From the NCBI GenBank assembly GCA_036166355.1, contig JAYZHR010000025.1:131-64130 (forward strand): 64,000 nucleotides of DNA, given 5' to 3'. Position numbers and translations under genes: made by a program. Positions within the stretch are counted from its first letter, which is position 1, and each line of letters starts with the position of its first letter. Positions 1 to 64,000 of the stretch are shown piece after piece. Origin of the DNA: Verrucomicrobiota bacterium. GTDB taxonomy: Bacteria; Verrucomicrobiota; Verrucomicrobiia; Limisphaerales; UBA1096. Under the pieces are notes generated by a model. The model saw only the letters and a list, made by a program, of their open reading frames with translations, did not search any database and had not been told where the DNA came from.

Positions 1-407
1 GGTTAGGCCGCGGATTTATTGTGTTCATCGTTTTTATTACCTACATTATTTCAATCTTTAATCCCACTAGCGTATTCAATCTTGGCGTATGGTGTTTCAG
101 TGGATTTTCCGCATTATTTCCTATCGCCTTTGCATCAGTTTATTGGAAGCGTTTGACCAAGGCTGGAGTAATAGCGAGTGTTCTAGCTACAGCTGTTACT
201 TGGGCTTTGTTCATTTATGATGCGTTAGGAAATAAGGGGGAAAAGTGGTTTGGGGAAGTCCACGCAGGGGAATACCTCATTGCGGGAGTGATGCCAGTGA
301 CTTTCATTTGCTTGGCTTCTGTCGTTGCGTTGGTTGGAGTTTCGCTTTTTACAAAAGCACCAAGCCAAGCCACAATTGATCGCTTCTTCCCAATTAAGAA
401 AGCCTAA
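1..407 (+). CDS. sodium:solute symporter (SSS/SSF) family transporter, C-terminal fragment (5' end outside window)
   Basis: Frame 3 is open from the window edge to TAA at 405-407. The sequence is very hydrophobic with a helix-loop pattern. SVYWKRLTKAGVIASV resembles the conserved WKR-T-x-x-G-A helix of SSS transporters. Confidence 0.6.
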   Translation, partial: LGRGFIVFIVFITYIISIFNPTSVFNLGVWCFSGFSALFPIAFASVYWKRLTKAGVIASVLATAVTWALFIYDALGNKGEKWFGEVHAGEYLIAGVMPVTFICLASVVALVGVSLFTKAPSQATIDRFFPIKKA

Positions 408-440
408 TTTGTAATCGGTTATTTTTAACAACAATAATTA

Positions 441-1520
441 ATGTCTAACTTGGATCAAAATATTCAGGAGGCCAAGGCGCAGTTAGATGCGCATGCCGTG
501 GAAATAGTAAAATGGCATTTTTCGCCAGAAACGGGATCGCCATTCTGGCTGGACTGGGCGAAAGAAGCGGGCTGGAATCCGGCCGATGAGATCGGCAGCT
601 TCGATGATATTATATCGAAGTTTCCGCATTTTCAGGACGAGTGGCTGCGTGACATGCCAAACGAGGTATGGAGGCCTAAGGCTTACGAAGGTCGGCCATT
701 TAGCATTTTTGAAACTGGGGGAACCACTGGTATGCCCAAGCAACGTATTGGCTGGGAGGACTACAAGATTGATTATAGCGAATTTTCCGAGACGCTAAAA
801 GATGAACACTTTCCTCGGGACCATTACTGGATGATGGTTGGGCCGACTGGGCCTCGTCGTTTGCGGTTATCTATAGAGCACCTAGCAAATGTTAGAGGTT
901 GTTCGACGTATTTCGTTGATCTCGATCCACGATGGGTGAAGCGCCTTATAGCGAGCAAACAGTTTGATCAGGCTCGTGCGTATATGGACCACGTGATCGA
1001 TCAAGCCATTACAATCCTCAAGAACCGAAAAGTAAGCGCACTTTTTACCACGCCTAAGTTACTCGAAGCCATGGCTGAGCGTATGGACTTAATAAAAGCA
1101 GGTATAAAAGGAGTGTTCTGCGGGGGAACGACAATGGATCAGCAATACACGCGTTTTTTAGTTGAAGAGGTTTGCGAAAACCAAATCGGTTTTGTTCCAA
1201 CTTACGGCAATACCCTTATGGGATTGGCTCGTCATCGCCCGTTCGGCCCAGAGAATGATTACTCGATTACCTATCATGCGCCTCAGCCGCGCGCGGTTTT
1301 GAGAGTCGTAGATCCAAAGAAGACGGAAGATCTTGTCGACTATGATGCATGGGGAAGAGTGGAGCTTACCACGCTTACCAAGGAATTTTTCATGCCAAGA
1401 TTTCTTGAGAGGGATGAGGCAATCCGTCGTTCGCCCTGGGATGATTGTCCTTGGGATGGGGTGGCAGAGGTCCGTCCGTTTGGGGCAATGGAGAAAAAAA
1501 TTGTTGAAGGAGTTTACTAA
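441..1520 (+). CDS. adenylate-forming enzyme of the ANL superfamily (PaaK / coenzyme F390 synthetase / LuxE-like)
   Basis: 359-aa ORF. FETGGTTGMPK matches the ANL phosphate-binding loop (T/S-G-G-T-T-G-x-P-K), and PTYGNT is a YGxTE-like motif. The short size is typical of PaaK/LuxE-type enzymes. Its stop at 1518-1520 is 1 nt from the next ATG. Confidence 0.55.
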   Translation: MSNLDQNIQEAKAQLDAHAVEIVKWHFSPETGSPFWLDWAKEAGWNPADEIGSFDDIISKFPHFQDEWLRDMPNEVWRPKAYEGRPFSIFETGGTTGMPKQRIGWEDYKIDYSEFSETLKDEHFPRDHYWMMVGPTGPRRLRLSIEHLANVRGCSTYFVDLDPRWVKRLIASKQFDQARAYMDHVIDQAITILKNRKVSALFTTPKLLEAMAERMDLIKAGIKGVFCGGTTMDQQYTRFLVEEVCENQIGFVPTYGNTLMGLARHRPFGPENDYSITYHAPQPRAVLRVVDPKKTEDLVDYDAWGRVELTTLTKEFFMPRFLERDEAIRRSPWDDCPWDGVAEVRPFGAMEKKIVEGVY

Positions 1521-1521
1521 A

Positions 1522-2958
1522 ATGACGACACCGCATATTCCATGCCTACGATTAGGGGATCCGTATGTGAGCCTTAATAAGATTGAGGTGACCGATTATC
1601 GTAGCGGGGATACCAAAGCTACGGTAAGTCAGGTAAATGCTGGGGTTGTTCGCCGTGACTTGCAGCGTATTGATGAGGCCAGAGAGGCATTGCGTAAATT
1701 TTCAACAGCAGAACTAGTTGAGATCGGGGCGAAGGCCGGAGAGATTTTCCTGAAAGGAGAAGTGCAGATTGGCGTAGAGGGAGAGATGCAATCACCTCAG
1801 CAATATGTAGAGACACTCTCTTCAACCAGCGGGCTTCCACACATTATGGTTAAACGTAATATGGATAAGATTCATTACGCATTAACCAATATGCAGTTGG
1901 TCCTCAATGGGCTAACACGAGGGATTGATTTGTCTATTCTAGACGCTGGAGTCGGAGAACAGTTTGGGACTCAGGTATGTTTTTACCCAACATCCAAAGC
2001 GTTGGGATTAGTGATGCCCAGCAATTCCCCGGCTGTTAACTCACTATGGTTGCCGGCTATTGCCCTTAAGACTCCAATAGTAATGAAACCAGGAAGAGAT
2101 GAGCCGTGGACCCCATACCGGCTTATTCAATCCTTTATCCAGGCTGGGTGTCCTAAAGAAGCATTTAGTTTTTATCCGACTGATTATGAGGGGGCTTCAG
2201 ATATTTTGAATCGTTGTGGGCGGGCTTTAATTTTTGGAGATAAAAGCACAACCGATCAATATGCAAATAATCCCGCTATACAAATTCATGGTCCGGGATG
2301 GAGCAAGATTCTTATAGGGGAAGATGAAATTGAAAACTGGAGAGATCATATTGATCTAATCGCAGGTTCGATTGCGGATAATGGCGGGCGCTCTTGTGTG
2401 AATGCGTCAGCAGTAGTTGTACCAAAGTACGGCCGTGAGATTGCTGATGCTCTTGCTCAGAAACTAGGTCCGGTTAAGCCGACAACGGTGGATGATCCGG
2501 ATGCCAAGCTTTCTGGATTTGCTAATCCCAAAATGGGAGAGTGGATCGATGGAGCTATTGATGCAGATCTTTTAGAAGCCGGCTGTGAAGAGATGACAGC
2601 TAAATATAGAGATGGCGATCGAAAAGTAATAACTGACGGGGGCACTTACCTAAGGCCCACCATAGTTTATTGTGAGTCGTTTGATCATCCTTTAGCAAAC
2701 CGCGAATTCCTCTGTCCTTATGCCAGTGTAGTGGAGGTGCCTCAATCAGAAATGCTGAACCAGATGGGGGAGTCTTTGGTTGTCACCGCGATAACCGGCG
2801 ATAAGAAATTTCACGAAGAGTTGTTAGCCTCCCCGCTAATTGAAAGGCTCAACTTAGGGCCGATTTCCACCATGAAAATTTCATGGGACCAGCCGCATGA
2901 AGGGAACATGTTTGAATTTCTTTATAAGCGACGCTCGATAGGCATTTTAGCTGCCTGA
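1522..2958 (+). CDS. aldehyde dehydrogenase superfamily protein (possibly LuxC-like acyl-CoA/acyl-adenylate reductase)
   Basis: Track ORF 1333-2958 trimmed to the in-frame ATG at 1522, 1 nt after the upstream stop; the longer form overlaps the previous gene by 188 nt. ALDH-like length (478 aa) and patterns are present: PSNSPAVNSLWLPAIALKTPIVMKPG and a Cys region NGGRSCVNASAVVV. Confidence 0.6.
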   Translation: MTTPHIPCLRLGDPYVSLNKIEVTDYRSGDTKATVSQVNAGVVRRDLQRIDEAREALRKFSTAELVEIGAKAGEIFLKGEVQIGVEGEMQSPQQYVETLSSTSGLPHIMVKRNMDKIHYALTNMQLVLNGLTRGIDLSILDAGVGEQFGTQVCFYPTSKALGLVMPSNSPAVNSLWLPAIALKTPIVMKPGRDEPWTPYRLIQSFIQAGCPKEAFSFYPTDYEGASDILNRCGRALIFGDKSTTDQYANNPAIQIHGPGWSKILIGEDEIENWRDHIDLIAGSIADNGGRSCVNASAVVVPKYGREIADALAQKLGPVKPTTVDDPDAKLSGFANPKMGEWIDGAIDADLLEAGCEEMTAKYRDGDRKVITDGGTYLRPTIVYCESFDHPLANREFLCPYASVVEVPQSEMLNQMGESLVVTAITGDKKFHEELLASPLIERLNLGPISTMKISWDQPHEGNMFEFLYKRRSIGILAA

Positions 2959-2970
2959 TTTTGTACGGAT

Positions 2971-4365
2971 TTAAACTTCGAACGATTCGTTCAGCTCAGG
3001 AACAACTACGTCAGCTTTTGGCTTAATACTCCGTAGAGTATCTGCAAAGGCCTGGCTGGAAGCTTCTTCGCCGTGGACCACAAAGATATTTTCAATGTTT
3101 CCTGTCAGTGACTTAACGTATTGAGACAGTTCATTTTTGTCAGCATGGCCGGAGAATCCGTCGAAGCTGGCTATTTTGGCTTTAACTTCATAGGGCTCTC
3201 CAAAGATATACACCGGATCTATCCCTGCTCGAATCACAGATCCCAGAGTGTTGTAGGCGCAGTATCCCACAAATAGAATCAGATCCTTTGGATCGCTTAT
3301 ATTGTTTTTTAAATGGTGGCGGATTCGCCCGGCTTCGCACATGCCGCTAGAGCTGATAATAATCGCTGGACCGTCAAGGTCATTCAACTTGATGGACTCG
3401 GAGGCCTTTCTAATGTACGTAAGATTATCCATCCCAAACGGATTATCTTTTTCTCTAAGAAATTTATATATATCCCGATTAAAACATTCAGGATGCAGGC
3501 GAAATACCTCCGTGGCATTTACACTGAGTGGGCTATCTACATAAATTGGGAAGTCGGGGAGCTTTCCTGCATCAACCAGCTGATGCAACGTGTAGACTAG
3601 CAATTGAGTTCGCCCTACAGAAAATGCAGGAATGATTACTTTTCCTCCTCCATTTAACGTTCCAGAAAGTAATGATTCTATTTCGTCTGATATTCCAGAT
3701 TGTGCAGTGTGACTGCGATTGCCATAGGTGCTTTCAACGAGCAAAACATCGACGTCCTTTACAGGTTGAGGGTCACGCAAAATAGCATGGTTGCCTCTCC
3801 CAATATCACCACTGAATAGCAGGCGTCTGGATTTATTATTTTCTTCAATATCAAGAATAACTTGGGCGGATCCAAGAATGTGACCAGCATCGCGAAAGGT
3901 TAGATTAATATCGTTGCCTACCGGAATGGGACGATCATATCCCAGCGCAACAAACTGGCGCACGGCCCTTTCTGCATCTTCTGGAGTGTAAAGAGGCTCT
4001 ACCGGAGGCAGCCCCTTTTTTTTATGTTTTTTAGAAACATAAGCGGCATCTGCCATCTGTATTTCCGCGGAATCTTCAAGCATAATTGCTGCTAGATCTC
4101 TAGTGGCGAAAGTGCAGTAGACATTTCCCTCGAATCCTTGTTTGTACAAATTTGGGAGATTCCCAATGTGATCAATATGCGCGTGGCTTAAGATAACTGC
4201 GTCAACGGATTTAGGGTCGAATGGGAAATTTTGATTTCGTTCTATGGATTCCTGCCTTTTCCCTTGAAACAAACCGCAATCCAATAGTAATCGGATTCCA
4301 TTCACTTCTAACAAGTGTTGAGACCCGGTTGTAGTTCGAACCGCCCCATGAAAAGAAATCTTCAC
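2971..4365 (-). CDS. MBL-fold metallo-hydrolase with beta-CASP / RNA-specificity domain (RNase J / CPSF-like)
   Basis: 464 aa. HxHxDH motif in LSHAHIDHIGNLP, then DAGHILGSA, and a late His motif FSGHADKNEL typical of beta-CASP nucleases. Confidence 0.8.
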   Translation of the reverse strand: MKISFHGAVRTTTGSQHLLEVNGIRLLLDCGLFQGKRQESIERNQNFPFDPKSVDAVILSHAHIDHIGNLPNLYKQGFEGNVYCTFATRDLAAIMLEDSAEIQMADAAYVSKKHKKKGLPPVEPLYTPEDAERAVRQFVALGYDRPIPVGNDINLTFRDAGHILGSAQVILDIEENNKSRRLLFSGDIGRGNHAILRDPQPVKDVDVLLVESTYGNRSHTAQSGISDEIESLLSGTLNGGGKVIIPAFSVGRTQLLVYTLHQLVDAGKLPDFPIYVDSPLSVNATEVFRLHPECFNRDIYKFLREKDNPFGMDNLTYIRKASESIKLNDLDGPAIIISSSGMCEAGRIRHHLKNNISDPKDLILFVGYCAYNTLGSVIRAGIDPVYIFGEPYEVKAKIASFDGFSGHADKNELSQYVKSLTGNIENIFVVHGEEASSQAFADTLRSIKPKADVVVPELNESFEV

Positions 4366-4572
4366 GCCAAGAGATTGGCTAAGGCGACAATTCAGTGCAA
4401 TTATTTAAAATGGATGATATTATCTTTTCATAGGCCCTTCTTATTGCTGTTTGAAATACAAGAAGTAGCAGAAGGGTAGCTGAATGTTTTTCTTTGCTGT
4501 GAACAAAATAAACTGGTTCAGCACCGCGCTAGGCCTGAGAATGCCGGTGCGCCCACAATTGTGTGCGAAAGA

Positions 4573-4812
4573 ATGAAAGCCAAAATTGTCATTACCCCTA
4601 AGAAGGCAGTGCTCGATCCACAGGGGAAAACGGTTCAGGCCGCGTTAGAGCAAATGGGTTATAAAGGCGTCACGGACGTTCATGTAGGAAAGTATCTTGA
4701 GATCGAGTTGGAGGGGAACGATGTCGAAGCGTGGAAGCCTAAAATTGACGAAGCCTGCCATAAGCTATTTAGTAATCCTGTTATTGAGGATTATCATTTC
4801 ACTATAGAATAG
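4573..4812 (+). CDS. purS: phosphoribosylformylglycinamidine synthase subunit PurS
   Basis: [30 protein letters not shown]... is a typical ~80-aa PurS and sits directly upstream of purQ with a 2-nt gap. The ATG at 4573 is preferred over the GTG at 4561. Confidence 0.85.
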
Positions 4813-4814
4813 CC

Positions 4815-5540
4815 ATGCATTTCGCCGTACTTCAGTTTCCAGGATCAAATTGTGATCAGGATTGCGTACACGTATTGACCAATGTGCTTGGGCAGCAAGC
4901 CGACTATCTTTGGCATAAAGAAGAGTCGCTGGGAGGAGCTGATGCAGTAGTTGTCCCTGGAGGATTTAGTTATGGGGACTATCTGCGAACAGGATCGATT
5001 GCGCAGTTTAGTCCTGTAATGAACGCAGTAAAAAAGTTTGCAAATGACGGAGGGCTTGTAATCGGAATTTGTAATGGTTTCCAAATACTTTGTGAAACTG
5101 GCCTTTTGCCTGGAGCTTTGGTTCGAAATCGATCCTTACAGTTCCGTTGTGAGCAGGTATACCTAAAAGTCCCTACGCAGAATTCGCCTTTCACACGGCA
5201 GATTGAAACCGAAGGAGTGATACGGATTCCTATTGCCCATGGAGAGGGATGTTATTTTGCAGATGATGAGGCCTTGGAAAAATTGAGAGCTAATGATCAG
5301 ATTCTTTTTCAATATGCGTCGGCAGACGGGGAGATTACCGATGCTGCTAATCCCAATGGTTCGTTATTGAATATAGCAGGCATTTGCAATGAGAGCCGAA
5401 ATATTTGCGGGATGATGCCTCATCCGGAAAGGGCAAGTGAAAGTATTCTTGGAGAAGAAGATGGGCTCAAAATTTTTGAGGGAATGTTGCTTCAATTTGA
5501 AGGGGTTCCAATAAGCCAAGAATCAGAAACAGTTGTTTAA
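4815..5540 (+). CDS. purQ: phosphoribosylformylglycinamidine synthase I, glutaminase subunit PurQ
   Basis: The class-I glutamine amidotransferase nucleophile elbow GICNGFQIL and the C-terminal MMPHPER are both characteristic of PurQ. Adjacent to purS. Confidence 0.9.
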
Positions 5541-5666
5541 CAGGGCGAATTATTAATCAAAATAGATTTTTTGGGTAATTTTCAGAGATTGCTTTAGTTA
5601 AAAAAAAGATTAGATTTGCGGGCTATCGACCCGTGGCGTCCCCCTCCCATCCAGCCATGGGTCGTA

Positions 5667-5714
5667 GGCCGTCGGCAAACTCCACACCCATCCCCTTGCC
5701 GGCGGCCGTTTTTT
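5667..5714 (+). terminator. intrinsic terminator (12-bp GC-rich stem + U-tract)
   Basis: GGCCGTCGGCAA (5667-5678) pairs with TTGCCGGCGGCC (5696-5707) with one G-U pair and a 17-nt loop, followed by GTTTTTT (5708-5714). The U-tract overlaps the stop codon of the convergent gene. Confidence 0.55.
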
Positions 5715-6558
5715 ATTCGAGTTTTTTTATCGTAAGTGCTTCGTCAGCAATGGCATCAAGGTGCTTAAAGCCCGGCGCCATAATTCCGCGCCAGATCCCT
5801 ATTCCTAGTATGGTTCCTATTATGGCATCCCATATGAAATGTTGTTTTGTGGTTAGTACACTTATAAACAGACCAAACCATGCTGGCCAAAGTAGCCAAA
5901 CAGCCCAATTCCAACCTCTTTGTAGCCACCAGCGCGCGACGCCAACAGCTATTATAAAGCTTTGGGCGATGTGTAGGCATGGCCAAGCATTAAAAGGTTT
6001 ATCGAGCGCATGGAAAGAAGTGAACAAAAAATTATACATGGATGACATCTCCTCGAGATTTAACTGCCACCGCAAATCAATATGAGCAGGGAAAAAGAAA
6101 AAAAAGGGAAATGCAATCCAGCTTGATAGAGCCCAGCCCTGAGCCACGACCAATGATTCCGCTCTTCCTCGATCATTCTTTTTTGCTGCATAAAACCCGA
6201 AGTAGTAAACGAACAGAGATATGTAAAACCAAATTGACCAGTCAACTACCGGGATTTTGTAATCTAAATATCGCCCTTCACTATCTTTGAATAGTGATTT
6301 TGGATCCCAAACAGTTCTTTCATCCTTGGGGGAGAATTTAAGTTCCGCTCGTTGTGTGATTGTTTCTTCATCAAGGGGAGGCTGATCTGGCCAAGCAGCT
6401 AAGCGATTAAATAGCATGTACGGACTGGCGAGAATCAAGACCCAAAAAAGTAATAGTCCGGGATAAAGAAATCCGTTCGCTTTATGCCGTAATTTCCAGA
6501 CCGGGCTCCAAAGTTTCCAAAACCGGGCTCCAAAGGGAATAGGAGAAGACTCGCTCAC
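5713..6558 (-). CDS. PAP2-superfamily integral membrane protein (Aur1/IPC-synthase or sphingomyelin-synthase-like PAP2 branch)
   Basis: Multi-TM 281-aa protein. PCLHIAQS occupies the PSGH-type motif position, and TTKQHFIWDAIIG carries the H-x3-D motif of PAP2 phosphotransferases/phosphatases. Confidence 0.5.
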   Translation of the reverse strand: MSESSPIPFGARFWKLWSPVWKLRHKANGFLYPGLLLFWVLILASPYMLFNRLAAWPDQPPLDEETITQRAELKFSPKDERTVWDPKSLFKDSEGRYLDYKIPVVDWSIWFYISLFVYYFGFYAAKKNDRGRAESLVVAQGWALSSWIAFPFFFFFPAHIDLRWQLNLEEMSSMYNFLFTSFHALDKPFNAWPCLHIAQSFIIAVGVARWWLQRGWNWAVWLLWPAWFGLFISVLTTKQHFIWDAIIGTILGIGIWRGIMAPGFKHLDAIADEALTIKKLE

Positions 6559-6574
6559 AAGGTCAATATTTTGA

Positions 6575-8029
6575 TTATAAGCGTCCGGATGAGCGTTGGC
6601 CGCTCCCTTTTCGTCCTTGGTCTCCTAACTCCTTCCGCATGACTTCCCCAAGTTTTAGTAATTTAGCAACTATTTTAGGGTGTTCAGCTTTGACATCTGT
6701 TGTTTCGCCTATGTCCTTGTGTAGATTAAAGAGTGCCAAACCAATTTTATCTTGGCTGTATTTTGTTGGAATGCCTCCTGTTCCGCCAGGTTTACCAGCC
6801 ATGGTTCGGTAACTATGCGGGAAGTGTAGTTTCCATTTCCCCATACGAATTGCCTGCAACTGTTGCCCGTAGTAAAAGTAATAAGCTTCTTGTGGGCTTT
6901 CATCATTTTTTCCGGTAACCAGATTTAAAATGCTTTTGCCATCAATCTTATGATTTGGAAGCTGGGCGTCTATTATCTCCGCGACGGTTGGTAAAATGTC
7001 GATTGTCATTGCAGGAGTGCTGCAAACGCTGTTCGCAGGAACCGTGTCAGGCCACCACATTAGGGTGCTCTCCCGACATCCTCCATCAAACATGGTGCCT
7101 TTCCCTTCTCGAAGGGGGCCAGCTGAGCCGGCATGATCGCCGTAGCTAAGCCATGGTCCATTATCGCTCGTGAAAATAACTAGGGTGTCTTTGTCTAAGT
7201 TGTGTTTGCGCAAAGTATTAAGAATTTGGCCAACGCTCCAGTCGACTTCCATCATTACATCCCCGAATAGGCCAGATTTACTTTTTCCCTTAAATTTGTC
7301 TGATACAAATAAGGGGACATGAACCATTGAGTGTGGGACATATAGGAAAAAAGGATTGTCTTTGTTCTTTTCTATAAATTTTACAGCACGCTCTGTGTAC
7401 TGTGTTGTCAATTGTTCCTGATCCTTTCCTGAAACCTGAGGGTTAATTATTTCGTTTTTGTCTATTAATGGAAGATGTGGCCATCGCTTTAGTCTTTCGC
7501 TCATGGGCAAATGAAGAACGTTTGGGTGATATGGCCACATGTCATTGGAATAAGGCAGGCCAAAATAATCATCAAACCCATGTTGCATAGGAAGAAAAGG
7601 TTTATGGTGTCCAAGGTGCCACTTGCCGTAGATCGCGGTTGCATAGCCTTTTTGTTTGCACAATTCAGCTATTGTTAATTCATTTTTATTAAGGCCATGA
7701 TTTGACTTGGGGCCAAGAGCGCCAAAAATACCTACTCGCACGTTATAGCAGCCAGTCAGTAACCCAGCGCGTGAGGCGCTACATACAGCTTGAGTGACAT
7801 AAAAGTCAGTAAATTTACGTCCTTCTTTGGCCATCCGGTCAAGGTGTGGTGTGGGGTATGCTTTGGCCCCAAATGGGCCAATGTCAGCGTATGCCATGTC
7901 ATCCATAAAAATAACAACGACATTTGGAGATTTGTTTTTAGCTGCAATAACTTGTGACGGAATTACCAAATTCCCAATTATGGCAGCAAAAAGGCTGCTA
8001 AATACTATGGTTCTTATTAGTAAATTCAT
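6575..8029 (-). CDS. secreted sulfatase (arylsulfatase A-like, Cys-type)
   Basis: Signal peptide. [17 protein letters not shown] metal-binding start, the formylglycine motif [11 protein letters not shown] (C-x-A-x-R), and GKWHLG. Confidence 0.85.
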
Positions 8030-8099
8030 ATGGCGAAGGAGCCTTTCGTAAATAGTGATGCTTGACCAGTTGATTTGTTCTTAAGATAGATCATAGAAG

Positions 8100-9608
8100 C
8101 TACTTTTTTTTCTGTTTGTAATATTCACGAAGGAATTCTGTCATTTTTACTTTATCAGGACGCGGGCGTATGCGCACCGGTAGAGCTTGGCCGTCTTCAC
8201 GGCCAAATTCATCAAGAGTACGAAATTCAGGCATAACGTCAGAGGTTTGATTTTGCCATTTACCAAGGACTTTACGAAATCTTTCCAAATGGTGTGTGTG
8301 TGTCGGCGAGGAGGCCAGATTGCTTAATTCAAATGGATCGTTTAGGACATCATACAATTCCTCTTTGGCTCGAGGGTGTGTGAATGTATTTTTTTGAGCA
8401 TGCGTCAGTTTTCCTTCATTATGGAGCCTGACCATTTCGCGGTAAGAAACAGAACGGACTACATCTGCTGGAGGTGAATTAGGAAGATCATTATAAAAAT
8501 TCCTTATGTATTTGTATTTTTTGTTTCGAACAGCTCGAACGCGGTCCTCGTAATCGTGCCAGTTTCTTTCGGCGAAGATATAGTCACGATGACTAAGCTT
8601 TGGATTGCGGAGTATGGGCAAGAAGCTGCGACCTTCAAAAATTGTGGGATTAGAGAGGCTAGCCAAGCGTAAAAAAGTCGGAGCTATGTCAATGGAACTG
8701 ATTAGACTGTCACTTTTGCTGCCAGGGGGAACTCTTCCAGCCCAGTGAACTATGAAAGGAGTTTTAATGCCGCTATCATAAAGTGTTGTTTTATCTCTAG
8801 GGAAAGGGCGGCCGTTGTCGCTCATAAATAAAATGAATGTATTATCCAAGACATTTTGCTTTTGCAGTTCCTCAATGACTTTTCCCACGTAGCGATCGAG
8901 CCTTGTAATTTCGTCGTAGTATAAAGCGTAGTCTCGCCGGCTTTTTAGTGTGTCTGCGACATAAGGAGGCATCCGTACATCTTTAGGTTTGTGCGGGTTC
9001 TTTAAAATGCCTTCATCATAATCTCTGTGCGGGTCAAGAGCTGCTAACCAAGCGAATAAAGGCTTATCTTTTGGGCGATTCTTGAGCACGGGAACCCATT
9101 GATCACATCCACTCCTTGCATCACCTGTTACCGTTTGAATTATTTTTCCTTCTTTAGCTGCTTTACCCGTGGGGAGTTGGAAACCAGAAACGTCGGCTTC
9201 GCGAACTTCATTGAATCGATCCTTCACATAATTGCCGAGATGCCACTTGCCTGCTGCTACCGTCCAATATCCAGAGGCTTTGAGTAGTTCGACAAATGTC
9301 AAGCGATTGGCTGGCAGTGGCCAGTGTAACTGTTCGGCATCGGTTTGATGTGGATATGTGCTGGTTATTATACTCGCACGACTGGGGCTACATGAGCTGA
9401 TTGTAAGGAATGCGTTAGTAAAACGCATTCCGTTTTTGGCCAAGCGGTCTATATTTGGGGTGCGGACACTAGGGTTCCCGGCACAGCCTAAGTCGTCCCA
9501 GGCCATGTCGTCCGCTATGATGAGCACTATGTTGGGACGCTTGTCAGTCTTTCCCAGTACTGTAGCGAATAAGCATATTAGAGCAAAAGAGCATATAAAA
9601 CGGCGCAT
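8100..9608 (-). CDS. secreted sulfatase (Cys-type)
   Basis: Signal peptide. PNIVLIIADDMAWDDLG, the formylglycine motif CSPSRASIITS, and GKWHLG. Confidence 0.85.
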   Translation of the reverse strand: MRRFICSFALICLFATVLGKTDKRPNIVLIIADDMAWDDLGCAGNPSVRTPNIDRLAKNGMRFTNAFLTISSCSPSRASIITSTYPHQTDAEQLHWPLPANRLTFVELLKASGYWTVAAGKWHLGNYVKDRFNEVREADVSGFQLPTGKAAKEGKIIQTVTGDARSGCDQWVPVLKNRPKDKPLFAWLAALDPHRDYDEGILKNPHKPKDVRMPPYVADTLKSRRDYALYYDEITRLDRYVGKVIEELQKQNVLDNTFILFMSDNGRPFPRDKTTLYDSGIKTPFIVHWAGRVPPGSKSDSLISSIDIAPTFLRLASLSNPTIFEGRSFLPILRNPKLSHRDYIFAERNWHDYEDRVRAVRNKKYKYIRNFYNDLPNSPPADVVRSVSYREMVRLHNEGKLTHAQKNTFTHPRAKEELYDVLNDPFELSNLASSPTHTHHLERFRKVLGKWQNQTSDVMPEFRTLDEFGREDGQALPVRIRPRPDKVKMTEFLREYYKQKKK

Positions 9609-9620
9609 TTGTGCTAAAGA

Positions 9621-10637
9621 TTATGGATTAGTTCTAGCTTGTGGCCGAGGTTTTTGTTTAGCCAACTGTTCTAATATGGAACAAAGATTAGTTAATCGAG
9701 GGGCATCAATTCCGCTGTCTTGGGCAACTGCCAGAGGCTTACGAAAAAGAGCATCTAACTCCAAGGGTCTGTTAGCTTCAAAATCAATTAAAGTAGAGGC
9801 TCGATAAGAACCCATTATCCGGGTCCGGGCACGCTGATCTTCCCCAGCATTTTGAGCAATGTTATATCCTAATTTACGGGCAGTTGAAATGACTTCATCC
9901 ATCAGTTCGCTGACTAGCTTTTCCCATGGTCCTTTATCAAGAAGTTGATCTGTTGCAAGGCATTCTCCAACTTTGTGATTAGGGTTTAATTGGCCGCTAA
10001 TTAAGGCTTCCAATCCAGCTGAAGCTGCAACGCCTAACCCATTAAATGGGATATTCCAAATTAGTTTCTCCCACTTAGCACAATCTAAGTTTGCAGCTAT
10101 TTCAACACGAATGCCAGACGCCCTAACTAATTGGGCAATGTTTTCTGTTTGTTTATCTGGTGGCCCATTGTATCTCCCCATGACAATTTTTCCGTGAGCA
10201 ATGTGTTTAACCACTCCAGGAGAAATGCGGTTAAGGCAAACAAAGCACATGCCGCCGAACACGGGGTTTTTAGGGAAAACCTTGGCCAAATCTGTTTCAT
10301 TGCCTAAACCATTTTGAAGGGTGAAAAGGGCGGTCTGTTTCCCAACTAGCGGCGACAGAAGTTTTGTAAAATTGTGATTAGCTGTGGTTTTGAGAGCAAT
10401 GAGAACAAGATCACATTCCCCAATTTCTTCAGAATGGCGAGCGATGTTAGGCTGAAGTGAATAATTTCCATCAACACTCTGAATGTGAAGGCCTTTATTG
10501 GCTACAGTTTCGAAATCATTCCTAAGCAGGAAATTCACATTCTTTCCTGATAGAGCTATTTTAGACCCGTAAAAACTTCCCACGGCGCCGCTGCCTACCA
10601 CAGCGATTTTACGAAACAGGGATTCTTTTAGTGTCAT
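9621..10637 (-). CDS. panE: 2-dehydropantoate 2-reductase (ketopantoate reductase, ApbA/PanE family)
   Basis: Track ORF trimmed to the ATG at 10637 (MTLKESLFRKIAVVGSGAVGSFYG, a Rossmann GxGxxG); the longer form would run through the hup terminator and into hup. The rest is colinear with the PanE family. Confidence 0.75.
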   Translation of the reverse strand: MTLKESLFRKIAVVGSGAVGSFYGSKIALSGKNVNFLLRNDFETVANKGLHIQSVDGNYSLQPNIARHSEEIGECDLVLIALKTTANHNFTKLLSPLVGKQTALFTLQNGLGNETDLAKVFPKNPVFGGMCFVCLNRISPGVVKHIAHGKIVMGRYNGPPDKQTENIAQLVRASGIRVEIAANLDCAKWEKLIWNIPFNGLGVAASAGLEALISGQLNPNHKVGECLATDQLLDKGPWEKLVSELMDEVISTARKLGYNIAQNAGEDQRARTRIMGSYRASTLIDFEANRPLELDALFRKPLAVAQDSGIDAPRLTNLCSILEQLAKQKPRPQARTNP

Positions 10638-10641
10638 AACG

Positions 10642-10680
10642 AAAAAAAAAGCGCCCAGCATGAGCGGGCGCTTTTCGATT
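10642..10680 (-). terminator. intrinsic terminator of hup (hairpin flanked by an A-run and a T-run, potentially bidirectional)
   Basis: GCGCCC (10651-10656) pairs with GGGCGC (10666-10671), plus 2 inner GC pairs. The A9 run at 10642-10650 gives a U-tract on the minus strand, 12 nt downstream of the hup stop. Confidence 0.7.
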
Positions 10681-10692
10681 ATAAAGCTGAAT

Positions 10693-10983
10693 TTAACCAG
10701 CAATAGAATCTTTAGCCGCTTTAGCAACAGCAAATTTCACTACAGTCTTAGCTGGAATCTGAATGGTTTCTCCAGTGGCAGGATTTCTGCCCATCCGAGC
10801 CTTGCGGTTTACAAGCTTCAATTTGCCAATACCTGGGAAGGTAAAAGCACCGGTAGCTTTTGTGCTAGAAATGGCCAAATCAGCCAAGTTCGCCAAGAGG
10901 TCGGCCGCTTGTTTTTTTGTGAGGTCATTCGCTTCAGCAACAGCTGCCGCGATCTGTGATTTTGTCAACGGTTTATCTGCCAT
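10693..10983 (-). CDS. hup: HU family DNA-binding protein
   Basis: 96 aa. The beta-arm motif GFGKF-like FPGIGKLKLVNRKARMGRNPATGETIQIPAK is typical of HU/IHF. Confidence 0.9.
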   Translation of the reverse strand: MADKPLTKSQIAAAVAEANDLTKKQAADLLANLADLAISSTKATGAFTFPGIGKLKLVNRKARMGRNPATGETIQIPAKTVVKFAVAKAAKDSIAG

Positions 10984-11083
10984 GATTTTATTGGTACGGG
11001 TTTCTGCTATTTACAAAAAGTAGTGCTGTACTACCCGGGGTCCGTTGTACGAGCCGACATAAGGCTTCGCAAGCAGAAAAACC

Positions 11084-11120
11084 AAAAAACTCTTTATTTT
11101 TTAAATAAAAAAAAGAGAGG
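11084..11120 (-). terminator. candidate AT-rich intrinsic terminator downstream of the 11234-14113 gene
   Basis: On the minus strand CTCTCTTTTTTTT / AAAAAATAAAGAG forms a ~13-bp stem (one mismatch, one wobble) with a 4-nt loop, followed by TTTTTT (reverse complement of 11084-11089). It is weak because it is AT-rich. Confidence 0.35.
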
Positions 11121-11233
11121 ACATCTAAGAATGGATAAAGATCTTAAGGTAATTGTGTAAACGATTTCTATCGACAGGGGTTGATGGTAATAACTTTTGC
11201 GAGAAGTTTTTCCTTTCAGGAAAAGCATAAATT

Positions 11234-14113
11234 TCAGTTATTCTCTAAGAAAGAATCGCTTTTAATAACCTTAGTGATCAGTGTTTTTAGCCTAAAATTG
11301 TCGTCTTTAGTTTGATTTACAATCCGATCAATCACTAATGAGTCTGATGGCGAAAGTTCACGTGACAAGGCAAAACGGAGAAGATGCGAGGTAAAAGCTT
11401 TCGCAAAACGCTTATCTTCTTTAGCGATGGACTCTTTGAATTCCACGATATTTTTAAATGGGTATTTTCGAAGTAATTTGCCTGTTGCGTCCACCTCTCG
11501 GCCATTTGGGTATTTGTCACGCCAGCGCCCAGTGATGTCGAAGTTCTCCAGAGCAAACCCAAGAGGGTCCAATCGTGCATGGCAACCGGCGCAGTCAGGA
11601 TTCTCACGATGTTTTGCAAATTTCTCCCGTATAGTTAAATGCTGTTCTGCAGCATCCTCATTGAGAGGGGGGATGTCGTTTGGAGGAGGAGGAGGGGGAT
11701 CATTAAAAATTACTTCGATAACCCAAGCTCCACGAGCAATTGGATGGGTGCGAAGAGTTCCATTGTTCATGCTAAGCATAGCGGCGCTAGTAATAATGCC
11801 TCCGTAACGCGGATTTTTCGTATTAACACGAACAAATTCGTTGGAGCGTAGTTTGTTTCGTATTTCGTCATCGAATCGACGATTAATTTCTTTTTGCACC
11901 TCCTCAGGATCACGAGGTTTTTGCATTTTATTTAGTTTTTCTTGAGCTTGATTCAAGGTTTTGTGCAAAGCCATACGCTCTAGGGTAGTTTTTTCTCGAA
12001 TAGGCTTGAGTTCGGAGGCTTGAGCGAAAAAGTGTTTAGCCAATTCGGACTGCTGTTCGGTAGACCTCTTGTCTTTGGCGACTTGCAATGCAGTAATAAT
12101 CCCGGAAGGGAGGGGGGTTGCCTTTGTCCTGAAATAAAAACCATATCCCCCTCCACCGTTTGATACTTTAAATAGAAGCTCATTTTCTCCTTTGATTAAA
12201 CGCACCTTTATCTTGTCTTGGTCTGGAGCGATTCCTCTTGTAACAAAACGGTTTGCGATCAACTCGCCATTGAGCCAAATTTTAAAACTGTCATCACTGC
12301 CTATTGAAAATTCTTGTTCGTGCTCTTCTCCACTGTGAATGATTCGGTATAGATAGGTACTACAGTTGGAGCCTATCAACTGGTGGACTTTTCCATCCTC
12401 TAAATTTTTGGCTAATTCCCACTTTAACTTGCCATGAATTTTTTCAAGGTTGACGTTTGTTTCGTTAATGAACGCTCGCTCATGGGCTCCCTTCAGATTG
12501 TTGCTTTGGAATGGGCCTATCTTCCTCCAAGGAGACAAGACGGTGCTGGTCTCTAGGATCTTCTTTTGGGTGTTCTCCCATTTTGCTCTGGACTCTGATA
12601 GGTCTAACTTACGTGCGGCTTCCTCAATGATTGAAGGAATATTTTTTGAATATTCATCCAATTCAGATTTAGCAATTTTAATTTTTGCTTCAGCTGCTTT
12701 TAGTGCAGCAATTATAGGTTTATTATCTTCTTCAATGGTTTTCGCATTCACTTTTTGAGGCTTTAAATCACTGCCATACCATAGGTTAAGGAAATCACTG
12801 CGATAGCTAAATGATGGGGTTATCAATTCAATGATGGGCCGGTTTTCTACAAATACGGTATCGAAAAGGAGTAGGGGCTCAATAAGCATTTGAAGGCTAG
12901 CTGGATGGGCTTTATCAATCGAGAAGAACCGATGCTGCTTTGGGTCTGGAGTTGCGGACAAGATGTTCTCAAGCTGCATCCATTGAGATGGAAAGGAATC
13001 TAGAAAACGCTCGATTTTGGGATCGGCCATCATCCTTGATATTGTTTTTTTGAGTACATCTGGCCGGGCCAGATCTCCACTTTCAGCTAGGTCAAGGAGA
13101 TGAGAGTCAGGAATACTTCCCCAAAGCAAAAAAGAAAGGTTAGAGGCCAGTGAATAGTTTTTTAGTTTTGTATTATCTGCTTGGTAGCAAAACAAAAACA
13201 TGGGAGAGGACAGTGCTGCTGAAGAGACCTTTTTCATCACATCATGATAAGGCATGCCCTGTTTAAGCTTGACTAGCGCATAGTTGGTATAGCGAGTGAT
13301 AACATGATTTTCAACTGGGGACCTAAAGCAATGGCGAAGGAATGTTGCGATGCGGGTTTTTGTCTCTGCCGTCACATCTGCATCTTCGGCAGGTGCTTCG
13401 AAAAATTTTTCCCAAATGCCGACGGTGGTTTTATTGAAGTCTGGGCTTTCGACAATGGAAACACTGAGTCGAAGAAAGGAATCAAATAGCAGAGGAGACA
13501 ATGTAAGTTGATTAGCTTGATTGTCAAAGCCATGTGACGCTCTCAAGTCCTGTGGGAACGGCTTAACTCCTCTCATGCCTTCTGAAGGAGCAAGGGCATG
13601 CGAGCGGGTATTAACTTTCTCTGGCATTCTTGGTGAGGTGAGATAAATGGTCTCTCGAGTCATTAGCTTTTCGGGCAACGAGAATATGTTGCGGTTGAGC
13701 TTGAACAAGTCGCGGATAGCGTTGTTATACTGAAATCGGTTTAACCGACGAGGAGGATTGCGATTACGAATCTGATTTTTGGCGGATGTCTTTAGCATCC
13801 CCTTGAGAGTACTTATTAGCTCGCTTCGTGTTTTATTAGGCAGTGCATTTTCATCTTCTGGAGGCATGTCCCCAGAATCGAGAACGTCGATCAATTCTTT
13901 AATCAGGATAGGTTGTCCTAGGAGGGCTTGAGTATCAGTTATTTCTTTTAGATTGATCTTGCCTTTTATCTTGGAGCCGCCATGGCATTTGACACAATAA
14001 CGAGCAAAAACCGGCTGGAGCTTTTTCTGGAACTCATCGGTTTTTGGAGCTGCAGGGAATATTATCAGCGCAAGAAGTAGTGCCCATCCCAGAGTGAACC
14101 GTTGAAAATACAT
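11234..14113 (-). CDS. large secreted PSCyt / DUF1587-DUF1592-DUF1588-DUF1585-type protein with two CxxCH motifs and an internal domain insertion
   Basis: Trimmed to the ATG at 14113, 4 nt after the upstream stop (MYFQRFTLGWALLLALIIFPAAP is a signal/anchor). N-terminal CVKCHGG...GKINL, poly-Pro box NDPPPPPPNDIPPL, and C-terminal NPDCAGCHARLDPLGFALENFD. Colinear with the paralogue at 20835-23507 except for a ~295-aa insert. Confidence 0.8.
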   Translation of the reverse strand: MYFQRFTLGWALLLALIIFPAAPKTDEFQKKLQPVFARYCVKCHGGSKIKGKINLKEITDTQALLGQPILIKELIDVLDSGDMPPEDENALPNKTRSELISTLKGMLKTSAKNQIRNRNPPRRLNRFQYNNAIRDLFKLNRNIFSLPEKLMTRETIYLTSPRMPEKVNTRSHALAPSEGMRGVKPFPQDLRASHGFDNQANQLTLSPLLFDSFLRLSVSIVESPDFNKTTVGIWEKFFEAPAEDADVTAETKTRIATFLRHCFRSPVENHVITRYTNYALVKLKQGMPYHDVMKKVSSAALSSPMFLFCYQADNTKLKNYSLASNLSFLLWGSIPDSHLLDLAESGDLARPDVLKKTISRMMADPKIERFLDSFPSQWMQLENILSATPDPKQHRFFSIDKAHPASLQMLIEPLLLFDTVFVENRPIIELITPSFSYRSDFLNLWYGSDLKPQKVNAKTIEEDNKPIIAALKAAEAKIKIAKSELDEYSKNIPSIIEEAARKLDLSESRAKWENTQKKILETSTVLSPWRKIGPFQSNNLKGAHERAFINETNVNLEKIHGKLKWELAKNLEDGKVHQLIGSNCSTYLYRIIHSGEEHEQEFSIGSDDSFKIWLNGELIANRFVTRGIAPDQDKIKVRLIKGENELLFKVSNGGGGYGFYFRTKATPLPSGIITALQVAKDKRSTEQQSELAKHFFAQASELKPIREKTTLERMALHKTLNQAQEKLNKMQKPRDPEEVQKEINRRFDDEIRNKLRSNEFVRVNTKNPRYGGIITSAAMLSMNNGTLRTHPIARGAWVIEVIFNDPPPPPPNDIPPLNEDAAEQHLTIREKFAKHRENPDCAGCHARLDPLGFALENFDITGRWRDKYPNGREVDATGKLLRKYPFKNIVEFKESIAKEDKRFAKAFTSHLLRFALSRELSPSDSLVIDRIVNQTKDDNFRLKTLITKVIKSDSFLENN

Positions 14114-14117
14114 ACAC

Positions 14118-15491
14118 CTAGGCCCAGAGGTCAGATATAACTCCTTGGCTGTCAGCATAAGATTCCATCTCCACGCCCATAAGGTTGGCCAGCGTAAGCC
14201 AAAGGTTAGAGTTAAGAGTTCCACTTTTCATCTTGATGAATCTGCCCTGTTTGATTTGTCCTTGCGCACCGCCGGCCAAGATCATGGGGAGGTCGTAAAA
14301 CTGGTGTGTGGCTCCGTCCCCAAGTGCTGCGCCGTAGGCAATCAAAGAATTATCTAGCATGGTGCTGCCGTCGGATTCCTTGATCTCCTTCATGCGCTGG
14401 ATCATGTAAGCATACTGCTGGATGTGGAAGGCATCTATCTTTGCGAGTTCTAGGTATCCATTCCCTTTTTGATTGTGGGTCATATTGTGATGCTGCACCG
14501 GTTTATCGAACACACCTTCATACATGAGTGTGGCATCCCAGCGTTCGGGGCCTATCATAAAGGTGGAAATATTTGTTATTCCCATTTGGAAGGCTAGTAG
14601 CATCAGATCTGCTTGTAATCGTATATACTCGCCGCGCGGCAACACTTCGTTCTTGGGCATTGTAATATCTGCGTCAGCGAGCAATTTTTCTAGCTTTGCC
14701 ATGCGTATTTCTACATTACGTACCATGGTCATGAATTCATCCATGGTAGAACGATCTTCAGTGGAAAGTTTTCGTGAGAGAGCTTTGGCATCAGCTAGTA
14801 CCAGATCTGATACATCAGCTATGTGTGAACGAAATGAATCTTTTGAGAAAAGGCGATCGTAAAGCTTACGCGGATCGCGTATGGAAGGGGCAATTTTTCC
14901 AGGCCCATACCAAGATATATTATCAAATTCAATTGGTTCCTTTGGTGCTCGAAATCCGTTGCAGCTAATTTCTAAAGTGTTGAGTACTGTTTTGTGCCCG
15001 ATCTTATCTCCGATAATTTGGTCTAGGCTGCGCCCGTTAGGATGACGTATTCCTTGGTCAGCCGCCTGCACAGGAGAAAGGCTTGTAAGATAGCAGGAAG
15101 CTCCTTGCGCATGAACGTCTTGCCCATTCTTAAATGTTCGGTCTAGACCGGTAATCATCGTGATATCATTCTTATGAGCTTTAAGATGTTTCAGGGTGGG
15201 AGTCCATTCGATATCGTGGATGCCTGGATTGTTCTTAAACCGCCGTTGCTCTTTGGTTTTGTCCGCATTAAATCCACCAATGAAATCTGGAATCTCAGCT
15301 TGCCCCTCTCCTGGAAAAAACTGTCGTCGTACTATTCCATTTGGGATGTACATGATCACCAGCTTTTTATCAGGTTTTTTTGCTGCCTTCGCTGCCATCG
15401 TAGCAGGCGCAGAATGAAGTACTGGCAATAAGACAGTGGCTCCTCCTGCTTTAAGGAATGAACGTCGGGATAATTGTTTAGGATTCAGCAT
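14118..15491 (-). CDS. DUF1552 domain protein with Tat-type signal
   Basis: Twin-arginine N-terminus SRRSFLKAGGATVLLP. VIMYIPNGI... and overall colinearity with the second DUF1552-like gene at 19415-20815. Adjacent to a DUF1592-type giant, its usual partner. Confidence 0.8.
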   Translation of the reverse strand: MLNPKQLSRRSFLKAGGATVLLPVLHSAPATMAAKAAKKPDKKLVIMYIPNGIVRRQFFPGEGQAEIPDFIGGFNADKTKEQRRFKNNPGIHDIEWTPTLKHLKAHKNDITMITGLDRTFKNGQDVHAQGASCYLTSLSPVQAADQGIRHPNGRSLDQIIGDKIGHKTVLNTLEISCNGFRAPKEPIEFDNISWYGPGKIAPSIRDPRKLYDRLFSKDSFRSHIADVSDLVLADAKALSRKLSTEDRSTMDEFMTMVRNVEIRMAKLEKLLADADITMPKNEVLPRGEYIRLQADLMLLAFQMGITNISTFMIGPERWDATLMYEGVFDKPVQHHNMTHNQKGNGYLELAKIDAFHIQQYAYMIQRMKEIKESDGSTMLDNSLIAYGAALGDGATHQFYDLPMILAGGAQGQIKQGRFIKMKSGTLNSNLWLTLANLMGVEMESYADSQGVISDLWA

Positions 15492-15650
15492 TATAAAAAC
15501 CTGAGATAGAAAGCTATTCTCGGATTTCTCCTGTCGTTTTGCAAGCGGATCTTAATCTGACGTATTAGAGCACTATTTATTCGAAATCGAAGAATTTGGT
15601 ACGTTGGCTCCCCCGCCAAAACTTAATGAATTTAGATTGTTTGAGATGAG

Positions 15651-16808
15651 TCAGGGCCTTCGAACCCCATGCTTTTTGTAAAGGCGTTGCCAGTAGTCTT
15701 TCCAGTACGTGTCGTAATAGTCGTAGGCAGCATTTTGGATGTGCGGCAATTCAGAGACCTTGAGAGAACTAGGGCTATAGTCTTTGAGATGATCTTGACC
15801 TTTACGAAGTCGTGGCGAAACAAAGCGCCAATCCGTATCGCCTAAAACATCTTTGCATAGTTTGGCTCCAACCGGATCGTATTTTATGAGTTGATCACGC
15901 GTGTGAATGTGATTGTGATCATGATCCATTGTTCGATTTGTGTCGAACCAGCATTGATAAATTTCAGCCCAATACTCAGCTCTATTTTTTGCGGCGTAAC
16001 ATTGCTTGGGCCCTCCAAACTGAATTAGCACTTTGTCATGCTTAGTGACTTTAACATTTTTTTTAGTCTTCTTTCCGTTTACCAATATATCTCCGCCCTT
16101 CAAGCTTTTTCGAAGAAGTCTGGGGTGTTCCTCCTTAAAAGATTTCTTTAATTCTGAAAGTAGTTTGACCGGCGATTCGCTCTTTACGCGACGGTAACGT
16201 TGCGCGGCTCGGCCATCATTCCAGATTCCAATATTCTTAACATTTTCAAATGCAGCAGTGAGTCTTTTTTGTAACTCTTCATCGAATCCCGCCCCATGCA
16301 CCACATGTCCAAATTCATGGACTAAAATGCTTTCAAGTTGCATGCCCCCTTCGTATTCCATCACATCTTCCTCTGCGAAAACTACTGTTGGTCGGGAGCC
16401 TATATAGGTAAGGAAGCCACGCTGCCGCCAATTATAAAAATCCAACTCATCTCCGGTTTTATTTGTGGAAAACTGTGGTAATTGAGAGGTTAGTTCATCA
16501 TGTCCAATTAACAGGCAAAGTACTTTCTTTTTGCGAATACGATCTGCTATATCGGGTTTCAAATTACGCATGAGCATGTCGAACTGATATGCTGTTTCTT
16601 GGTGAGCAACGCTGGCGACTCTACTGGAAGTGGCGATTAGGATGCCTTGGGCCATCGTTGCTTTTTTGTAAAAAGCACGGTCAAGCTTGTACTCATTCGC
16701 TTGTGCCTCGGAAAGGGATTTGATGGGGTAAGACTCCTTAGCAAGTGTCTTTTCCTCGAGAACTAAAAAGGAAAAAAGAATTGTTGCAAAAAATTTGGCC
16801 TTCAACAT
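15651..16808 (-). CDS. secreted putative zinc metallopeptidase-like protein (HExxH)
   Basis: Signal peptide. ILVHEFGHVVHG contains HExxH, and the downstream NRAEYWAEIY resembles the Glu-containing third-ligand helix of gluzincin/MtfA/ATLF-like folds. A Lys-rich insert lies between the two. Confidence 0.5.
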   Translation of the reverse strand: MLKAKFFATILFSFLVLEEKTLAKESYPIKSLSEAQANEYKLDRAFYKKATMAQGILIATSSRVASVAHQETAYQFDMLMRNLKPDIADRIRKKKVLCLLIGHDELTSQLPQFSTNKTGDELDFYNWRQRGFLTYIGSRPTVVFAEEDVMEYEGGMQLESILVHEFGHVVHGAGFDEELQKRLTAAFENVKNIGIWNDGRAAQRYRRVKSESPVKLLSELKKSFKEEHPRLLRKSLKGGDILVNGKKTKKNVKVTKHDKVLIQFGGPKQCYAAKNRAEYWAEIYQCWFDTNRTMDHDHNHIHTRDQLIKYDPVGAKLCKDVLGDTDWRFVSPRLRKGQDHLKDYSPSSLKVSELPHIQNAAYDYYDTYWKDYWQRLYKKHGVRRP

Positions 16809-16849
16809 GTCGCAAAGTTACCCAAGCTAGCATTTCAGACAATCTTTGA

Positions 16850-17821
16850 TCAGAGGAACTTTACTGCCAGCTTAATTGCTTCGAACAAGCTATTGGGGTT
16901 CGCGTGGCCGAGTCCAGCAATGTCAAGTGCAGTGCCGTGGTCAACCGAGGTGCGGATGATCGGCAGCCCTAGTGTTGTATTTACAGCTTGATCAAAGCAG
17001 AGCGCCTTTAGAGGGATATGACCTTGATCATGGTACATGCAAACGTACAAGTCGGTTTCTTTGCGTTTTTCTGGAATAAAAGCAGTATCAGGGGGAACAG
17101 GTCCTTCAACATTGAGGCCTAGTTTTAATGCTGCCTCAATTGCGGGGAGGATTGTTGTTTGTTCTTCCGTTCCGAAAAGGCCGTTTTCCCCTGCATGTGG
17201 GTTTAAGCCGAGGACAACAATTTTTGGATTGTTTCGGTGAATACGTTGGACCGCTTGGGCTCCCAGCTCTATGACATTTAGAATGTCAGCTTTGGTAAGT
17301 TGTGATGGGACATCGGTGTAGCTTAAGTGTGTAGTCACAAATACAGCTCGCAGCTCGCTTGAGTATTGCAGCATACAAGCACGTGATGAGTGGGTCTTGT
17401 TTGCAAAAATTTCCGTATGCCCAGGGAACTCAATGCCTGCCATGTGCAGGGCTTCCTTGTTAATCGGGGCAGTCGTTACGGCTGAGACTTGTCCGCTGAG
17501 AGCAGCATTAATGGCATCTTCGATATAGGTAAAAGAGGCTCGGCCAGTAGCAGCGCTTATTTTCCCAGTTGTGAATTCGCAGGGATCAATTCCTCCAATA
17601 TTAAGCACGCAAGGAGCGGTTGCTTCACTCAAGCCATTAATAATTCGCTTGGGGTTCGCCAAGTTACACTGCGCGGCTGATTGTTCTAACACCGATGCGC
17701 ATCCAAAGATAATTGGTGTGCAAATTTGGGAGACTTTCTCGTTTTGTAAAAGTCGAAGACAGATCTCTGGCCCTACGCCGGCTGGATCTCCCATAGTTAC
17801 CGCAATCTTAGGCAGGCTCAC
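16850..17821 (-). CDS. pdxA: 4-hydroxythreonine-4-phosphate dehydrogenase PdxA
   Basis: IAVTMGDPAGVGPEI start, FPGHTEIFA, and SVDHGTALDIAG; all are PdxA family hallmarks. Confidence 0.85.
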   Translation of the reverse strand: MSLPKIAVTMGDPAGVGPEICLRLLQNEKVSQICTPIIFGCASVLEQSAAQCNLANPKRIINGLSEATAPCVLNIGGIDPCEFTTGKISAATGRASFTYIEDAINAALSGQVSAVTTAPINKEALHMAGIEFPGHTEIFANKTHSSRACMLQYSSELRAVFVTTHLSYTDVPSQLTKADILNVIELGAQAVQRIHRNNPKIVVLGLNPHAGENGLFGTEEQTTILPAIEAALKLGLNVEGPVPPDTAFIPEKRKETDLYVCMYHDQGHIPLKALCFDQAVNTTLGLPIIRTSVDHGTALDIAGLGHANPNSLFEAIKLAVKFL

Positions 17822-17881
17822 ATTAAGTAAGGGGAAAGATAGAGTTTTCTATTTTGCATGGATAAGGCAATGAATTATCAA

Positions 17882-19312
17882 CTAGTTTTTGACCCAAGGC
17901 TTTCTGGAATTCTTCGTGATTTCTTTATCGAGAGCTTCCATTCGGGCACGAAGTCTATTTACGACTCCCGGTTTTACTTCAGCTAAGTTGGTTTGCTCTC
18001 CGACGTCCATTGCTAGATTGAAGAGAAAAACTTTAGGCGGCTCAATATTTGTCTGTCTGGGGTTAATGGGCTTACGAGCATTACGAGGACGAGGCTTCTT
18101 CACGATTAATTTCCAGTTGTCTCTTCTTATTCCTTCGATTGCTCCTCGGGAGGTATAATAAAGGAATTCTTTTCGGGGAGATTGTTTTGAGGTGCCTTTC
18201 CAGAGCCCGGATACATCCATCCCATCAATTTTATTTGTTCCAGCTAAGGGCTCGCCAGTTAATGCTGCGATGGTCGGGAGAATGTCGATAGTACCAGTGA
18301 GTTCATTGCAAACGGTTCCAGCGGGAATGTCGGGTCCTCGCATTACGTAAGGAACACGTTGCCCCCCTTCAAAGGTGGTCCCTTTGCCGTCCCGAAGTGG
18401 GCCTGCGGACCCGCCATGGTGGCGAAAAGGAAGCCACGGGCCATTATCCGTTGTGTAAATTATGTAGGTATTTTCTGAGAGTTTCAATTCGTCCAAGGTC
18501 TTTAGTATGCGCCCAACTTCAAAGTCGATGTGCTCAATAGTATTTATGTAGGCGTTCTTGGGATCAGAATCACGGATCTCGTCTGGCACATATAAAGGAA
18601 TATGTGGCATTGAATGAGGAAGATAAACGAAGAATGGTTTTTTCTTGTTGGCTTTGATGAACTCTATGGATTTTTGCGTATACCTTCTTGTGACGGTGCG
18701 TTGATCTACAGGAAGCTCAATGATTTTTTCATCTTCAATCAATGGAGTATTCCACTTGGTTAGAGTTGATTCTGGATTTGCCCAGAGGATATCCATTCCC
18801 TCCCATCCGCCACGAGGTTTCCCTTTATTATCGGGGTGATTCATATCATTTGAATAAGGGATCCCATAGTAGGTGTCGAAGCCGTTCGCTGTAGGTAAAA
18901 CTTCCTTGTGGTGGCCTAGATGCCATTTGCCAAAGCAAGCCGTGGCATAGCCCTGTAATTTTAAGTGATCAGCTATCGTGTGTTCTTTTGGGTTTAATCC
19001 CTTTTTGGATGAGGGGAATAGAACATGTTGGTGCATGCCAATGCGTTTAGGGTAACACCCTGTGAGCAAAGCTGAGCGGGAAGGAGTACAAACCGGAGAA
19101 GCAACCATGAAGCTCGTGAATTTTCGACCCTCATTGGCGATACGATCGATGTTTGGTGTTTTAATAGTTTTAGAACCAAAACAGCTTAAGTCGCCGTAGC
19201 CCTGATCATCAGTAAATATGATTATGAAATTTGGTTTGGCAGCTTGGGCGTGTTCAGTTGAGATTAAGAATACGCCAGTTATGAAGGCGATTAGATATAT
19301 TAGTTGTTTCAT
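17882..19312 (-). CDS. secreted sulfatase (arylsulfatase A-like, Cys-type)
   Basis: Signal peptide. PNFIIIFTDDQGYGDLS, the formylglycine motif CTPSRSALLTG, and GKWHLG. Close paralogue of 6575-8029. Confidence 0.85.
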   Translation of the reverse strand: MKQLIYLIAFITGVFLISTEHAQAAKPNFIIIFTDDQGYGDLSCFGSKTIKTPNIDRIANEGRKFTSFMVASPVCTPSRSALLTGCYPKRIGMHQHVLFPSSKKGLNPKEHTIADHLKLQGYATACFGKWHLGHHKEVLPTANGFDTYYGIPYSNDMNHPDNKGKPRGGWEGMDILWANPESTLTKWNTPLIEDEKIIELPVDQRTVTRRYTQKSIEFIKANKKKPFFVYLPHSMPHIPLYVPDEIRDSDPKNAYINTIEHIDFEVGRILKTLDELKLSENTYIIYTTDNGPWLPFRHHGGSAGPLRDGKGTTFEGGQRVPYVMRGPDIPAGTVCNELTGTIDILPTIAALTGEPLAGTNKIDGMDVSGLWKGTSKQSPRKEFLYYTSRGAIEGIRRDNWKLIVKKPRPRNARKPINPRQTNIEPPKVFLFNLAMDVGEQTNLAEVKPGVVNRLRARMEALDKEITKNSRKPWVKN

Positions 19313-19414
19313 TAGAGATAATTAAATCAAGATCATAGGCTGTTTCGTAGAAACTAAGAAAGAGAGTTTGTGCAAAATATGATTTGAAGCTTTTGCTCGT
19401 AGCGGACGCGCAAA

Positions 19415-20815
19415 TTACACTTCGCTCAGAGATTCAGTGCTTCCGCCAAAGCTTTTAGCATCAACGCCCAGTTTCTGAAGCATAGTTAAATAAAGATTAG
19501 AAAGAGGCAATTCGGTATAGCTCATCTCAGCCCGCCAGCCGGCATCGGTAGAGATTCCAGACGTGGCCTGATTGCTTTCGTTGCCTTTCCCATATCTTAG
19601 ATATTGGCCATGTTTAAAGCCCATGTTGTTCCCTCCAATTAGTATGAGAGGATAATTGCGAGATAAATGGAAAGCACTTGAAGCAGAGCCAAATAAGAGT
19701 ACCGTGTTATCAAGCATGTTTCCTTGGCCCCCGGGTTCCTGAGTGTTTTTGAGTTTGCTTGCAAAACGCCCGAGTTCTTCATTAATAAATCGACAGTATG
19801 TACCAAAATTTTTCCAACCATCGGGTTCTCGGGTTGCATGGGAAAGTTGATGTGTAAGTTTAAACCCAACAGCTCGACCAAGATAATCACTAATGCCAAC
19901 TCCATTTTCACGGCCAAGTTGATAGGTCGCTACTCGAGTAGTGTCGGTTTTAAATGCGAGGTATATAAGCTCATACATCGTCTGCAAATACGTACGAGGA
20001 TCTTCAGGCGTGATATCGAGTTTTAGATGATCTGCATCGATCTGAGGCAAAGGCATGTTCAGCCAGCGTTCAGCTTTTTCAATCTTAGCTTCAGTTTCTC
20101 GAACCGATTGCAGGTATTCGGCAAGTGTGTCTTGGTCGTGTTTGGATAATGAGTTATTTAGTGAGCGTGCGTCCTCCAATAGGTCATCAAGTGCACTCTT
20201 GTTAAGCGATAGGCGTTGAGCAGACTCTTCCCCGCTTTTTACGAATAGCATGTCGAAAATGCGTTTTGGTTTATGCTCGGCAGGGATTGGTCTTCCGTTG
20301 CTGTTAAAGGACAACGTTTGAGCCCCTCGGGGAGAACCGGTGCCTCCGTCAGTAGACATAATCATGGATGAATGTCGTGTTTGCATACCGACATGAGCAG
20401 CAAAAACTTGGTCTAGTGAAATACTGTTTTGATAATCACCGTCTGCTCCGGTGTCTGCCCCAGTCAGAAACTGGTCAGCATTTGAATGGCCATGAACTCT
20501 TCGTACGGCCGGGTGGGACAAGCCGGAGAATATCGTTAAATCCTTACGAAGTGGGGTTAACGTTTCCATGCACTTGGTAAAGGTGAAATTATTACCTTGG
20601 CCATGTGGGAACCAGCTCCACTCCTTGAAAGCAGGATCTTTTTCCAGAGGCATAGGTACTCCGTCTGGCATGTAAAAACAGGCAAGCCTCTTCTTCTCTT
20701 TTCTTTTTGTTTCTTGAGCTAGGCCGGAGAACGATTCAAACCAAGGTAAGGCGAGTGCAATTCCCGCGCCTCGTAGAAATTTCCGGCGATCTAGAGAAGA
20801 TAAATTGATATTCAT
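19415..20815 (-). CDS. DUF1552 domain protein with Tat-type signal
   Basis: DRRKFLRGAGIALALPWF twin-arginine signal. Colinear with 14118-15491. Lies 19 nt downstream of a DUF1592-type giant. Confidence 0.8.
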   Translation of the reverse strand: MNINLSSLDRRKFLRGAGIALALPWFESFSGLAQETKRKEKKRLACFYMPDGVPMPLEKDPAFKEWSWFPHGQGNNFTFTKCMETLTPLRKDLTIFSGLSHPAVRRVHGHSNADQFLTGADTGADGDYQNSISLDQVFAAHVGMQTRHSSMIMSTDGGTGSPRGAQTLSFNSNGRPIPAEHKPKRIFDMLFVKSGEESAQRLSLNKSALDDLLEDARSLNNSLSKHDQDTLAEYLQSVRETEAKIEKAERWLNMPLPQIDADHLKLDITPEDPRTYLQTMYELIYLAFKTDTTRVATYQLGRENGVGISDYLGRAVGFKLTHQLSHATREPDGWKNFGTYCRFINEELGRFASKLKNTQEPGGQGNMLDNTVLLFGSASSAFHLSRNYPLILIGGNNMGFKHGQYLRYGKGNESNQATSGISTDAGWRAEMSYTELPLSNLYLTMLQKLGVDAKSFGGSTESLSEV

Positions 20816-20834
20816 GACTTCGCTCCAACAGGGT

Positions 20835-23507
20835 TTATTTTAACTGAAATAAATCACTTTTCACAATCAGAATCACTAGGTCTCTCAGGCCACTTCCTTT
20901 CTTTTGGAGATTTGAGGCTATGAGGTCGACTCGCGAACGGTCGCCAAAATTTAATGGCCTGCCAAGCGCATAAGCAGCCAATTTGTGGGTTAAAGCACGA
21001 GTAAATTGTTCCTGCCTATTATTCAGAAGGTACGCTTTCAAGCCTTGCATCCCTTTTAGCTCATATTTATTGAATAATATTCCTTTAGCATCAACTGGAT
21101 TATTGCCGATTTTATTGCGCCACCTCCCTAGTGCATCGTAGTTTTCAAATGCAATTCCCCAAGGGTCAATTTTTGCATGGCAAGACAGGCAAGCAGGGTC
21201 ATCTCTGTGACTTGCCATGCGCTGCTTGAGAGTTAGTTTCATAATTTCCGGGTCGGCTAGATCAATTTCTGGAACGGCGGGGGGAGGGGGCGGAGGAGGG
21301 TCATTAAGCAGGTTTTCCAAAAGCCATATGCCACGTTTAAGTGGGTGAGAGTCTTTACCGTCGGAATTCATTGCTAGTAGGCCTGCTTGTGTAAGAACTC
21401 CTCCGCGTCTGTCGGGAGTTCTTAGTTTCACTGCTCGTAGTTCATTACCAATGACCTCGGGCATCTTGTAATGCTCAGCAAGTCGATCATTAGCCATTAT
21501 GTAGTCAGAATGAAGAAAATCCATTATGCTATGATTGTGTTTCAGGATCTCTTCAAAAAAGGCAACCGGTTCCTTTCGCATGGATTCCAAGACGAGTGGG
21601 TCGAAGCGGCCGTTGTTTTTTGTTGTGCCGTCGGGGGTTGTTAAAAAAGCCTTGGAATCGATCTTTAAGAAATCCAAAAGCTCGAGCCCGAGCCACTGAC
21701 GAGTAAAGTGGTGTGTAAATCTTTTGACTTTAGAATCAGTCAGTAGCCGTAATGTTTGGGACTGTAGGATTTCTGGATTTCGAAGTTTTCCTGCTTTAGC
21801 AAGACTTAGTAGTTCAGTGTCAGGAGTGCTACTCCATAAAAAAAATGAAAGCCGACTAGCTAGTTCAAAATCGGTAATGCGATCTGCGCCTCTTGCCACA
21901 TTCCTTTCGCTATTTTGAACTACGTATAGAAACTTTGGTGACGACAGGACCGCAGACAAGACTTCAATAATGGCCTCTTGAAAGTCCTTGCAGCTAGGGC
22001 GTAATTTTATGAAGAGAGATAGTTTTTGATCGACTTCTTTTTTCGTTACTTGCTTTCTCCAGGCCCGACTCATGAAACTAGTAAGTATAGCGGCCGCATA
22101 TTTTTCCTCATCATGATGCAGGATTTCTTGGAAGAAAATTCGAGAGTGGGATTCGGGCGGCCATTGCTTGAATGTGGGAGCTATAATTTCAATATAGTCA
22201 ATCTTGGCAGCAACTTTTGCACTCGAATCGTTATGGAAAGAAAGGAATTCAGCCGGATTAGGCAGATCTCCTAGCTTTGTAATATGTCTGTACGCGTTAC
22301 GGGTAATTTCGCTAAGCGGGATGTCCCAATGATAGAACTCAGGTTTGTCGGGATGCGCTGTAACTGTAATATCGCGACCACCTGCCCTCACAGCTACTCG
22401 TGAATCGTTGCTTGCTTGATTCCCAAAATATAATCGCAATGTTGGAGGATGTTTTTCTTTAGCTGAATATTGTGCTGCTCGAATGCGTACTCGCATATTC
22501 CCTGAATCTGGCAAGCCGTCGCCCAAGTCGACTATATACCTTGCATTTGCGGGGATCACAATTACGTCTGGAGAGATTGTAGGGACCTCTGGGCGAGTTA
22601 GGGTTGGAGTCCAAGCATACTTGGCGCCATTATAACTCCAGCGGGGGCCGATTCCTTGGCCGGTAACTAAATCTCTGTAGTGTATGCCATTATGATCTCG
22701 AGGGAATTTTTCAGTCTGTTTTTCTATTGCTTCTTCAAGGCGAGTCTGGAACCACCAAGAATCAAAAGGAATTCCTTGCTCCTTAATCAACTCTCGTGTC
22801 CTCTCAATATTCGTTGAGTACTTAGCATTGATTCTTTTTGCAGCGGCTTTCATTGAGATTCCATAGTAAACAGTTTTGGGGCGTTCGCCACGAACGGTTG
22901 CTTGCTTTAGAGCTTTGAGTGCTATTTGCCTGTATTGCTCAAACTGTACAGCTGTCATTTGAAGCATTTCAGAACTGTTCTTGAAACCGTCTTCCGAGCT
23001 GGTTTCTGGAGGGAGATCTCTAGAAAAATCAAGCGGCACACCAAGTAAGTCCTGCAAGACATATTTGTATTCATATCGAGTCATTCTTCGAAACGATGTA
23101 TGGCCTTTTTCGATTCGACGCACTTGCGAAGCAGTTTGAATTTCTTTAGATAGCCAATCGATAATGCTTGCTTTCTCGGTGTCTGCGAGTTGCTCCTCGA
23201 CGTCTTCCGGAGGCATTTCGCCATTACTGATAACGTCAAACACTTCCAGCCACCATTTCACATCCTTCCCCTTCAATAGGTTAGGATCAAGTGTGTCTAT
23301 TCGAAATTCTCCCTTTTGTTTTAAAGGACCGTGACATCCCATGCACGTCCGCCTCAAAATTGGCTCTACTTCTGTTTGGAACTTGGCTAAGCGGGCCTTG
23401 GGCAATTTCTTAGAGGCGGCCGAGGCAAAAGCTAGGCCGTTACTTAGAAGTACAAATAAAATTGTCCAAAAAAAGAACCTCATGAGCTTCCGCACTGCTA
23501 CCACCAT
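20835..23507 (-). CDS. large secreted PSCyt / DUF1587-DUF1592-DUF1588-DUF1585-type protein with two CxxCH motifs
   Basis: Start is ambiguous (ATG 23507 or 23483); the longer track start at 23573 would overlap the upstream gene. CMGCHGPLKQKGEFRID, LNDPPPPPPPAVPEI, and DPACLSCHAKIDPWGIAFENYD. Confidence 0.8.
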   Translation of the reverse strand: MVVAVRKLMRFFFWTILFVLLSNGLAFASAASKKLPKARLAKFQTEVEPILRRTCMGCHGPLKQKGEFRIDTLDPNLLKGKDVKWWLEVFDVISNGEMPPEDVEEQLADTEKASIIDWLSKEIQTASQVRRIEKGHTSFRRMTRYEYKYVLQDLLGVPLDFSRDLPPETSSEDGFKNSSEMLQMTAVQFEQYRQIALKALKQATVRGERPKTVYYGISMKAAAKRINAKYSTNIERTRELIKEQGIPFDSWWFQTRLEEAIEKQTEKFPRDHNGIHYRDLVTGQGIGPRWSYNGAKYAWTPTLTRPEVPTISPDVIVIPANARYIVDLGDGLPDSGNMRVRIRAAQYSAKEKHPPTLRLYFGNQASNDSRVAVRAGGRDITVTAHPDKPEFYHWDIPLSEITRNAYRHITKLGDLPNPAEFLSFHNDSSAKVAAKIDYIEIIAPTFKQWPPESHSRIFFQEILHHDEEKYAAAILTSFMSRAWRKQVTKKEVDQKLSLFIKLRPSCKDFQEAIIEVLSAVLSSPKFLYVVQNSERNVARGADRITDFELASRLSFFLWSSTPDTELLSLAKAGKLRNPEILQSQTLRLLTDSKVKRFTHHFTRQWLGLELLDFLKIDSKAFLTTPDGTTKNNGRFDPLVLESMRKEPVAFFEEILKHNHSIMDFLHSDYIMANDRLAEHYKMPEVIGNELRAVKLRTPDRRGGVLTQAGLLAMNSDGKDSHPLKRGIWLLENLLNDPPPPPPPAVPEIDLADPEIMKLTLKQRMASHRDDPACLSCHAKIDPWGIAFENYDALGRWRNKIGNNPVDAKGILFNKYELKGMQGLKAYLLNNRQEQFTRALTHKLAAYALGRPLNFGDRSRVDLIASNLQKKGSGLRDLVILIVKSDLFQLK

Positions 23508-23548
23508 CCGCCACTTTCTGCCAGTGGATTTGTCAATGATTGTTGCCT

Positions 23549-24694
23549 TTACTTTAAAGGATTCTCGAACCACGCAACGTTTTTGCTTTGTTGGCCGGCA
23601 ATGAGGGTGTCCAGATCACCATCTCCATCCATGTCAACTAGACGGATATCGTAGGCTGCTTGATTGTTATGGATAATATGAGTCGTGAATTTACCTTTCC
23701 CGTCATTTTCAAACCAAGCGGCTTTTCTGCTAACATAAGCACAGGTGACGGCGTCGATATCACCATCGGCGTCGATATCACCTACTTGAAGGCAGTGAGG
23801 CGACATAAGCTCAGTGTTGATGTTATGAATTTTCCATTTGGGGTTCTCATACCAAAAAAGTCCGGTGCCATGACCTCGTGCAGCGATAAGGTCCAGTTTG
23901 CCGTCATTGTTTACATCGGCAGGCATAATATTTGTAGCGCCGGTATGCTTGCCAGGTAAGAGATGTTTTTTGAAAGGCTTGGTTGCATCCTTGCCTGCCT
24001 CCCACCACGCAAACCATTCGCCTTTGCCGGACTTATCGTGAGGTCCGCCTTTGGCAGCGAGTGTGATGTCGAGTAGCCCATCGCCATTAACATCACCCGC
24101 TCCGAGATAATGACTCAGCCCAGGAGCGTTGTTTTTGGCAAATACATGACGCGTCCAGCGACTAGTCTTAAGAGGGTTTTTGGGAGCTTCAAGCCAAACA
24201 GCGGAGTCAGGAAACTTCCCCTTTGGTTGAGCGCTATTGGCTAGAAGGTCAAGTTTGCCATCGTTGTTGACATCTGCCTTGAGAACTCCATGTATCCCAA
24301 TAATTTCGTCCTCAATAATCCGAGTTTTCCATTGAGTGCCAGTTGGATTCTTGTTCGGCTGTTCGAACCACACAATGAGTCCGGGCTGATAACGTGCACC
24401 TATAAAGTCTGCATCCCCATCATTGTCCACATCAAAGGTCTCACCATGAATGAAAGTGTGATCTTCATCGCTGCCAATTATGATTTGTTTCCAGTCCGGG
24501 GCTACGAACAACCGCGTTTTACTGCCGGCATTGCTAATGATATCGACTTTGCCATCTCCAGTGAAATCTGCGGCTACTACAACGTTGTTATGAAGTCCTT
24601 CCCAGACGATGTGACGTTTCCAGTTTCCTTTGACTGCAGCTTGAGCGGCACATGTTATGAAGGCATGAATTAAAAAAATTCTGAATATAACCAT
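23549..24694 (-). CDS. secreted FG-GAP / VCBS repeat protein
   Basis: Signal peptide. Repeated Ca-binding-type loops: DFTGDGKVDI, DVDNDGDADF, DVNNDGKLDL (x2), DVNGDGLLDI, DIDADGDIDA and DMDGDGDLD. Confidence 0.75.
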   Translation of the reverse strand: MVIFRIFLIHAFITCAAQAAVKGNWKRHIVWEGLHNNVVVAADFTGDGKVDIISNAGSKTRLFVAPDWKQIIIGSDEDHTFIHGETFDVDNDGDADFIGARYQPGLIVWFEQPNKNPTGTQWKTRIIEDEIIGIHGVLKADVNNDGKLDLLANSAQPKGKFPDSAVWLEAPKNPLKTSRWTRHVFAKNNAPGLSHYLGAGDVNGDGLLDITLAAKGGPHDKSGKGEWFAWWEAGKDATKPFKKHLLPGKHTGATNIMPADVNNDGKLDLIAARGHGTGLFWYENPKWKIHNINTELMSPHCLQVGDIDADGDIDAVTCAYVSRKAAWFENDGKGKFTTHIIHNNQAAYDIRLVDMDGDGDLDTLIAGQQSKNVAWFENPLK

Positions 24695-24939
24695 AGCATT
24701 TATCGAGGTGTATTGTGTTTAAGAGAAGAGAGATTTATATCAATTTGCTTTACTGAATGACAACACAATCAGCGTAATGATACTCGACTCTATCTAAAAC
24801 TATTTTTTGTAAAAAAAGGTGTTAATCTCGGTAGTTGTCGAGCTGATCGCTCGCTTTGTAAAGGGAAAATGGTTATTCCCACGTTGGCTAAGCACATGGT
24901 TGTTCTTGTACACGTGGCAAAGCTAATTAGACTTTTCGT

Positions 24940-26205
24940 GTGCGCATTTTAATTTCACTATTTTTTACAGTTGTAAGTCTAAGTGCAGAAAATTGGCCAG
25001 GTTGGCGCGGCCCACATGGAGATGGCATTAGTAACGAGAAAGATGTCCCGAAATTATGGAGCGAGAAAAAAAATATTGTCTGGAAAATAGCAATCAAAGG
25101 GGAAGGGCATTCATCGCCTATAGTTTGGGGGGATAGAATTTTCCTTACTACCAGTTTAACCAAGCAAAATGAGAGGCGCTTATTGTGTTTTGATAAGGTA
25201 ACTGGGAGGCTTTTATGGGATAAATTGGTGGTTCAATCTCCGCCTGAGTCGATTCATCGTCTTAACAGTCGTGCTTCAGGCACGCCTGCTACAGATGGCA
25301 AAATGGTCTATGTTACATTTATGCGGGCAGAAGGGGCAAAAGTAGTTGCGCCTAATGTTGGATCAGAGCGGATGATCACGCCGGGTAAGATTATTGTTGC
25401 TGCCTACGATTTTAAGGGAGAGCAAAAGTGGAAAACCAACGTTGGTGATTTTATCAGTGCTCATGGGTTTAACTCTTGTCCGGTAGTCTTTGAGGATTTA
25501 GTGATAATTAATGGGGATCACGATGGTGATGCTTATATTGTGGCGCTTGATTGCAATACCGGGAAGGAAAAGTGGCGAATACTTCGTGAAAATAAAACGC
25601 GTAGTTATGTAACACCTATTATTCGTGAGATTAAGGGAAGAACACAGATGCTTCTCTCTGGAAGTTTATCAGTAGCAAGTTATGATCCTCGCACAGGAAA
25701 ACGTCATTGGGTTTTAGATGGGCCAACCGAACAGTTTGTCGCATCTATGGTTTATAATGGGAAATATGTTTTTGTTACTGGCGGCTATCCAGAACGCCAT
25801 ATTTTAGCGATTAAGCCAGATGGCACCGGCAACATTACAGACACACATATAGCATGGCGTACTACTCGAGGTGCGGCTTATGTGCCTTCTCCAGTGGTTG
25901 TAGGGCGATACTTGTTAATTGTTGCAGATAGCGGCATTGCTAGTTGCTTTGATGCGATGAGCGGCAAGCGCCACTGGCAGGAGCGATTGCCCGGAGGGCA
26001 TAGTCCATCGCCTGTTTCGGCCAATGGTTTGGTATATTTTACATCAGACAGAGGGATTACTTCAATTGTTAGACCTGGAACCACCTTTGAGGTTTTAGCA
26101 AAAAACAATTTAGGGGAGCCGGTCTCTGCCAGTCCGGCCATCAGTCAAGGACAGCTTTTTATAAGGACCCATCAGCATCTATATTGTATTGGCGAATTGA
26201 AATAG
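24940..26205 (+). CDS. secreted PQQ-like (BamB-like) beta-propeller repeat protein
   Basis: GTG start and signal peptide. ENWPGWRGPHGDGIS N-terminal motif and repeated W/G-rich blades. Paralogue of 60142-61500. Confidence 0.7.
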   Translation: MRILISLFFTVVSLSAENWPGWRGPHGDGISNEKDVPKLWSEKKNIVWKIAIKGEGHSSPIVWGDRIFLTTSLTKQNERRLLCFDKVTGRLLWDKLVVQSPPESIHRLNSRASGTPATDGKMVYVTFMRAEGAKVVAPNVGSERMITPGKIIVAAYDFKGEQKWKTNVGDFISAHGFNSCPVVFEDLVIINGDHDGDAYIVALDCNTGKEKWRILRENKTRSYVTPIIREIKGRTQMLLSGSLSVASYDPRTGKRHWVLDGPTEQFVASMVYNGKYVFVTGGYPERHILAIKPDGTGNITDTHIAWRTTRGAAYVPSPVVVGRYLLIVADSGIASCFDAMSGKRHWQERLPGGHSPSPVSANGLVYFTSDRGITSIVRPGTTFEVLAKNNLGEPVSASPAISQGQLFIRTHQHLYCIGELK

Positions 26206-26225
26206 TTTTAAGTGATAGCTGATAT

Positions 26226-26846
26226 ATGAGTCGCAAGAGACATCTATCTGATGAAGAAACACTGATATATCCGATCAGCTCCGCAATTGAGCCTATCAAT
26301 ATAAAAAATTTGTTCCCAGTTGAACAATCAATGGAGTTGGAGCTTGGGTGTGGCGATGGATCATTTACATTGGATTATGCTATTGGGAACCCATCGCGAA
26401 ATGTTGTTGCATTAGAACGTTTGCTCGGTCGTATCACTAAGCTCAATCGAAAAGCTCATCGAGCTGGATTACGTAATTTAAGATTACTTCGAGCAGAGGC
26501 GGGCTACGTTATTAAGTATCTATTACTCCCGGAATCATTTAATGCTATACATGTATATTTTCCTGATCCTTGGCCAAAAAAGAGGCATCATAAGAATAGG
26601 TTGATTACTAAAAAATTTCCGCCTCTGGTGAAGCGGTTGCTCCGTAGTAATGGCGTCGTTTATATGCGTACTGACAACATGGAATATTTTGAACAAATGT
26701 TGGATGTATTTGGCTTGGCCAAGGGATTTGACTCAGTTGAGACGCCAGAGTCTCTTAAAAAGTTTATCACGGACTTTGAAAGGGATTTTAATTCTCAGGG
26801 AATTCCAACCAAATACGCCGCTTACAGAAGAATAACAGATAATTAA
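26226..26846 (+). CDS. trmB: tRNA (guanine-N7)-methyltransferase TrmB
   Basis: LELGCGDG SAM motif and FPDPWPKKRHHKNRL, the diagnostic TrmB motif. Confidence 0.85.
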   Translation: MSRKRHLSDEETLIYPISSAIEPINIKNLFPVEQSMELELGCGDGSFTLDYAIGNPSRNVVALERLLGRITKLNRKAHRAGLRNLRLLRAEAGYVIKYLLLPESFNAIHVYFPDPWPKKRHHKNRLITKKFPPLVKRLLRSNGVVYMRTDNMEYFEQMLDVFGLAKGFDSVETPESLKKFITDFERDFNSQGIPTKYAAYRRITDN

Positions 26847-28384
26847 GGATTTTTTGGAATAACTAATTGTTGGCCTTCTCTTAGTTTAGATGAATTCAGT
26901 GGAGGGTTTGCTCGTCGAATCGATTGTATAGATGAATTATTTTTTCGAGCAATACTACTAAGAGTATCTCCTTTTTTTACTCTGTAAACAGTGCGTACAT
27001 CTGCACGGGTGAGATACGCTAGAAATTCCATTCGCATAATTGCATCAGGATTAAAGGTAGCTTGCCCGAAGCTTGGACTGCTTACTTTTACTTCCGTTTT
27101 CGCCCATTGATCTAATAAGAATGTCAATTGACTTCCATCACTAAGATAGGCAATGACACGTTCTTTAAGTGGCATATTTAGGCTGGTTTTACTTGTTGAT
27201 GGCTCGATTTGTTTTACCCGTTCAAGGGGGACTGGAAATTCGCCTTCGGAAGTTTTGACTTGAAGTTTACCATCTGAAATTCCCATGACAGTCCCTTCCA
27301 TTCGATCGTTGTTGATTAATTTTACAAGATCATTTTCGGATCCTATAGGATGAGTAGAGGGCTCTTGAAAACGACCATCCCATTCTTCAGCACGTAAATT
27401 AGCGATACGGACTGCGCCGCGTCCTTGGTGTACGATGCGAACGCCTGTTCCTTCGCCAACAAAGCCGTCTGAGTCTGTCCATTTCCTTATTACTTTGCCG
27501 TTGATTGCAACACCGATCATTTTTTCTGGTTTGCTTGCAAAGAATTCAACATGAGACTTGGATTCGTTACGAAAGCCAGGGAGGGTAGCTTGTCCAAGAT
27601 AGGTCAGTGGTTCGTTTTTTTTCACAGGCAGCAGATTTACCGAGTAGCTATTTAATTGAATACTGTAAAATCCACCGAAGTCCGGTTCGTTCTCTTTAGT
27701 TGAGAGGCTGATAGGATGAAGAGTATCAGTATATAGTGCAAATGCTAGGTGCAGAGATCCGTTCCACTCGAGGTCAAAAGAGAGTCGGGATCGATCAGGC
27801 AGATTTAAATTTCGTGCAATTGAAGCAGCCGGTTTGGCATGAAATCCACCATTATGATAGCGCCATTTACCTGACTGCCCAAGGACTTCGTTGGTGATCT
27901 TGCCATGAGTCCACCCCGAGTCACTTCCAGGCCCTTGAAAAATAGTTTTAAGGTTTTTGGCTAAAGGGGCTATTTTCCGAATGCTACGCCGGTTAACATC
28001 CACTCTCCCCGAATGCCAGGTATCGAACTGGAATTTTTTTTCTGTTATGCCCACAAGATTACCTCGAAAATGATCTCCATTGATCAATTGTACTTCACAG
28101 ATGTTGCCGGGAGGCAGTTTGACAGGGGGGGCACTATCAAGTGTGACTTCGGTAATGCTATCAATGTTGAATTGCAATAATGATTGTGAATCTGAATGTT
28201 TCCACGAAATGCCGGTGGCTTTGTCATAGGATTTGAGTTTGCCGCGTAACCAATCTCCGTTAGTGAAATGAATTGTGGAATTTTGTGGTTCGCCCAAAAC
28301 AGTTTGGCAAAGAGCTAGAATTAATCCTGCAACACTTTGCAGCATCAATTTATAAGGAAAATATTTATACGTCCTTTCAATCAT
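26843..28384 (-). CDS. secreted repeat / jelly-roll-like protein with C-terminal LysM domain (function unknown)
   Basis: Trimmed to the ATG at 28384 (8-nt overlap with the upstream stop; MIERTYKYFPYKLMLQSVAGLILALCQTVLG is a signal peptide). Four ~45-aa NGD-type repeats flank a ~190-aa core. C-terminal LysM: YRVKKGDTLSSIARKNNSSIQSIRRANP...GQQLVIP. Its stop overlaps the trmB stop (TTAA at 26843-26846). Confidence 0.6.
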   Translation of the reverse strand: MIERTYKYFPYKLMLQSVAGLILALCQTVLGEPQNSTIHFTNGDWLRGKLKSYDKATGISWKHSDSQSLLQFNIDSITEVTLDSAPPVKLPPGNICEVQLINGDHFRGNLVGITEKKFQFDTWHSGRVDVNRRSIRKIAPLAKNLKTIFQGPGSDSGWTHGKITNEVLGQSGKWRYHNGGFHAKPAASIARNLNLPDRSRLSFDLEWNGSLHLAFALYTDTLHPISLSTKENEPDFGGFYSIQLNSYSVNLLPVKKNEPLTYLGQATLPGFRNESKSHVEFFASKPEKMIGVAINGKVIRKWTDSDGFVGEGTGVRIVHQGRGAVRIANLRAEEWDGRFQEPSTHPIGSENDLVKLINNDRMEGTVMGISDGKLQVKTSEGEFPVPLERVKQIEPSTSKTSLNMPLKERVIAYLSDGSQLTFLLDQWAKTEVKVSSPSFGQATFNPDAIMRMEFLAYLTRADVRTVYRVKKGDTLSSIARKNNSSIQSIRRANPPLNSSKLREGQQLVIPKNP

Positions 28385-29771
28385 CCCATGGCCATAGTTG
28401 ATCTGCTCCGCCCCCATTAGTCTCACTAGTTTTTTGTGATGTTAATAGATTAAATTGTAGGCGGCGGATAAATTTTGAATCAAATGTTACTGGTCCAAAG
28501 TTTAGACTATTCCCCGAAAGCTGGGTCCCTTCCCATTGTTTTAGATCAAAAGATACAGCCGCCCCTCCTGCAAAATGAGCTCGTACTTCCCATGGGCGCT
28601 TGGCCTCGGCTTTAGGCTCTTGCTTTGCTAATGAAACTCGAGTAATTCGGTTTAATGGGATGTTTAGATCCGCTCCAAGCGAATTTATTACCACGTTTTG
28701 TTCGTTCATTGCTTTAATTTTCCCTGGAACCTCGTCCCGATTTTTTAGGAAAACGGTGTCTTCATCATTTGAATTTTCAGCGAATTTAACCGGGTCTGAA
28801 TGACCATCCCAAGCAGATACCCGAAGATTACTTATTCGAATGATTGGGCCGTTTAATTGAGAGAAAAAAGACATGCCGGATCCAGTTGCAGCAAAACCAT
28901 TTGCATCTCGCCACTTCCTTATAAATTTGCGGTCGATATACATTTCCATTTCGGCTTTTTCCTTGTTGATTCGGATTTCGACTTTAACACGGTTTTGAGT
29001 CTGCATTTTTGGGATTAATCCTTGGCCGAGATTGCGGACTCCGGCTCCACTTTGAACGCGTTGTAGGCTTACATAGCCTCGGCTGATATAGAACATATAG
29101 GAGTTACTACGATAATCAAATCGGTCTAGCGCTGAAGTGTATAATGGGACAATAAGACTGAATGTGCCATTCCATTGTAGATCAAATTCAATCCTTGATG
29201 ATCCGCTAAGGCCAAAATCTCGCCCTAGAACACCCACCCCCTCGGAAATGAATACTCCGTCTCGGTACTTCCAGGCTTTGGGATCACGACCCAGGCGCCA
29301 ACCATTCATACTAGTAGGCCCTTCATATAAAATACGAAAGCCAGGAGATAAAAAAGAGAGCGATTGAAGAACATCTCTTGGTGCAGATAATTGTTCATTA
29401 AACCACGTGGAGAATTTGACGTTCTTTTCGTCGAGACCAATCAGATTGCCAAGAACCTCATCCCCATTCTGAAACCGGATATTTACAGATGGTTCATTGC
29501 TGCGCTGAACGGGAAGTGCTCCTTCAAAGCGAATCCAAGCAAGGTTGTCTGGGCGAAAATCTACTGGGCGCATCAAGTCCGGGTGCGACCATCTTATTCC
29601 TTCTTGCAGGTTTACCTGCTGTAGCTCGCCATGCAACATAGATCCGTCCATGAATCTAATGAGGCTATCCCAATTGGCTGAATGGCAGATCTTTTGGCCA
29701 TAGCAAAAAAATAGCGCCATTATTATAAGAGTTCTGAATGGGCTTTTCGCCTGGCTGAGTTTATCTCTCAT
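28377..29771 (-). CDS. secreted repeat / jelly-roll-like protein, paralogue of 26843-28384 without LysM (function unknown)
   Basis: Signal peptide. Same layout as the downstream gene: IRFMDGSMLHGEL and IRFQNGDEVLGNL repeats, a core with FDLQWNGTFSL ... NLRVSAWDG, then two more repeats. Its start overlaps the upstream gene by 11 nt. Confidence 0.6.
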   Translation of the reverse strand: MRDKLSQAKSPFRTLIIMALFFCYGQKICHSANWDSLIRFMDGSMLHGELQQVNLQEGIRWSHPDLMRPVDFRPDNLAWIRFEGALPVQRSNEPSVNIRFQNGDEVLGNLIGLDEKNVKFSTWFNEQLSAPRDVLQSLSFLSPGFRILYEGPTSMNGWRLGRDPKAWKYRDGVFISEGVGVLGRDFGLSGSSRIEFDLQWNGTFSLIVPLYTSALDRFDYRSNSYMFYISRGYVSLQRVQSGAGVRNLGQGLIPKMQTQNRVKVEIRINKEKAEMEMYIDRKFIRKWRDANGFAATGSGMSFFSQLNGPIIRISNLRVSAWDGHSDPVKFAENSNDEDTVFLKNRDEVPGKIKAMNEQNVVINSLGADLNIPLNRITRVSLAKQEPKAEAKRPWEVRAHFAGGAAVSFDLKQWEGTQLSGNSLNFGPVTFDSKFIRRLQFNLLTSQKTSETNGGGADQLWPWDD

Positions 29772-30753
29772 AGATGGGAAGGAACCGGTAATTTAGAGCA
29801 ATGGAAAGCAATGATGCTGAAGTACTGAAAGTAGGTCCAAATTGCCCCCCCCAACTCCCGTCTTCGCTTTGGCTTTGTTTTAGCTTTGTTATATTTTTTC
29901 GATTCCATTTATTCCACTCCTGAGTAGACGCATGGAAAAAAGCCTGTGCTCCATAGTAAAGGTAGTATTGTCGATAGCTGGAACTTTCAGGAGCTTTTCG
30001 CAGGTAATTAAATGCTTTCTTAAATGTGGCACTTTCCTTTTCTTTAGCCAGTGCAAAGACCAATGTGGCAATCGCAGTTCGGGCTGCGTTAGGCCCTCGA
30101 TTAGAAGTGTAGCCAAATCCTCCTTCAGGGGTTTGGCAGGATTTGAAGTATCGCAAGCCAGTTTGGATGGCTGTTTCGGGGACCGCTAGCCCAGCATTGC
30201 GCGCAGCAAACAATGCCACCATTTGAGCCCCACTAACAGTAGTATCAGCATCCGTACTGTCAGGTGAATAGCGCCATCCTCCCCTAGGGTTTTTCTTCTG
30301 AGAAGTAACGATAAGACTAATGGCTTTTTCTAGAGCGGGTCCTAGTCGATCATCTTCCACTGCCCCGTAAGCTTCAGCTAAGGCAAGTGTGGCAAATCCA
30401 TGGTTGTACATGGTAGTTCCAATGTAGCCGGTGGTTTTGTTTTGTTTGCTAATAATAAAGTTAAGTCCGCGTTTTATATTGCCACTATATGGACCCTGAT
30501 TTGGATCATCCCCGTGAGCCAGCATTGACGCTACTGCTAGACCAACTACTCCTGGAGAAGTGCCGTAGGGGTTGTCCTTAAATCCTCCGCTAGATAATTG
30601 TGACTTTGAAAGAAATTGTAGTCCTTTAACATACATTCTTTCAATTTCCTTTGGGAGAGCATCACTGTTTTCTTCAAATAATTTTTGAGCCTGACTTGTG
30701 TAAGCCAAGAAAATGCATCCTAAAAATGATAGCCAAAAACCATTTCCCTTCAT
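29761..30753 (-). CDS. secreted prenyltransferase / squalene-cyclase-repeat (alpha/alpha-toroid) protein
   Basis: Signal peptide. Repeated G-G-(W/F)-x-Y type motifs (SSGGFKD, RGGWRYS, EGGFGYT, EDGSWGG) typical of terpenoid cyclase/prenyltransferase repeats. Its ATG overlaps the upstream stop (ATGA at 30750-30753). Confidence 0.7.
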   Translation of the reverse strand: MKGNGFWLSFLGCIFLAYTSQAQKLFEENSDALPKEIERMYVKGLQFLSKSQLSSGGFKDNPYGTSPGVVGLAVASMLAHGDDPNQGPYSGNIKRGLNFIISKQNKTTGYIGTTMYNHGFATLALAEAYGAVEDDRLGPALEKAISLIVTSQKKNPRGGWRYSPDSTDADTTVSGAQMVALFAARNAGLAVPETAIQTGLRYFKSCQTPEGGFGYTSNRGPNAARTAIATLVFALAKEKESATFKKAFNYLRKAPESSSYRQYYLYYGAQAFFHASTQEWNKWNRKNITKLKQSQSEDGSWGGQFGPTFSTSASLLSIALNYRFLPIYER

Positions 30754-33700
30754 GGCTGTTTTCCTTCCTCGATAGCCTCTACCGCCTTGAAGTAGCCTTC
30801 CAATGCTTCGCGAAATTCCTCCGGCAATTTACCAGCTCCTCCGCTGCCTTTGCTTATAGTGCGGTCGAGATCATCGCGGCCGACTGAGTTGCCATTCAAT
30901 CCGTTAGCTGCTTGGTTAGTGGTGCCTCCAGCTTGACTTCCTCCAGCAGTTTGTCCTTGCTGCATGCCTTGCCCCATTTGTTGTTTCATTGCCATCATTG
31001 CCATCATGAAGTCCATTTGCTGCTGCGTTTTAGATTGCCCTTCTTGGTTTTGATCGCGCTTAATTTCTTCGTTTATAAGGTTTATGACATCAGAAATATT
31101 ACGAATAGTTTCACTCTGTGAAGCTGTTGTGATTGTATCAGTTTGCGGTTTGTCGAGTAGGTTATCAGTGACTTCCATCGAGTCAAATGCATCCTGTAGC
31201 GGAGTCAGCATTGCAGGTTCAGAGTTCTCAAACTGTAGACGGTTGAGCTCTAACATCGAGTCGGCATGCATTTCTGAAAGGCGTTTGACGCCCTTATTAT
31301 ATATATCGATATCATTTTTTTGCTGTTCGATTAGCGTTGTTTGTTGTCGATGTTTAAGTTCGCTTTCACGTAATCTAAGCATGGAGAACAGTAACTTCAT
31401 GAGATTATCCTCTTTTTTTTCTCCTCCTCCTTGTCCGGCTCCTTGACTGTCCCCATCAGATTCCTGTTTGGGAGGTTCAAGTTTTTTGGCCCAACCTTCA
31501 AATTTGTCGGCCCAATCTCCTAGATTACGAATAGCGAGCATTGAGATATTAGAGTCAATTTGACTTTCAATTTCACTGAGTGATTCGCCCGTTTTCTCCG
31601 TTTCCATTTCACGGCTGACCTCTCCGTATTGGCCTTTGGCCGTCCGTTCATAAAACCGACTGATTTCTCCCTGTAGCTCCACGGCTTTTTCTTGAGTTCT
31701 GTTTTGTGACTTCGTGAATCGTTTGTTAGCGCGTGAATAACGAGGGGGCAGGTCTTTAGGAGTAAGCCCGATCGTTTCCTGAATTATATCTTTGATTTTT
31801 TTGCGGAGGGCTAGTTCCTCTTTGCTGAGTTTACGTAGTCGCTGGGCAAGAGTGAGGGCTTGAAGGTTGTCGAGGTCCTTGTTGACCTTGTCCTGTAAGT
31901 CTGCCAGTTCATCTAGAGCCTCCTCCTCTTCTTCAAGTGCTTCTTTGAGGCTTTCTTTTTTTTCCTCTACCTGCCCTTCTTGCGCGGCTTGACTGAGCTT
32001 AGACTCGGCTGCTTTCATTTGTTGATCTGCAAGATCGTTCATCGATTTAAGATTTTCAGCCCAGTCTTGTAAGGTTTGTTCATCGAACGCAGGGTTCTGC
32101 ATAGCTTCCATCAAGGCATTTGCTCCTTCCTTAACGAGATTCTTTAAGTCCTCTGCATTATCGCGTTGTTCATCTGCCGTATTTTCGATTTTTTCATTCG
32201 TTTTGCTTTTATCTAAAGTCTCATTATCCGATTTCGCCAGTTCACGGGTATCCTCAGCAATATTTTCCTCGGTCCTTGAAACCTCCTCGAGATTTTCCAG
32301 AACTTCTTCAAGCTTCTGCCGGACCATTTCAGCATGGTCTTCTATGCCGAGGATGTGCAGCTGAATCGGAGAGGTGCGAATGGGAGTGCGTCCAGGCAAA
32401 TGATCTGTAGCCCAAACCTTTAATTCTATAGTTGTATCTCGGCCAATACCCAGCACTGCTGGACTGAAATGGAAACGGGTTTCCATATCCTTTTCTTGTG
32501 GACCTTCGGTTTCAACTGTAAGGGAGGAAATTATTTTTGGGGCAGCCTCTTCTGTTTGACCAAGCACTCGCCACTCAATCCCAGCCTCTTTAATCCCATA
32601 ATCATCATTAACAGTTGCATTAAGTTCTAGCACTTCAGTTTCTAGTATAGCCATGCTACGCGATTGAGATCCAAGGTCAGGGCGAGGAGGATTATCTTCG
32701 GTGGGCTCTACGTTAAGCTGCCATGCAGCCGCTTCTGTGAGATTATGTTCGTCACACCAAGTAAATGAAAAATGAGAGGGGTCCGTTACTTTATGTAAAG
32801 GACTAGAGAAGGAATCACTGTGAACGCTCATTTGAGAATCTACATCATCAATGGCAATTTGGGCGTGTTTAAGTTTGCGAGATACTCGTCCGCGAAATGT
32901 TATTTTACTGCCACGAAGTACAGGCAAAAAACCTGCCTGAACAGTTTCATTCTGGGTCGGATAATTTAGGTAATTTGGAAGTTTCACTTCTGCAACTAGC
33001 TCTCGTATTGCTGGGCGTTGAAGTGGGCGGATTTTTATAGTTTGTTTTGAATCACCGGCCTTAACCGTAAGATTGCCATCTTCAATTTGGCCTGGAACTG
33101 TAAATTGTACCTTCCCATCGTTGATCATTGCAGCTTTAGGCTGATTATTTTGGAATTGTGCTGAGGCAATTTTTGGTTTCCAAAAAGATCGATATTCTAT
33201 CGTTCCGCTTATGTCGAATGGCTCGCCTTTTGCCACGATTTGTTGATTTGGAAATCCATCTAATTGAACTAGTGTGTGGCGTGATATATTTGCGCCGGGT
33301 TGACTCCATCGGCGAAGCGTGTTGAGTCCAGCCTCCGGGATAATTATCCACCCCGCAATAGCAAGAAGAATAAGAGAGGTGGCGATAGTTGCACGGCGAC
33401 GGGCAGGTCGAGGGCTGACTGTTTGCTTAAAGTCGAGTTTAAGAGCTTCATCAGCAACCTGCTCAATGGCTGCACGATAAAGAGCGGGAGAAAAAATGGC
33501 AGGCCGCTTTTGTTCATTTGCCAATTCGACAATTCCCAATAGTCGGTCACCTAGCCGGCGGTAACGGCGTTGAACCAAACAGGCTATTGCTCGAGTATCT
33601 CGCTTTTTGAAAATCCAGCGATATGACCACCAAATTATTGCGCTGAGAGTAATAACAATACCACTGGCCAAAAGCCCTAATCGAAGCCAATTCGGACTAT

Positions 33701-33872
33701 CCCAAAGCCGATCAGAAAAGAATAATATCAAATATGATCCGAAAAGCCCGGCAGTGGATAGGCATACTGCCATTATTGTCTCTACAAGCCAAAGCCGACG
33801 TTCCACCAAATCGAATTGCTGCTGCAAATCTTTCGGGAAATCTTCCTGCGATATTTTTTCTTTTGGCTTCAT
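30750..33872 (-). CDS. 1040-aa membrane-anchored coiled-coil protein (DUF4175-like)
   Basis: N-terminal TM helices (LWLVETIMAVCLSTAGLFGSYLILFF and LLASGIVITLSAIIWW), a third TM near residue 165, a beta-rich middle, a long E/K/Q-rich coiled-coil region, a Met/Gln-rich tract and an LPEEFREALEGYFKAVE tail. The DUF4175 assignment is from memory of that family's layout. Confidence 0.6.
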   Translation of the reverse strand: MKPKEKISQEDFPKDLQQQFDLVERRLWLVETIMAVCLSTAGLFGSYLILFFSDRLWDSPNWLRLGLLASGIVITLSAIIWWSYRWIFKKRDTRAIACLVQRRYRRLGDRLLGIVELANEQKRPAIFSPALYRAAIEQVADEALKLDFKQTVSPRPARRRATIATSLILLAIAGWIIIPEAGLNTLRRWSQPGANISRHTLVQLDGFPNQQIVAKGEPFDISGTIEYRSFWKPKIASAQFQNNQPKAAMINDGKVQFTVPGQIEDGNLTVKAGDSKQTIKIRPLQRPAIRELVAEVKLPNYLNYPTQNETVQAGFLPVLRGSKITFRGRVSRKLKHAQIAIDDVDSQMSVHSDSFSSPLHKVTDPSHFSFTWCDEHNLTEAAAWQLNVEPTEDNPPRPDLGSQSRSMAILETEVLELNATVNDDYGIKEAGIEWRVLGQTEEAAPKIISSLTVETEGPQEKDMETRFHFSPAVLGIGRDTTIELKVWATDHLPGRTPIRTSPIQLHILGIEDHAEMVRQKLEEVLENLEEVSRTEENIAEDTRELAKSDNETLDKSKTNEKIENTADEQRDNAEDLKNLVKEGANALMEAMQNPAFDEQTLQDWAENLKSMNDLADQQMKAAESKLSQAAQEGQVEEKKESLKEALEEEEEALDELADLQDKVNKDLDNLQALTLAQRLRKLSKEELALRKKIKDIIQETIGLTPKDLPPRYSRANKRFTKSQNRTQEKAVELQGEISRFYERTAKGQYGEVSREMETEKTGESLSEIESQIDSNISMLAIRNLGDWADKFEGWAKKLEPPKQESDGDSQGAGQGGGEKKEDNLMKLLFSMLRLRESELKHRQQTTLIEQQKNDIDIYNKGVKRLSEMHADSMLELNRLQFENSEPAMLTPLQDAFDSMEVTDNLLDKPQTDTITTASQSETIRNISDVINLINEEIKRDQNQEGQSKTQQQMDFMMAMMAMKQQMGQGMQQGQTAGGSQAGGTTNQAANGLNGNSVGRDDLDRTISKGSGGAGKLPEEFREALEGYFKAVEAIEEGKQP

Positions 33873-33965
33873 TCCAAGCTGACTTATGCCCCTTGAGCTG
33901 CACGGAAGTGTAGTCCCCGTTCAGATGTAGGCAAGTCGCGCTTATTTAACTTCACTAAAAATAGA

Positions 33966-34886
33966 TCATTGCTGGATCTCTTTTTTGAGCCATTTGCGCA
34001 TTTTTGTGCGGGTTACACTCGGCCGAAGAAGCCATTGATCATTGTGATTGCGAAAGCCTGTTTCGGCAAAGGTAAGCTGTTTTGCCTTGAGGGTTGATTT
34101 GAGCCAATTTTTTGTTGCTGCCAGATTGAGGTTGGAGTCAGTAATTTCGTGGCAAATAAACTGACGACGGAGGCCTAATCGCTTTAGTCTACTAAGTGCT
34201 GCTGTTCGTTCTGAGTTTGGGTAAGGCCAAGGTGCGATGCCGTCGTAGTGGCTGTAAATTATAAAAGCCCGCCACAGCTTGGCAATCTGATCATTTTGTA
34301 ATCCTATGTAATTGCAAGCGATAGCGCCGCGGGAAAAGCCGCATAGAATGACTTGATTAGGATCCCCTCCGTATTTTTTGCAAAGCCAAGGTATCGCCTT
34401 AAGGCAGTAATCAATAGTAGGTTTGGAGGTTCGGTTTTTTCTGTCTCCCCACCAAGTTAACGATATCTGGTCTCCGCTGGCATTTAGATATGGAAGACAA
34501 ACCCAAATAAAACCTTGGCCAGCTGAAATGCCATATCCCATACTACTTCCTTCGGGACGGCCGGTATTAATATCACCGTAGGAACCATTATATTTGTTCC
34601 CTCCATATTCTACTAATAACGGATACTTTTTGTCCTTTTGCCAGTCATTAGGTAAATATGTAACGTGATATACTCCGGTTTGCTCATAGCCTGGAAGCAC
34701 TTGTTTAATCCGTTTGCCGGCTTTTAAAGGGCTCGGGTCCAGTTTTGGAACTATCAGGTCTGCTTTGATATCACGAATATCTGGTGTTTCTGGTCTTACC
34801 AAAGGAAAGGAAATGAAAAAAATATAGATTATTAGTATATTTTTTCTGAATGCCTTTTTCACGAGCGCCTTAGGATGCCCTTGCAT
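33966..34886 (-). CDS. secreted alpha/beta-hydrolase (esterase/depolymerase-like)
   Basis: N-terminal hydrophobic signal. Nucleophile elbow ILCGFSRGAIA (G-x-S-x-G), preceded by a LLVEYGGN beta-strand typical of esterase folds. Confidence 0.55.
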   Translation of the reverse strand: MQGHPKALVKKAFRKNILIIYIFFISFPLVRPETPDIRDIKADLIVPKLDPSPLKAGKRIKQVLPGYEQTGVYHVTYLPNDWQKDKKYPLLVEYGGNKYNGSYGDINTGRPEGSSMGYGISAGQGFIWVCLPYLNASGDQISLTWWGDRKNRTSKPTIDYCLKAIPWLCKKYGGDPNQVILCGFSRGAIACNYIGLQNDQIAKLWRAFIIYSHYDGIAPWPYPNSERTAALSRLKRLGLRRQFICHEITDSNLNLAATKNWLKSTLKAKQLTFAETGFRNHNDQWLLRPSVTRTKMRKWLKKEIQQ

Positions 34887-35007
34887 TAATCATGATAAAA
34901 GTTGATTTTTTGCCCTAAAATACCGGTTGCAATCATATTTGGTTGTGATAGGTTCCCGCGCCCGCTTCAAGGCGAGGGGCCCGATAACCACTTAATTTAA
35001 AGATAAT

Positions 35008-35163
35008 ATGTCACAGCATCCCAGTCTCAAAACCGGAGGAGGTACCACGGCTAAGCGCACGGTTCTGAAGCGATTCGAGCGGGTAGAATTGCTTCGCAAG
35101 CGCGGGGAATTTAAAGAAGGCGGCCGTATTACAGGCCTGAAAAAAACGAAACCGGAGGAATAA
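35008..35163 (+). CDS. small basic protein (51 aa; PVC-type small basic protein family), absent from the >=60-aa ORF track
   Basis: ATG 35008 to TAA 35161-35163 encodes MSQHPSLKTGGGTTAKRTVLKRFERVELLRKRGEFKEGGRITGLKKTKPEE. It follows the pattern SLK..G...R.VLKR.ER...L...G....G....GL.K.K that I recall from proteins annotated as small basic protein in Planctomycetes/Verrucomicrobia. A terminator hairpin follows. Confidence 0.6.
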   Translation: MSQHPSLKTGGGTTAKRTVLKRFERVELLRKRGEFKEGGRITGLKKTKPEE

Positions 35164-35177
35164 TCCGCCGGTTTTTC
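35151..35177 (+). terminator. candidate intrinsic terminator of the small basic protein gene
   Basis: ACCGGAGG (35151-35158) pairs with CCGCCGGT (35165-35172) with one mismatch and a 6-nt loop containing the stop codon. Followed by TTTTT. Confidence 0.5.
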
Positions 35178-35212
35178 TTCTAGTTCTACGGCACCGCCCT
35201 CCTTTTCTAGCG

Positions 35213-35932
35213 GTGACGCTTCGTCTACAAAAGTTCCTATCAGAAGCTGGGGTCGCATCGCGCCGACACGGCGAAAAGCTTATTCTTTCAGGACAAGTTA
35301 CCGTTGATGGTAAAGTAGTTCGCTTGTTAGGCACAAAAGTTGACCCAACAAAGAGCGAGGTAGCGCTTAATGGTAAAGTAATTCAAGCCAAGGTTAAAAG
35401 GGTGTTAGCTTTAAATAAACCTCCTAGAATTCTTTGTACCCGCCGGGATAACCATAAACGACCAACGGTATTTGATCTGCTGCCGGATAATTATGGGCAT
35501 TTATTCACTATAGGCCGTCTCGACTCTGACAGCGAAGGGCTAATTTTATTAACTAACGATGGCGAATTTTGTCAGACAATGGCTCATCCACGCCATGGCA
35601 TAACTAAAACTTATCATGTTACCTTAGCTAAACGGGTTGTTTCTGGATCACTTGAACGATTGACGGCGGGATTGCGCGATGATGGGGATTTACTCAAGGC
35701 TAAGCATGCTAAACTGCTTTATGCCAATAACACCCGCAGCCAAGTAGAGCTAGTATTGGAGGAGGGAAAGAACCGAGAGATTCGGAGAATGTTCAAAGTT
35801 TTAGGGTACAGAGTTTTGAGTCTTCGGCGTATAGCTGTTGGCCCAATTAAACTAGGAGAACTTCCTTTAGGAAAATGGAGAGTTTTGACTAAGGCAGAAA
35901 TTGCTTCATGTCTCCGGGAGACGGATAAATAG
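35213..35932 (+). CDS. pseudouridine synthase, RsuA/RluB/RluE/RluF family (S4 domain + catalytic domain)
   Basis: GTG start. S4 motif LQKFLSEAGVASRRHGEKLILSGQVTVDG. Catalytic Asp motif GRLDSDSEGLILLTNDG. Confidence 0.85.
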   Translation: MTLRLQKFLSEAGVASRRHGEKLILSGQVTVDGKVVRLLGTKVDPTKSEVALNGKVIQAKVKRVLALNKPPRILCTRRDNHKRPTVFDLLPDNYGHLFTIGRLDSDSEGLILLTNDGEFCQTMAHPRHGITKTYHVTLAKRVVSGSLERLTAGLRDDGDLLKAKHAKLLYANNTRSQVELVLEEGKNREIRRMFKVLGYRVLSLRRIAVGPIKLGELPLGKWRVLTKAEIASCLRETDK

Positions 35933-35990
35933 CAGTTGATAATTCACCGGAATTGACACGAGTTGAGGGAGGTTTCACACTCTGTCCCTA

Positions 35991-37103
35991 ATGAAGTCGT
36001 ATGGTCGTCTACTTTTGCCCTCATTATATTTGCTGATAGCAATCTCGGGGACATCAGCCAAAAATATAATTAGTGAAATTAGCCCCCCCAAATCCGGGGC
36101 AGTATCGGCGGATCGTGTGAATGTTCGAGCTCGAGCTAGCTTGGTTGGAGAAAGGGTTACTCAGCTTAGAAAAGGGGATGTGGTAAGGGTTTTAGCTAAG
36201 GTGAAGATAGATCCCGCCAAGGAAGGCGAGCCTTCGGAGTGGTTAAAGATTTCCATGCCTTCAGGCGGGCAAACTTGGGTTCACATGGCCTTCGTAAAGG
36301 AAGGCAAGGTGACAGCCACCAAGCTCAATGTCCGAGCTGGTGGCAGCGAAAGATTCAGTGTCGTCGCTCATCTGGCCAAGAACGATGAAGTGAAGGAAAA
36401 ACGCACCTCCGGGGATTGGATTGAGATCGAACATCCGGAAGGAGCCCATGCATTTGTCGCAGCCAGCTTTATTGAGATCGGAGAGAAGGCTGAAACGGTT
36501 CAAGAGAAAACGGAACCCAGCGAGCCGACCGAGACAACTTTGGAAAAACTGCCCAATACAGAGACTAAAGAGGAGGAGGTTGCCGCCACAGAAACTGCAA
36601 CGGAACCGACCGAATCAACTAAGTCCACCGAAACTATCGAAACGAAAGAGGAGCCTACGACTGAAGATATGCCGGATATGCCGGAGCCGGAGATAGTTGT
36701 GGTCGAGGAAGGGGCGGACACGAATAAGCAACCGGCTGGTAACCCGGAGGATGCAGAGGAAATCAAACCGAAGCCCGCTCCGGCGATTACCAAGAAGGAA
36801 CTACCTGTGCCCCCGCCACGCATTGTTACCCGCGAGGGCAAAATTAAGCGTCGTTTTTTCCGAAGCCCTCGCGCTCCGAGCCGTTATGAGTTGTTGGACG
36901 AAAAAGGGCGCACACTTAATTATCTGTTCTCTTCAGACGAAAGTCCATTACAGGTGGCGGATGACGAGGAGCCGATCACGTTTGAACGGCTAATGAACAT
37001 GCTGCGCAATCGCAAGGTCATCCTGACCGGTGTAGAAGCGGTCGATCCACGTTGGCCCTCTCTGCCGTTGCTCGATGTGCGCACCCTCAAGACCGTTCCC
37101 TGA
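35991..37103 (+). CDS. secreted bacterial SH3 (SH3b) domain protein with acidic E/T/P-rich linker
   Basis: Signal peptide. Two SH3b-like units (VNVRARASLVGERVTQLRKGDVVRV and LNVRAGGSERFSVVAHLAKNDEV), an ETEP-rich low-complexity segment and a basic C-terminal domain. Its stop overlaps the folD start (TGATG). Confidence 0.6.
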   Translation: MKSYGRLLLPSLYLLIAISGTSAKNIISEISPPKSGAVSADRVNVRARASLVGERVTQLRKGDVVRVLAKVKIDPAKEGEPSEWLKISMPSGGQTWVHMAFVKEGKVTATKLNVRAGGSERFSVVAHLAKNDEVKEKRTSGDWIEIEHPEGAHAFVAASFIEIGEKAETVQEKTEPSEPTETTLEKLPNTETKEEEVAATETATEPTESTKSTETIETKEEPTTEDMPDMPEPEIVVVEEGADTNKQPAGNPEDAEEIKPKPAPAITKKELPVPPPRIVTREGKIKRRFFRSPRAPSRYELLDEKGRTLNYLFSSDESPLQVADDEEPITFERLMNMLRNRKVILTGVEAVDPRWPSLPLLDVRTLKTVP

Positions 37104-38008
37104 TGTCTTTGGATAATCTTATTGATGGGAGGGCAATTGCTAAGGAGGTCCACACGGAGACTGAATTGCGGGTTTCGGGCTTAAAAGCGGTTGGCATTGA
37201 ACCTGGGCTAATTTTTATTCGTGTGGGTGAAGATCCGGCATCTCAAGTTTACGTGGGAATGAAAGAGCGTACTGCGATGAAACTTGGAATTCGTTCGCAG
37301 ACTGTAGTTTTGCCAAATGAGACTCCTGAATCTGAATTGCTTGATTTAGTTAAGCAATTTAATGGTGACGATACTGTTCATGGTATTCTTGTACAGGCCC
37401 CATTACCTTCACATATAGATGAAACAAAAGTATTCTCCACTGTTTCTCCTGAGAAGGATGTTGATGGTTTTAACCCAATAAATGTTGGGAAGTTAATGTT
37501 AGGCGAAAAAGGAGGATTTGTGCCATGCACGCCAGGAGGGGTTCATGAATTGCTGATTCGTTCAGGCGTTATTGTTGAAGGAGCAGAAGTAGCTATACTT
37601 GGGAGAGGCAATATCGTGGGAAAGCCGATGGCTGCAATCCTTTGTCAAAAGGAACCCAATGCGAATGCTACAGCGACAATCTGCCACTCACGGACTCTTG
37701 ATGTGAAGCGTCACTGTAGAAGTGCGGACATTATTGTTGCCGCTATGGGGGTCCCGCAGTTCGTCAAGGCAGACATGGTTAAGCCAGGAGCGACTGTTAT
37801 TGATGTTGGAGTAAATCGTATAGAAGATTCTTCTGAGGAAAAAGGTTACCGCCTTATTGGTGATGTTGATTTTGAAGCAGTAAAGAATGTTGCCGGGAAA
37901 ATCACACCTAATCCAGGAGGGGTAGGCCCAATGACGATTGCTATGTTAATGCGCAACACTGTCCTTGCTGCGGAACAGCAAAATGGCGAAGGTAAAATAT
38001 CAATTTAA
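37103..38008 (+). CDS. folD: bifunctional methylenetetrahydrofolate dehydrogenase / methenyltetrahydrofolate cyclohydrolase FolD
   Basis: Trimmed to the ATG at 37103 (MSLDNLIDGRAIAKEV). VGEDPASQVYVGMKERTAMKLGI, GILVQAPLP and GRGNIVGKPMA are FolD hallmarks. Confidence 0.9.
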   Translation: MSLDNLIDGRAIAKEVHTETELRVSGLKAVGIEPGLIFIRVGEDPASQVYVGMKERTAMKLGIRSQTVVLPNETPESELLDLVKQFNGDDTVHGILVQAPLPSHIDETKVFSTVSPEKDVDGFNPINVGKLMLGEKGGFVPCTPGGVHELLIRSGVIVEGAEVAILGRGNIVGKPMAAILCQKEPNANATATICHSRTLDVKRHCRSADIIVAAMGVPQFVKADMVKPGATVIDVGVNRIEDSSEEKGYRLIGDVDFEAVKNVAGKITPNPGGVGPMTIAMLMRNTVLAAEQQNGEGKISI

Positions 38009-38009
38009 A

Positions 38010-38474
38010 ATGCAAGCATCTAGAATTCTTCCCGATCTACAATGTTCTGTTCTGTGCGAAGACGTGCGGCAAGAGGTTACGGGTAATTTTATTGCACTTG
38101 GTATAATTGGTGCAATTCGTGTCCCGAAGGTGCCTATTGTGGCTGGAAAATTGTGCGTGTTTACTCGATGGGTTGCAGGGTTTGGCGAGTTTCACGAAAA
38201 TATTCAGCTTATTGGCCCTGATCAGGAATCCGTACTTCGCAAATGCGAGACTAAGTTTGTTCTTCGAGACCCGTCACATTGCGCTACTAATGTTGCCGTT
38301 TTTGCAGGAACCAAGTTTGAAGTTCCTGGCACTTACACGGTTGAAGTCGTTGTAGATGATGTAATGAAATTGCGTTATCCAATTCCGGTTGTTGTTGTTG
38401 ATCCCCCTTCTGGAGCTGGCTCACAGGGATCAACTCCAGAGGAGGACCCTGAAGCGCCGAAGGAAAATATATAA
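38010..38474 (+). CDS. hypothetical protein (beta-rich, no recognisable catalytic motif)
   Basis: The ATG at 38010 is 1 nt after the folD stop; the longer track start overlaps folD. 154 aa with coding-like composition and a Pro/Glu-rich tail. No family recognised. Confidence 0.45.
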   Translation: MQASRILPDLQCSVLCEDVRQEVTGNFIALGIIGAIRVPKVPIVAGKLCVFTRWVAGFGEFHENIQLIGPDQESVLRKCETKFVLRDPSHCATNVAVFAGTKFEVPGTYTVEVVVDDVMKLRYPIPVVVVDPPSGAGSQGSTPEEDPEAPKENI

Positions 38475-38511
38475 TATTTCTATTATAATCGTTAGAGGAG
38501 TCTCCTAAAAA

Positions 38512-39921
38512 TTAGGCGATAATTTCTTTCACCAATTTTCCGTGGACATCGGTTAAACGATAATCTCGTCCACCATGATTAAAAATTAGGCGCTCATGAT
38601 CCAGACCAAGTAAATGGAGGATTGTCGCCTGTAGATCATGTATATGGACTGGGCGTTCTGCTATGTGGAAACCCAGTTCATCGGTAGAACCTAAAGTAAT
38701 GCCTCCTTTTATGCCCCCGCCTGCAAGCCAAAGACTAAAAGCTTGTGGATGATGATCCCTGCCTTTCGACCGATTGAGAGTGGGATTACTTTCTACCATA
38801 GGGGTTCGGCCAAATTCGCCTCCCCAAATTAAAAGGGTATCATCAAGTAGGCCACGTTGTTTGAGATCTAGAATAAGAGCGGCACTTGCTTGATCAGTGG
38901 TGTTTGCGTTGCTGGTTATATTTCCGGCAACATTAGAGTGAGCGTCCCAGCCAGAGTGATAAATGTTAACACAGCGTACTCCTCGTTCGATCATGCGACG
39001 GGCAAGCAGGCAGGCTCTCGCGTAGGAAGGTTTATCGGGGTCGGCGCCATAAAGTTTAAGTGTTTCTTTTTTTTCACTCTTTAGATCCATTAATTCAGGA
39101 GCACTTGCTTGCAGCCGGAAAGCCATTTCATAGCTTTCTATGCGTGTGGTTATTTCAGGATTATTCTCTATTTTAAGTTGTTGCTTATTGAGCTTGCGAA
39201 TTAAGTCTAGGGTGTCCTTTTGCAGAATTTTATCTACTCCACTTGGTGAACTAACGTTTAAAATAGGATTACCCGAGTTTCTAAAGCGTACTCCGGTATG
39301 TTTGCCAGGCATGAATCCCGCAGACCATAGCGCGGAACCTCCACTAATGCCTCCTCCAGTGGAAAGAACCACAAAGGCTGGCAGATTATTTGTTTCAGCG
39401 CCGAGCCCATAGCTTAGCCAAGAGCCAAGACATGGGCGACCTGGCTGTGCGAAACCAGTGTTAAAAAAAATCTGTCCAGGAGCGTGGTTGAATTGATCCG
39501 TATACATGGATCGGATAATTGCAATATCGTCCACTACTTTTGCTAAATGCGGTAATTTATCGGACAGTTCTGCTCCACATTGCCCGTGGCGAGCAAAAGG
39601 AAATTGAGGCCCTAAAACAGCTGCATTTCGCTGGATAAAAGCGTAGCGCTGATCCCCAATAACTGAAGGTGGCAAAGGTTTTCCTTCAAGGTTTTTGAGA
39701 TTTGGTTTGTTATCAAATAATTCTAATTGGCTTGGTGCTCCCGCTTGAAAAAGATGAATCACTCTTTTTGCTTTTGGAGCGAAATGGGTTCCGGCCTGAG
39801 CTTTTTGTAGAGTATTAGTTAATAATCCGGCCAAAGCAATTTTTCCAAGACCATATCCACAATCTTCGAAAAAATGACGGCGAGTTATCGATTTGGTATC
39901 AGTTTCGCGTAATGAATTCAT
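38512..39921 (-). CDS. DUF1501 domain protein (sulfatase/alkaline-phosphatase-like fold) with Tat-type signal
   Basis: TRRHFFEDCGYGLGKIALAGLL, then HFAPKAKRVIHLFQAGAPSQLELFDNKP and the C-terminal GRDYRLTDVHGKLVKEIIA. Overlaps the upstream giant gene by 23 nt. Confidence 0.85.
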   Translation of the reverse strand: MNSLRETDTKSITRRHFFEDCGYGLGKIALAGLLTNTLQKAQAGTHFAPKAKRVIHLFQAGAPSQLELFDNKPNLKNLEGKPLPPSVIGDQRYAFIQRNAAVLGPQFPFARHGQCGAELSDKLPHLAKVVDDIAIIRSMYTDQFNHAPGQIFFNTGFAQPGRPCLGSWLSYGLGAETNNLPAFVVLSTGGGISGGSALWSAGFMPGKHTGVRFRNSGNPILNVSSPSGVDKILQKDTLDLIRKLNKQQLKIENNPEITTRIESYEMAFRLQASAPELMDLKSEKKETLKLYGADPDKPSYARACLLARRMIERGVRCVNIYHSGWDAHSNVAGNITSNANTTDQASAALILDLKQRGLLDDTLLIWGGEFGRTPMVESNPTLNRSKGRDHHPQAFSLWLAGGGIKGGITLGSTDELGFHIAERPVHIHDLQATILHLLGLDHERLIFNHGGRDYRLTDVHGKLVKEIIA

Positions 39922-42760
39922 GGGTATTTAGCAATACTCTAGCCAGTGCCGACCAAGTTGCCTGTTTTTCTATTTCTCCTTTGGTAGAGCCGGTAAATTT
40001 TGATGCATCAAGTTCACCAGTCCTAAAGCGAGCATATGTTTTTTCATAAAAATCCAACATGACTTTTTGTTCAAGAGCATTTGGGGGGCGAGTAAGGCAT
40101 CGCTGGAAGAGATGGGTTAGGACAGTTGACTTTTCGCCAGATTGATTGACAGCCCAATTTCCCAGTGAGCGGCTAGCTTCCATAAATAAGCTGTCGTTTA
40201 ATAGTGTAAGCGCTTGAATCGGGGTATTGGAAATCTCTCTTTTTGCTACGCAGGTCTCATGGCTTGGAGCATCGAAAGTATCGTGCATAGCGTAAGGCAT
40301 GGAACGTTTCCGGTATGTGTATAGGCTTCGTCGATACTGGTCAGCGCCTGAGCTGGTTTTCCAGCTTCCGCCACCGTAAATGCCTTCCCCGATGCTTTTG
40401 TTTTGTGGAGGGAAAACACTTTCGCCTCCAATTTTTTGGTGTAGCAGATTGCTTACTTTCAGGGCTGAATCGCGAATTTGTTCAGCGCTCAATCGATAAC
40501 TTGATCCCGTATTTTGTCTATAGGTGGCACTCGTAACGATAAGTCTAAGAATTTTTTTCTGTGACCAATCTTGGCGGATAAATTCCATTGCAAGCCAGTC
40601 CAGTAACTTTGGATGTGTTGGGCTATCCCCTGTGTAGCCAAAGTCATCTGTTGTCCCGACAATGCCTTTGCCAAATAATGACGCCCAAAATCTATTTACA
40701 ATTACACGAGAGGTAAGTGGATTCTTTGGATCTACTAGCCAAGAGGCTAAGCCGAGCCTATTACGAGGCATTCCTTCATCTAGCGGAGGAAGGAATGGTA
40801 ATATATTCGGTTGTACTATTTCGCGAGGAGAAAGGAATTCACCGCGGTGGTATCGATTTGTTACTCGTGAATGAGCTGCCGGTCTTTCTTTCATAACAAG
40901 TGTTGTTGGAGGCTTGGGTAATTTTTTTTGTAATTTCTCAATAGCCTCGCGAGCTTTGGCAGTATCCTTGGAAGTATTAATGTAATATAAACGCAGTGTT
41001 CTACGGTCTATTGAACTAAGTTCCTTGTATTTTTTGGTTAGAAGATCTTCAATTTCGCTTGGCAATTCTTTTGCCTTAATTGGGGCCTTTTGATTTGTAA
41101 CGGATAATCGAAATCGACCGAGACTTGCGGAGTAATGACGGCTAAAATCAAGTTGAAGCTTAATCGATTTAGCAGAGATTGGTTTGGATAATTGCCATAT
41201 AGCCTGACTGTGCTTTCCTTCACGCCCGCTGGCTGACCAGCCAGTCTGTAAGTCTCCGTCTGTTGCTGCCATCGCACTAGGCTTGTTGCTTCCGATCCAT
41301 TGTTTGGCATAATTTTCTGAACCAGAAATAAACTTCAACGGTTTACCATCTGCGCTAAGGGTAATTTCACTCAAAAAGAAATCACCTTTTGGCCCTTCAT
41401 AATAAGCGCGGCCCGGCCCTCCCTTCGGCAGTCTTTTATCAGGCAAGGCTTCAAGTCGTAATGAAGTGATATTTTTTGGAAGATTGGTAAATTCAAGGTC
41501 ATAAGTATCGTGTTTTCTGGTGTCGCCATTAACAAAAATAGATTGATCTTTGAGTAGTTCTAACCAGCCGATGGTTGCCTTCATTTTTGTGGGGATTATT
41601 GTATGCCATGAGACGGCGGAAGCTTTTTGAGCCTTGAGCCAGTTAGCGTACTGTGATTCATCGATTTTCAATCTTGAAAATTTATCTTTGATTTGTTCTT
41701 CGATTGCTTGTTTCTGATTTTTTTGTTCAGGAGAAAATAGCAATAATTCAGGTTCAGTAGTATTATTCATGAATGCCATCATTTCGTAGTATGAGCGATG
41801 AGGCACTGGATCAAACTTGTGCGAATGGCATTGTGCGCATCCAAGTGTAAGGCCAAGCCAAGTTGTGGCAGTGGTGTTTATGCGATCTACCATTGCATAA
41901 AAGCGGAATTCTAAAGGGTCAATGCCTCCTTCTTCGTTAACCATGGTGTTCCTGTGAAATCCAGTGGCAACCCGTTGGCTTTGTGTAGCTTTAGGCAACA
42001 TATCTCCAGCGATCTGCTCTATGGTGAATTGGTTAAATGGCAGATCATTGTTAATAGCGTTGATTACCCAATTACGCCATGGCCAGATTGAACGCGGTCT
42101 ATCTTTTTCATAACCGTTAGTATCTGCATATCGTGCTAAATCTAACCAGGATAAAGCCCAATGTTCACCATATTCGGGCCGGTCCAGCAGCCTGTCCACT
42201 AGTCGTTCATAGGCATTAGGCTGTGAGTCTTCCAGAAATTTTCGTATTTCCGATGTTGTGGGAGGGAGGCCAATTAGATCTAGTGAAAGCCGGCGTATTA
42301 ATCGGTAACGATTTGCTTCTGAAGCAGGTGATTGTTTGTTTGCTTCAAGGTTTGAGAGGATAAAATAATCGATATCATTTCTAGGCCAATCTCGTTGACT
42401 TACCTCAGGGAGAGGCGAAGCCTTTGGAGGGATGAAGGCCCAATGTTCAGAGTATTTAGCGCCATTTTGAATCCACTCTTTTAGAATTTTTCTTTGGGTT
42501 TCGGACAAAGGTTTCTTCGCCGAAGGAGGAGGCATTATATCTTCGGATTCTGTAGTATTAATGCGTTTAACCAAATGGGCCAATACATTTTCTTCCGGCC
42601 GGATATCTAGTCGTAAATCCCCCTGCCTTTTTTTTTCGTCTGGTCCGTGGCATTTAAAGCAATGCCCAGCCAGTATTGGTCGTATTTCACGTTGAAAGTC
42701 TGGTTCGGCAAGGGCCGTAAAATTAATTGCAAGAATTGCGAGAACCCACGGGCGTTTCAT
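39899..42760 (-). CDS. PSCyt + DUF1549 + DUF1553 (PSD-type) large secreted protein with two CxxCH motifs
   Basis: Start at ATG 42760 (MKRPWVLAILAINFTALA) or 42781. CFKCHGPDEKKRQGDLRLD, the DUF1549-like DIDYFILSNLEA...LIRRLSLDLIGLPPT, GCAQCHSHKFDP, and the DUF1553-like NPLTSRVIVNRFWASLFGKGIV. Confidence 0.85.
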   Translation of the reverse strand: MKRPWVLAILAINFTALAEPDFQREIRPILAGHCFKCHGPDEKKRQGDLRLDIRPEENVLAHLVKRINTTESEDIMPPPSAKKPLSETQRKILKEWIQNGAKYSEHWAFIPPKASPLPEVSQRDWPRNDIDYFILSNLEANKQSPASEANRYRLIRRLSLDLIGLPPTTSEIRKFLEDSQPNAYERLVDRLLDRPEYGEHWALSWLDLARYADTNGYEKDRPRSIWPWRNWVINAINNDLPFNQFTIEQIAGDMLPKATQSQRVATGFHRNTMVNEEGGIDPLEFRFYAMVDRINTTATTWLGLTLGCAQCHSHKFDPVPHRSYYEMMAFMNNTTEPELLLFSPEQKNQKQAIEEQIKDKFSRLKIDESQYANWLKAQKASAVSWHTIIPTKMKATIGWLELLKDQSIFVNGDTRKHDTYDLEFTNLPKNITSLRLEALPDKRLPKGGPGRAYYEGPKGDFFLSEITLSADGKPLKFISGSENYAKQWIGSNKPSAMAATDGDLQTGWSASGREGKHSQAIWQLSKPISAKSIKLQLDFSRHYSASLGRFRLSVTNQKAPIKAKELPSEIEDLLTKKYKELSSIDRRTLRLYYINTSKDTAKAREAIEKLQKKLPKPPTTLVMKERPAAHSRVTNRYHRGEFLSPREIVQPNILPFLPPLDEGMPRNRLGLASWLVDPKNPLTSRVIVNRFWASLFGKGIVGTTDDFGYTGDSPTHPKLLDWLAMEFIRQDWSQKKILRLIVTSATYRQNTGSSYRLSAEQIRDSALKVSNLLHQKIGGESVFPPQNKSIGEGIYGGGSWKTSSGADQYRRSLYTYRKRSMPYAMHDTFDAPSHETCVAKREISNTPIQALTLLNDSLFMEASRSLGNWAVNQSGEKSTVLTHLFQRCLTRPPNALEQKVMLDFYEKTYARFRTGELDASKFTGSTKGEIEKQATWSALARVLLNTHEFITRN

Positions 42761-42790
42761 TATTAGACGACCGGGAGCCATTATATTTTT

Positions 42791-44242
42791 TTATGCGATT
42801 ATGTCCTTTACAACCTTCCCATGGACATCGGTAAGACGATAATCGCGTCCACTGTAGCGATAGGTAAGTTTTTCGTGATCGAGACCCATCTGATTAAGGA
42901 TGGTCGCATGCAAATCATGAACATGGACTCGATTTTCTATAGCTGAGCAACCGAACACATCCGTTGCCCCGTAGCTGTAGCCTGGTTTTACTCCACCCCC
43001 AGCCATCCAAACTGTAAATCCATAGTGGTCATGGTCACGTCCATTTTTCCCTTCAGATGTTGGGGCGCGTCCAAATTCACCACCCCACACAACGAGTGTT
43101 TCGTCGAGCAAGCCTCGAGTTTTTAGATCCTTGAGAAGTGCTGATATACCTTGATCACAGGCTTTTGCTAAACGAGCGTGTCCGCCTTTGATGTCTCCGT
43201 GTCCAGTATCCCAAGCAATATCGTATCCATCGATTGAGTGGGAAAGTTGAACTGTTCGAACGCCTCGCTCTACTAGGCGTCGAGCTATAAGGCAGCCCTT
43301 AGCATATTCGCTATCACCGTATAGGGTTTGGGTTGCCTTGCTTTCTTTCGATATATCAAAAACTTCCGGTACGCTGAACTGCATACGGAAGGCCATCTCC
43401 ATCGCTTCTATGCCAGCTTCAATTTGTGCATCTTTTTCACGACGCGCTAGAAACTCTCGGTTCAGTTTAGATAGTAGATCTGCCTGTTTACGTTGTTCAG
43501 CACGATTTAGGTTTGAATTCTTAAGGTCAGCGATTGCGGCGTCCGGCTTCATGCTATTAATATTTACATAGGATCCGGCATATGCTCCAGGCAAGAAGGA
43601 GTTCCCCCAGTTGGCAAGTTTTCCGCGTGGCTGTGCGCGTGGAGACATGGCGACAAATCCTGGGAGATTGTCGCTGTCACTGCCGAGCCCGTAGGCCAGC
43701 CAAGATCCAAGGCTTGGACGGTTCGGTTGTATATGTCCAACATTCATCATCATAATGGCTCCGGCGTGTTCCGGGATGTCAGTATGCATGGAGTGGATAA
43801 AACATATGTCATCCACCATTTTTCCTACTTCCGGAAAAATATCACTAACCCATTTTCCGGTTTGACCGTATTGCTTGAATCCGAACGGCGAAGGCATCAG
43901 TCCATTCTTGGTGTTTCTAAGTGTCTTTCGATCAACTAGACTTGGTCGTTTCCCAGCGTGTTCCTTTAGTGCGGGCTTATGGTCGAAGGTATCCACCTGA
44001 GATGGGCCGCCAGGCATGAATAACTGAATGATATGTTTAGCTTTGGGTGCAAAGTGAGGAGCTTTAGGTGCTAGAGGGGAAGGAGCTCCATGTAAGGAAG
44101 AAGCTAATTGACTTTTGTCTGCGATCAATCCGGCTAAGCCGATAGTACCAAACCCGGCCCCTAGCTGTTTAAGCATCTCGCGGCGAGTCTTTGGAGCACG
44201 CATCATACGGCGAACAGCAAGTTCATGATCTGAAAATTTCAT
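42791..44242 (-). CDS. DUF1501 domain protein with Tat-type signal
   Basis: TRREMLKQLGAGFGTIGLAGL, HFAPKAKHIIQLFMPGGPSQVDTFDHKP, and the C-terminal GRDYRLTDVHGKVVKDIIA. Confidence 0.85.
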   Translation of the reverse strand: MKFSDHELAVRRMMRAPKTRREMLKQLGAGFGTIGLAGLIADKSQLASSLHGAPSPLAPKAPHFAPKAKHIIQLFMPGGPSQVDTFDHKPALKEHAGKRPSLVDRKTLRNTKNGLMPSPFGFKQYGQTGKWVSDIFPEVGKMVDDICFIHSMHTDIPEHAGAIMMMNVGHIQPNRPSLGSWLAYGLGSDSDNLPGFVAMSPRAQPRGKLANWGNSFLPGAYAGSYVNINSMKPDAAIADLKNSNLNRAEQRKQADLLSKLNREFLARREKDAQIEAGIEAMEMAFRMQFSVPEVFDISKESKATQTLYGDSEYAKGCLIARRLVERGVRTVQLSHSIDGYDIAWDTGHGDIKGGHARLAKACDQGISALLKDLKTRGLLDETLVVWGGEFGRAPTSEGKNGRDHDHYGFTVWMAGGGVKPGYSYGATDVFGCSAIENRVHVHDLHATILNQMGLDHEKLTYRYSGRDYRLTDVHGKVVKDIIA

Positions 44243-44361
44243 AAAAGTAAAAACTCGGGCGATGATTAGCTAAATTTTGGCGTTGGCAAATTTTTTTTGA
44301 CCAGAAATTGGGGAATAATATCTCTTTTTCAAGAGAATGTCAGAAATAACTATGCCTTAAA

Positions 44362-46056
44362 TCAATATAAAGCGATAGCTCGACCTATGCCACCATGGGA
44401 TCCTTTAATTTTTACAGGAGCGAAAATAAAGAACGCTTTTGGCGGCAGCTGGTCAAGTTTTGTTAGAAACTCAATGCCAACCATGCCTCGTGTTGCTAAT
44501 GCCCAGTAGGTAAACAATGCATCTTTTTGATTTACCCCGCCGAGTGTTGGGGCATCTGTGCCAACACAACGAATTCCACGTTCGGCCAAGTAAAAAATTG
44601 CTGAAGAATCTGGCGCTGGCCAACCTTCGCTGAGGCCATTGATCGGATTTTCCATGCAAGCTTTACCTTCAGGAAGAGCTTTGAAATGAGCATCCACATG
44701 GCCGGTATGAAAAATGACAATCTCTTTAGGCTTAAGAGATCCAAATTTTGCCTCGTAGTCTTTGATAAGAGAGGCAGTGATCACAGGAGAAGCAGGCCAT
44801 TGTTTTGGATTGGTTTGCCCGACAAGTTTTCGCACGTCAATCACGCGTGCGTTGCCGGATGTCTGTGAGAGAGGAACCTTTTCGGCTGTTACTAGACTTG
44901 TTCCTCTTTTTCCAAAGTTGGTTTCATACTCTTTTAGCCAACCCCTTACCTCGGGAGAGTAGCTCGAATTTTTAAAGCCTGGTTTTGGGAGTGCATAGGC
45001 GGGAGGGACTAAGCTTGTGCCGGCATGGCTGTCCATTAGGTGGGTATGATGAAAAATATCTAAAGCTGGTTCATAAAAGAAGTCAGCTTTGGTATAAGGA
45101 TGTCGATGTCTAGAGACACCTTTGCCTGGCCAAGTGAGAGGAGTATTAGCTGCCATGACTACGGACAGATCGACCACCTTCTTTTGCTTGGCAGCCTCAA
45201 TTAGAGGTTTTGCGTATTCTCCGATGATCGCAAATGCCCGACCTTCTCCATACGGTCCTTCAAAATGGCGGGGGCCCATCATACAGTAAAATGCTCCAGT
45301 AGCAGGAAGGCTTTTTAGGTTTGTAGCCCCTTCGGTGAAAACCAAGCCTCGTAATAGACCTTCGTCGTGAACGGCTGCTGCAAGATCTGGCATTGGGCCC
45401 ATTGTTGGGCTGTCGCATCCAACGGCAGTGATCCCTTTTTCAGCCATATATGCCATGCAATCCGGGTCTGGGTCTGGCCACGCAGGGGATTTTTTTTCCA
45501 GTGGTAAAGCAAGAAATCTGCGCCCTTCTGGTAGTTGTTTATAATATTTGTCGCTATATCCACTACGTAACAAAACAACGTCTCCTTTGCCAAGTGGTCG
45601 ATGTAATTTTTCCCATGCAATAATATGTTCTTTTTTTACCAGTGGGCTTACTCCGTTTGGGGCTTGGTCTAGCAATCTAGTGACATCAATGACACAAGCT
45701 TCCCCGACAAGTTTCCAGGCCGGTGTCTTATCGGTGAACTCTAGTCCTAGAGGCCCAGCATTTCGTAATCCGCTATTTGGACGAGGTATAGAGTGAGGGG
45801 GTACATCAATTTGGGTTCCGGTGTTGCCATCGATTTGCAATAGGTCACTATTGTAGGGACTTGACGGGCCGATTTTAATGTAGTGGTTAATGTAAAAACG
45901 AGGGAAGCCAGTTGCCCAAGTGCATGGATAATTTTCGGCAACGATCAATGAGAGGTCGACAAAGCGATTCTTTTGATCGTTAGCAATGACCGTTTGTCTC
46001 GATAAAATAGATGCGACTAATACAAACAGGAGAAGTAGTATGTTTGATTTATTCAT
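44362..46056 (-). CDS. secreted protein with two tandem cyclase / kynurenine-formamidase-like (Cyclase family) domains
   Basis: Trimmed to the ATG at 46056 (MNKSNILLLLFVLVASILS signal; the longer form overlaps the E2 gene). Both halves are colinear with the Cyclase family: VDLS start, GDVVLLRSGYS / KEIVIFHTGHV, and EKGITAVGCDSPTMG / ERGIRCVGTDAPTLG. Confidence 0.6.
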   Translation of the reverse strand: MNKSNILLLLFVLVASILSRQTVIANDQKNRFVDLSLIVAENYPCTWATGFPRFYINHYIKIGPSSPYNSDLLQIDGNTGTQIDVPPHSIPRPNSGLRNAGPLGLEFTDKTPAWKLVGEACVIDVTRLLDQAPNGVSPLVKKEHIIAWEKLHRPLGKGDVVLLRSGYSDKYYKQLPEGRRFLALPLEKKSPAWPDPDPDCMAYMAEKGITAVGCDSPTMGPMPDLAAAVHDEGLLRGLVFTEGATNLKSLPATGAFYCMMGPRHFEGPYGEGRAFAIIGEYAKPLIEAAKQKKVVDLSVVMAANTPLTWPGKGVSRHRHPYTKADFFYEPALDIFHHTHLMDSHAGTSLVPPAYALPKPGFKNSSYSPEVRGWLKEYETNFGKRGTSLVTAEKVPLSQTSGNARVIDVRKLVGQTNPKQWPASPVITASLIKDYEAKFGSLKPKEIVIFHTGHVDAHFKALPEGKACMENPINGLSEGWPAPDSSAIFYLAERGIRCVGTDAPTLGGVNQKDALFTYWALATRGMVGIEFLTKLDQLPPKAFFIFAPVKIKGSHGGIGRAIALY

Positions 46057-46063
46057 AGATATT

Positions 46064-47272
46064 TTATATGGAATCTTCACTAATATGTTTCGGTGGCTCT
46101 TGTATGTATTTACATAAGGTTTCAAGGAACCTGGCAGCAGGGGCTCCATCAACTATCCGGTGATCGAACGTAAGACTGATTGGTAGAAGATCTTGCCAAT
46201 CAGCTTTGTTGTCGAGCCAAACCATTTTTCGTTTGATACGTCCTATTCCAAGAATAGCGCATTGAGGAGGATTGATAATTGGAGTGAACATGTCTATCCC
46301 CAGTCCCCCGAGGTTGGTTACGGTGAACGTGGCGTTCTGCATCTGGTGCGCTTCCAATTTTCCCTCTAGTGATTGCTTAATCAAATTATCTGAATATTTA
46401 GCCAGTTCAATTAAGGGTAATTTGTCGGCATTTTTAATAACTGGAGTTAGTAGCCCAGAAGGCGTGTCTACTGCGAAAGCGATATGAATTTGGTTTATTA
46501 GAAAAATACCTTCTCCTCTCCATTGGCTATTTATTCTCGGATGATGCTTGAGTGATTCTGCTACTAGCCGAATTAGGATATCATTATAAGTAGGAACAGG
46601 GTCTTCAATCCCAATTGATTGCTTTAAATTTTTTCGAATATTAATGAGCCTGGACGCATCTATTTCACGGTGCAATGTTACTGGAGCGGTTAGATTGGCC
46701 CCTTCTGACATCTGTCTGGCAATGACTTTTCTAATGGGGGACAGAGGTTCTGTTTTTCCACTTAATGAAACGGAGAAAGTCGTTGGTTGAGTCCGTGCGG
46801 CCTCTTGTATGTCCTTCTCGCGAATCCTCCCTGAACGGCCTGTCCCTTCGATTTGGGTCCAGTCGATACCTAGTCTAGAAGCCATATTCATGGCCCGGGG
46901 CGAGATTGTTTTACTAATAGATCTTGTTTTGGTTTCAGTCTTAGTGGGCTTGAGTTGCGCCTGGTTTGCTTGCTTGGGCTCTGTTTTTTGGGTTCTCTGA
47001 AATGCGTTTTTCCATGGCTCTATATCCTCCTTGTCGGCAAGAAAGGCTAGTCGTTGGCCGACTTCAACAGTATCTCCAGGATTTGGCGCGTCTGGGGGAA
47101 GTCGCAGATATCCCGCATCGAATGACTCAATTTCCTGTGATGCTTTTTCTCCTTCTAGAACAAATAACATATCTCCGACTTCAACTTTTTCACCGTCTTC
47201 CTTTAGCCACTCACAGAAGGTGCCTTCTTCCATTGACCAGCCTAGGCGGGGAACTGTTACTTCTGTTGACAT
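46064..47272 (-). CDS. 2-oxoacid dehydrogenase complex E2 component (dihydrolipoamide acyltransferase)
   Basis: Lipoyl domain with VLEGEKASQEIES, an E3/E1-binding segment ISPRAMNMASRLGIDW, and a catalytic domain ending in LTFDHRIVDGAPAARFL. Confidence 0.85.
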   Translation of the reverse strand: MSTEVTVPRLGWSMEEGTFCEWLKEDGEKVEVGDMLFVLEGEKASQEIESFDAGYLRLPPDAPNPGDTVEVGQRLAFLADKEDIEPWKNAFQRTQKTEPKQANQAQLKPTKTETKTRSISKTISPRAMNMASRLGIDWTQIEGTGRSGRIREKDIQEAARTQPTTFSVSLSGKTEPLSPIRKVIARQMSEGANLTAPVTLHREIDASRLINIRKNLKQSIGIEDPVPTYNDILIRLVAESLKHHPRINSQWRGEGIFLINQIHIAFAVDTPSGLLTPVIKNADKLPLIELAKYSDNLIKQSLEGKLEAHQMQNATFTVTNLGGLGIDMFTPIINPPQCAILGIGRIKRKMVWLDNKADWQDLLPISLTFDHRIVDGAPAARFLETLCKYIQEPPKHISEDSI

Positions 47273-47274
47273 GA

Positions 47275-49251
47275 TTATTCGTCCAATAGTTCCCGAATAG
47301 CCGATTCGATGGTATTTGTATTAGGTACGATTGATTGCTCTAGTGTTGGACTATATGGGATTGGAGTGTGTAAACTGTTAAGTCTTTTGATTGGAGCATC
47401 GAGTTGGTCGAAGCCTTCATCGGCTACTCGGGCGGCGATTTCACTGGCTAAGCTACAAGGAGCGAAAGCTTCATCCACAACCAGTAATCTTCCAGTTTTG
47501 GTGACCGACCGAAGTATAGTTTTCATATCCAGCGGAGTTACTGTCCGGGGGTCAATTATCTCAATCGAAATGTTCTCTTCTTCAAGTTTTTCTGCAACTG
47601 ATAAGGCGTGTTGCACCATAAGAGACAGAGCTACAATCGTTATATCCGATCCTTCGCGTGTTACTCGTGCTAAGCCAAAAGGAATTTCGTAATCTTCCTC
47701 AGGAACCATGCCTTTTGTTGCCATTAATTCCCGGTGTTCCAGAAATAGTACGGGATCATTGCAGCGCAAAGCATAATGAAAGAGTCCTTTGGCATCATAT
47801 GGATTTGATGGCACTACTACGTGGATGCCGGGGATATGAGAGTATATAGAATAATAATTTCCGGAATGATGAGTTGCTGCGCTGTGCCCGATTCCTATGC
47901 AGCCGCGGAGAAGAATGGGCATCTTTAGCCGCCCACTACTCATGTATTGCATTTTGGCTATCTGGTTGATGATTTCTCCAAATGAGTCGTTTATGAAGTC
48001 AATGAACATGAAATCAATCACAGGCCGGGTCCCTGTCATGGCTGCTACACATCCTAGTCCCACAAACCCGCGTTCGCATATTGGTGTATCACACAGACGA
48101 GTTGCTCCGTGTTCCTCAAATAATCCAAGAGTGGTGGTGAAATTGCCGCCTCGTTGGCCTATCCCTTCACCCATCACAAAAATGTTGGGATTACGTTTCA
48201 TTTCAAATGCCAAAGCTTCGCGGGTTCCGCCAACAAAGGTTGATTCTCGGGCGCCTGGCTTTGGAGTATTTGGAGCTTCTGAAGTTTGATTTGAGAAAAG
48301 GTAATTAGTGGCAGTTTCGGGGGATGGATAATCGCTTTTACAAGCATTCGTCTGTGCAAGAGATACGTTTTGAACTATTTCATTCTCAATAAATTTGAGT
48401 TCCTTTTCAGTCGTTAGGCCATCATCTATCATCGCTTGTCCAAGCTGCTTTATCGGGCAAAGTTCTTTCCATCTTTCAACCTCTTCCTGGGTGCGATAGG
48501 TAAAGTCATCCATCCCTTCCGCGTGAGCTCGGGTTCTGTAGGTTTTACACTCAATTAGAGTTGCTCCATCACCTTTACGAGCCCTATGAATTGCTTCTCC
48601 AGCAACGCTATGAACATCTTTAGCGTTATTGCCATCTACCTCAAATCCAGCAATCCCGTAAAGCTCTGCGCGCCGCCCGACATGAGGATTGCTACTGGAA
48701 TATTCAAATGCCACCTCGGTTGCGAACTGGTTATTTTCGCAAACAAAAATAACCGGCAATTTCCAGATGCTGGCCATGTTCAGGCCCTCATGAAAAGCGC
48801 CGTTGTTAACCGCGCCGTCGCCGAAAAACGCAACTGCTATGTTTTCCTTTTGCAATAGCTTGAAGCTGTATCCACCTCCACAGGCTTGAAGTATACTGGG
48901 CCCCACGATTCCACTGGTGCCCATCATTCCGATCTCAGGCTGGAATAGGTGCATACTGCCGCCACGCCCTTTTGAGCATCCTGTTTTACGGCCAAATAGT
49001 TCTGCAATTAGTTGTTCAGGCTTCATCCCTTTGGCTATGGCATGTCCATGTCCACGGTGAGTACTGAAAACGACATCCTTATCTTGCAAATGAACGCAGA
49101 CACCCGCGGCAATAGCTTCCTGCCCAATGTAGGTATGGCATGCGCCGTGAACTAGTCCTTGCTGATGTGCTTTGGCAAGCACCAGTTCTGTCTGTCGGAT
49201 TGACTGCATCCGTCGATAGATTTCTAACAATCTTTCCTTTGTAGGCTCCAT
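47275..49251 (-). CDS. 2-oxoacid dehydrogenase E1 component, fused alpha + beta subunits (TPP-dependent)
   Basis: Trimmed to the ATG at 49251 (MEPTKERLLEIYRRMQSIR), 7 nt after the SDR stop. The alpha part (GQEAIAAGV, GDGAVNNGAFHE) is fused to the beta part (IFVMGEGIG, RLCDTPICERGFVGLG) in one 658-aa ORF. Confidence 0.85.
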   Translation of the reverse strand: MEPTKERLLEIYRRMQSIRQTELVLAKAHQQGLVHGACHTYIGQEAIAAGVCVHLQDKDVVFSTHRGHGHAIAKGMKPEQLIAELFGRKTGCSKGRGGSMHLFQPEIGMMGTSGIVGPSILQACGGGYSFKLLQKENIAVAFFGDGAVNNGAFHEGLNMASIWKLPVIFVCENNQFATEVAFEYSSSNPHVGRRAELYGIAGFEVDGNNAKDVHSVAGEAIHRARKGDGATLIECKTYRTRAHAEGMDDFTYRTQEEVERWKELCPIKQLGQAMIDDGLTTEKELKFIENEIVQNVSLAQTNACKSDYPSPETATNYLFSNQTSEAPNTPKPGARESTFVGGTREALAFEMKRNPNIFVMGEGIGQRGGNFTTTLGLFEEHGATRLCDTPICERGFVGLGCVAAMTGTRPVIDFMFIDFINDSFGEIINQIAKMQYMSSGRLKMPILLRGCIGIGHSAATHHSGNYYSIYSHIPGIHVVVPSNPYDAKGLFHYALRCNDPVLFLEHRELMATKGMVPEEDYEIPFGLARVTREGSDITIVALSLMVQHALSVAEKLEEENISIEIIDPRTVTPLDMKTILRSVTKTGRLLVVDEAFAPCSLASEIAARVADEGFDQLDAPIKRLNSLHTPIPYSPTLEQSIVPNTNTIESAIRELLDE

Positions 49252-49258
49252 TCGATTG

Positions 49259-50074
49259 CTATTCGTTAAAAATCTCGCTGCCATGTGATCCCCCTGCATT
49301 TTGTGCCAAGTTGCCTCCATCCATGGGAATAAGGGTTCCGGTGATCCATGATGACGCGTCTGATGCTAAAAAAACAGCGAGTCCTCTAATGTCTTCTGGG
49401 CTTCCAAATCGACCTGAAGGAATGCCAGAAAGAAAACGATCTCGGATTTTGGGGTCGGCATGAATACGTTCTTGAAGTCCATTGTTCATTATTTGTGCTG
49501 GAAGAATAGCATTAACTCGAACACCACGATGAGCCCACTCCGTGCTCAATTCGCGAGTCATTTGAGCTACTGCCCCCATGGCCATGCTATAACCAATATG
49601 GCCTCGGCCTAGTGCCGTAACACTTGCAAGAGATCCTATATTAACAATACTGCCACCACCTTGTTTGAGCATTCGGCGCCCGGCCTCTTGGCAGCAGCAA
49701 AACCGACCAAGAACAATATTTCTCCAAGAGTATTCTATATCCTCAAGTCGAATTTTTTCAGGTTTTTCCCGAATGGCTTCACCCGCAACATTCCCAAGGA
49801 AATCAATACGCCCAAATGAAGTGTCAATATCCTTAAACATTTCTATTATGGATTTTGGATTAGAGATATCACATTTAGATACAAGAGCACGTTGCCCAAA
49901 TGCTTCGACTTCATCAGCAACGAGCTTGGTTCCCTCCTCGTTAATATCGACCAGCACCAAGTCTGCACCTGCTTCCGCAAGTGCTAATGACATTGCCCGT
50001 CCCATGCCGCTTGCGGCACCGGAAACTACGGCTACTTTGCTGCTCAAGTTGAAAAGTGAATTTGTCACTGGCAA
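49259..50074 (-). CDS. short-chain dehydrogenase/reductase (SDR) family oxidoreductase, atypical active-site motif
   Basis: VAVVSGAASGMGRA cofactor motif, GNVAG, and an SDR-length 271 aa. The active-site region reads GYSMAMGAV where classical SDRs have Y-x-x-S-K-x-A-V. Confidence 0.8.
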   Translation of the reverse strand: MPVTNSLFNLSSKVAVVSGAASGMGRAMSLALAEAGADLVLVDINEEGTKLVADEVEAFGQRALVSKCDISNPKSIIEMFKDIDTSFGRIDFLGNVAGEAIREKPEKIRLEDIEYSWRNIVLGRFCCCQEAGRRMLKQGGGSIVNIGSLASVTALGRGHIGYSMAMGAVAQMTRELSTEWAHRGVRVNAILPAQIMNNGLQERIHADPKIRDRFLSGIPSGRFGSPEDIRGLAVFLASDASSWITGTLIPMDGGNLAQNAGGSHGSEIFNE

Positions 50075-50080
50075 GTCAGC

Positions 50081-51832
50081 TTACTCGATGTTTAAAATCT
50101 CGTAAATGAGAGGAATTTGTTTTTGGTAAAAAACCAGTGCAGCTAAGCCAAGATAAAAACCTGAGCAGGATATTAATCCAAGGCGACTTATCCATCCGGG
50201 GCGTAATGGCTTAGGAAGTAGGCGAACATTTGTTCGTAAGAGAAGCAGCGCTACAGTGCCTAGTGCTAGATTATTTAGATTAGCAATAACAAGAATCATG
50301 ATCTTAGGTTTGCTATAAAACAGGAATATAGTTGCGCAAACAAATGTCCATATCATGTAGAGGGCCAGTATAGTGTAGTAAATTTTTTTAACATCATGTG
50401 TTTTCATCCTTTCTCGTACACGTTGGCTCCCCGACCAAATTATATCGGTCCAACGTCGGCATACATCCTCTACTATTGACATTTGACTGGGGAGTAAAAC
50501 CATCAATCCCACTAGAAGTGTGCTAATCCACATTATTTGAGCGAGCGCGGGGGAAAAGCTGGGGGCATTTCGAAGTCCGTCTGCGCTGATGATTGCTTGA
50601 GCCCAATCAAGTCGTTCGGTCTGATGGAACATTTCTGAGTGCGGTGAAAACTGAATTGAGATGAGTGCAGGTAAAGCCATTCCCATGATACATCCAGGCA
50701 TCCATATTAGTAGCTGGTCAGACAGGATATAACGCCACCAGCCTTTCCAGCGTTGGAGGTTTTCATCGCTCAGAGGGAAAGTTTTGCCCACGTGGCTCAG
50801 GGAAATTTTTCTGCCGCCTATTGCGCTTGGGATAGCTCCGACTTGACTCCCCATTCCCCAGCCTTTGTCGCGCACATAATTACTATAGGTAGAATTCCCT
50901 AAGCCGCCTCCACCGGCAAAGCCAGCAAATGCACCTATTAATGCAATTTGCGTAAGTAAAATAACAGGCCAGGTCCCATTTTGACTGCGGTATGAGAATA
51001 CATTGGTAACATTTTCTCCATCCCATCTTCCATCCCCGTCAATATCTTCAAACTTTGTAATATTTCCATAAGCATCCTTTTCTATAATTTTTTCAACATT
51101 ATCAAGTCGGCCGTCTCGGTCAAAGTCCTCCCCAGGGTCAAGTCGGCCGTTACCGTTTTTATCCTCAGCCATTACAACCGGGATAGTCCCGAATTTAAGG
51201 AAACCTCCGAATACGTTTCCCCAGTTTGTTGCGCTAACAAAAAAAATGCCGACAAAGAGGCTGAACCCAAGGACAACAATGACCTTTAAGGTCATGATCT
51301 TCTCTATAGTATTATAAATTTTACCACCAACAAGAATAGGCAGGCTGACAATAGCCAATAATAAGTAGCTTAGGATAATGACCAGTGTTCGGTCTGTTTC
51401 GCCGGCGGGATGACCTAAATATATTGAGGCTAGCACGGCAGCGCCGTGCGTCGATAAACCAGGAATGAACGCTCCAAAATTGAGCAATAAAATAATACAA
51501 ATCCAAAATTTTGGTCCAGGTTTGGCTCTCATGAAGCCAGTAAACACAGGTTCTCCGCAGTAGAGCGCGTAGCGGCCACACTCCATATTATAAAAAACCT
51601 GAAGGACAATTGCTATGCCTGCAATCCACATTAGACCTCCTCCAAAACGTGCTGTAATCTCCGAGCCAAGAAGCCATTCCCCTCCTGCCAGCTGAATGCC
51701 ACACATAACGATTCCCGGCCCTATAAATCCTCTTAGATTTCGCCAACCCAGTGGCTTAGCTTCTGGTAGATCAGCTTTTCCCCATTCAGGAATTCCCATT
51801 TTTTTTGGATCGTTTTCGTTAGAGTCATTCAT
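50081..51832 (-). CDS. polytopic membrane transporter, Nramp-like (APC/LeuT fold) with non-canonical metal-site residues and an Asp-rich loop insertion
   Basis: 583 aa, with about 11-12 predicted TM segments by eye. GFIGPGIVMCGIQLAGGEWLLGSEITARFGGGLMWI...LQVF aligns by eye with the Nramp TM1-TM2 region. It contains the insertion EDKNGNGRLDPGEDFDRDGRLD...DIDGDGRWDGEN. Confidence 0.5.
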   Translation of the reverse strand: MNDSNENDPKKMGIPEWGKADLPEAKPLGWRNLRGFIGPGIVMCGIQLAGGEWLLGSEITARFGGGLMWIAGIAIVLQVFYNMECGRYALYCGEPVFTGFMRAKPGPKFWICIILLLNFGAFIPGLSTHGAAVLASIYLGHPAGETDRTLVIILSYLLLAIVSLPILVGGKIYNTIEKIMTLKVIVVLGFSLFVGIFFVSATNWGNVFGGFLKFGTIPVVMAEDKNGNGRLDPGEDFDRDGRLDNVEKIIEKDAYGNITKFEDIDGDGRWDGENVTNVFSYRSQNGTWPVILLTQIALIGAFAGFAGGGGLGNSTYSNYVRDKGWGMGSQVGAIPSAIGGRKISLSHVGKTFPLSDENLQRWKGWWRYILSDQLLIWMPGCIMGMALPALISIQFSPHSEMFHQTERLDWAQAIISADGLRNAPSFSPALAQIMWISTLLVGLMVLLPSQMSIVEDVCRRWTDIIWSGSQRVRERMKTHDVKKIYYTILALYMIWTFVCATIFLFYSKPKIMILVIANLNNLALGTVALLLLRTNVRLLPKPLRPGWISRLGLISCSGFYLGLAALVFYQKQIPLIYEILNIE

Positions 51833-51841
51833 TTGGTCCGT

Positions 51842-52807
51842 TTATTTAAAAACACCATTTACGATATTGGGTAGCGACTCCTTATTTATAGATTTGAGTA
51901 TCGTCCGTGCGGCTGTTTCGCGCAGTGTAATTGATGCATGTTCACTGGCTGAAGCAATATGAGATCCTAAAATGACATTTTCCATCTTCAGAATAGGATG
52001 ATCTACTGGAATGGGTTCTGGTGAAAACACATCTAGCCCGGTAGCGCTAATTTGGCCCTTATTAAGCGCGCTCGACAGAGCATCTGGATCAACGAGATCT
52101 CCTCGCCCGACATTGATCAGTATCGCGCCCATTTTCATTTTTGAAATCGAAGATTCATTAATCATCCAGCGAGTTTCTTCGGTGGAAGGACAGTGAAGTG
52201 AGATAACGTCACTCTTTGATAACAAGTTATCGATGGGTACCGGTTCACACCCAGCCTGATGAATTACTTTTTCACTAATGACGGGATCAGCGACCATTAT
52301 TTTACTACCAAAACCAATTAGCCGCTTGGCTACAGCTCGACCAATGCGTCCAAAGCCTACAAGTCCAACTGTCATTTTAGATAATGACTGCATTTGGTTA
52401 AGCGGGACGGCCAGCCCCCAATTGTTATTGCAGGTAGCAAGATGGTTTTGAATAAGTCGGCGAGTGGTCGCTAATATTAGGCCAATTGTGTGGTCAGCAA
52501 CTTCGTTTGTGCAGAATTCCGGGACATTGCAGACGGGAATTCCCTTTAAAGCGGCTGCATTAAGATCAACATTATCGTAGCCAATGCCATAACGAACAAT
52601 AATTTTGGCTTGTTCCATTGAGTTCACGACCTGAGCATTGATTGGGGCAAATTGTGTAATCACATAATCTGCATCCCGTACGATTTTAATTAAAGACTCG
52701 GGAGTTTTACACTGGTGTCCAGAAAGCTCACAACCGGTTGGGTTGAGAATATTTTGTTCAATACTAAGATTCGGGAAGGTATAATCGGTGATGACGACTT
52801 TTTGCAT
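51842..52807 (-). CDS. D-isomer-specific 2-hydroxyacid dehydrogenase family protein
   Basis: GLVGFGRIGRAVAKRL NAD-binding motif, plus the catalytic triad context INVGRGDLVD, LDVFSPEP and LGSHIASAS. Confidence 0.85.
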   Translation of the reverse strand: MQKVVITDYTFPNLSIEQNILNPTGCELSGHQCKTPESLIKIVRDADYVITQFAPINAQVVNSMEQAKIIVRYGIGYDNVDLNAAALKGIPVCNVPEFCTNEVADHTIGLILATTRRLIQNHLATCNNNWGLAVPLNQMQSLSKMTVGLVGFGRIGRAVAKRLIGFGSKIMVADPVISEKVIHQAGCEPVPIDNLLSKSDVISLHCPSTEETRWMINESSISKMKMGAILINVGRGDLVDPDALSSALNKGQISATGLDVFSPEPIPVDHPILKMENVILGSHIASASEHASITLRETAARTILKSINKESLPNIVNGVFK

Positions 52808-52831
52808 TGTTACTTTAGCCTTTTATTCAAC

Positions 52832-54235
52832 TTACGCCAGAACCCCATGTATTACATTTCCAGCGACATCCGTCAGACGAAAATCCCGGCCATCGTGAAA
52901 ATAGGTAAGGTGTTCGTGATTCAGCCCTAGTAGGTGTAGAATTGTGGCGTGAAAGTCATGAGTGTGAACTGGGTCGACCACCGATCGGAGGCCATGTTCG
53001 TCCGTGGCTCCGTGAGTGTGCCCTTTCTTTACTCCAGCTCCAGCTAAGAAAGTTGTGAAAGCCCAGTTATGATGTTCTCTCCCTTTATGGTCGGCAGAGC
53101 TATTGAATGGGGTTCTTCCGAACTCTGTTGTCCAAACAACCAAAGTGTCATCCAAAAGTCCTCGAAGTTTCAGGTCTGTGATTAGGCCGTAAATCGGACG
53201 GTCTACCTGTTTGGCTAGGCGTTCATGGTCCATCATGTTTCCGTGAGAATCCCAGTTTCCAGAGGAGCCCGTGTGGATTAATTCGATAAAGCGTACTCCG
53301 CGTTCAACCAAACGCCGCGCGGCAAGGCATTGCCAACCGAAGCCATCAGTTTGATTTCGCTCAAGCCCGTAGAGATGGTGTGTAGAATCGGATTCGCGTG
53401 AGAAATCAAAAGCTTCAGGGACAGCCATCTGCATGCCAAAAGCAGTTTCAAAAGCGCGCATACGAGTTGTCCATTCTTGATTTCCTAAGTTTTTGTCCAA
53501 GTGCCGCTGGTTACGCTTGCGAAGTGCTTCTAATTCAAGTTTCTGTAGATTTTTTGGAACAAGCGGCGAGATATTTGGGACTGGATTTTTACTAGGAATT
53601 ACACGTGTGCCCTGATGGGCTCCTGGCAAGAAATCTGAGCCCCATACCTGTCCACCGGCATAAGGTGATTGTGGAGCAATAACGATAAATGATGGTAGAT
53701 TTTGATTCTCGGTGCCAAGTCCGTAACTCACCCATGCGCCAATGCTTGGACGCGTTACTGTAAAAGATCCGGTGTGCATGCCGAGTGTAGCGTTGTAGTG
53801 GTTTGAGTGGCCTGTATGCATACTGTTTATGAATGCAATATCATCAACACATCGTGCCACTTCTGGGAATAGAGAACTAACCTCTTTGCCGCACTGACCG
53901 TATTGTTTAAATTTCCATTGAGGTGTTTTAAGATAAATGCGTTCGTATCCAGGGCGATTTTGGATTTCCGGGTGGTCTCCCTTGTCGATTTCTTTACCGT
54001 GATCCTTATAGAGTTTTGGCTTGTGATCAAAAGTGTCGAGGTGTGAAACCCCTCCACTCATATTCATGAAAATAACTCTTTTAGCTTTTGGGGTAAAATG
54101 AGTTTTTCTAGTAGAAAGTAGATTTTCCTTATCTGAACCCAATAGATTATCCACTAGCGCAGGCATGATCACTGAACCAGTAACCATTGATTGTAAAAAA
54201 TGTCGTCGACTCGGGTTGTAACGGAAAAAATTCAA
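52832..54235 (-). CDS. DUF1501 domain protein with Tat-type signal
   Basis: SRRHFLQSMVTGSVIMPAL, HFTPKAKRVIFMNMSGGVSHLDTFDHKP, and the C-terminal GRDFRLTDVAGNVIHGVLA. Lies 1 nt after the upstream giant gene. Confidence 0.85.
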   Translation of the reverse strand: MNFFRYNPSRRHFLQSMVTGSVIMPALVDNLLGSDKENLLSTRKTHFTPKAKRVIFMNMSGGVSHLDTFDHKPKLYKDHGKEIDKGDHPEIQNRPGYERIYLKTPQWKFKQYGQCGKEVSSLFPEVARCVDDIAFINSMHTGHSNHYNATLGMHTGSFTVTRPSIGAWVSYGLGTENQNLPSFIVIAPQSPYAGGQVWGSDFLPGAHQGTRVIPSKNPVPNISPLVPKNLQKLELEALRKRNQRHLDKNLGNQEWTTRMRAFETAFGMQMAVPEAFDFSRESDSTHHLYGLERNQTDGFGWQCLAARRLVERGVRFIELIHTGSSGNWDSHGNMMDHERLAKQVDRPIYGLITDLKLRGLLDDTLVVWTTEFGRTPFNSSADHKGREHHNWAFTTFLAGAGVKKGHTHGATDEHGLRSVVDPVHTHDFHATILHLLGLNHEHLTYFHDGRDFRLTDVAGNVIHGVLA

Positions 54236-54236
54236 T

Positions 54237-56852
54237 TTAATTCAAAAACAAAAATTCGTTGCTGCTTAGAAGTACGCGGCACCAGGCATTCCAAGCTTGG
54301 GGTTCATCGGCTGCTAATGTGTAAGTTTGAATAAATTTGCCTGCTTGTTCGATCTCTTTTTCAGAGGCCGCTCTTCCTAGTGCTAATTCATGAGCCAAAT
54401 GGATACGGTTATTTATATCAATCGAGTGTTGAGTTAAACGTTTGGCAAAGGCCGCGGCTTGGGCATGCAAAAATTCATTGTTTAAAAAGTAAAGCGCTTG
54501 TGTGGGGACATTGCTCAAGCGCCGTTGCCCCGTACTTGCATTGGTGTCAGCCCCGTCAAATAATGCCATCAAGGGTCTGCGCTGGATGCGCTGCGCCATT
54601 AGAAATACACTGCGATAATAATGGTTGTAATTGGCGCGAAATGGAGTGTGTTGAGTATAATTTTTGGCAGCTGGAAAGGGGTGTCCACTTGGTGTTGAAT
54701 AATCAATCTTTTGTCCAAGGGAGAGTAGTGTATCCCGAAGCTCTTCAGCACTTAATCGGCGAGACTTAAATGCCCCGTAAAGCTTTTGTTCGGGCCCTTC
54801 CTTGCAAGCAATTTGGTATGCTTTGGAGTTCATGATCATCCGGTGCAATTCCTTAATTGACCAGTTATTCTTGATAAACTGCAATGATAGCCAATCGAGT
54901 AATGCTGTGTGGGTTGGCTTTTGTCCCTGAGTGCCAAAGTCATTTGGGGTAGTAACAAGTCCTCGCCCAAAATGATTTAGCCAAACTCGATTAACAATTA
55001 CTCGGGCAGTCAGTGGATTCTTAGCACTGCTAATCCATTCTGCCAGCTGTAGGCGCCCACTACCCTCTGTCACGCTTTGTCCGCCAAGAAGATCAAGGTT
55101 TTTCCTAGGGATGGGCTCCCCTAAATCTTTTGGATTGCCTCGGAGGTGCATTTTTTCATTAATTAATTTTCCTTCAGTTACGCCGTATGCATGAGCAATT
55201 TTAATTTCCTTTTTTGTCCATTCGATTATTCGTTTTTCTGCTACTTGTACGGCAGCCAATGCTTTTTTTGGTTTAGCCAATAATGGCAAAAAATTGCCCT
55301 TCAAATGAATCAGTTTCCATGAGACGCCGTTACCATATTTATGGCCATCTTTCACAAGCCCCTGAATATTTATGGAACCATTAATTGGGCTAGTCCATCC
55401 TACGCCGACAGGGCCATCAGCAGCCGGGTGGACGAAAAATGTTTTCGGAGGGAGAGTTGTCCAAGCTTTAATTGGGGTATTATTTGCGTTAACAAATGCG
55501 GACGGTAGAGGGTTAGTGCGCCAGACATTATTCCCGATGTGACCTTCATTGTCCTTAACAGGTATTTCTAGTAGTTTGCCTGGCAGACGTGCATCCAGAA
55601 ATAACCATGTATATGGGTTGCCCATCTTGTCTGGATGTGGGTTGCCAGAGAGAAAATCATCCACGACCTCATCTGTAATATTCCAGCTTAGGCCTTTACT
55701 TCGAAGCTCAGTCATTTCCATTTCAATGATGGTTGTGTCCGCCCCGTAGTCGCCATCTTTGGCATCAACAATGAGTTGAATCATATCTCCTTTATGGACA
55801 TTAAGATTCTCAATAAGATATGCCTCCTGAGCACCAACATTAATCTCTCCATCTTTGATTAATGTGGCTGGTTGACTTGCCATCTTCGCGAATTCGTCGG
55901 AAGCAGTGCTTAACAGGTGCTTTGCTGATTTTAACTCTTGTTCGAGTTTTAATTTATGTTCTTCCCAAGCTTTCTTCCGCTCTTTGATTTCTTTCGAATT
56001 ATTCAATGGAACCAAGTCGGTGATGGGCCGGTTTCCCTCCGACCCAGGGAAAGAATAAAGAGAGCTTGCGAAAATGCCGTATAATCCATAGTAGTCACGT
56101 GCGGATATGGGATCATACTTGTGATCATGGCAGCGAGCACAGGCGATTGTTAGTCCCAAAAAAGATTTGCCTAGTGTATCGATGGTATCCTCAATGGTAA
56201 GGTAGTGATCCTTTTTTGCATCATGACCGTGCCGGCGCGATATAGCTAGATAGCCGGTTGCTACAATCAGATCTGCATAGCGATCTGGTGAACAATCACT
56301 ATCTTTCTTTGCTATTATGTCCCCAGCTAATTGTTCACGAATAAATTGATTAAAAGGAGTATCATTGTTGAATGCCTTGATGACATAATTGCGGTAACGC
56401 CAGGCATCATCCACAGGCATATCAGAATTCTCTCCGGCTGTATCTGCATACCGGACGACATCTAACCAATGTCGACCCCATCGTTCGCCATACCTTGGTG
56501 AAGCTAGAAGTCTTTCGATAACTTTGGTGAAAGCGTTTGGTGAAGGGTCGTTTATAAAGGATATGATTTCGGTGGGAGTGGGGGGTAATCCTGTGAGATC
56601 ATAGGTAGCCCGTCGAATCAGCGTTCGTTTATTAGCCATTTCATTTGGAGAGAATCCAGCTGCCTCCATTTTTGCCAAAAGGAAACGGTCAATGTCTGTC
56701 TTAGGCCAATTGTGGTTGTTTACAGTTGGGATAGCTGGTTCAGTTGGTTTAACGAATGACCAATGAGTTTTGGGTGTTGAGTTTTCCTCGCTTTTGGTTG
56801 AAGTGATCAACGTAAAGTAAAGAAAAAGTAATATTATAGCTGCTCGTATCAT
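54237..56852 (-). CDS. DUF1549 + DUF1553 large secreted protein (no N-terminal PSCyt domain; one CxxCH motif)
   Basis: Signal peptide. DIDRFLLAKMEAAGFSP...LIRRATYDLTGLPPT (DUF1549-like), ACARCHDHKYDP, and NPLTARVIVNRVWLNHFGRGLV (DUF1553-like). Confidence 0.85.
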   Translation of the reverse strand: MIRAAIILLFLYFTLITSTKSEENSTPKTHWSFVKPTEPAIPTVNNHNWPKTDIDRFLLAKMEAAGFSPNEMANKRTLIRRATYDLTGLPPTPTEIISFINDPSPNAFTKVIERLLASPRYGERWGRHWLDVVRYADTAGENSDMPVDDAWRYRNYVIKAFNNDTPFNQFIREQLAGDIIAKKDSDCSPDRYADLIVATGYLAISRRHGHDAKKDHYLTIEDTIDTLGKSFLGLTIACARCHDHKYDPISARDYYGLYGIFASSLYSFPGSEGNRPITDLVPLNNSKEIKERKKAWEEHKLKLEQELKSAKHLLSTASDEFAKMASQPATLIKDGEINVGAQEAYLIENLNVHKGDMIQLIVDAKDGDYGADTTIIEMEMTELRSKGLSWNITDEVVDDFLSGNPHPDKMGNPYTWLFLDARLPGKLLEIPVKDNEGHIGNNVWRTNPLPSAFVNANNTPIKAWTTLPPKTFFVHPAADGPVGVGWTSPINGSINIQGLVKDGHKYGNGVSWKLIHLKGNFLPLLAKPKKALAAVQVAEKRIIEWTKKEIKIAHAYGVTEGKLINEKMHLRGNPKDLGEPIPRKNLDLLGGQSVTEGSGRLQLAEWISSAKNPLTARVIVNRVWLNHFGRGLVTTPNDFGTQGQKPTHTALLDWLSLQFIKNNWSIKELHRMIMNSKAYQIACKEGPEQKLYGAFKSRRLSAEELRDTLLSLGQKIDYSTPSGHPFPAAKNYTQHTPFRANYNHYYRSVFLMAQRIQRRPLMALFDGADTNASTGQRRLSNVPTQALYFLNNEFLHAQAAAFAKRLTQHSIDINNRIHLAHELALGRAASEKEIEQAGKFIQTYTLAADEPQAWNAWCRVLLSSNEFLFLN

Positions 56853-56911
56853 CCCTTGGGGGCTCGACTGAAGCTACCTTCAAGTAGCTTCTGCGCAACT
56901 CAAAAAAATGA

Positions 56912-58897
56912 TTATCGATCAATACGACTATCGAAATAGCGTTTAAGATGTGGTAGATCGTACCAAAGAAGTGCATTTGGGACGACGTGATCAGCCATGT
57001 CACTTCGAAGTGGTTTGGCGACTAAGTCTTTTTCCCAACTATTTATTGGAGATTCTTTTAGTGATAATTTTGATATGCGCTTATCTAAGGCAGCTGCATG
57101 TAAGGCGACCGGGGCGGCTGCGTTTAAGCCAATCAAACTAATATTTCTTTTTGCGTCTAAGCTATCAATAAAATCAATCACTGTGAGAAGGTCGGCGACA
57201 CGTTGTCCAAGCAGTGGTCGGCCTATGTGAGTTGAAACATTGGCGGTCCGATGAGAATGGCTTTGGTACTTTTGATTGCTCCCCTGATCTTTTGTTTCAC
57301 CAAACCCCCGAAGGTCTACAGTTAAAAGGGCTGTCTGCTTATTGAGCAATTTCCGGATAATTCCGGATTTCATGCAGTTATTTATTCCTAGACTATCGGT
57401 AATTATAACGAAATCCAGTGCCTTGTTTGCATGATTGAGAGGCCGGAAAAGTACCGCGGGCACCGGCATTCCATCAGGTTGTTTGAGTATGAATTTATCT
57501 ACTTCTGCCCATTTGGTTTCTATACTCTCAACCTTGTGGATCTTCGCCCTGATGGGTGTTTTTGAAAGCCCTATTAACTTACGCACCTTAGCCAAAGCCT
57601 TTTGTTCATTGGTTTCCCAAAATTTATCACGTTGATCTTTCAGTTTTTGGGCTAGCTGCAAGTTAATAGCAGCGATATCCATTTCAGTTTCAAAGTCCTT
57701 ATAGACTTGGCCGCTTTTTGTAACTTGTAATTCAGTGTCGTTGAAGAGCTGAATGTAATTCGGTTCGATTACGGTAAATGGATCATTATAAAGCCACTGA
57801 AGCATCCAGCGGGTTGCCTCTTGGCGATGTTCGACATGCATCCCATGTTCCGCCTTGCATTCATAGTAGGAGAATCGTCTGGGAGCTCTCAGTAGGGAGA
57901 AGACTGATTGTGCATCGCGTATTGTTTCTCGTGTAGAGTCGATTTCAAAAAAATCTTGAGTTGCTGCAAGGATGGTGGTTGGCCGAGGCGCCCGCATTAG
58001 GCTATAGTCGATATGATCGATTCCGTTTAATCCTTCATTTGCTAGATGTTGGCAGCCATCAGCGGGGCCGCTATGGCCTAAGAATTTATCGGTTCGTTGC
58101 ATTGTATAACACGATGGTGCAGCAGGCCCAATACGGTCATCCAGTGCCATTAGGAATGTGGTCTGAGTTCCTCCTCCACTTGTGCCTGTCATGCCTATTG
58201 GTTTGGAGCTGTCAACTTCAGGGCGAGATAGCAGATAGTCGATAGCTCGGATTCCGTCCCATGCCGAGTACCAGACGACACTGCGGCCAACTAGCCTTGA
58301 CCCATGATTTAGTAAGGTATGTGTAGTCGTACCATACCTTTTAGCATTAGGTTGCTGTGTTCTTTCGCCTTGGGAGACTGGATCATAACTTAGAACCACA
58401 AATCCGTTTTGAGCAAGCAAAGCACAGGCAGTTTGATAAGCCGGGTATGCCTTTCCGTTAGCCGAGTGCCCGCATGCAAATAGCACGCCAGGCCATGGGC
58501 CATTTCCTTTTGGGGGGAGATATAGAAGAGCGGTGACATGATGATTGGGAAGGCTTTCGAATAGCACCTTTTCCACTCTGTAGGTCATCCCATCTAGTCG
58601 TCCAGTGACTTGGGCATTTAATGCTGTTTTATCTGGAAATGTTCCGATTATTCTGCGGTATCTATCGTTTAGGCTAACTAAATGTTGCCTAATGGTTTTG
58701 GTGGATTGAAGGGCTTTAGACAATTGTTTTGCCCGTATTTGGTCAAGGTGACGGCTTTTAGCAATTAGAGTATTCCAAAGTACTTGGTTTTGATCGCCTT
58801 TCAATACTTGAAAATCTGAGGTTTGTTCGCCTCGTCCATTGGCATGGCCAATACTAAACGAAAGCACAATGAGACATGCTTGTAACCTTAGGATCAT
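56912..58897 (-). CDS. secreted protein with two alpha/beta-hydrolase-like halves (acetyl-xylan-esterase/dienelactone-hydrolase-like)
   Basis: Signal peptide. The first half has an intact nucleophile elbow GMTGTSGGG. The second half has the elbow position as LIGLNAAAP, with Asn in place of Ser. Confidence 0.6.
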   Translation of the reverse strand: MILRLQACLIVLSFSIGHANGRGEQTSDFQVLKGDQNQVLWNTLIAKSRHLDQIRAKQLSKALQSTKTIRQHLVSLNDRYRRIIGTFPDKTALNAQVTGRLDGMTYRVEKVLFESLPNHHVTALLYLPPKGNGPWPGVLFACGHSANGKAYPAYQTACALLAQNGFVVLSYDPVSQGERTQQPNAKRYGTTTHTLLNHGSRLVGRSVVWYSAWDGIRAIDYLLSRPEVDSSKPIGMTGTSGGGTQTTFLMALDDRIGPAAPSCYTMQRTDKFLGHSGPADGCQHLANEGLNGIDHIDYSLMRAPRPTTILAATQDFFEIDSTRETIRDAQSVFSLLRAPRRFSYYECKAEHGMHVEHRQEATRWMLQWLYNDPFTVIEPNYIQLFNDTELQVTKSGQVYKDFETEMDIAAINLQLAQKLKDQRDKFWETNEQKALAKVRKLIGLSKTPIRAKIHKVESIETKWAEVDKFILKQPDGMPVPAVLFRPLNHANKALDFVIITDSLGINNCMKSGIIRKLLNKQTALLTVDLRGFGETKDQGSNQKYQSHSHRTANVSTHIGRPLLGQRVADLLTVIDFIDSLDAKRNISLIGLNAAAPVALHAAALDKRISKLSLKESPINSWEKDLVAKPLRSDMADHVVPNALLWYDLPHLKRYFDSRIDR

Positions 58898-58914
58898 GTG
58901 CTGGGAATTATTAC

Positions 58915-59670
58915 TTAAAAACGAAGTGGCGTCACCACCTCAGGCTGTTTATTATATATCTCGTTTAACCGTCGAGTTTCATCGATTCGCAAGTCGTCAA
59001 ATTCATCCGCTTTTTCTAGATCTCCTTTCTTTAATGCCAGACTCCATTTTTGCAGAGCCTGAATATAGTCTTGAAAAGCTCCTTTGTATCCTTCGTCCAA
59101 ATGGTCGACTTTTATTTTTTTTAATTTTGCAACAGCTTCAGACACGGCTTTGGATTGGTCTTGAGGAGTTTGGGATGAATTCATCGTATTGATCATTTTG
59201 GACTCGATGGAAACTACTCGTTCATGAGTTTTAACGACTCCGCCTTTGAAAAGGCCATCCCCGAATCCGAAATTTAACAAAAAAGCGCCTACAGCAAATA
59301 CTCCCACAATCATGGCAGTCAAGGATCCGGAGGTTTTGGAAGCTCTTGTTTCCCTTAGTGCAGTGTTGGACCCAGTCAAGCTTCTTGCAACATTCGTTGC
59401 AGTTGCGGATCCCGCAGTAATATCGTTACTCAAATTACGAAGTACATCATCTGTGTTGGTCCCTTGTGTGGATTGTTGCTGTGAGATTTGCTTCTTTGAG
59501 AGGCCGGGGGGCTTAGGCGCTTTGGTTAATTTTAATTTTGGTTGTGTGGATGCAGGCTCGCTGGGAGGCACGGTAAAACTTCCATTGCAGACTGGGCAAT
59601 CGATTGTTTGGCCGGCCATTTCCTCTGGTATTTCCAGATTTTGACTACAACTTGGACAAGGTATTTTCAT
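58915..59670 (-). CDS. zinc-ribbon membrane protein (function unknown)
   Basis: N-terminal CPSC...17 aa...CPVC zinc-ribbon (MKIPCPSCSQNLEIPEEMAGQTIDCPVCNGSF), an S/T/Q-rich linker, one TM helix (LTAMIVGVFAVGAFLLNFGF) and a helical C-terminal domain. Confidence 0.5.
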   Translation of the reverse strand: MKIPCPSCSQNLEIPEEMAGQTIDCPVCNGSFTVPPSEPASTQPKLKLTKAPKPPGLSKKQISQQQSTQGTNTDDVLRNLSNDITAGSATATNVARSLTGSNTALRETRASKTSGSLTAMIVGVFAVGAFLLNFGFGDGLFKGGVVKTHERVVSIESKMINTMNSSQTPQDQSKAVSEAVAKLKKIKVDHLDEGYKGAFQDYIQALQKWSLALKKGDLEKADEFDDLRIDETRRLNEIYNKQPEVVTPLRF

Positions 59671-59818
59671 GTACTATGGTAATAGTATATAGAGGCATAA
59701 TTATCGTTTATATATATTATTGTCAATTAGTGTCCTCCTTAAAAAAGTGAAAAAAGGGCTTGTAAGGGATAGGTTTTCCAGTACTTTGCTCCACCCCCTG
59801 CTGAGGAGGGGAGGTAAA

Positions 59819-60076
59819 ATGTCCAGAGTTTGTGAATTAACAGGAACTGGCCCCGTTACAGGGAGCCGTATCCGCCGAAGCGGTAAAGCCAAGAAAAAAG
59901 GCGGTATCGGGATGCATGTTACTAAGGTTGTGAAGCGTCGTTTCCTGCCGAACTTGCAGCGAGTCAAGGCGGTTGTAGATGGTGAAGTCAAATACATCCG
60001 TGTTACTGCCAAGGCTATTAAGAAAGGTCTAGTGACTAAGCCGCCCAAGCGTAACTGGAAGAAACCGGAAGCTTAA
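59819..60076 (+). CDS. rpmB: 50S ribosomal protein L28
   Basis: Internal ATG at 59819 preceded by GGAGGGGAGGT. MSRVCELTGTGPVTGSRIRRSGKAKKKGGIG...RRFLPNLQ is typical L28. The longer track ORF start is rejected. Confidence 0.9.
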   Translation: MSRVCELTGTGPVTGSRIRRSGKAKKKGGIGMHVTKVVKRRFLPNLQRVKAVVDGEVKYIRVTAKAIKKGLVTKPPKRNWKKPEA

Positions 60077-60095
60077 ATTTTAATGCAGAATTTTG

Positions 60096-60123
60096 AAGGG
60101 ACTCTATACGAGTCCCTTTTTTG
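60096..60123 (+). terminator. intrinsic terminator of rpmB
   Basis: GGGACTC (60098-60104) pairs with GAGTCCC (60110-60116) around a 5-nt loop, followed by TTTTTT (60117-60122). Confidence 0.7.
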
Positions 60124-60141
60124 TTTGATCGGTAAGCTTTT

Positions 60142-61500
60142 CTATTTGGAGATGCGGTAAAGGTGGGTTTTGGTCCGAAGTATGAAGGCATCTTTGTGTA
60201 TAGCGGGAGAGGCCATTAATCCATCGTCTAGCTGGTTAACCGCAAGTACTTTATATTCCGGGTTTGCTTCAATAACTGTAGTTTTGCCTTCTTCACTTGG
60301 GAAGAAAATACGTTTACCATCCGTGACAGGTGAAGCTGAGTAGTTACCCCCTACGCGTTCACTCCATACTACCTCGCCAGATTTCGCATCAACGCATGAA
60401 GCTACACCCCCATCAGCAATCATGTAGATGTGATCTTTGATCAACAGAATAGATGGTTTGTTGGATACGCTTCTTTTTAGTCTCCATTTTATATTTGTGT
60501 CAGCGGCTTCCCCTTTTGCTGCTGGGTCAACCGCGAGTAGTTGGCCTTTGGCAAAGCCGGTTGGGTAGTATACTAGTCCATGTCCGTAAACGGGCCTTGT
60601 GCTAGCGGAGTGTTGTGCCCTTTCAGTAATGCGCCAAAGCTCAGTTCCGGTCATTGGGTTGTACGCATAGCAAGCCATTGCTCCAACACTGATTAGTTGT
60701 GTTATCCCATTGTGTTGGATGATATGTGGCGTCGAATATCCCTTGCGCATATCTCCATCGCGGAAAGGTTTGCCGTCTGATCCAAGATCCTTGAAATCAA
60801 CACTTCTATTTGTTTGCCATACAGTTTTACCAGTGGATTTGTCCAGTGCTGCAATATATTGAAAATCGGCTCCGTCAAAAGTTAAGACTAATAGGTTTTT
60901 GTATAAAATTGGTGATGAGCCTGAGCCTCGGAAATGGTCACAAACAAAGTCATCTCGTGTCCATATCACTTTTTTTGTTTTGGTATTAAGGCAAGCTGTG
61001 CCAGGTGATCCCCAAGTGAGGTACACATGATTATCTTCAATAATTGGCGTTGGCGATGCGTAAGTATTGAACTTGTGAGCGTATTGTGGTTTTTCAATAA
61101 AAAATAAACGTTTTGAAAAGATGATCTTGCCATTTTTTCCATCAACGCAAATGGCCGTAAGTTCTTGCCCCTTCTCATCGGCTGTGGTTAGCCAAATGGA
61201 ATTTCCGGAAACTACAGGAGAAGACCAAGCGCGGCCGGGCAAACTAATTTTCCATTCGATATTTTTTGATTCGCTCCACTCGGTTGGAAGCTTGGTGCCG
61301 TCAGGAATAAAACCGGTACCAAGAGGTCCACGAAATTGTGGCCAATCAGCTTGAGCTGCAATTGATATGGCAAAAACTAATCCAATGCACGCAAGTCTTC
61401 TAACCGCGTACATGCTCCATAAAGCTATATTTGGGATAAGCATGTAATTGTCCTTATGCATTTTGAATTTCCGCTGCAAAAACCGTAGGAAGTCACGCAT
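60142..61500 (-). CDS. secreted PQQ-like (BamB-like) beta-propeller repeat protein
   Basis: ADWPQFRGPLGTGFIPDG motif after a signal peptide. Paralogue of 24940-26205. The true start is probably one of the internal ATGs (61461, 61443 or 61413). Confidence 0.7.
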   Translation of the reverse strand: MRDFLRFLQRKFKMHKDNYMLIPNIALWSMYAVRRLACIGLVFAISIAAQADWPQFRGPLGTGFIPDGTKLPTEWSESKNIEWKISLPGRAWSSPVVSGNSIWLTTADEKGQELTAICVDGKNGKIIFSKRLFFIEKPQYAHKFNTYASPTPIIEDNHVYLTWGSPGTACLNTKTKKVIWTRDDFVCDHFRGSGSSPILYKNLLVLTFDGADFQYIAALDKSTGKTVWQTNRSVDFKDLGSDGKPFRDGDMRKGYSTPHIIQHNGITQLISVGAMACYAYNPMTGTELWRITERAQHSASTRPVYGHGLVYYPTGFAKGQLLAVDPAAKGEAADTNIKWRLKRSVSNKPSILLIKDHIYMIADGGVASCVDAKSGEVVWSERVGGNYSASPVTDGKRIFFPSEEGKTTVIEANPEYKVLAVNQLDDGLMASPAIHKDAFILRTKTHLYRISK

Positions 61501-61531
61501 GCTATATCGGGTCTCGCAAGTAAAAATGGTA

Positions 61532-62032
61532 CTAATTGGATTTAAGGCGTTGCCAGATTAGAATGAATGCCGGAGCAAAATCCTCAGGAGATTTGGAGAT
61601 CCACTCGTCAATTTTATCCAAAGTGAACCATCCTCCATCTGATATTTCCTCGGGGTCCAGCTGAAATGGGCCTTCATGTTGCAAGCGGTAAATCCACACG
61701 AATTCCTGACCAGTTTCTTCACAAGCGCTAATCTTAAATAGACGCTCAGGAGGTTGACTGAGTTCTAGGCCTAATTCCTCCTTGGGTTCACGAATTATAC
61801 AATCATCATAGTTTTCTCCGGAATCAAGATGGCCAGAGGCAGAAGAGTCCCAAGTATTGGGAAAGCAGTCTTTTTGCTTGGAACGTTTTTGAAGGAAAAG
61901 TTCACCTTTTGAATTGTAGACTAACAAATGAATTGCACGATGCCGCAAACCAAGCTGATGAACTTCACTGCGGGGACGTTGTCCGATTATTTCATCATTT
62001 TCATCTACTATATCAAAAATTTCTTCACTCAT
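61532..62032 (-). CDS. NUDIX hydrolase
   Basis: Nudix box GHLDSGENYDDCIIREPKEELGL (G-x5-E-x7-R-E-x2-E-E-x-G). Confidence 0.8.
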   Translation of the reverse strand: MSEEIFDIVDENDEIIGQRPRSEVHQLGLRHRAIHLLVYNSKGELFLQKRSKQKDCFPNTWDSSASGHLDSGENYDDCIIREPKEELGLELSQPPERLFKISACEETGQEFVWIYRLQHEGPFQLDPEEISDGGWFTLDKIDEWISKSPEDFAPAFILIWQRLKSN

Positions 62033-62033
62033 T

Positions 62034-62864
62034 TTACAGTGTTTGATTAAGAAGTTTAGTCATTTCAACAAATTGTTCGAGAGATACTTTTTCCCCGCGA
62101 ACTTTTTCGTCTAGGCCTAGTGATTCAAAAGCGGTAATAACAGCTTCAGCGGGCCAGTCGTGCTTGAGTAGTTTCATAAGTTTTTTTCGTCGTTCAGAGA
62201 ATCCGCGTTTAATAATGCGCTTGAAGATGTCGGCTTCTGTGGATGTAAGCATTGGGCTTTCACGCCGCAGTAATTGTATGCAGCATGAATCTACATTTGG
62301 CTCCGGAAAAAATGAGCCGCGTGGGATTTCAAATGACTCTCCAGTCGAATAGTGAAGACCAATTAGTAGAGTGAGTACCCCGTACTGTTTAGTCCCAGAT
62401 TTGGCCATAAGTCTACGCGCAACTTCAAGTTGAAGTGTAACAATCATTGCTCGTGGGCGATTTTTTGCCCAAGCCAAATCAACCATTAGTGGAGAAGCTA
62501 TGGAGTAAGGTAAATTTGCGACAAGTTTGTACTGTGTCCAGTCTTGTTCTGATTTGCGAATTAGCCTTAATGCATCCCCGTGCTTGAGGGAAAAATTGTC
62601 ACGATTTCCAAAACGCTGTTTTAGTAAATCAATGAGGCGATGGTCTTTTTCGATGGCTGTCACCTGTGCAGCCGCTTGCAGCAAGGGATCGGTCAGCGGC
62701 CCGAGGCCAGGTCCAATTTCAAGAATCTTGTCACCAGCTTCCACTTGAGCAAGTGCCACTATCTTTCGTAATTGATGGTGATCATGTAAAAAATTTTGCC
62801 CTAGCGATTTAGTCAGCTGTATATCTTCCTCACGAAGAATGTTTCTGATTTCGGATAACTTCAT
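62034..62864 (-). CDS. rsmA: 16S rRNA (adenine1518-N6/adenine1519-N6)-dimethyltransferase RsmA/KsgA
   Basis: KSLGQNFLHD signature and the ILEIGPGLGPLT SAM motif. 276 aa. Confidence 0.9.
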   Translation of the reverse strand: MKLSEIRNILREEDIQLTKSLGQNFLHDHHQLRKIVALAQVEAGDKILEIGPGLGPLTDPLLQAAAQVTAIEKDHRLIDLLKQRFGNRDNFSLKHGDALRLIRKSEQDWTQYKLVANLPYSIASPLMVDLAWAKNRPRAMIVTLQLEVARRLMAKSGTKQYGVLTLLIGLHYSTGESFEIPRGSFFPEPNVDSCCIQLLRRESPMLTSTEADIFKRIIKRGFSERRKKLMKLLKHDWPAEAVITAFESLGLDEKVRGEKVSLEQFVEMTKLLNQTL

Positions 62865-63097
62865 ACGTAAGTATCCTTAACTGCTTTATCGAGCGATTGA
62901 ATAAAACGACTAATATGTGATTTACCTATTGTAAGTAGCGGGGTAATAGGCTGAATTATAAAACCCTTTGATAGCAAGTTTTTGGCAATACTTAATGTGA
63001 TTGATTCGGCTGGGGAACCATATTCCTCAATATATGTTACGTTACGCGATTTATAATTGCGAAGAGCCTCTATCGTTTTGTTGATGGATCTTTTCAC
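62861..63097 (-). CDS. hypothetical 78-aa protein
   Basis: GTG start 2 nt after the queE stop, and a stop overlapping the rsmA ATG by 4 nt. It fills an otherwise 235-nt gap. No family recognised and there is no internal Met. Confidence 0.35.
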   Translation of the reverse strand: MKRSINKTIEALRNYKSRNVTYIEEYGSPAESITLSIAKNLLSKGFIIQPITPLLTIGKSHISRFIQSLDKAVKDTYV

Positions 63098-63099
63098 GG

Positions 63100-63828
63100 T
63101 TAAACTCCCTTTTTATCTGGGGGCCAAATGAATTTGTGCATCTGAATTTGAAATCTAATTGGCAGTCGATCGTTTGTAATTTGCTCAGCTAGCTTGTTTA
63201 AGGTTATTGGTGTGTGGTCTTTGGGTATAGATTTGAGAGATGTGTCTCGTTGGTGTTCTGCGATTGGAGCAACCCATGAAAAAAGCACTGGGCAGATTCC
63301 TGTTAATTGAAATTCTTCTATTTGTTCCTTGGCCCACTCGTAGTCTTCCCATGTACCAATTACAAATTTAACTTCATCAGTGGGTTTAAGATTAGCTATG
63401 TTTTCGCGCTTCATTTGATCAGATTCTCCGCTACTTGGGCATTTCCAATCCATGATGTTATGAACACGCGGATCACAGGTTTTTATGCTATGAGCTCCAC
63501 TGGTCTCGATCAGTACCGTTAACCCTATATCACACAACTGGGTCATTAAGGCGTGTACATTTTTTTGCAGTAGTGGTTCTCCGCCTGTGATTTCGACCAA
63601 TGGCAGTTTGCTTCCCTTTATTCCTTTGAAGTCGCATGTGCTGCTGAGCTCGTCGATTATTTCCTTGATAGCCATTCTCTTGCCTCCCTTGAACGCATAA
63701 ACTGTGTCACAGTATGAACAGCGAAGATCGCACCCCGTTAAACGTACAAAGGCACATGGTAATCCAGCGAAGGTGCTTTCACCTTGGATGCTAAGATAGA
63801 TTTCGTGGACTAACAGTGTTTCGGTCAT
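63100..63828 (-). CDS. queE: 7-carboxy-7-deazaguanine synthase QueE (radical SAM)
   Basis: The ATG at 63828 is preferred over the TTG at 63834. EIYLSIQGEST, the radical-SAM cluster CDLRCSYCDT, and ITGGEPLL. Confidence 0.85.
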   Translation of the reverse strand: MTETLLVHEIYLSIQGESTFAGLPCAFVRLTGCDLRCSYCDTVYAFKGGKRMAIKEIIDELSSTCDFKGIKGSKLPLVEITGGEPLLQKNVHALMTQLCDIGLTVLIETSGAHSIKTCDPRVHNIMDWKCPSSGESDQMKRENIANLKPTDEVKFVIGTWEDYEWAKEQIEEFQLTGICPVLFSWVAPIAEHQRDTSLKSIPKDHTPITLNKLAEQITNDRLPIRFQIQMHKFIWPPDKKGV

Positions 63829-63830
63829 AT

Positions 63831-64000
63831 TCAAGCCTCGGCAAAATCTTTCCAGAGATGGGCGCTCATATGTATGCCGCGAGTGAAGACCTCTAGATCT
63901 ATTTTTTCGTTTGGAGAATGGAGATTGTCATCTGGTAGTGCCAGTCCAAGCAGGTATGTATCAACCTTCAGAATTCTGGCAAAATTTTCGACGATCGGTA
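63831..64000 (-). CDS. peptidase M20 family dipeptidase, C-terminal fragment (5' end outside window)
   Basis: My own translation of the minus strand gives ...LLGLALPDDNLHSPNEKIDLEVFTRGIHMSAHLWKDFAEA*, with the stop at 63831-63833. The DD-x-x-HS-x-NEK motif is typical of the M20 dipeptidase (CNDP-like) C-terminus. It is absent from the ORF track because fewer than 60 aa fall in the window. Confidence 0.5.
   Translation of the reverse strand, partial: PIVENFARILKVDTYLLGLALPDDNLHSPNEKIDLEVFTRGIHMSAHLWKDFAEA

Follow-up and report, generated by a model that had tools for sequence, protein, structure and literature searches.

A four-gene unit on the minus strand

The window (the whole 64,000-nucleotide stretch of Verrucomicrobiota contig JAYZHR010000025.1 that was analysed) carries four consecutive minus-strand open reading frames, designated G1 to G4, whose stop and start codons overlap. 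Their coordinates and the 4-, 11- and 8-nt junctions, first read from the letters alone, were verified in the sequence.

30750–33872, minus strand: G1, 1,040-aa predicted inner-membrane protein, divergent member of the DUF4175 superfamily (open reading frame)
29761–30753, minus strand: G2, 330-aa secreted single alpha/alpha toroid with terpenoid-cyclase/prenyltransferase-like repeats (Pfam)
28377–29771, minus strand: G3, 464-aa secreted protein with two SH3-like barrels, a ConA-like lectin sandwich and two further SH3-like barrels (AF2, Foldseek)
26843–28384, minus strand: G4, 513-aa paralogue of G3 with a LysM domain at its C terminus (BLASTP, Pfam)
30750–30753, minus strand: overlap of G1 stop and G2 start, 4 nt (ATGA; sequence)
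29761–29771, minus strand: overlap of G2 stop and G3 start, 11 nt (sequence: ATG at 29771, TAA ending at 29761)
28377–28384, minus strand: overlap of G3 stop and G4 start, 8 nt (ATGATTGA; sequence)
33966–34886, minus strand: gene for a 306-aa exported alpha/beta-hydrolase-like protein, 93 nt upstream of G1, with weak esterase matches only

In one public annotation (P0121, 447 aa) G3 begins at Met18, which would leave a 40-nt gap in place of the 11-nt overlap. The longer start is the version retained in distant relatives, and its −11 ATG falls within the invariant C terminus of G2 (...LPIYER in the G2 alignment). Several alternative starts are listed for G4, including an upstream GTG at 28426. 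Promoter-like and terminator-like sites inside the operon were not commoner than in shuffled sequence. The hydrolase-like gene upstream of G1 is retained only in the marine clade (64–77% identical) and is possibly a clade-specific first gene outside the core module. Sulfatase and PSCyt/DUF1501-type genes, which are common in polysaccharide-degrading PVC bacteria, are abundant in the window.

Architecture of the encoded proteins

Hydropathy placed three transmembrane (TM) segments of G1 at approximately aa 27–53, 62–83 and 160–186, and the AF2 model (pLDDT 83) assigned beta domains to residues 200–508 and helices to 510–967. This bears out the initial description of N-terminal TM helices, a beta-rich middle and a long E/K/Q-rich part.

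33624–33794, minus strand: G1 TM hairpin (aa 27–83) with the short periplasmic loop SDRLWDSPNW (hydropathy; model helices 14–88)
33396–33617, minus strand: G1 predicted cytoplasmic helical loop (aa 86–159), in which LGDRLLGIVEL is the most conserved motif (positive-inside rule)
33315–33395, minus strand: G1 third TM helix (aa 160–186; hydropathy 2.13; model helix 155–190)
32349–33275, minus strand: G1 periplasmic array of three Ig/MG-like beta domains (aa 200–508; AF2 strands, Foldseek)
30972–32345, minus strand: G1 long helical region (aa 510–967, ~460 aa) with abundant E, L, K and Q (AF2 pLDDT mostly 85–95; composition)
30822–31016, minus strand: G1 Met/Gln/Gly-rich low-complexity linker (aa 953–1017), predicted to be disordered
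30768–30827, minus strand: G1 conserved C-terminal helix (aa 1016–1035), motif P-x-E-F-R-x-A-L-E-x-Y-F (invariant residues)
26855–26986, minus strand: G4 LysM domain (Pfam PF01476, E 9.8e-14; score 51.5 bits, cut-off 20.9)

The loop at aa 86–159 is placed inside because it carries 18 K/R in 77 aa, and G1 is accordingly modelled as an N-in protein with three TM helices and ~850 aa in the periplasm. Residues G108, D109, L111 and L112 of this loop are invariant in 102 sequences; D54, R55 and W57 of the hairpin loop are invariant or nearly so, and P1017, E1019, F1020, R1021 and Y1027 of the tail helix are invariant. The tail LPEEFREALEGYFKAVE recognized at the outset was located at aa 1016–1032. 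A Met/Gln tract reported at 30957–31016 is present (aa 953–974), but its boundary lies 6 nt away, at 30951; residues 967–1017 have a pLDDT below 50. Foldseek searches of the PDB matched the beta array to tandem Ig arrays and to the MG domains of complement and alpha-2-macroglobulin (E ~1e-6).

The Pfam search returned no match for G1, and neither PF13779 (Pfam DUF4175) nor TIGR02302 (NCBIfam) matched G1 itself. The full-length G1 family comprises 815 representatives at E≤1e-30, and PF13779 directly matched 3 of 48 full-length members (best E 1.8e-8). When compared by hhalign with Gemmatimonadota ‘DUF4175 family proteins’, G1 residues 13–515 aligned at 99.93% probability (E 9e-36), with a collinear secondary match in the helical region (86%, E 4.7e-6, HMM columns 670–780) and a weak collinear match between the C-terminal helix and the DUF4175 C terminus. 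Judged by these profile comparisons, G1 is a divergent DUF4175 homologue, so that its initial assignment as DUF4175-like is supported indirectly.

As first proposed, G2 is a signal-peptide protein built of prenyltransferase/squalene-cyclase repeats, the Pfam families SQHop_cyclase_C (4.9e-11) and Prenyltrans (5e-7) both exceeding their gathering scores. G2 is more strongly conserved than the other three proteins; the columns of its alignment are on average 72% identical, and many polar residues are invariant. Its PDB profile match to squalene-hopene cyclase consists of seven short repeat-level stretches. The segment STDADTTV (aa 166–173) had been described, with a caution that proved right, as only partly resembling DxDD: DADTT pairs with the N-terminal ‘DLDTT’, a non-catalytic repeat element of the cyclase, which we take to be distinct from the catalytic DxDD motif. 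The catalytic DxDD motif of cyclases is absent from G2.

G3 and G4 had been read as secreted paralogues; they share 26% identity over 447 aa (BLASTP, E 4e-61), and G2, G3 and G4 all have signal peptides. The AF2 model of G3 (pLDDT 85, pTM 0.80) places the barrels and sandwich listed above behind the signal peptide, and Foldseek matched it to BoNT Hc, CBM66, the Emp46p CRD and 3imm. The RimP-C SH3 domain was weakly matched in 11 of 64 family members. G3 and G4 are ancient paralogues in which a ConA-like lectin core sits between SH3-like barrels. The G4 of the window is orthologous to g4 of locus L001. Only G4 ends in LysM, as anticipated. Among relatives this domain was confined to six loci that are 71–81% identical to G4 (L003, L004, L005, L007, L008 and L017), all in the window's closest clade, and binding to peptidoglycan via LysM is therefore not among the core features.

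Conservation of the operon and its proposed role

The order G1-G2-G3-G4 was found in 58 of the 59 Limisphaerales/Pedosphaerales loci that were informative, that is, had enough sequence downstream of G1, and extended to ~37% G1 identity. An in-frame overlapping start is available at the G1/G2 junction in 61 of 73 relatives (−4 or −1 in 48), at G2/G3 in 50 of 58 (the identical −11 ATG in 42) and at G3/G4 in 52 of 60 (−8 in 29, −4 in 18). Public gene calls for L001 and L002 show overlaps of 4 and 11 nt. Even in very distant G1 lineages (26–28% identity) G2 is still the next gene, with a 4-nt overlap, and in one of these lineages G3 and G4 are fused into a single 896-aa protein, whose two G3/4 modules match at E 5e-38 and 3e-49. 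The shared order and overlapping starts support the view that the four genes form one expression unit. Since L089 carries a distant G1 homologue alone, and Gemmatimonadota DUF4175 operons lack G2–G4, the latter are therefore lineage additions rather than universal partners of G1-type proteins.

A tblastn search (E≤1e-3) of the whole window found no MoxR, DUF58, BatA or VWA homologue, in agreement with the sequence-only reading, which expected such genes to accompany a protein like G1 and saw none here. Such genes do accompany G1 elsewhere: in L001 and 9 of 45 further loci, MoxR (AAA_3), DUF58, BatA and VWA/GATase1-like genes lie directly upstream of G1–G4 on the same strand, the linkage being absent in the other 36. 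The fullest order, present in some relatives, runs MoxR AAA+ ATPase, DUF58, BatA-N/VWA membrane protein, TM-VWA/GATase1-like protein, G1-G2-G3-G4. Break points depend on lineage; p730 alone is retained in L037, L060 and L062.

We consider G1–G4 to be probably (at roughly 0.6) the detached, periplasm-facing distal half of an eight-gene Bat/Cmd-type operon, with a mechanism that we infer. The sequence-only reading had named membership of a characterised operon type as an outcome that would count against it, and this holds in part, namely for a detached distal half. The extended operon of Limisphaerales/Pedosphaerales would have been split in the window's marine lineage, leaving the second half here, and the genes for the cytoplasmic partners MoxR and DUF58 would lie at another site in the genome. 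The four proteins would be made in fixed proportion from a single transcript and, as synteny, overlaps and one fusion suggest, may assemble as an inner-membrane-anchored periplasmic complex with G1 as scaffold. A complex associated with the cell envelope or peptidoglycan was the initial proposal, and the predicted topology of G1, the signal peptides of G2–G4 and the LysM of G4 point the same way. The G3/G4 pair may bind wall glycan and, in this clade, also peptidoglycan via LysM, and G2 could bind or process a small, conserved ligand that may be a polyprenyl lipid or a glycan. MoxR/DUF58 and the VWA membrane proteins would assemble or remodel the complex through the cytoplasmic loop of G1. By analogy with the function reported for the alphaproteobacterial four-gene RL3499–RL3502, the expected role would be upkeep of envelope integrity and cell shape.

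Alternatively, the genes might encode a self-contained secreted system that binds or processes glycans for polysaccharide use, with G3/G4 as lectin/CBM-like binders, G2 as an enzyme resembling (alpha/alpha)6 glycoside hydrolases or epimerases, and the MoxR linkage incidental. This would agree with the matches of the G3/G4 central domain to CBM66, L-type lectin CRDs, 3imm (‘putative glycosyl hydrolase’) and sialidase accessory domains, with the weak GlcNAc 2-epimerase match (E 0.032) and many invariant acidic/His residues of G2, and with the plentiful sulfatase and PSCyt/DUF1501-type genes. However, domain searches detected no CAZy-type catalytic family, and the DUF4175-type, inner-membrane G1 always comes first, overlapping G2 by 4 nt even at 26% identity. 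The recurrent same-strand place behind MoxR-DUF58-BatA-VWA, with break points that vary by lineage, is hard to call incidental, and we regard this explanation as unlikely.

Still less probable is a reading in which G2 works as a genuine isoprenoid cyclase or prenyltransferase and envelope lipids (hopanoid, squalene or polyprenyl) are modified by the operon products. Besides the two Pfam families above their gathering scores, G2 has a partial match to NCBIfam hopene_cyclase and very high conservation; HGDD, DADTT and a number of His, Asp, Arg and Tyr residues are invariant. The NCBIfam scores, however, come to roughly a tenth of what the family cut-offs require, and the cyclase similarity is repeat-level, with DADTT on ‘DLDTT’ and not on the catalytic motif. 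In class II cyclases the active site lies between two toroid domains, both of which are required, whereas G2 is one toroid of ~300 aa with a signal peptide.

A split, non-covalent analogue of alpha-2-macroglobulin/complement-like proteins, acting as protease trap or damage sensor, in which the MG/Ig-like domains would come from G1 and a TED-like toroid from G2, is very improbable. The G1 array does match MG domains of C3/C4/C5 and E. coli alpha-2-macroglobulin (E ~1e-5 to 1e-6), TED and G2 would both fall within one alpha/alpha-toroid superfamily, and the VWA partners are reminiscent of factor B–C3b pairing. Generic tandem Ig arrays nevertheless score equally in Foldseek, G2 has neither a TED/A2M Pfam match nor the CGEQ thioester motif, and a bait region and receptor-binding domain are both absent. 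That the genes are chance neighbours or separately expressed, their overlaps longest-ORF artefacts, could draw on the Met18 call for G3 and the alternative starts of G4, but is already largely refuted by the order in 58 of 59 loci, the same overlap geometry at 42/58, 47/60 and 48/73 junctions, the L001 and L002 gene calls and internal promoter- or terminator-like sites at shuffled-sequence frequency.

Comparison with known systems

One close counterpart is Rhizobium leguminosarum RL3499–RL3502 (cmdA–D), which we take to encode a MoxR ATPase, a DUF58 protein, a BatA-N/DUF4159 protein and a DUF4175 protein. Relatives of the window likewise show MoxR-DUF58-BatA-type gene(s) followed by a DUF4175-type protein, to whose family G1 is homologous. 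As in G1, proteins of the DUF4175 family have TM helices at the N terminus, followed by a long extracytoplasmic region, and contain a Gln/Gly-rich stretch of low complexity. In contrast to the rhizobial set, G1 goes unrecognised by PF13779 and TIGR02302, the verrucomicrobial version has an extra VWA/GATase1-like membrane protein as well as G2, G3 and G4, and no MoxR half adjoins G1–G4 in the window. No described version of the RL3499–RL3502-type operon is known to contain the toroid G2 or the lectin-like G3/G4. The envelope role of RL3499–RL3502 comes from the title that PMC5700661 and PMC5118466 cite for Vanderlinde et al. 2011 (J Bacteriol 193:2684), and impaired growth in TY medium is recorded for RL3499 and RL3500 (PMC5118466).

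Bacteroides fragilis BatI (aerotolerance), spirochaete bb0170–bb0176 and Leptospira bat represent one conserved cluster of uncertain function, with inconsistent phenotypes: aerotolerance in Bacteroides and none in Leptospira (PMC5700661). Like the extended operon, these clusters encode a MoxR ATPase, DUF58 and BatA-type inner-membrane proteins with periplasmic VWA; next to them, however, are BatC/BatD/BatE-type proteins with TPR and SH3 (PMC5700661), not DUF4175-type, toroid and lectin paralogues. An SH3-like theme recurs in G3/G4.

Gemmatimonadota DUF4175 operons (such as L086 and, on plasmid 1 of Gemmatirosa kalamazoonensis, L084) have the order MoxR-DUF58-BatA-DUF4175, and the N-terminal 500 residues of their DUF4175 proteins (TM hairpin, cytoplasmic loop, TM3, Ig-like array) align with G1 at the 99.93% probability given above; the C-terminal motifs are also similar. 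These proteins are nevertheless 100–250 aa longer, the aligned half is 16% identical, and G2, G3 and G4 are all absent downstream. On plasmid pPL62-3 of Planctomyces sp. SH-PL62 (L083), DUF58-BatA-VWA is followed by a G1-like N-terminal half (E 1.8e-13), a separate 182-aa protein bearing the G1 C-terminal motif and a large secreted protein with G3/4-type beta domains. Here, by contrast, the G1 equivalent is spread over several genes, a G2-type toroid was not found in the operon, and the G3/4-like protein has DUF1583-C and NPCBM domains instead. G2 itself resembles the squalene-hopene cyclase/protein prenyltransferase beta-subunit fold in its alpha-hairpin repeats, but is single-domain, secreted and devoid of the catalytic DxDD, and has no ortholog among the solved cyclases. 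Rather than being new in isolation, the four-gene set probably extends a known, poorly understood system in a way not yet described.

Arrangement and conservation of the four genes

Four consecutive ORFs, G1 (first) to G4 (last), lie on the minus strand of the window and overlap at each of their three junctions.

Positions of the four genes and their junctions
30750-33872, minus strand: G1, ORF of 1040 aa
29761-30753, minus strand: G2, ORF of 330 aa
28377-29771, minus strand: G3, ORF of 464 aa
26843-28426, minus strand: G4, longest ORF, 527 aa from a GTG start, or 513 aa from the ATG chosen in the sequence-only reading
30750-30753, minus strand: G1/G2 junction, ATGA overlap, read from the sequence
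29761-29771, minus strand: G2/G3 junction, 11-nt overlap tATGagagaTAA, with the G3 ATG within the final G2 codons
28377-28384, minus strand: G3/G4 junction, 8-nt overlap ATGATTGA, provided that G4 begins at the same ATG

The ORF listing and the reading of the junctions agreed on this arrangement, which the sequence-only reading had described with G4 starting at that ATG. The stop codons of G4 and of convergent trmB (26226-26846, plus strand) overlap by 4 nt (26843-26846). A terminator-like hairpin on the minus strand (26619-26636; 7 bp, 5 GC, then AAATTTTTTA) is found ∼200 nt past the G4 stop, within trmB and antisense to it. When positions 26000-35400 were scanned for promoters and terminators, internal promoter-like and terminator-like sites occurred at the frequency seen in shuffled sequence, and the scan was uninformative.

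A word-indexed search for G1 relatives returned 230 matches, and when 1.84 billion representatives were searched exhaustively by profile, 815 proteins matched at E≤1e-30; the best 150 of these 815 were almost all about 1000-1060 aa long. Scanning one genome per species located a G1 relative in 244 genomes, and 80 loci were fetched. The nearest genome matches were marine Pedosphaeraceae/Limisphaerales MAGs, with 80% identity in G1. When the four window proteins were used as tblastn queries, the order G1-G2-G3-G4 was found in 58 of the 59 loci with at least 4.3 kb of downstream sequence, showing that homologues are syntenic and excluding chance adjacency of the four ORFs. The sole exception (L059, G1 identity 39%) had opposite-strand genes directly after G1. 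Two MAGs, Arabian9_MAG_18 (L010/L011) and MED711 (L006/L017), each contained two different contigs with a G1 gene 70-76% identical to that of the window, which could reflect strain mixture in the bins or true duplication.

Overlapping starts likewise recurred at most junctions among relatives. An overlapping in-frame start was possible at 61 of 73 G1/G2 junctions (−4 being the commonest, in 40), at 50 of 58 G2/G3 junctions (the identical −11 ATG in 42) and at 52 of 60 G3/G4 junctions (−8 in 29, −4 in 18). Gene calls for two of the loci (L001 and L002) showed the same 4- and 11-nt overlaps. Because the −11 ATG of G3 sits in the invariant G2 C-terminus ...NYR(F/Y)LPIYER, its conservation follows in part from that of the protein; the coupling geometry persists in either case. 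That G1-G4 form a single translationally coupled unit, as had been proposed from the overlaps, is well supported by this comparative evidence, order and overlaps both being kept in relatives. One public gene call for G3 (P0121, 447 aa) begins at Met18 instead of the overlapping ATG (window 29720-29771), and the 17 extra residues obtained from that ATG constitute the positively charged n-region of a signal peptide.

We also looked up distant G1 relatives (24-28% identity). Two of these (L087 and L088) had the G2 toroid behind a 4-nt overlap, and L088 additionally had, upstream, the C-terminus of p730, a 730-aa TM-VWA/GATase1-like protein. A third (L085, 26%) had G1-G2, an 11-nt overlap and then one 896-aa protein (14060-16750) made of two tandem G3/4 modules (E 5e-38 and 3e-49), a Rosetta-stone fusion that argues that G3 and G4 work together. 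The gene after this fusion encodes apolipoprotein N-acyltransferase (Lnt). At 24% identity (L089), G1 stood alone, its downstream neighbours being a His_biosynth-family gene and further unrelated ones. In a Limisphaerales subclade G2 and G3 were separated by a third G3/4 paralogue, of 759 aa (L056:14151-16430). This paralogue also occurred in L049, L055, L060-L062, L068, L077 and L078, and its N-terminal SH3-like pair is set apart from the lectin core by an Ala-rich, helical-looking insert of ∼265 aa. Judged from these loci, the core association in Verrucomicrobiota is a DUF4175-type protein, a toroid and one or more lectin-like paralogues, with looser analogues in Planctomycetota.

G1 as a DUF4175 relative and the MoxR half

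The sequence-only reading had likened G1 to DUF4175 proteins. Direct searches did not reproduce this likeness: G1 matched neither PF13779 nor TIGR02302 at E≤0.1, and neither at E≤10 in the family-member scan. No Pfam or NCBIfam entry matched G1 or nine distant members of its family. Indirect comparison did recover it. PF13779 was matched by 3 of 48 diverse full-length G1-family members (best E 1.8e-8); Pfam annotation was absent from the family members examined. When the G1 family alignment was compared by hhalign with the Gemmatimonadota DUF4175 family proteins, they matched at 99.93% (E 9e-36) over 490 columns covering G1 residues 13-515, that is, the TM hairpin, cytoplasmic loop, TM3 and Ig-like array. 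Further collinear matches comprised the helical region (86%) and the C-terminal motif (26%). A Gemmatirosa plasmid ORF right behind a BatA-like gene matched both the G1 profile (6e-10) and PF13779 (2.7e-6), and PF13779 is also present in its homologues, which bear the annotation 'DUF4175 family protein'. With tblastn against PLSDB plasmids the Gemmatirosa protein found only itself, and G1 gave no match even at E≤1. The homology is thus reached only through the bridging Gemmatimonadota family, direct HMM assignment having failed, and G1 is a divergent branch of the DUF4175 superfamily overlooked by the current Pfam model. A 1222-aa protein (P0066) considered as a G1 fusion was rejected as an N-terminal over-extension.

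In DUF4175 proteins, as described for TIGR02302, two to three TM helices at the N-terminus are combined with a long C-terminal region outside the cytoplasm that contains Gln/Gly-rich low-complexity sequence. G1 has three N-terminal TM segments by hydropathy (27-53, 62-83 and 160-186) and a Gln/Gly low-complexity tract (953-1017) that is predicted to be disordered. The Met/Gln tract reported earlier is present within it at residues 953-974 (nt 30951-31016), its lower bound having been placed 6 nt off. The 77-residue loop between TM2 and TM3 contains 18 Lys/Arg, which indicates that the loop is cytoplasmic and residues 186-1040 are periplasmic. Within this loop is LGDRLLGIVEL, the best conserved motif of G1, which was invariant in 102 sequences.

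AF2 modelling followed by Foldseek searches, suggested earlier for all four proteins, was applied to G1 and G3, and pointed to an Ig-like array in the former and a ConA-like core in the latter. The G1 model (pLDDT 83, pTM 0.63) comprises the TM hairpin, cytoplasmic helices and TM3, then three beta domains (200-508), long helices (510-967), the disordered Gln/Gly-rich stretch (967-1017) and a terminal helix (1018-1035) bearing an invariant P-x-E-F-R...Y-F motif. The modelled beta region matched tandem Ig arrays and MG domains of complement proteins and E. coli alpha-2-macroglobulin (E ∼1e-6), and is read as a generic Ig-like array.

DUF4175-type proteins had been named as companions of MoxR, DUF58 and VWA genes, and these had been reported missing from the window. 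A tblastn search with a relative's MoxR, DUF58, BatA and VWA proteins found no match within the 64-kb window: it has neither adjacent MoxR (AAA_3) and DUF58 genes nor a BatA-N/VWA gene in the cluster. The association itself was borne out elsewhere. In L001, a 9.9-Mb Verrucomicrobiia contig, four same-strand genes lie immediately ahead of the G1-G4 orthologues.

Genes ahead of G1 in L001, in order, all on the same strand
First: MoxR (AAA_3)
Second: DUF58
Third: 670-aa BatA-N/VWA protein
Fourth: 730-aa TM-VWA/GATase1-like protein (p730)

The BatA protein of relatives matched PF07584 (1.3e-17). This eight-gene order was also found in 9 of 45 further loci with sufficient upstream sequence. In L064 the same genes were present and ran off the contig end, and in L037, L060 and L062 only p730 was retained ahead of G1. 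These varied upstream contents indicate that the cluster split at different points in different lineages, and differing break points are the pattern that would be expected of sub-operons of one system. In the window's marine clade the split falls between p730 and G1. On gene order and homology, G1-G4 are best read as a distal half that has become detached from an extended MoxR-DUF58-BatA-DUF4175 operon of Verrucomicrobiota, not as a free-standing new system. The sequence-only reading was largely right about the operon, the DUF4175 kinship and the envelope, and its condition that the set might fall within an operon type already characterised applies in part.

The lectin-like paralogues and the toroid

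G3 and G4 had been described as paralogues, and their alignment confirmed this (26% identity over 447 aa, E 4e-61). Each had its own orthologue in distant genomes by tblastn, which makes the duplication old. The AF2 model of G3 (pLDDT 85, pTM 0.80) has five parts behind the signal peptide.

Parts of the predicted G3 structure
36-81: small beta barrel
96-140: small beta barrel
146-320: beta sandwich
338-380: small barrel
395-440: small barrel

Foldseek matched the sandwich to BoNT Hc-N, CBM66, the Emp46p CRD and 3imm, a 'putative glycosyl hydrolase' structure, in the PDB (E 5e-8 to 4e-6). The G3 core superimposed on CBM66 4b1m with a target-normalised TM score of 0.54-0.64 and on the Emp46p CRD 2a6w with a TM score of 0.60 (rmsd 4.0). 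By this model the G3/G4 core has a ConA-like lectin/glucanase fold. The small barrels gave recurrent weak SH3/Sm-like matches, RimP-C being matched by 11 of the 64 members of the family. As noted earlier, G4 alone among the four proteins ends in a LysM domain (PF01476; residues 481-524 in the 527-aa GTG numbering; 9.8e-14, 51.5 bits against a gathering score of 20.9). Only six loci, the ones sharing 71-81% identity with G4, had this tail, and the L001 G4 terminates without it.

A free-standing glycan-utilisation module, which we consider improbable, agrees with the lectin/CBM fold and with the surrounding genes. The flanks (17882-23573 and 38512-44242) hold sulfatase genes and pairs of planctomycete-type cytochrome/DUF1501/DUF1552/DUF1553 genes; PSCyt/PSD, DUF1501, DUF1552 and sulfatase genes are typical of PVC bacteria, and the linkage to G1-G4 of those flanking the module was not conserved in distant relatives. 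At odds with this explanation, the module is invariably coupled to a DUF4175-type membrane protein and recurrently linked to MoxR. Closer to the module, 93 nt ahead of G1 and in the same orientation, is a 306-aa gene (33966-34886, minus strand). Its exported, hydrolase-like product has an N-terminal hydrophobic segment and weak esterase/PHA-depolymerase-like matches. It is kept ahead of G1 only in the marine clade (63-77% identity), where it may be co-transcribed with G1.

G2 was by far the most conserved of the four proteins, with 56-71% identity between clades compared with 35-45% for G1 and 32-48% for G3/G4. Its matches to SQHop_cyclase_C (PF13243; 4.9e-11, 42.7 bits against a gathering score of 26.1) and Prenyltrans (PF00432; 5e-7, 29.9 bits against 26.5) substantiated the cyclase/prenyltransferase repeats recognized earlier. 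A signal peptide with a conserved AQ|(K/E/Q)LF junction is followed by one alpha/alpha toroid (∼300 aa), and the invariant polar stretches are HGDDPN, TGYIG..MYNHGF, WRYSP.S.DADTTVSG, GG.GY and the C-terminal LPIYER. Invariant positions include H80, D82, D83, N117, H118, E127, R161, Y162, D168, D170, R185 and N186. Class II terpene cyclases have two alpha/alpha-barrel domains and a catalytic DxDD(TA) motif. When all PDB sequences were searched by profile with G2, squalene-hopene cyclase (1gsz) was found only through seven short repeat-level stretches. DADTT of G2 aligned to the N-terminal 'DLDTT' hairpin element of this enzyme, which we take to be a different element from its catalytic DxDD, and the earlier doubt about STDADTTV as a DxDD motif was justified. 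With one toroid, repeat-level similarity only and no DxDD equivalence, G2 was rejected as a class II cyclase, and its sequence marks it as a cyclase-fold protein, not a cyclase. That G2 is nevertheless a true isoprenoid enzyme is quite improbable, as it is single-domain and secreted and the DxDD equivalence failed. We regard as most improbable a split alpha-2-macroglobulin-like system with G2 as the TED analogue, for which only generic fold matches speak, since G2 has neither the CGEQ thioester motif nor a TED/A2M Pfam match. Anti-phage defence was rejected: no PADLOC model matched, and the one HamB match of G2 (E 0.0043, 13 bits) was at chance level.

Proposed role and comparison with known systems

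Reports on Bat-type clusters describe phenotypes as different as aerotolerance, envelope integrity and cell shape. To our knowledge, few bacterial gene clusters of unexplained mechanism are as widespread as those of the MoxR-DUF58-BatA type. MoxR ATPases are described as chaperone-like partners of VWA proteins (PMC8926400, PMC3893208), and the function of the Bat-type cluster itself is unsettled (PMC5700661). To judge by a cited title, the alphaproteobacterial RL3499-RL3502 operon serves envelope integrity and shape (PMC5700661, PMC5118466).

In such a distal half, G1 would be anchored in the inner membrane, with a conserved contact surface on the cytoplasmic side and a long arm in the periplasm, and G2-G4 would be its periplasmic partners, kept at a fixed ratio by translational coupling. 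G3/G4 may bind wall glycan and, in the window's clade, peptidoglycan too through LysM; G2 may bind or process a small ligand that is conserved. Action of the MoxR/DUF58 pair would run via the VWA membrane proteins and the G1 cytoplasmic loop, and by analogy with the RL3499-RL3502 operon the role could be in envelope integrity and shape. In its fullest form, to which we assign a probability of roughly 15%, G1-G4 would be the missing structural output of Bat/Cmd-type MoxR systems: a periplasm-spanning scaffold assembled or tensioned by a cytoplasmic MoxR/DUF58 motor through the G1 loop, in which G2 captures a polyprenyl-linked wall precursor or other isoprenoid lipid and a G3/G4 lectin heterodimer docks to the sacculus. 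Such a system would form a physical link, in Verrucomicrobia, between the inner membrane and the synthesis or repair of the wall.

The module does not by itself reveal a new kind of system. In a large verrucomicrobial lineage the MoxR-DUF58-BatA cluster extends into four further translationally coupled genes, and the toroid G2 and lectin-like G3/G4 are concrete periplasmic candidates for the target of the ATPase/VWA machinery. As a previously unrecognised DUF4175 branch with at least 815 representative clusters (E≤1e-30), G1 brings an annotation gain for many 'hypothetical' proteins. Our literature searches retrieved no description of the G1-G4 gene combination, nor of G2-G4 homologues in Bat-type operons.

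Among the systems compared, the Planctomyces sp. SH-PL62 plasmid pPL62-3 (81 kb; L083, 551-14056) carries a Bat-like operon with DUF58, BatA and VWA genes. It also includes a G1-like N-terminal half, a 542-aa gene and a separate protein of 182 aa that bears the G1 tail motif. G3/4-type barrels occur in a large NPCBM/DUF1583 protein, and the toroid is absent. That an envelope operon of this kind should reside on a plasmid seemed unexpected. The Gemmatimonadota cluster has the order MoxR-DUF58-BatA-DUF4175. In one such locus (L086:416-5701) two DUF4159 genes and a GATase1-like protein precede this series, and these domain types appear to be fused into the verrucomicrobial BatA and p730. Unlike the verrucomicrobial module, the Gemmatimonadota DUF4175 operons are without G2-G4.

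Follow-up and report, generated by a model that had tools for sequence, protein, structure and literature searches.

The ten consecutive minus-strand ORFs at positions 59670-44362 of the window, by which we mean the whole 64,000-nt stretch of Verrucomicrobiota DNA analysed here, are an ordinary mosaic with a conserved core of modest interest. From our point of view, the array is probably composed of three evolutionary layers that would be transcribed together but do not form one dedicated pathway, namely (i) genes g6 to g9, often joined by g5 and g10, which represent an old catabolic module found in Planctomycetota, Verrucomicrobiota and Bryobacterales; (ii) genes g3 and g4, a self-contained two-gene cassette of a kind that the genome has in many copies, which encodes a Sec-exported PSCyt2/PSD1 protein and a Tat-exported DUF1501 protein and came to sit upstream of the module in a single lineage of marine Verrucomicrobia; and (iii) genes g1 and g2, which are common only to the closest relative in which this flank is preserved.

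Layout and boundaries of the array

The ORF listing bears out the ten minus-strand genes with the domains and gaps originally described, and searches with Pfam and NCBIfam profiles uphold all gene identities at the domain level. The gaps of 17, 59, 1, 24, 9, 6, 7, 2 and 7 nt are reproduced when the ATGs at 49251 and 46056 are taken as the starts of g8 and g10, respectively, whereas the maximal ORFs (47275-49320 and 44362-46152, respectively) would give overlaps of 62 and 89 nt instead. The shorter starts are backed by homologues in two other loci (L033 and L020), whose alignments begin at those residues and which show the same 7-nt gap.

Neither the co-directionality nor the tight spacing of the array is exceptional, tight spacing being the norm in this genome. 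The minus strand carries about 35 of the window's 45 ORFs that are at least 150 aa long, and because ~60% of the other co-directional gaps are equally short (median ~20 nt by hand count), the finding that eight of the nine gaps in the array measure ≤25 nt is unremarkable (p ~0.07 against the window background). A consensus scan found promoter-like and terminator-like sites as frequently as in shuffled sequence, and no convincing internal terminator. The spacer between g2 and g3 contains a hairpin read from the sequence (56870-56891, minus strand), in which an 8-bp stem formed by GAAGCTAC and GTAGCTTC encloses the 6-nt loop TTGAAG; it is not followed by a T-run and is not among the terminator-like sites of the scan. 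At the boundary between the DUF1501 and dehydrogenase genes (g4/g5), where a terminator would speak for separate transcription units, there is no terminator-like site and the 24-nt spacer is free of hairpins, so that, with the short gaps, co-transcription of the array is plausible.

Upstream, the array ends at a 150-nt divergent region that g1 has in common with the plus-strand gene rpmB (59819-60076; ribosomal protein L28, Pfam Ribosomal_L28), and a terminator-like hairpin with a T-run accompanies rpmB at 60095-60119. At the other end, the same-strand run extends beyond g10 for three further genes (d1, d2 and d3) after a gap of 119 nt.

The first gene of the array, g1 (58915-59670, minus strand), encodes a small membrane protein with a zinc ribbon and one transmembrane segment. 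Motif and hydropathy reading gives an N-terminal CPSC..CPVC and a single hydrophobic segment at 117-135, and the match to Zn_ribbon_4 (22 bits) stays below the Pfam cut-off of 30.3; the only homologue is found in L004, at 48% identity. The following g2 (56912-58897, minus strand) encodes a secreted, carbohydrate-esterase-like tandem alpha/beta-hydrolase with an AXE1 match (Pfam) in its N-terminal half (107-260, 28.5 bits, cut-off 21) and 6goc and cephalosporin C deacetylase as nearest PDB sequence matches. Its earlier description as a double hydrolase is right in that the two halves are similar (22% identity, E=4e-4), but the GxSxG elbow is present in the N-terminal half alone (GTSGG at 238) and the C-terminal half is degenerate; g2 thus likely combines one active and one degenerate hydrolase domain. 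At full length it is conserved only in L004, and its C-terminal half only in L025.

Conservation of the module and its proposed link to the g3-g4 cassette

Forward synteny covered 80 genome loci from Planctomycetota, Verrucomicrobiota and Bryobacterales anchored on the Nramp-like carrier, with gene content determined by tblastn and ORF clustering in ~70 usable loci. The carrier was present in 70 loci, E1 in 44, the SDR in 40 (in each of which it follows the carrier), E2 in 36, a cyclase-like gene in 20 and a 2-hydroxyacid dehydrogenase (2HADH) in 16, and the module genes lie on the strand of the carrier at fixed offsets. The core order of carrier, SDR, fused E1 alpha-beta and E2 is hence co-linear in ~36-44 of ~70 loci across three phyla, and the uptake and hydroxy-acid/2-oxo-acid/acyl-CoA gene set that had been proposed proves to be genuine.

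Upstream of this set, g3 (54237-56852, minus strand) encodes an exported PSCyt2 (DUF1549)/PSD1 (DUF1553) protein (Pfam, 265 and 249 bits) with one CxxCH (CARCH at 238), and its partner g4 (52832-54235, minus strand), 1 nt downstream, encodes a Tat-signal DUF1501 protein (Pfam, 446 bits) with an SRRHFL motif after a TTG start. The AF2 model of g3 (pLDDT 85.7) contains a central beta-sandwich, and in structure comparison no PDB entry reached E≤0.001, the middle part alone being weakly ConA/GH32-C-like. Several homologues of g4 carry a precomputed PF00884 Sulfatase match, and DUF1501 is a sulfatase- or alkaline-phosphatase-superfamily-like protein.

According to the original prediction, the array is one functional operon in which the exported pair and the secreted g2 and g10 release or process a substrate that g6 imports and g5 and g7-g9 oxidise, a reading that we regard as possible but unlikely. 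It draws on the hairpin-free g4-g5 spacer, the weakly ConA-like character of the g3 sandwich, the proposal of He et al. (2017; PMC5615132) that PSCyt genes have a role in carbohydrate use, with oligomers or monomers as their targets, and on the closest relatives. Genes of the g3/g4 type (67-85% identity) adjoin a 2HADH gene only in L004, L020, L025, L030 and L170, all from close marine Verrucomicrobia. Since about three independent lineages (L004; L020/L025/L030; L170) retain the whole g3-g10 block between flanks that differ on both sides, some cohesion between pair and module is suggested within this shallow clade. As a caveat, folD and its neighbours are also kept downstream in L020, so that general genome synteny with the window persists at that distance, and the cyclase gene is followed by a DUF1501 remnant and then by homologues of window positions 36786-38378. 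Several lineages of Planctomycetes likewise have other PSD-type cassettes right beside the module (e.g. L016, L062, L070 and L052), while L015-type loci have a divergent DUF1501 gene and a PQQ/LamG giant after E2, and DUF1592/DUF1552 pairs lie beside the carrier in L031, L046, L069 and L072.

Beyond the shallow clade, however, the coupling of pair and module that had been expected in relatives largely fails, and most module loci in the three phyla lack a g3/g4-type pair. In a reverse test, the neighbourhoods of the nearest relatives of g3 and g4 outside the module arrangement were inspected, i.e. those of g4 homologues with 81% (P0136), 70% (P0171/P0173) and 67% identity (P0232) and of g3 homologues with 59% (P0254) and 61% identity (P0253). 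The partner gene of the pair is conserved in every case, yet no 2HADH, carrier, E1 or E2 gene lies nearby in any of them, and the module is likewise absent from all 80 metagenome loci with a d3-type DUF1501 gene. PSD-type genes make up ~8% of the ORFs throughout the flanks of the module loci, and may be enriched in these regions relative to the genome as a whole. Their apparent excess at ranks 1-2 (12.3% versus 6.9%) shrinks to a non-significant difference once related loci are collapsed into 39 clusters (10.8% within two genes versus 8.2% beyond; Fisher p=0.38). The restriction of g1 and full-length g2 to one relative and the genome-wide habit of tight spacing further speak against a single functional operon.

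Predicted chemistry of the core

The anchor of the conserved core, g6 (50081-51832, minus strand), encodes an Nramp-related LeuT-fold carrier, as judged from the NCBIfam model NF037982 ('Nramp_1'; 161.9 bits, cut-off 50) and from its fold, whereas Pfam gives no match and the PDB neither a sequence nor a profile match. Its AF2 model (pLDDT 82.6) has EcoDMT, EleNRMT and DraNramp as best Foldseek matches, with TM-scores of 0.64-0.75 (normalised by target length), but g6 shares only 12-14% identity with these Nramp/SLC11 and NRMT proteins. An invariant GPGIVM in the carrier alignment stands opposite the DPGN of MntH in the sole alignment obtained, a weak one, and reading of the conserved columns revealed no MPH-like motif in the glycine-rich TM6 region. 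In addition, g6 differs from Nramp proteins by a Ca-binding-like insert of ~70 residues (~216-290), probably periplasmic, with DxDxDG-like loops and a weak EF-hand-like match at 222-280, and by the location of its gene in a catabolic operon. The Nramp metal-site motifs thus appear to be replaced, and their apparent absence is our one reason for proposing that g6 may import an organic acid and not a metal. That an Nramp-like protein can belong to the operon of an organic substrate has a precedent in Bacillus subtilis YcsG, encoded in the ycsFGI-kipIAR 5-oxoprolinase operon.

One could alternatively imagine that g6 does import divalent metals (Mn/Mg) and provides the cofactor for a ThDP/Mg-dependent E1 or for a metal-dependent cyclase-family hydrolase, so that the module would be a housekeeping PDH with its cofactor transporter. 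We consider this improbable, even though the model whose cut-off g6 exceeds is named 'Nramp family divalent metal transporter', the structures closest to g6 in fold belong to Mn and Mg transporters (Nramp and NRMT groups), the E1 is most like PDH and isatin hydrolases, as members of PF04199, depend on Mn. The deviating TM1 motif (in a weak alignment) and the TM6 region without an MPH-like motif, the failure of Pfam Nramp and PDB profiles to match, the catabolic nature of the accessory genes with their GntR/FCD regulator and the lack of an adjacent E3 gene all argue against it, as do the properties of the cyclase-like protein itself. This protein, g10 (44362-46056, minus strand), whose gene lies directly upstream of the carrier gene in Planctomycetes, is a secreted tandem cyclase-fold protein with a signal-peptide-like N-terminus and two PF04199 stretches. 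It resembles the PF04199 family (kynurenine formamidase, isatin hydrolase 4j0n/4m8d), with isatin hydrolases as nearest solved structures, but is tandem, exported and non-canonical in its metal motif. Opposite HSGTHFDAPHH in the alignment with isatin hydrolase B, the N-terminal domain reads GNTGTQIDVPPHS and the C-terminal domain HAGTSLVPPAY, and two residues aligned with the H-x3-H-x-D motif are lost. Because neither domain keeps the motif, and the N-terminal replacement is conserved from phylum to phylum, it is doubtful that g10 has a canonical Mn-hydrolase site.

Among the enzymes, g5 (51842-52807, minus strand) is a D-isomer-specific 2-hydroxyacid dehydrogenase (2-Hacid_dh) similar to PGDH and glyoxylate reductase, whose counterparts lie at variable distance from the module. 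The core gene g7 (49259-50074, minus strand) encodes an SDR oxidoreductase that resembles sugar-acid dehydrogenases, with gluconate 5-dehydrogenase and KduD as nearest PDB entries. The core is completed by g8 (47275-49251, minus strand), which joins the alpha and beta parts of a PDH-type 2-oxoacid dehydrogenase E1 in one protein (E1_dh, Transket_pyr and Transketolase_C), and g9 (46064-47272, minus strand), an E2 acyltransferase with lipoyl, E3-binding and catalytic domains. While g8 surpasses the cut-off of PRK09212 (337 versus 321 bits), it remains below that of TIGR03182 (331 versus 394), and neither g8 nor g9 attains the equivalog cut-off of its PDH model (E1 alpha and E2, respectively). 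Both share their domains with PDH complexes of the heterotetrameric type (Geobacillus 1w85/3duf, human 3exe), PDH E1 beta and alpha being the nearest PDB matches of g8. They differ from these complexes, however, in that alpha and beta form one 658-aa chain, that no E3 gene occurs in the window and that the linkage, tight and widespread, is to a carrier and an SDR and not to lpd.

In Planctomycetes, the core is also accompanied by a GntR/FCD regulator, an Ldh_2 dehydrogenase, an FAH-family hydrolase, an FGGY kinase and a GFO/IDH/MocA oxidoreductase, which suggests catabolism of a keto-deoxy sugar acid or hydroxy acid that delivers pyruvate or lactate into the complex. In the non-phosphorylative route for L-rhamnose and L-fucose, an SDR 4-dehydrogenase and an FAH-family hydrolase lead to pyruvate and lactate. 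The Planctomycete clusters resemble such deoxy-sugar-acid routes in their FAH protein, which is nearest to 2,4-didehydro-3-deoxy-L-rhamnonate hydrolase, their KduD-like SDR and their lactate/malate-type dehydrogenases alongside a PDH-like complex, but all matches fall below equivalog cut-offs and neither a dehydratase nor a lactonase of such a pathway was observed. The array in the window, in turn, differs from the Planctomycete versions in lacking the FAH, Ldh_2, FGGY and GFO genes.

An acetoin/2,3-butanediol-type cleavage of a hydroxy-ketone or diketone instead of a 2-oxo acid (AcoAB-AcoC with a butanediol dehydrogenase-like SDR) is very improbable, since the likeness to acoABC(L) and budC clusters, in which an SDR precedes E1 and E2 and E3 is not always adjacent, and the match of g7 to the BudC model (169.7 bits, below the cut-off of 270) are outweighed by E1 and E2 matches that are best to PDH-type proteins, by an acetoin E2 model that covers the lipoyl part of g9 alone while its catalytic domain is standard, by SDR structures nearest to sugar-acid dehydrogenases, and by the carrier and accessory genes, which point to sugar-acid or hydroxy-acid metabolism. 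In the mosaic that we favour, g6 would import an organic acid, and g7, as an SDR of the sugar-acid type, together with g8 and g9 would turn a 2-oxo acid, which we tentatively place in the pyruvate class, into an acyl-CoA, with E3 encoded elsewhere.

DUF1549/DUF1553 and DUF1501 cassettes in the window

The window holds two DUF1549/DUF1553 and DUF1501 pairs, one orphan DUF1501 gene and two DUF1592/DUF1588 and DUF1552 pairs. The orphan, d1 (42791-44242, minus strand; TRREML), follows g10 and is kept after the cyclase gene only in L004 (92%) and L033 (96%). The second pair consists of d2 (39899-42781, minus strand), a PSCyt1, DUF1549 and DUF1553 protein with two CxxCH, and d3 (38512-39921, minus strand; DUF1501, TRRHFF), which overlaps d2 by 23 nt and is the last gene of the co-directional run.

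Pairs of DUF1501 and PSCyt/PSD1 genes are known to be abundant in PVC bacteria, their function being unknown (Kamneva et al., 2012, PMC3542564; He et al., 2017). Both g3/g4 and d2/d3 conform to these modules, in which PSCyt2-PSD1, with or without PSCyt1, precedes a Tat-motif DUF1501 protein, and like them they are multi-copy and often near sulfatases and catabolic genes. Although g3 is without PSCyt1 and has its beta-sandwich where other members have Laminin_G_3, the sole distinction of the g3-g4 cassette is its lineage-specific place upstream of the carrier-E1-E2 module. With adjacency confined to a shallow clade, negative reverse tests and no significant enrichment after collapsing, the expectation that this context would inform on the function of such pairs is not supported. 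As such, the neighbourhood of g3 and g4 tells little about what the cassette does.

Content and packing of the ten-gene array

The ORF list together with Pfam and NCBIfam scans bears out the originally predicted array of ten consecutive minus-strand genes (g1 to g10, 59670-44362), and once ATG starts at 49251 and 46056 are taken, both of which are backed by homologues, the gaps come out at 17, 59, 1, 24, 9, 6, 7, 2 and 7 nt as stated. The array starts at a 150-nt divergent region in common with the plus-strand gene rpmB (ribosomal protein L28, 59819-60076), which has a clean hairpin and T-run terminator at 60095-60119. Inside this shared region, a TTGACA-18-AATTAT sequence lies on the minus strand at 59726-59697. 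At the other end the run extends past g10, where a 119-nt gap is followed by three co-directional genes, namely an orphan DUF1501 gene (d1), a PSCyt1/DUF1549/DUF1553 gene (d2) and the DUF1501 partner of the latter (d3).

The small protein encoded by g1 has one hydrophobic segment and carries the CPSC..CPVC motif of the proposed zinc ribbon, but its Pfam match is under the cut-off. Likewise, g2 encodes a secreted tandem alpha/beta-hydrolase of 661 aa with an AXE1-like N-half and 22% identity between its halves, in line with the proposed double hydrolase, but the GxSxG elbow is kept in the N-half only. In the g2-g3 spacer, a perfect hairpin with an 8-bp stem and a 6-nt loop (56870-56891, minus strand) lacks a T-run and may play a part in RNA processing or stability.

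The window shows a strand bias, with most genes on the minus strand, and by hand count about 60% of the co-directional gaps elsewhere in it are no longer than 25 nt. Since such packing is typical of the window, tight co-directional spacing alone does not argue for a dedicated operon. A consensus scan of the window was uninformative: promoter-like and terminator-like sites occurred at the rates expected from shuffled sequence, and none of them marks the g4/g5 boundary. A second tightly packed run on the minus strand (26843-34886) consists of mostly unannotatable genes, with neighbours overlapping by 4-50 nt; it encodes proteins of 306 aa and 1,040 aa that both lack Pfam matches, a 464-aa protein without a significant Pfam match, a 527-aa LysM protein and, at 29761-30753, an alpha-alpha toroid protein resembling prenyltransferases and squalene cyclases.

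A conserved carrier-SDR-E1-E2 module

The carrier gene g6 encodes a 583-aa membrane protein that shares 55-70% identity with some 2,000 homologues. It matches the NCBIfam model NF037982 'Nramp_1' with 161.9 bits (cut-off 50), mainly over residues 297-538, while no Pfam family matches it and the profile of the carrier family found no match among PDB sequences. Judged from its AF2 model (pLDDT 82.6), g6 is predicted to have an Nramp-type LeuT fold, as the top Foldseek matches are EcoDMT, EleNRMT, DraNramp and BfrNramp, with target-length-normalised TM-scores of 0.64-0.75 to Nramp/NRMT structures at 12-14% identity, and other LeuT-fold carriers rank after them. The metal-binding motifs of the Nramp/SLC11 family are DPGN in TM1 and MPH in TM6. 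In the g6 family TM1 reads GPGIVM, with F36-G38-P39-G40 and M43 invariant and I41/V42 conserved to at least 90%, and no MPH motif was found in the glycine-rich TM6 region, which reads AGGGGLSNSTYSNY. In an hhalign comparison with E. coli MntH, GFIGPGIV of the carriers stands opposite GYIDPGNF; this alignment is weak and not significant (E=0.11) and serves solely to set the register of the DPGN motif. In our view, this subfamily is probably misnamed as a 'divalent metal transporter' and more likely carries an organic anion.

A beta-rich insert at residues ~216-290 of g6 contains DxDxDG-like loops and appears weakly EF-hand-like in a single-sequence PDB search. Going by Nramp topology the insert is probably periplasmic, and it probably binds Ca. 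Homologues range from ~530 to ~706 aa, a difference that lies mostly in this insert, and a second loop (residues 319-343) is modelled with low confidence.

Among the enzymes encoded around the carrier, the D-2-hydroxyacid dehydrogenase g5 has its nearest relatives in PGDH and glyoxylate reductase, and the SDR g7 in gluconate 5-dehydrogenase and KduD. In g8, a single chain combines E1_dh (249.6 bits), Transket_pyr (130.3 bits) and Transketolase_C (130.6 bits) domains, and its best PDB matches are E1 subunits of PDH; g9 is an E2 protein with Biotin_lipoyl, E3_binding and 2-oxoacid_dh domains. Among the NCBIfam models for g8/g9, the subfamily model PRK09212 exceeds its cut-off (337.4 against 321 bits), whereas at the equivalog level, which would bear on pyruvate specificity, TIGR03182 (330.8 against 393.85) and TIGR01349 (239 against 445) stay under theirs. 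A Pfam scan of 44 of the 45 window ORFs of at least 150 aa found no pyridine-nucleotide disulfide oxidoreductase that could act as E3 (dihydrolipoamide dehydrogenase), and E3 is also absent among the conserved neighbours of the module; it may be encoded elsewhere.

Conservation of this gene set was assessed by an alignment-based scan with one genome per species, which yielded 80 carrier loci from Planctomycetota, Verrucomicrobiota and Bryobacterales, extending to either side by as much as 10 kb where the contig allowed, compared by tblastn of the window proteins and all-against-all ORF clustering. The core order carrier > SDR > fused E1 alpha-beta > E2 recurs with all genes on one strand and at fixed offsets, its members being found in 70, 40, 44 and 36 loci, respectively, and the module is also present in the isolate genomes of Schlesneria sp. 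T3-172 and Singulisphaera sp. PoT. Two accessories are common, the tandem cyclase-like gene, seen in 20 loci, and a 2-hydroxyacid dehydrogenase gene, which lies further upstream in 16. The uptake-and-oxidation gene set postulated in the original prediction is real and ancient, with a core conserved across three phyla.

Planctomycete versions add a divergent GntR/FCD regulator, an Ldh_2 dehydrogenase, an FGGY kinase, a GFO/IDH/MocA oxidoreductase and an FAH-family hydrolase, for which 2,4-didehydro-3-deoxy-L-rhamnonate hydrolase is the nearest assignment, under the cut-off. The extended cluster, comprising GntR/FCD, 2HADH, Ldh_2, FAH, FGGY, cyclase-like, carrier, SDR, E1, E2 and GFO/IDH/MocA genes, was seen in L077, L079, L065, L066 and L059; of these, L077 (Planctomicrobium sp. 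SH668) keeps the carrier and the genes upstream of it but no adjacent SDR, E1 or E2 gene. In a marine Planctomycetaceae clade (L009, L015, L018, L021, L024, L027 and L028) the module occurs without the SDR. There, counted from the start of the carrier gene, the module is followed at about +5.2 kb and in the same direction by a DUF1501 gene of divergent sequence (26-29% identity to g4) and a 1,400-aa PQQ_2/Laminin_G_3 giant, and a divergently oriented DUF1592/DUF1588 + DUF1552 pair lies upstream.

The signal-peptide-bearing protein g10 matches PF04199 in two stretches (120.4 bits). Aligned with isatin hydrolase B, GNTGTQIDVPPHS stands opposite HSGTHFDAPHH and departs from the metal/catalytic motif H-x-G-T-H-x-D-x-P-x-H, and the corresponding motif of the C-domain is degenerate too (HAGTSLVPPAY). 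The N-domain variant is kept in 14 homologues from Verrucomicrobia to Planctomycetes, the tandem cyclase-fold family having NTGTQ(I/L)DVPPH in place of HxGTHxDxPxH; loci with this variant include L016, L017, L022, L046, L053, L065, L074, L077 and L078. Judging from these motifs, g10 may not be a canonical hydrolase. Since in Planctomycetes the cyclase-like gene usually lies directly upstream of the carrier gene, g10 could be a binding protein instead.

Taken together, the module suggests a mis-annotated system for organic-acid uptake and oxidation. It is like a PDH-type complex to which a dedicated importer has been added, and acetoin-type clusters and deoxy-sugar-acid routes represent looser parallels. 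Literature searches on the combination of Nramp, PDH and cyclase found no description of it.

DUF1549/DUF1553 + DUF1501 cassettes and their relation to the module

As is typical of PVC genomes, the window holds two DUF1549/DUF1553 + DUF1501 pairs, one extra DUF1501 gene, two DUF1592/DUF1588 + DUF1552 pairs and three sulfatases, the sulfatase genes being located at 6575-9608 and 17882-19312. Both DUF1549/DUF1553 proteins carry PF07583 (DUF1549/PSCyt2) and PF07587 (DUF1553/PSD1), with 265 and 248.8 bits in g3 and 280 and 274 bits in d2, which also has PSCyt1. Each is directly followed on the same strand by a DUF1501 gene (PF07394), g4 beginning 1 nt past g3 and d3 overlapping d2 by 23 nt. By motif reading, twin-arginine motifs are present in g4 (SRRHFL, behind a TTG start) and d3 (TRRHFF), and the hydrophobic N-terminus of g3 is a putative signal peptide; CARCH at residue 238 of g3 conforms to CxxCH and is a putative haem attachment site. 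The AlphaFold model of g3 (pLDDT 85.7) has helical N- and C-terminal regions around a central beta-sandwich; searched against the PDB it gave no significant match, with weak ConA/GH32-C-like similarity of the middle part alone. Some g4 homologues have a precomputed Sulfatase match, which fits a relationship to the alkaline-phosphatase superfamily.

L170 is a relative with 86% carrier identity; its counterpart of g3 (456-2453) has 665 aa compared with 871 aa in the window, with P0257 aligned over no more than 39% of g3. Much of the central region is apparently absent from it and may therefore be dispensable. The two DUF1592/DUF1588/DUF1585/DUF1587/DUF1595 giants on the minus strand (11234-15491 and 19415-23573) each have a DUF1552 (HXXSHH) partner, located upstream of the giant in the first pair and downstream in the second. 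That DUF1549/DUF1553 + DUF1501 pairs are abundant and lack an assigned function, as claimed earlier, agrees with the literature, which notes their abundance and conservation and assigns them no function (PMC3542564, PMC5615132), and we found no functional study on DUF1501, DUF1553 or PSCyt.

Genes for g3 and g4 directly upstream of the 2HADH gene were found in marine Verrucomicrobia MAGs only (L004, L020, L025, L030 and L170), with 84-85% identity to g4 and 67-70% to g3 in the first four; a further locus, the near-identical L033, breaks off inside the carrier gene. Outside the window, g1 was seen in L004 alone, as was a full-length g2, of which L025 has a truncated version. In L020 the cyclase gene is followed by a DUF1501 remnant and two unrelated genes, after which come homologues of window region 36786-38378, including folD. 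Since general genome synteny still survives at the distance of L020, conserved adjacency there is weak evidence. The remnant, 73 codons directly after the cyclase gene (17388-17606), matches the C-terminus of a d3-like DUF1501 protein (64% identity), which suggests that a downstream DUF1501 cassette was deleted in this lineage. In about three independent lineages the block g3-g10 has stayed intact while both flanks vary, which gives mild support to co-inheritance within the marine Verrucomicrobia clade only. The claimed gene order is kept in a shallow clade, but not beyond the range of general synteny.

The reverse comparison started from homologues of the pair. Matches to g4 fall into two tiers, one at 79-87% identity and a very large one at 66-70% across Verrucomicrobiales, Fuerstiella and Pirellulales; an identity of ~68% therefore represents subfamily background and is no proof of orthology. 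The partner gene was kept in all reverse-test loci. P0136, at 81% identity to g4, belongs to its own PSCyt2/PSD1 + DUF1501 pair, which is preceded by SASA and CN_hydrolase genes and followed by CotH, and in P0171 and P0173 (70% to g4), P0232 (67% to g4), P0254 (59% to g3) and P0253 (61% to g3) the partner was the sole gene in common with the window. In the Planctomycete loci L062, L070 and L016, the pair beside the module resembles d2/d3, not g3/g4. A metagenome scan found carrier, E1, E2 or cyclase genes in none of 80 d3-type DUF1501 loci (48-84% identity), most of which have a DUF1549/DUF1553 partner upstream. A cross-phylum orthology of d3 and the module-adjacent DUF1501 of L062 (68%) was dropped in view of the hundreds of 66-70% g4 matches across phyla and of the 80 d3-type loci without the module.

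One could speculate that such PSD-type two-gene cassettes (DUF1549/DUF1553 + DUF1501 and DUF1592/DUF1588 + DUF1552) are interchangeable periplasmic modules for substrate capture or processing plugged into catabolic operons, loosely like SusC/D in Bacteroidota. Their repeated, independent placement by the module in Verrucomicrobia and several Planctomycete lineages would then reflect real coupling, with the carrier importing the product and its Ca-binding-like periplasmic loop or the degenerate tandem cyclase-fold protein acting as docking or binding partner. We consider this quite unlikely. PSD-type genes are common all along the flanks of the 80 carrier loci. Uncollapsed, they represent 12.3% of the ORFs at ranks 1-2 from the module, against 6.9% at higher ranks; this enrichment was gone once loci with carriers at least 80% identical were merged into 39 clusters (10.8% against 8.2%, Fisher p=0.38). 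Because the collapsed densities do not differ significantly, the independent juxtapositions, such as the divergent DUF1501 gene and PQQ/Laminin_G giant after E2 in the L015-type loci or the DUF1592/DUF1552 pairs that adjoin the carrier in L031, L046, L069 and L072, are as expected from local density. A regional enrichment of the cassettes is possible, the densities being drawn from flanks of carrier loci.

Implications for the mining of PVC genomes

Few unexplained gene families of Planctomycetes and Verrucomicrobia are as expanded as the DUF1549/DUF1553 + DUF1501 pairs, and a reliable functional context would be valuable. The embedding of the pair in the module proved lineage-specific and statistically unremarkable in the synteny, reverse and density tests, and it gives no dependable clue to the function of the pair. 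The underlying observation was correct and the ancient gene set is real, but the original interpretation is supported only in part. As a mobile and self-contained cassette, the pair has different neighbours even among 81%-identical copies. Such cassettes account for ~8% of the ORFs in the 10-kb flanks that were examined, so that adjacency by itself says little in PVC genome mining. The more useful outcome is the conserved core, with its probably mis-annotated carrier and degenerate cyclase-fold partner.
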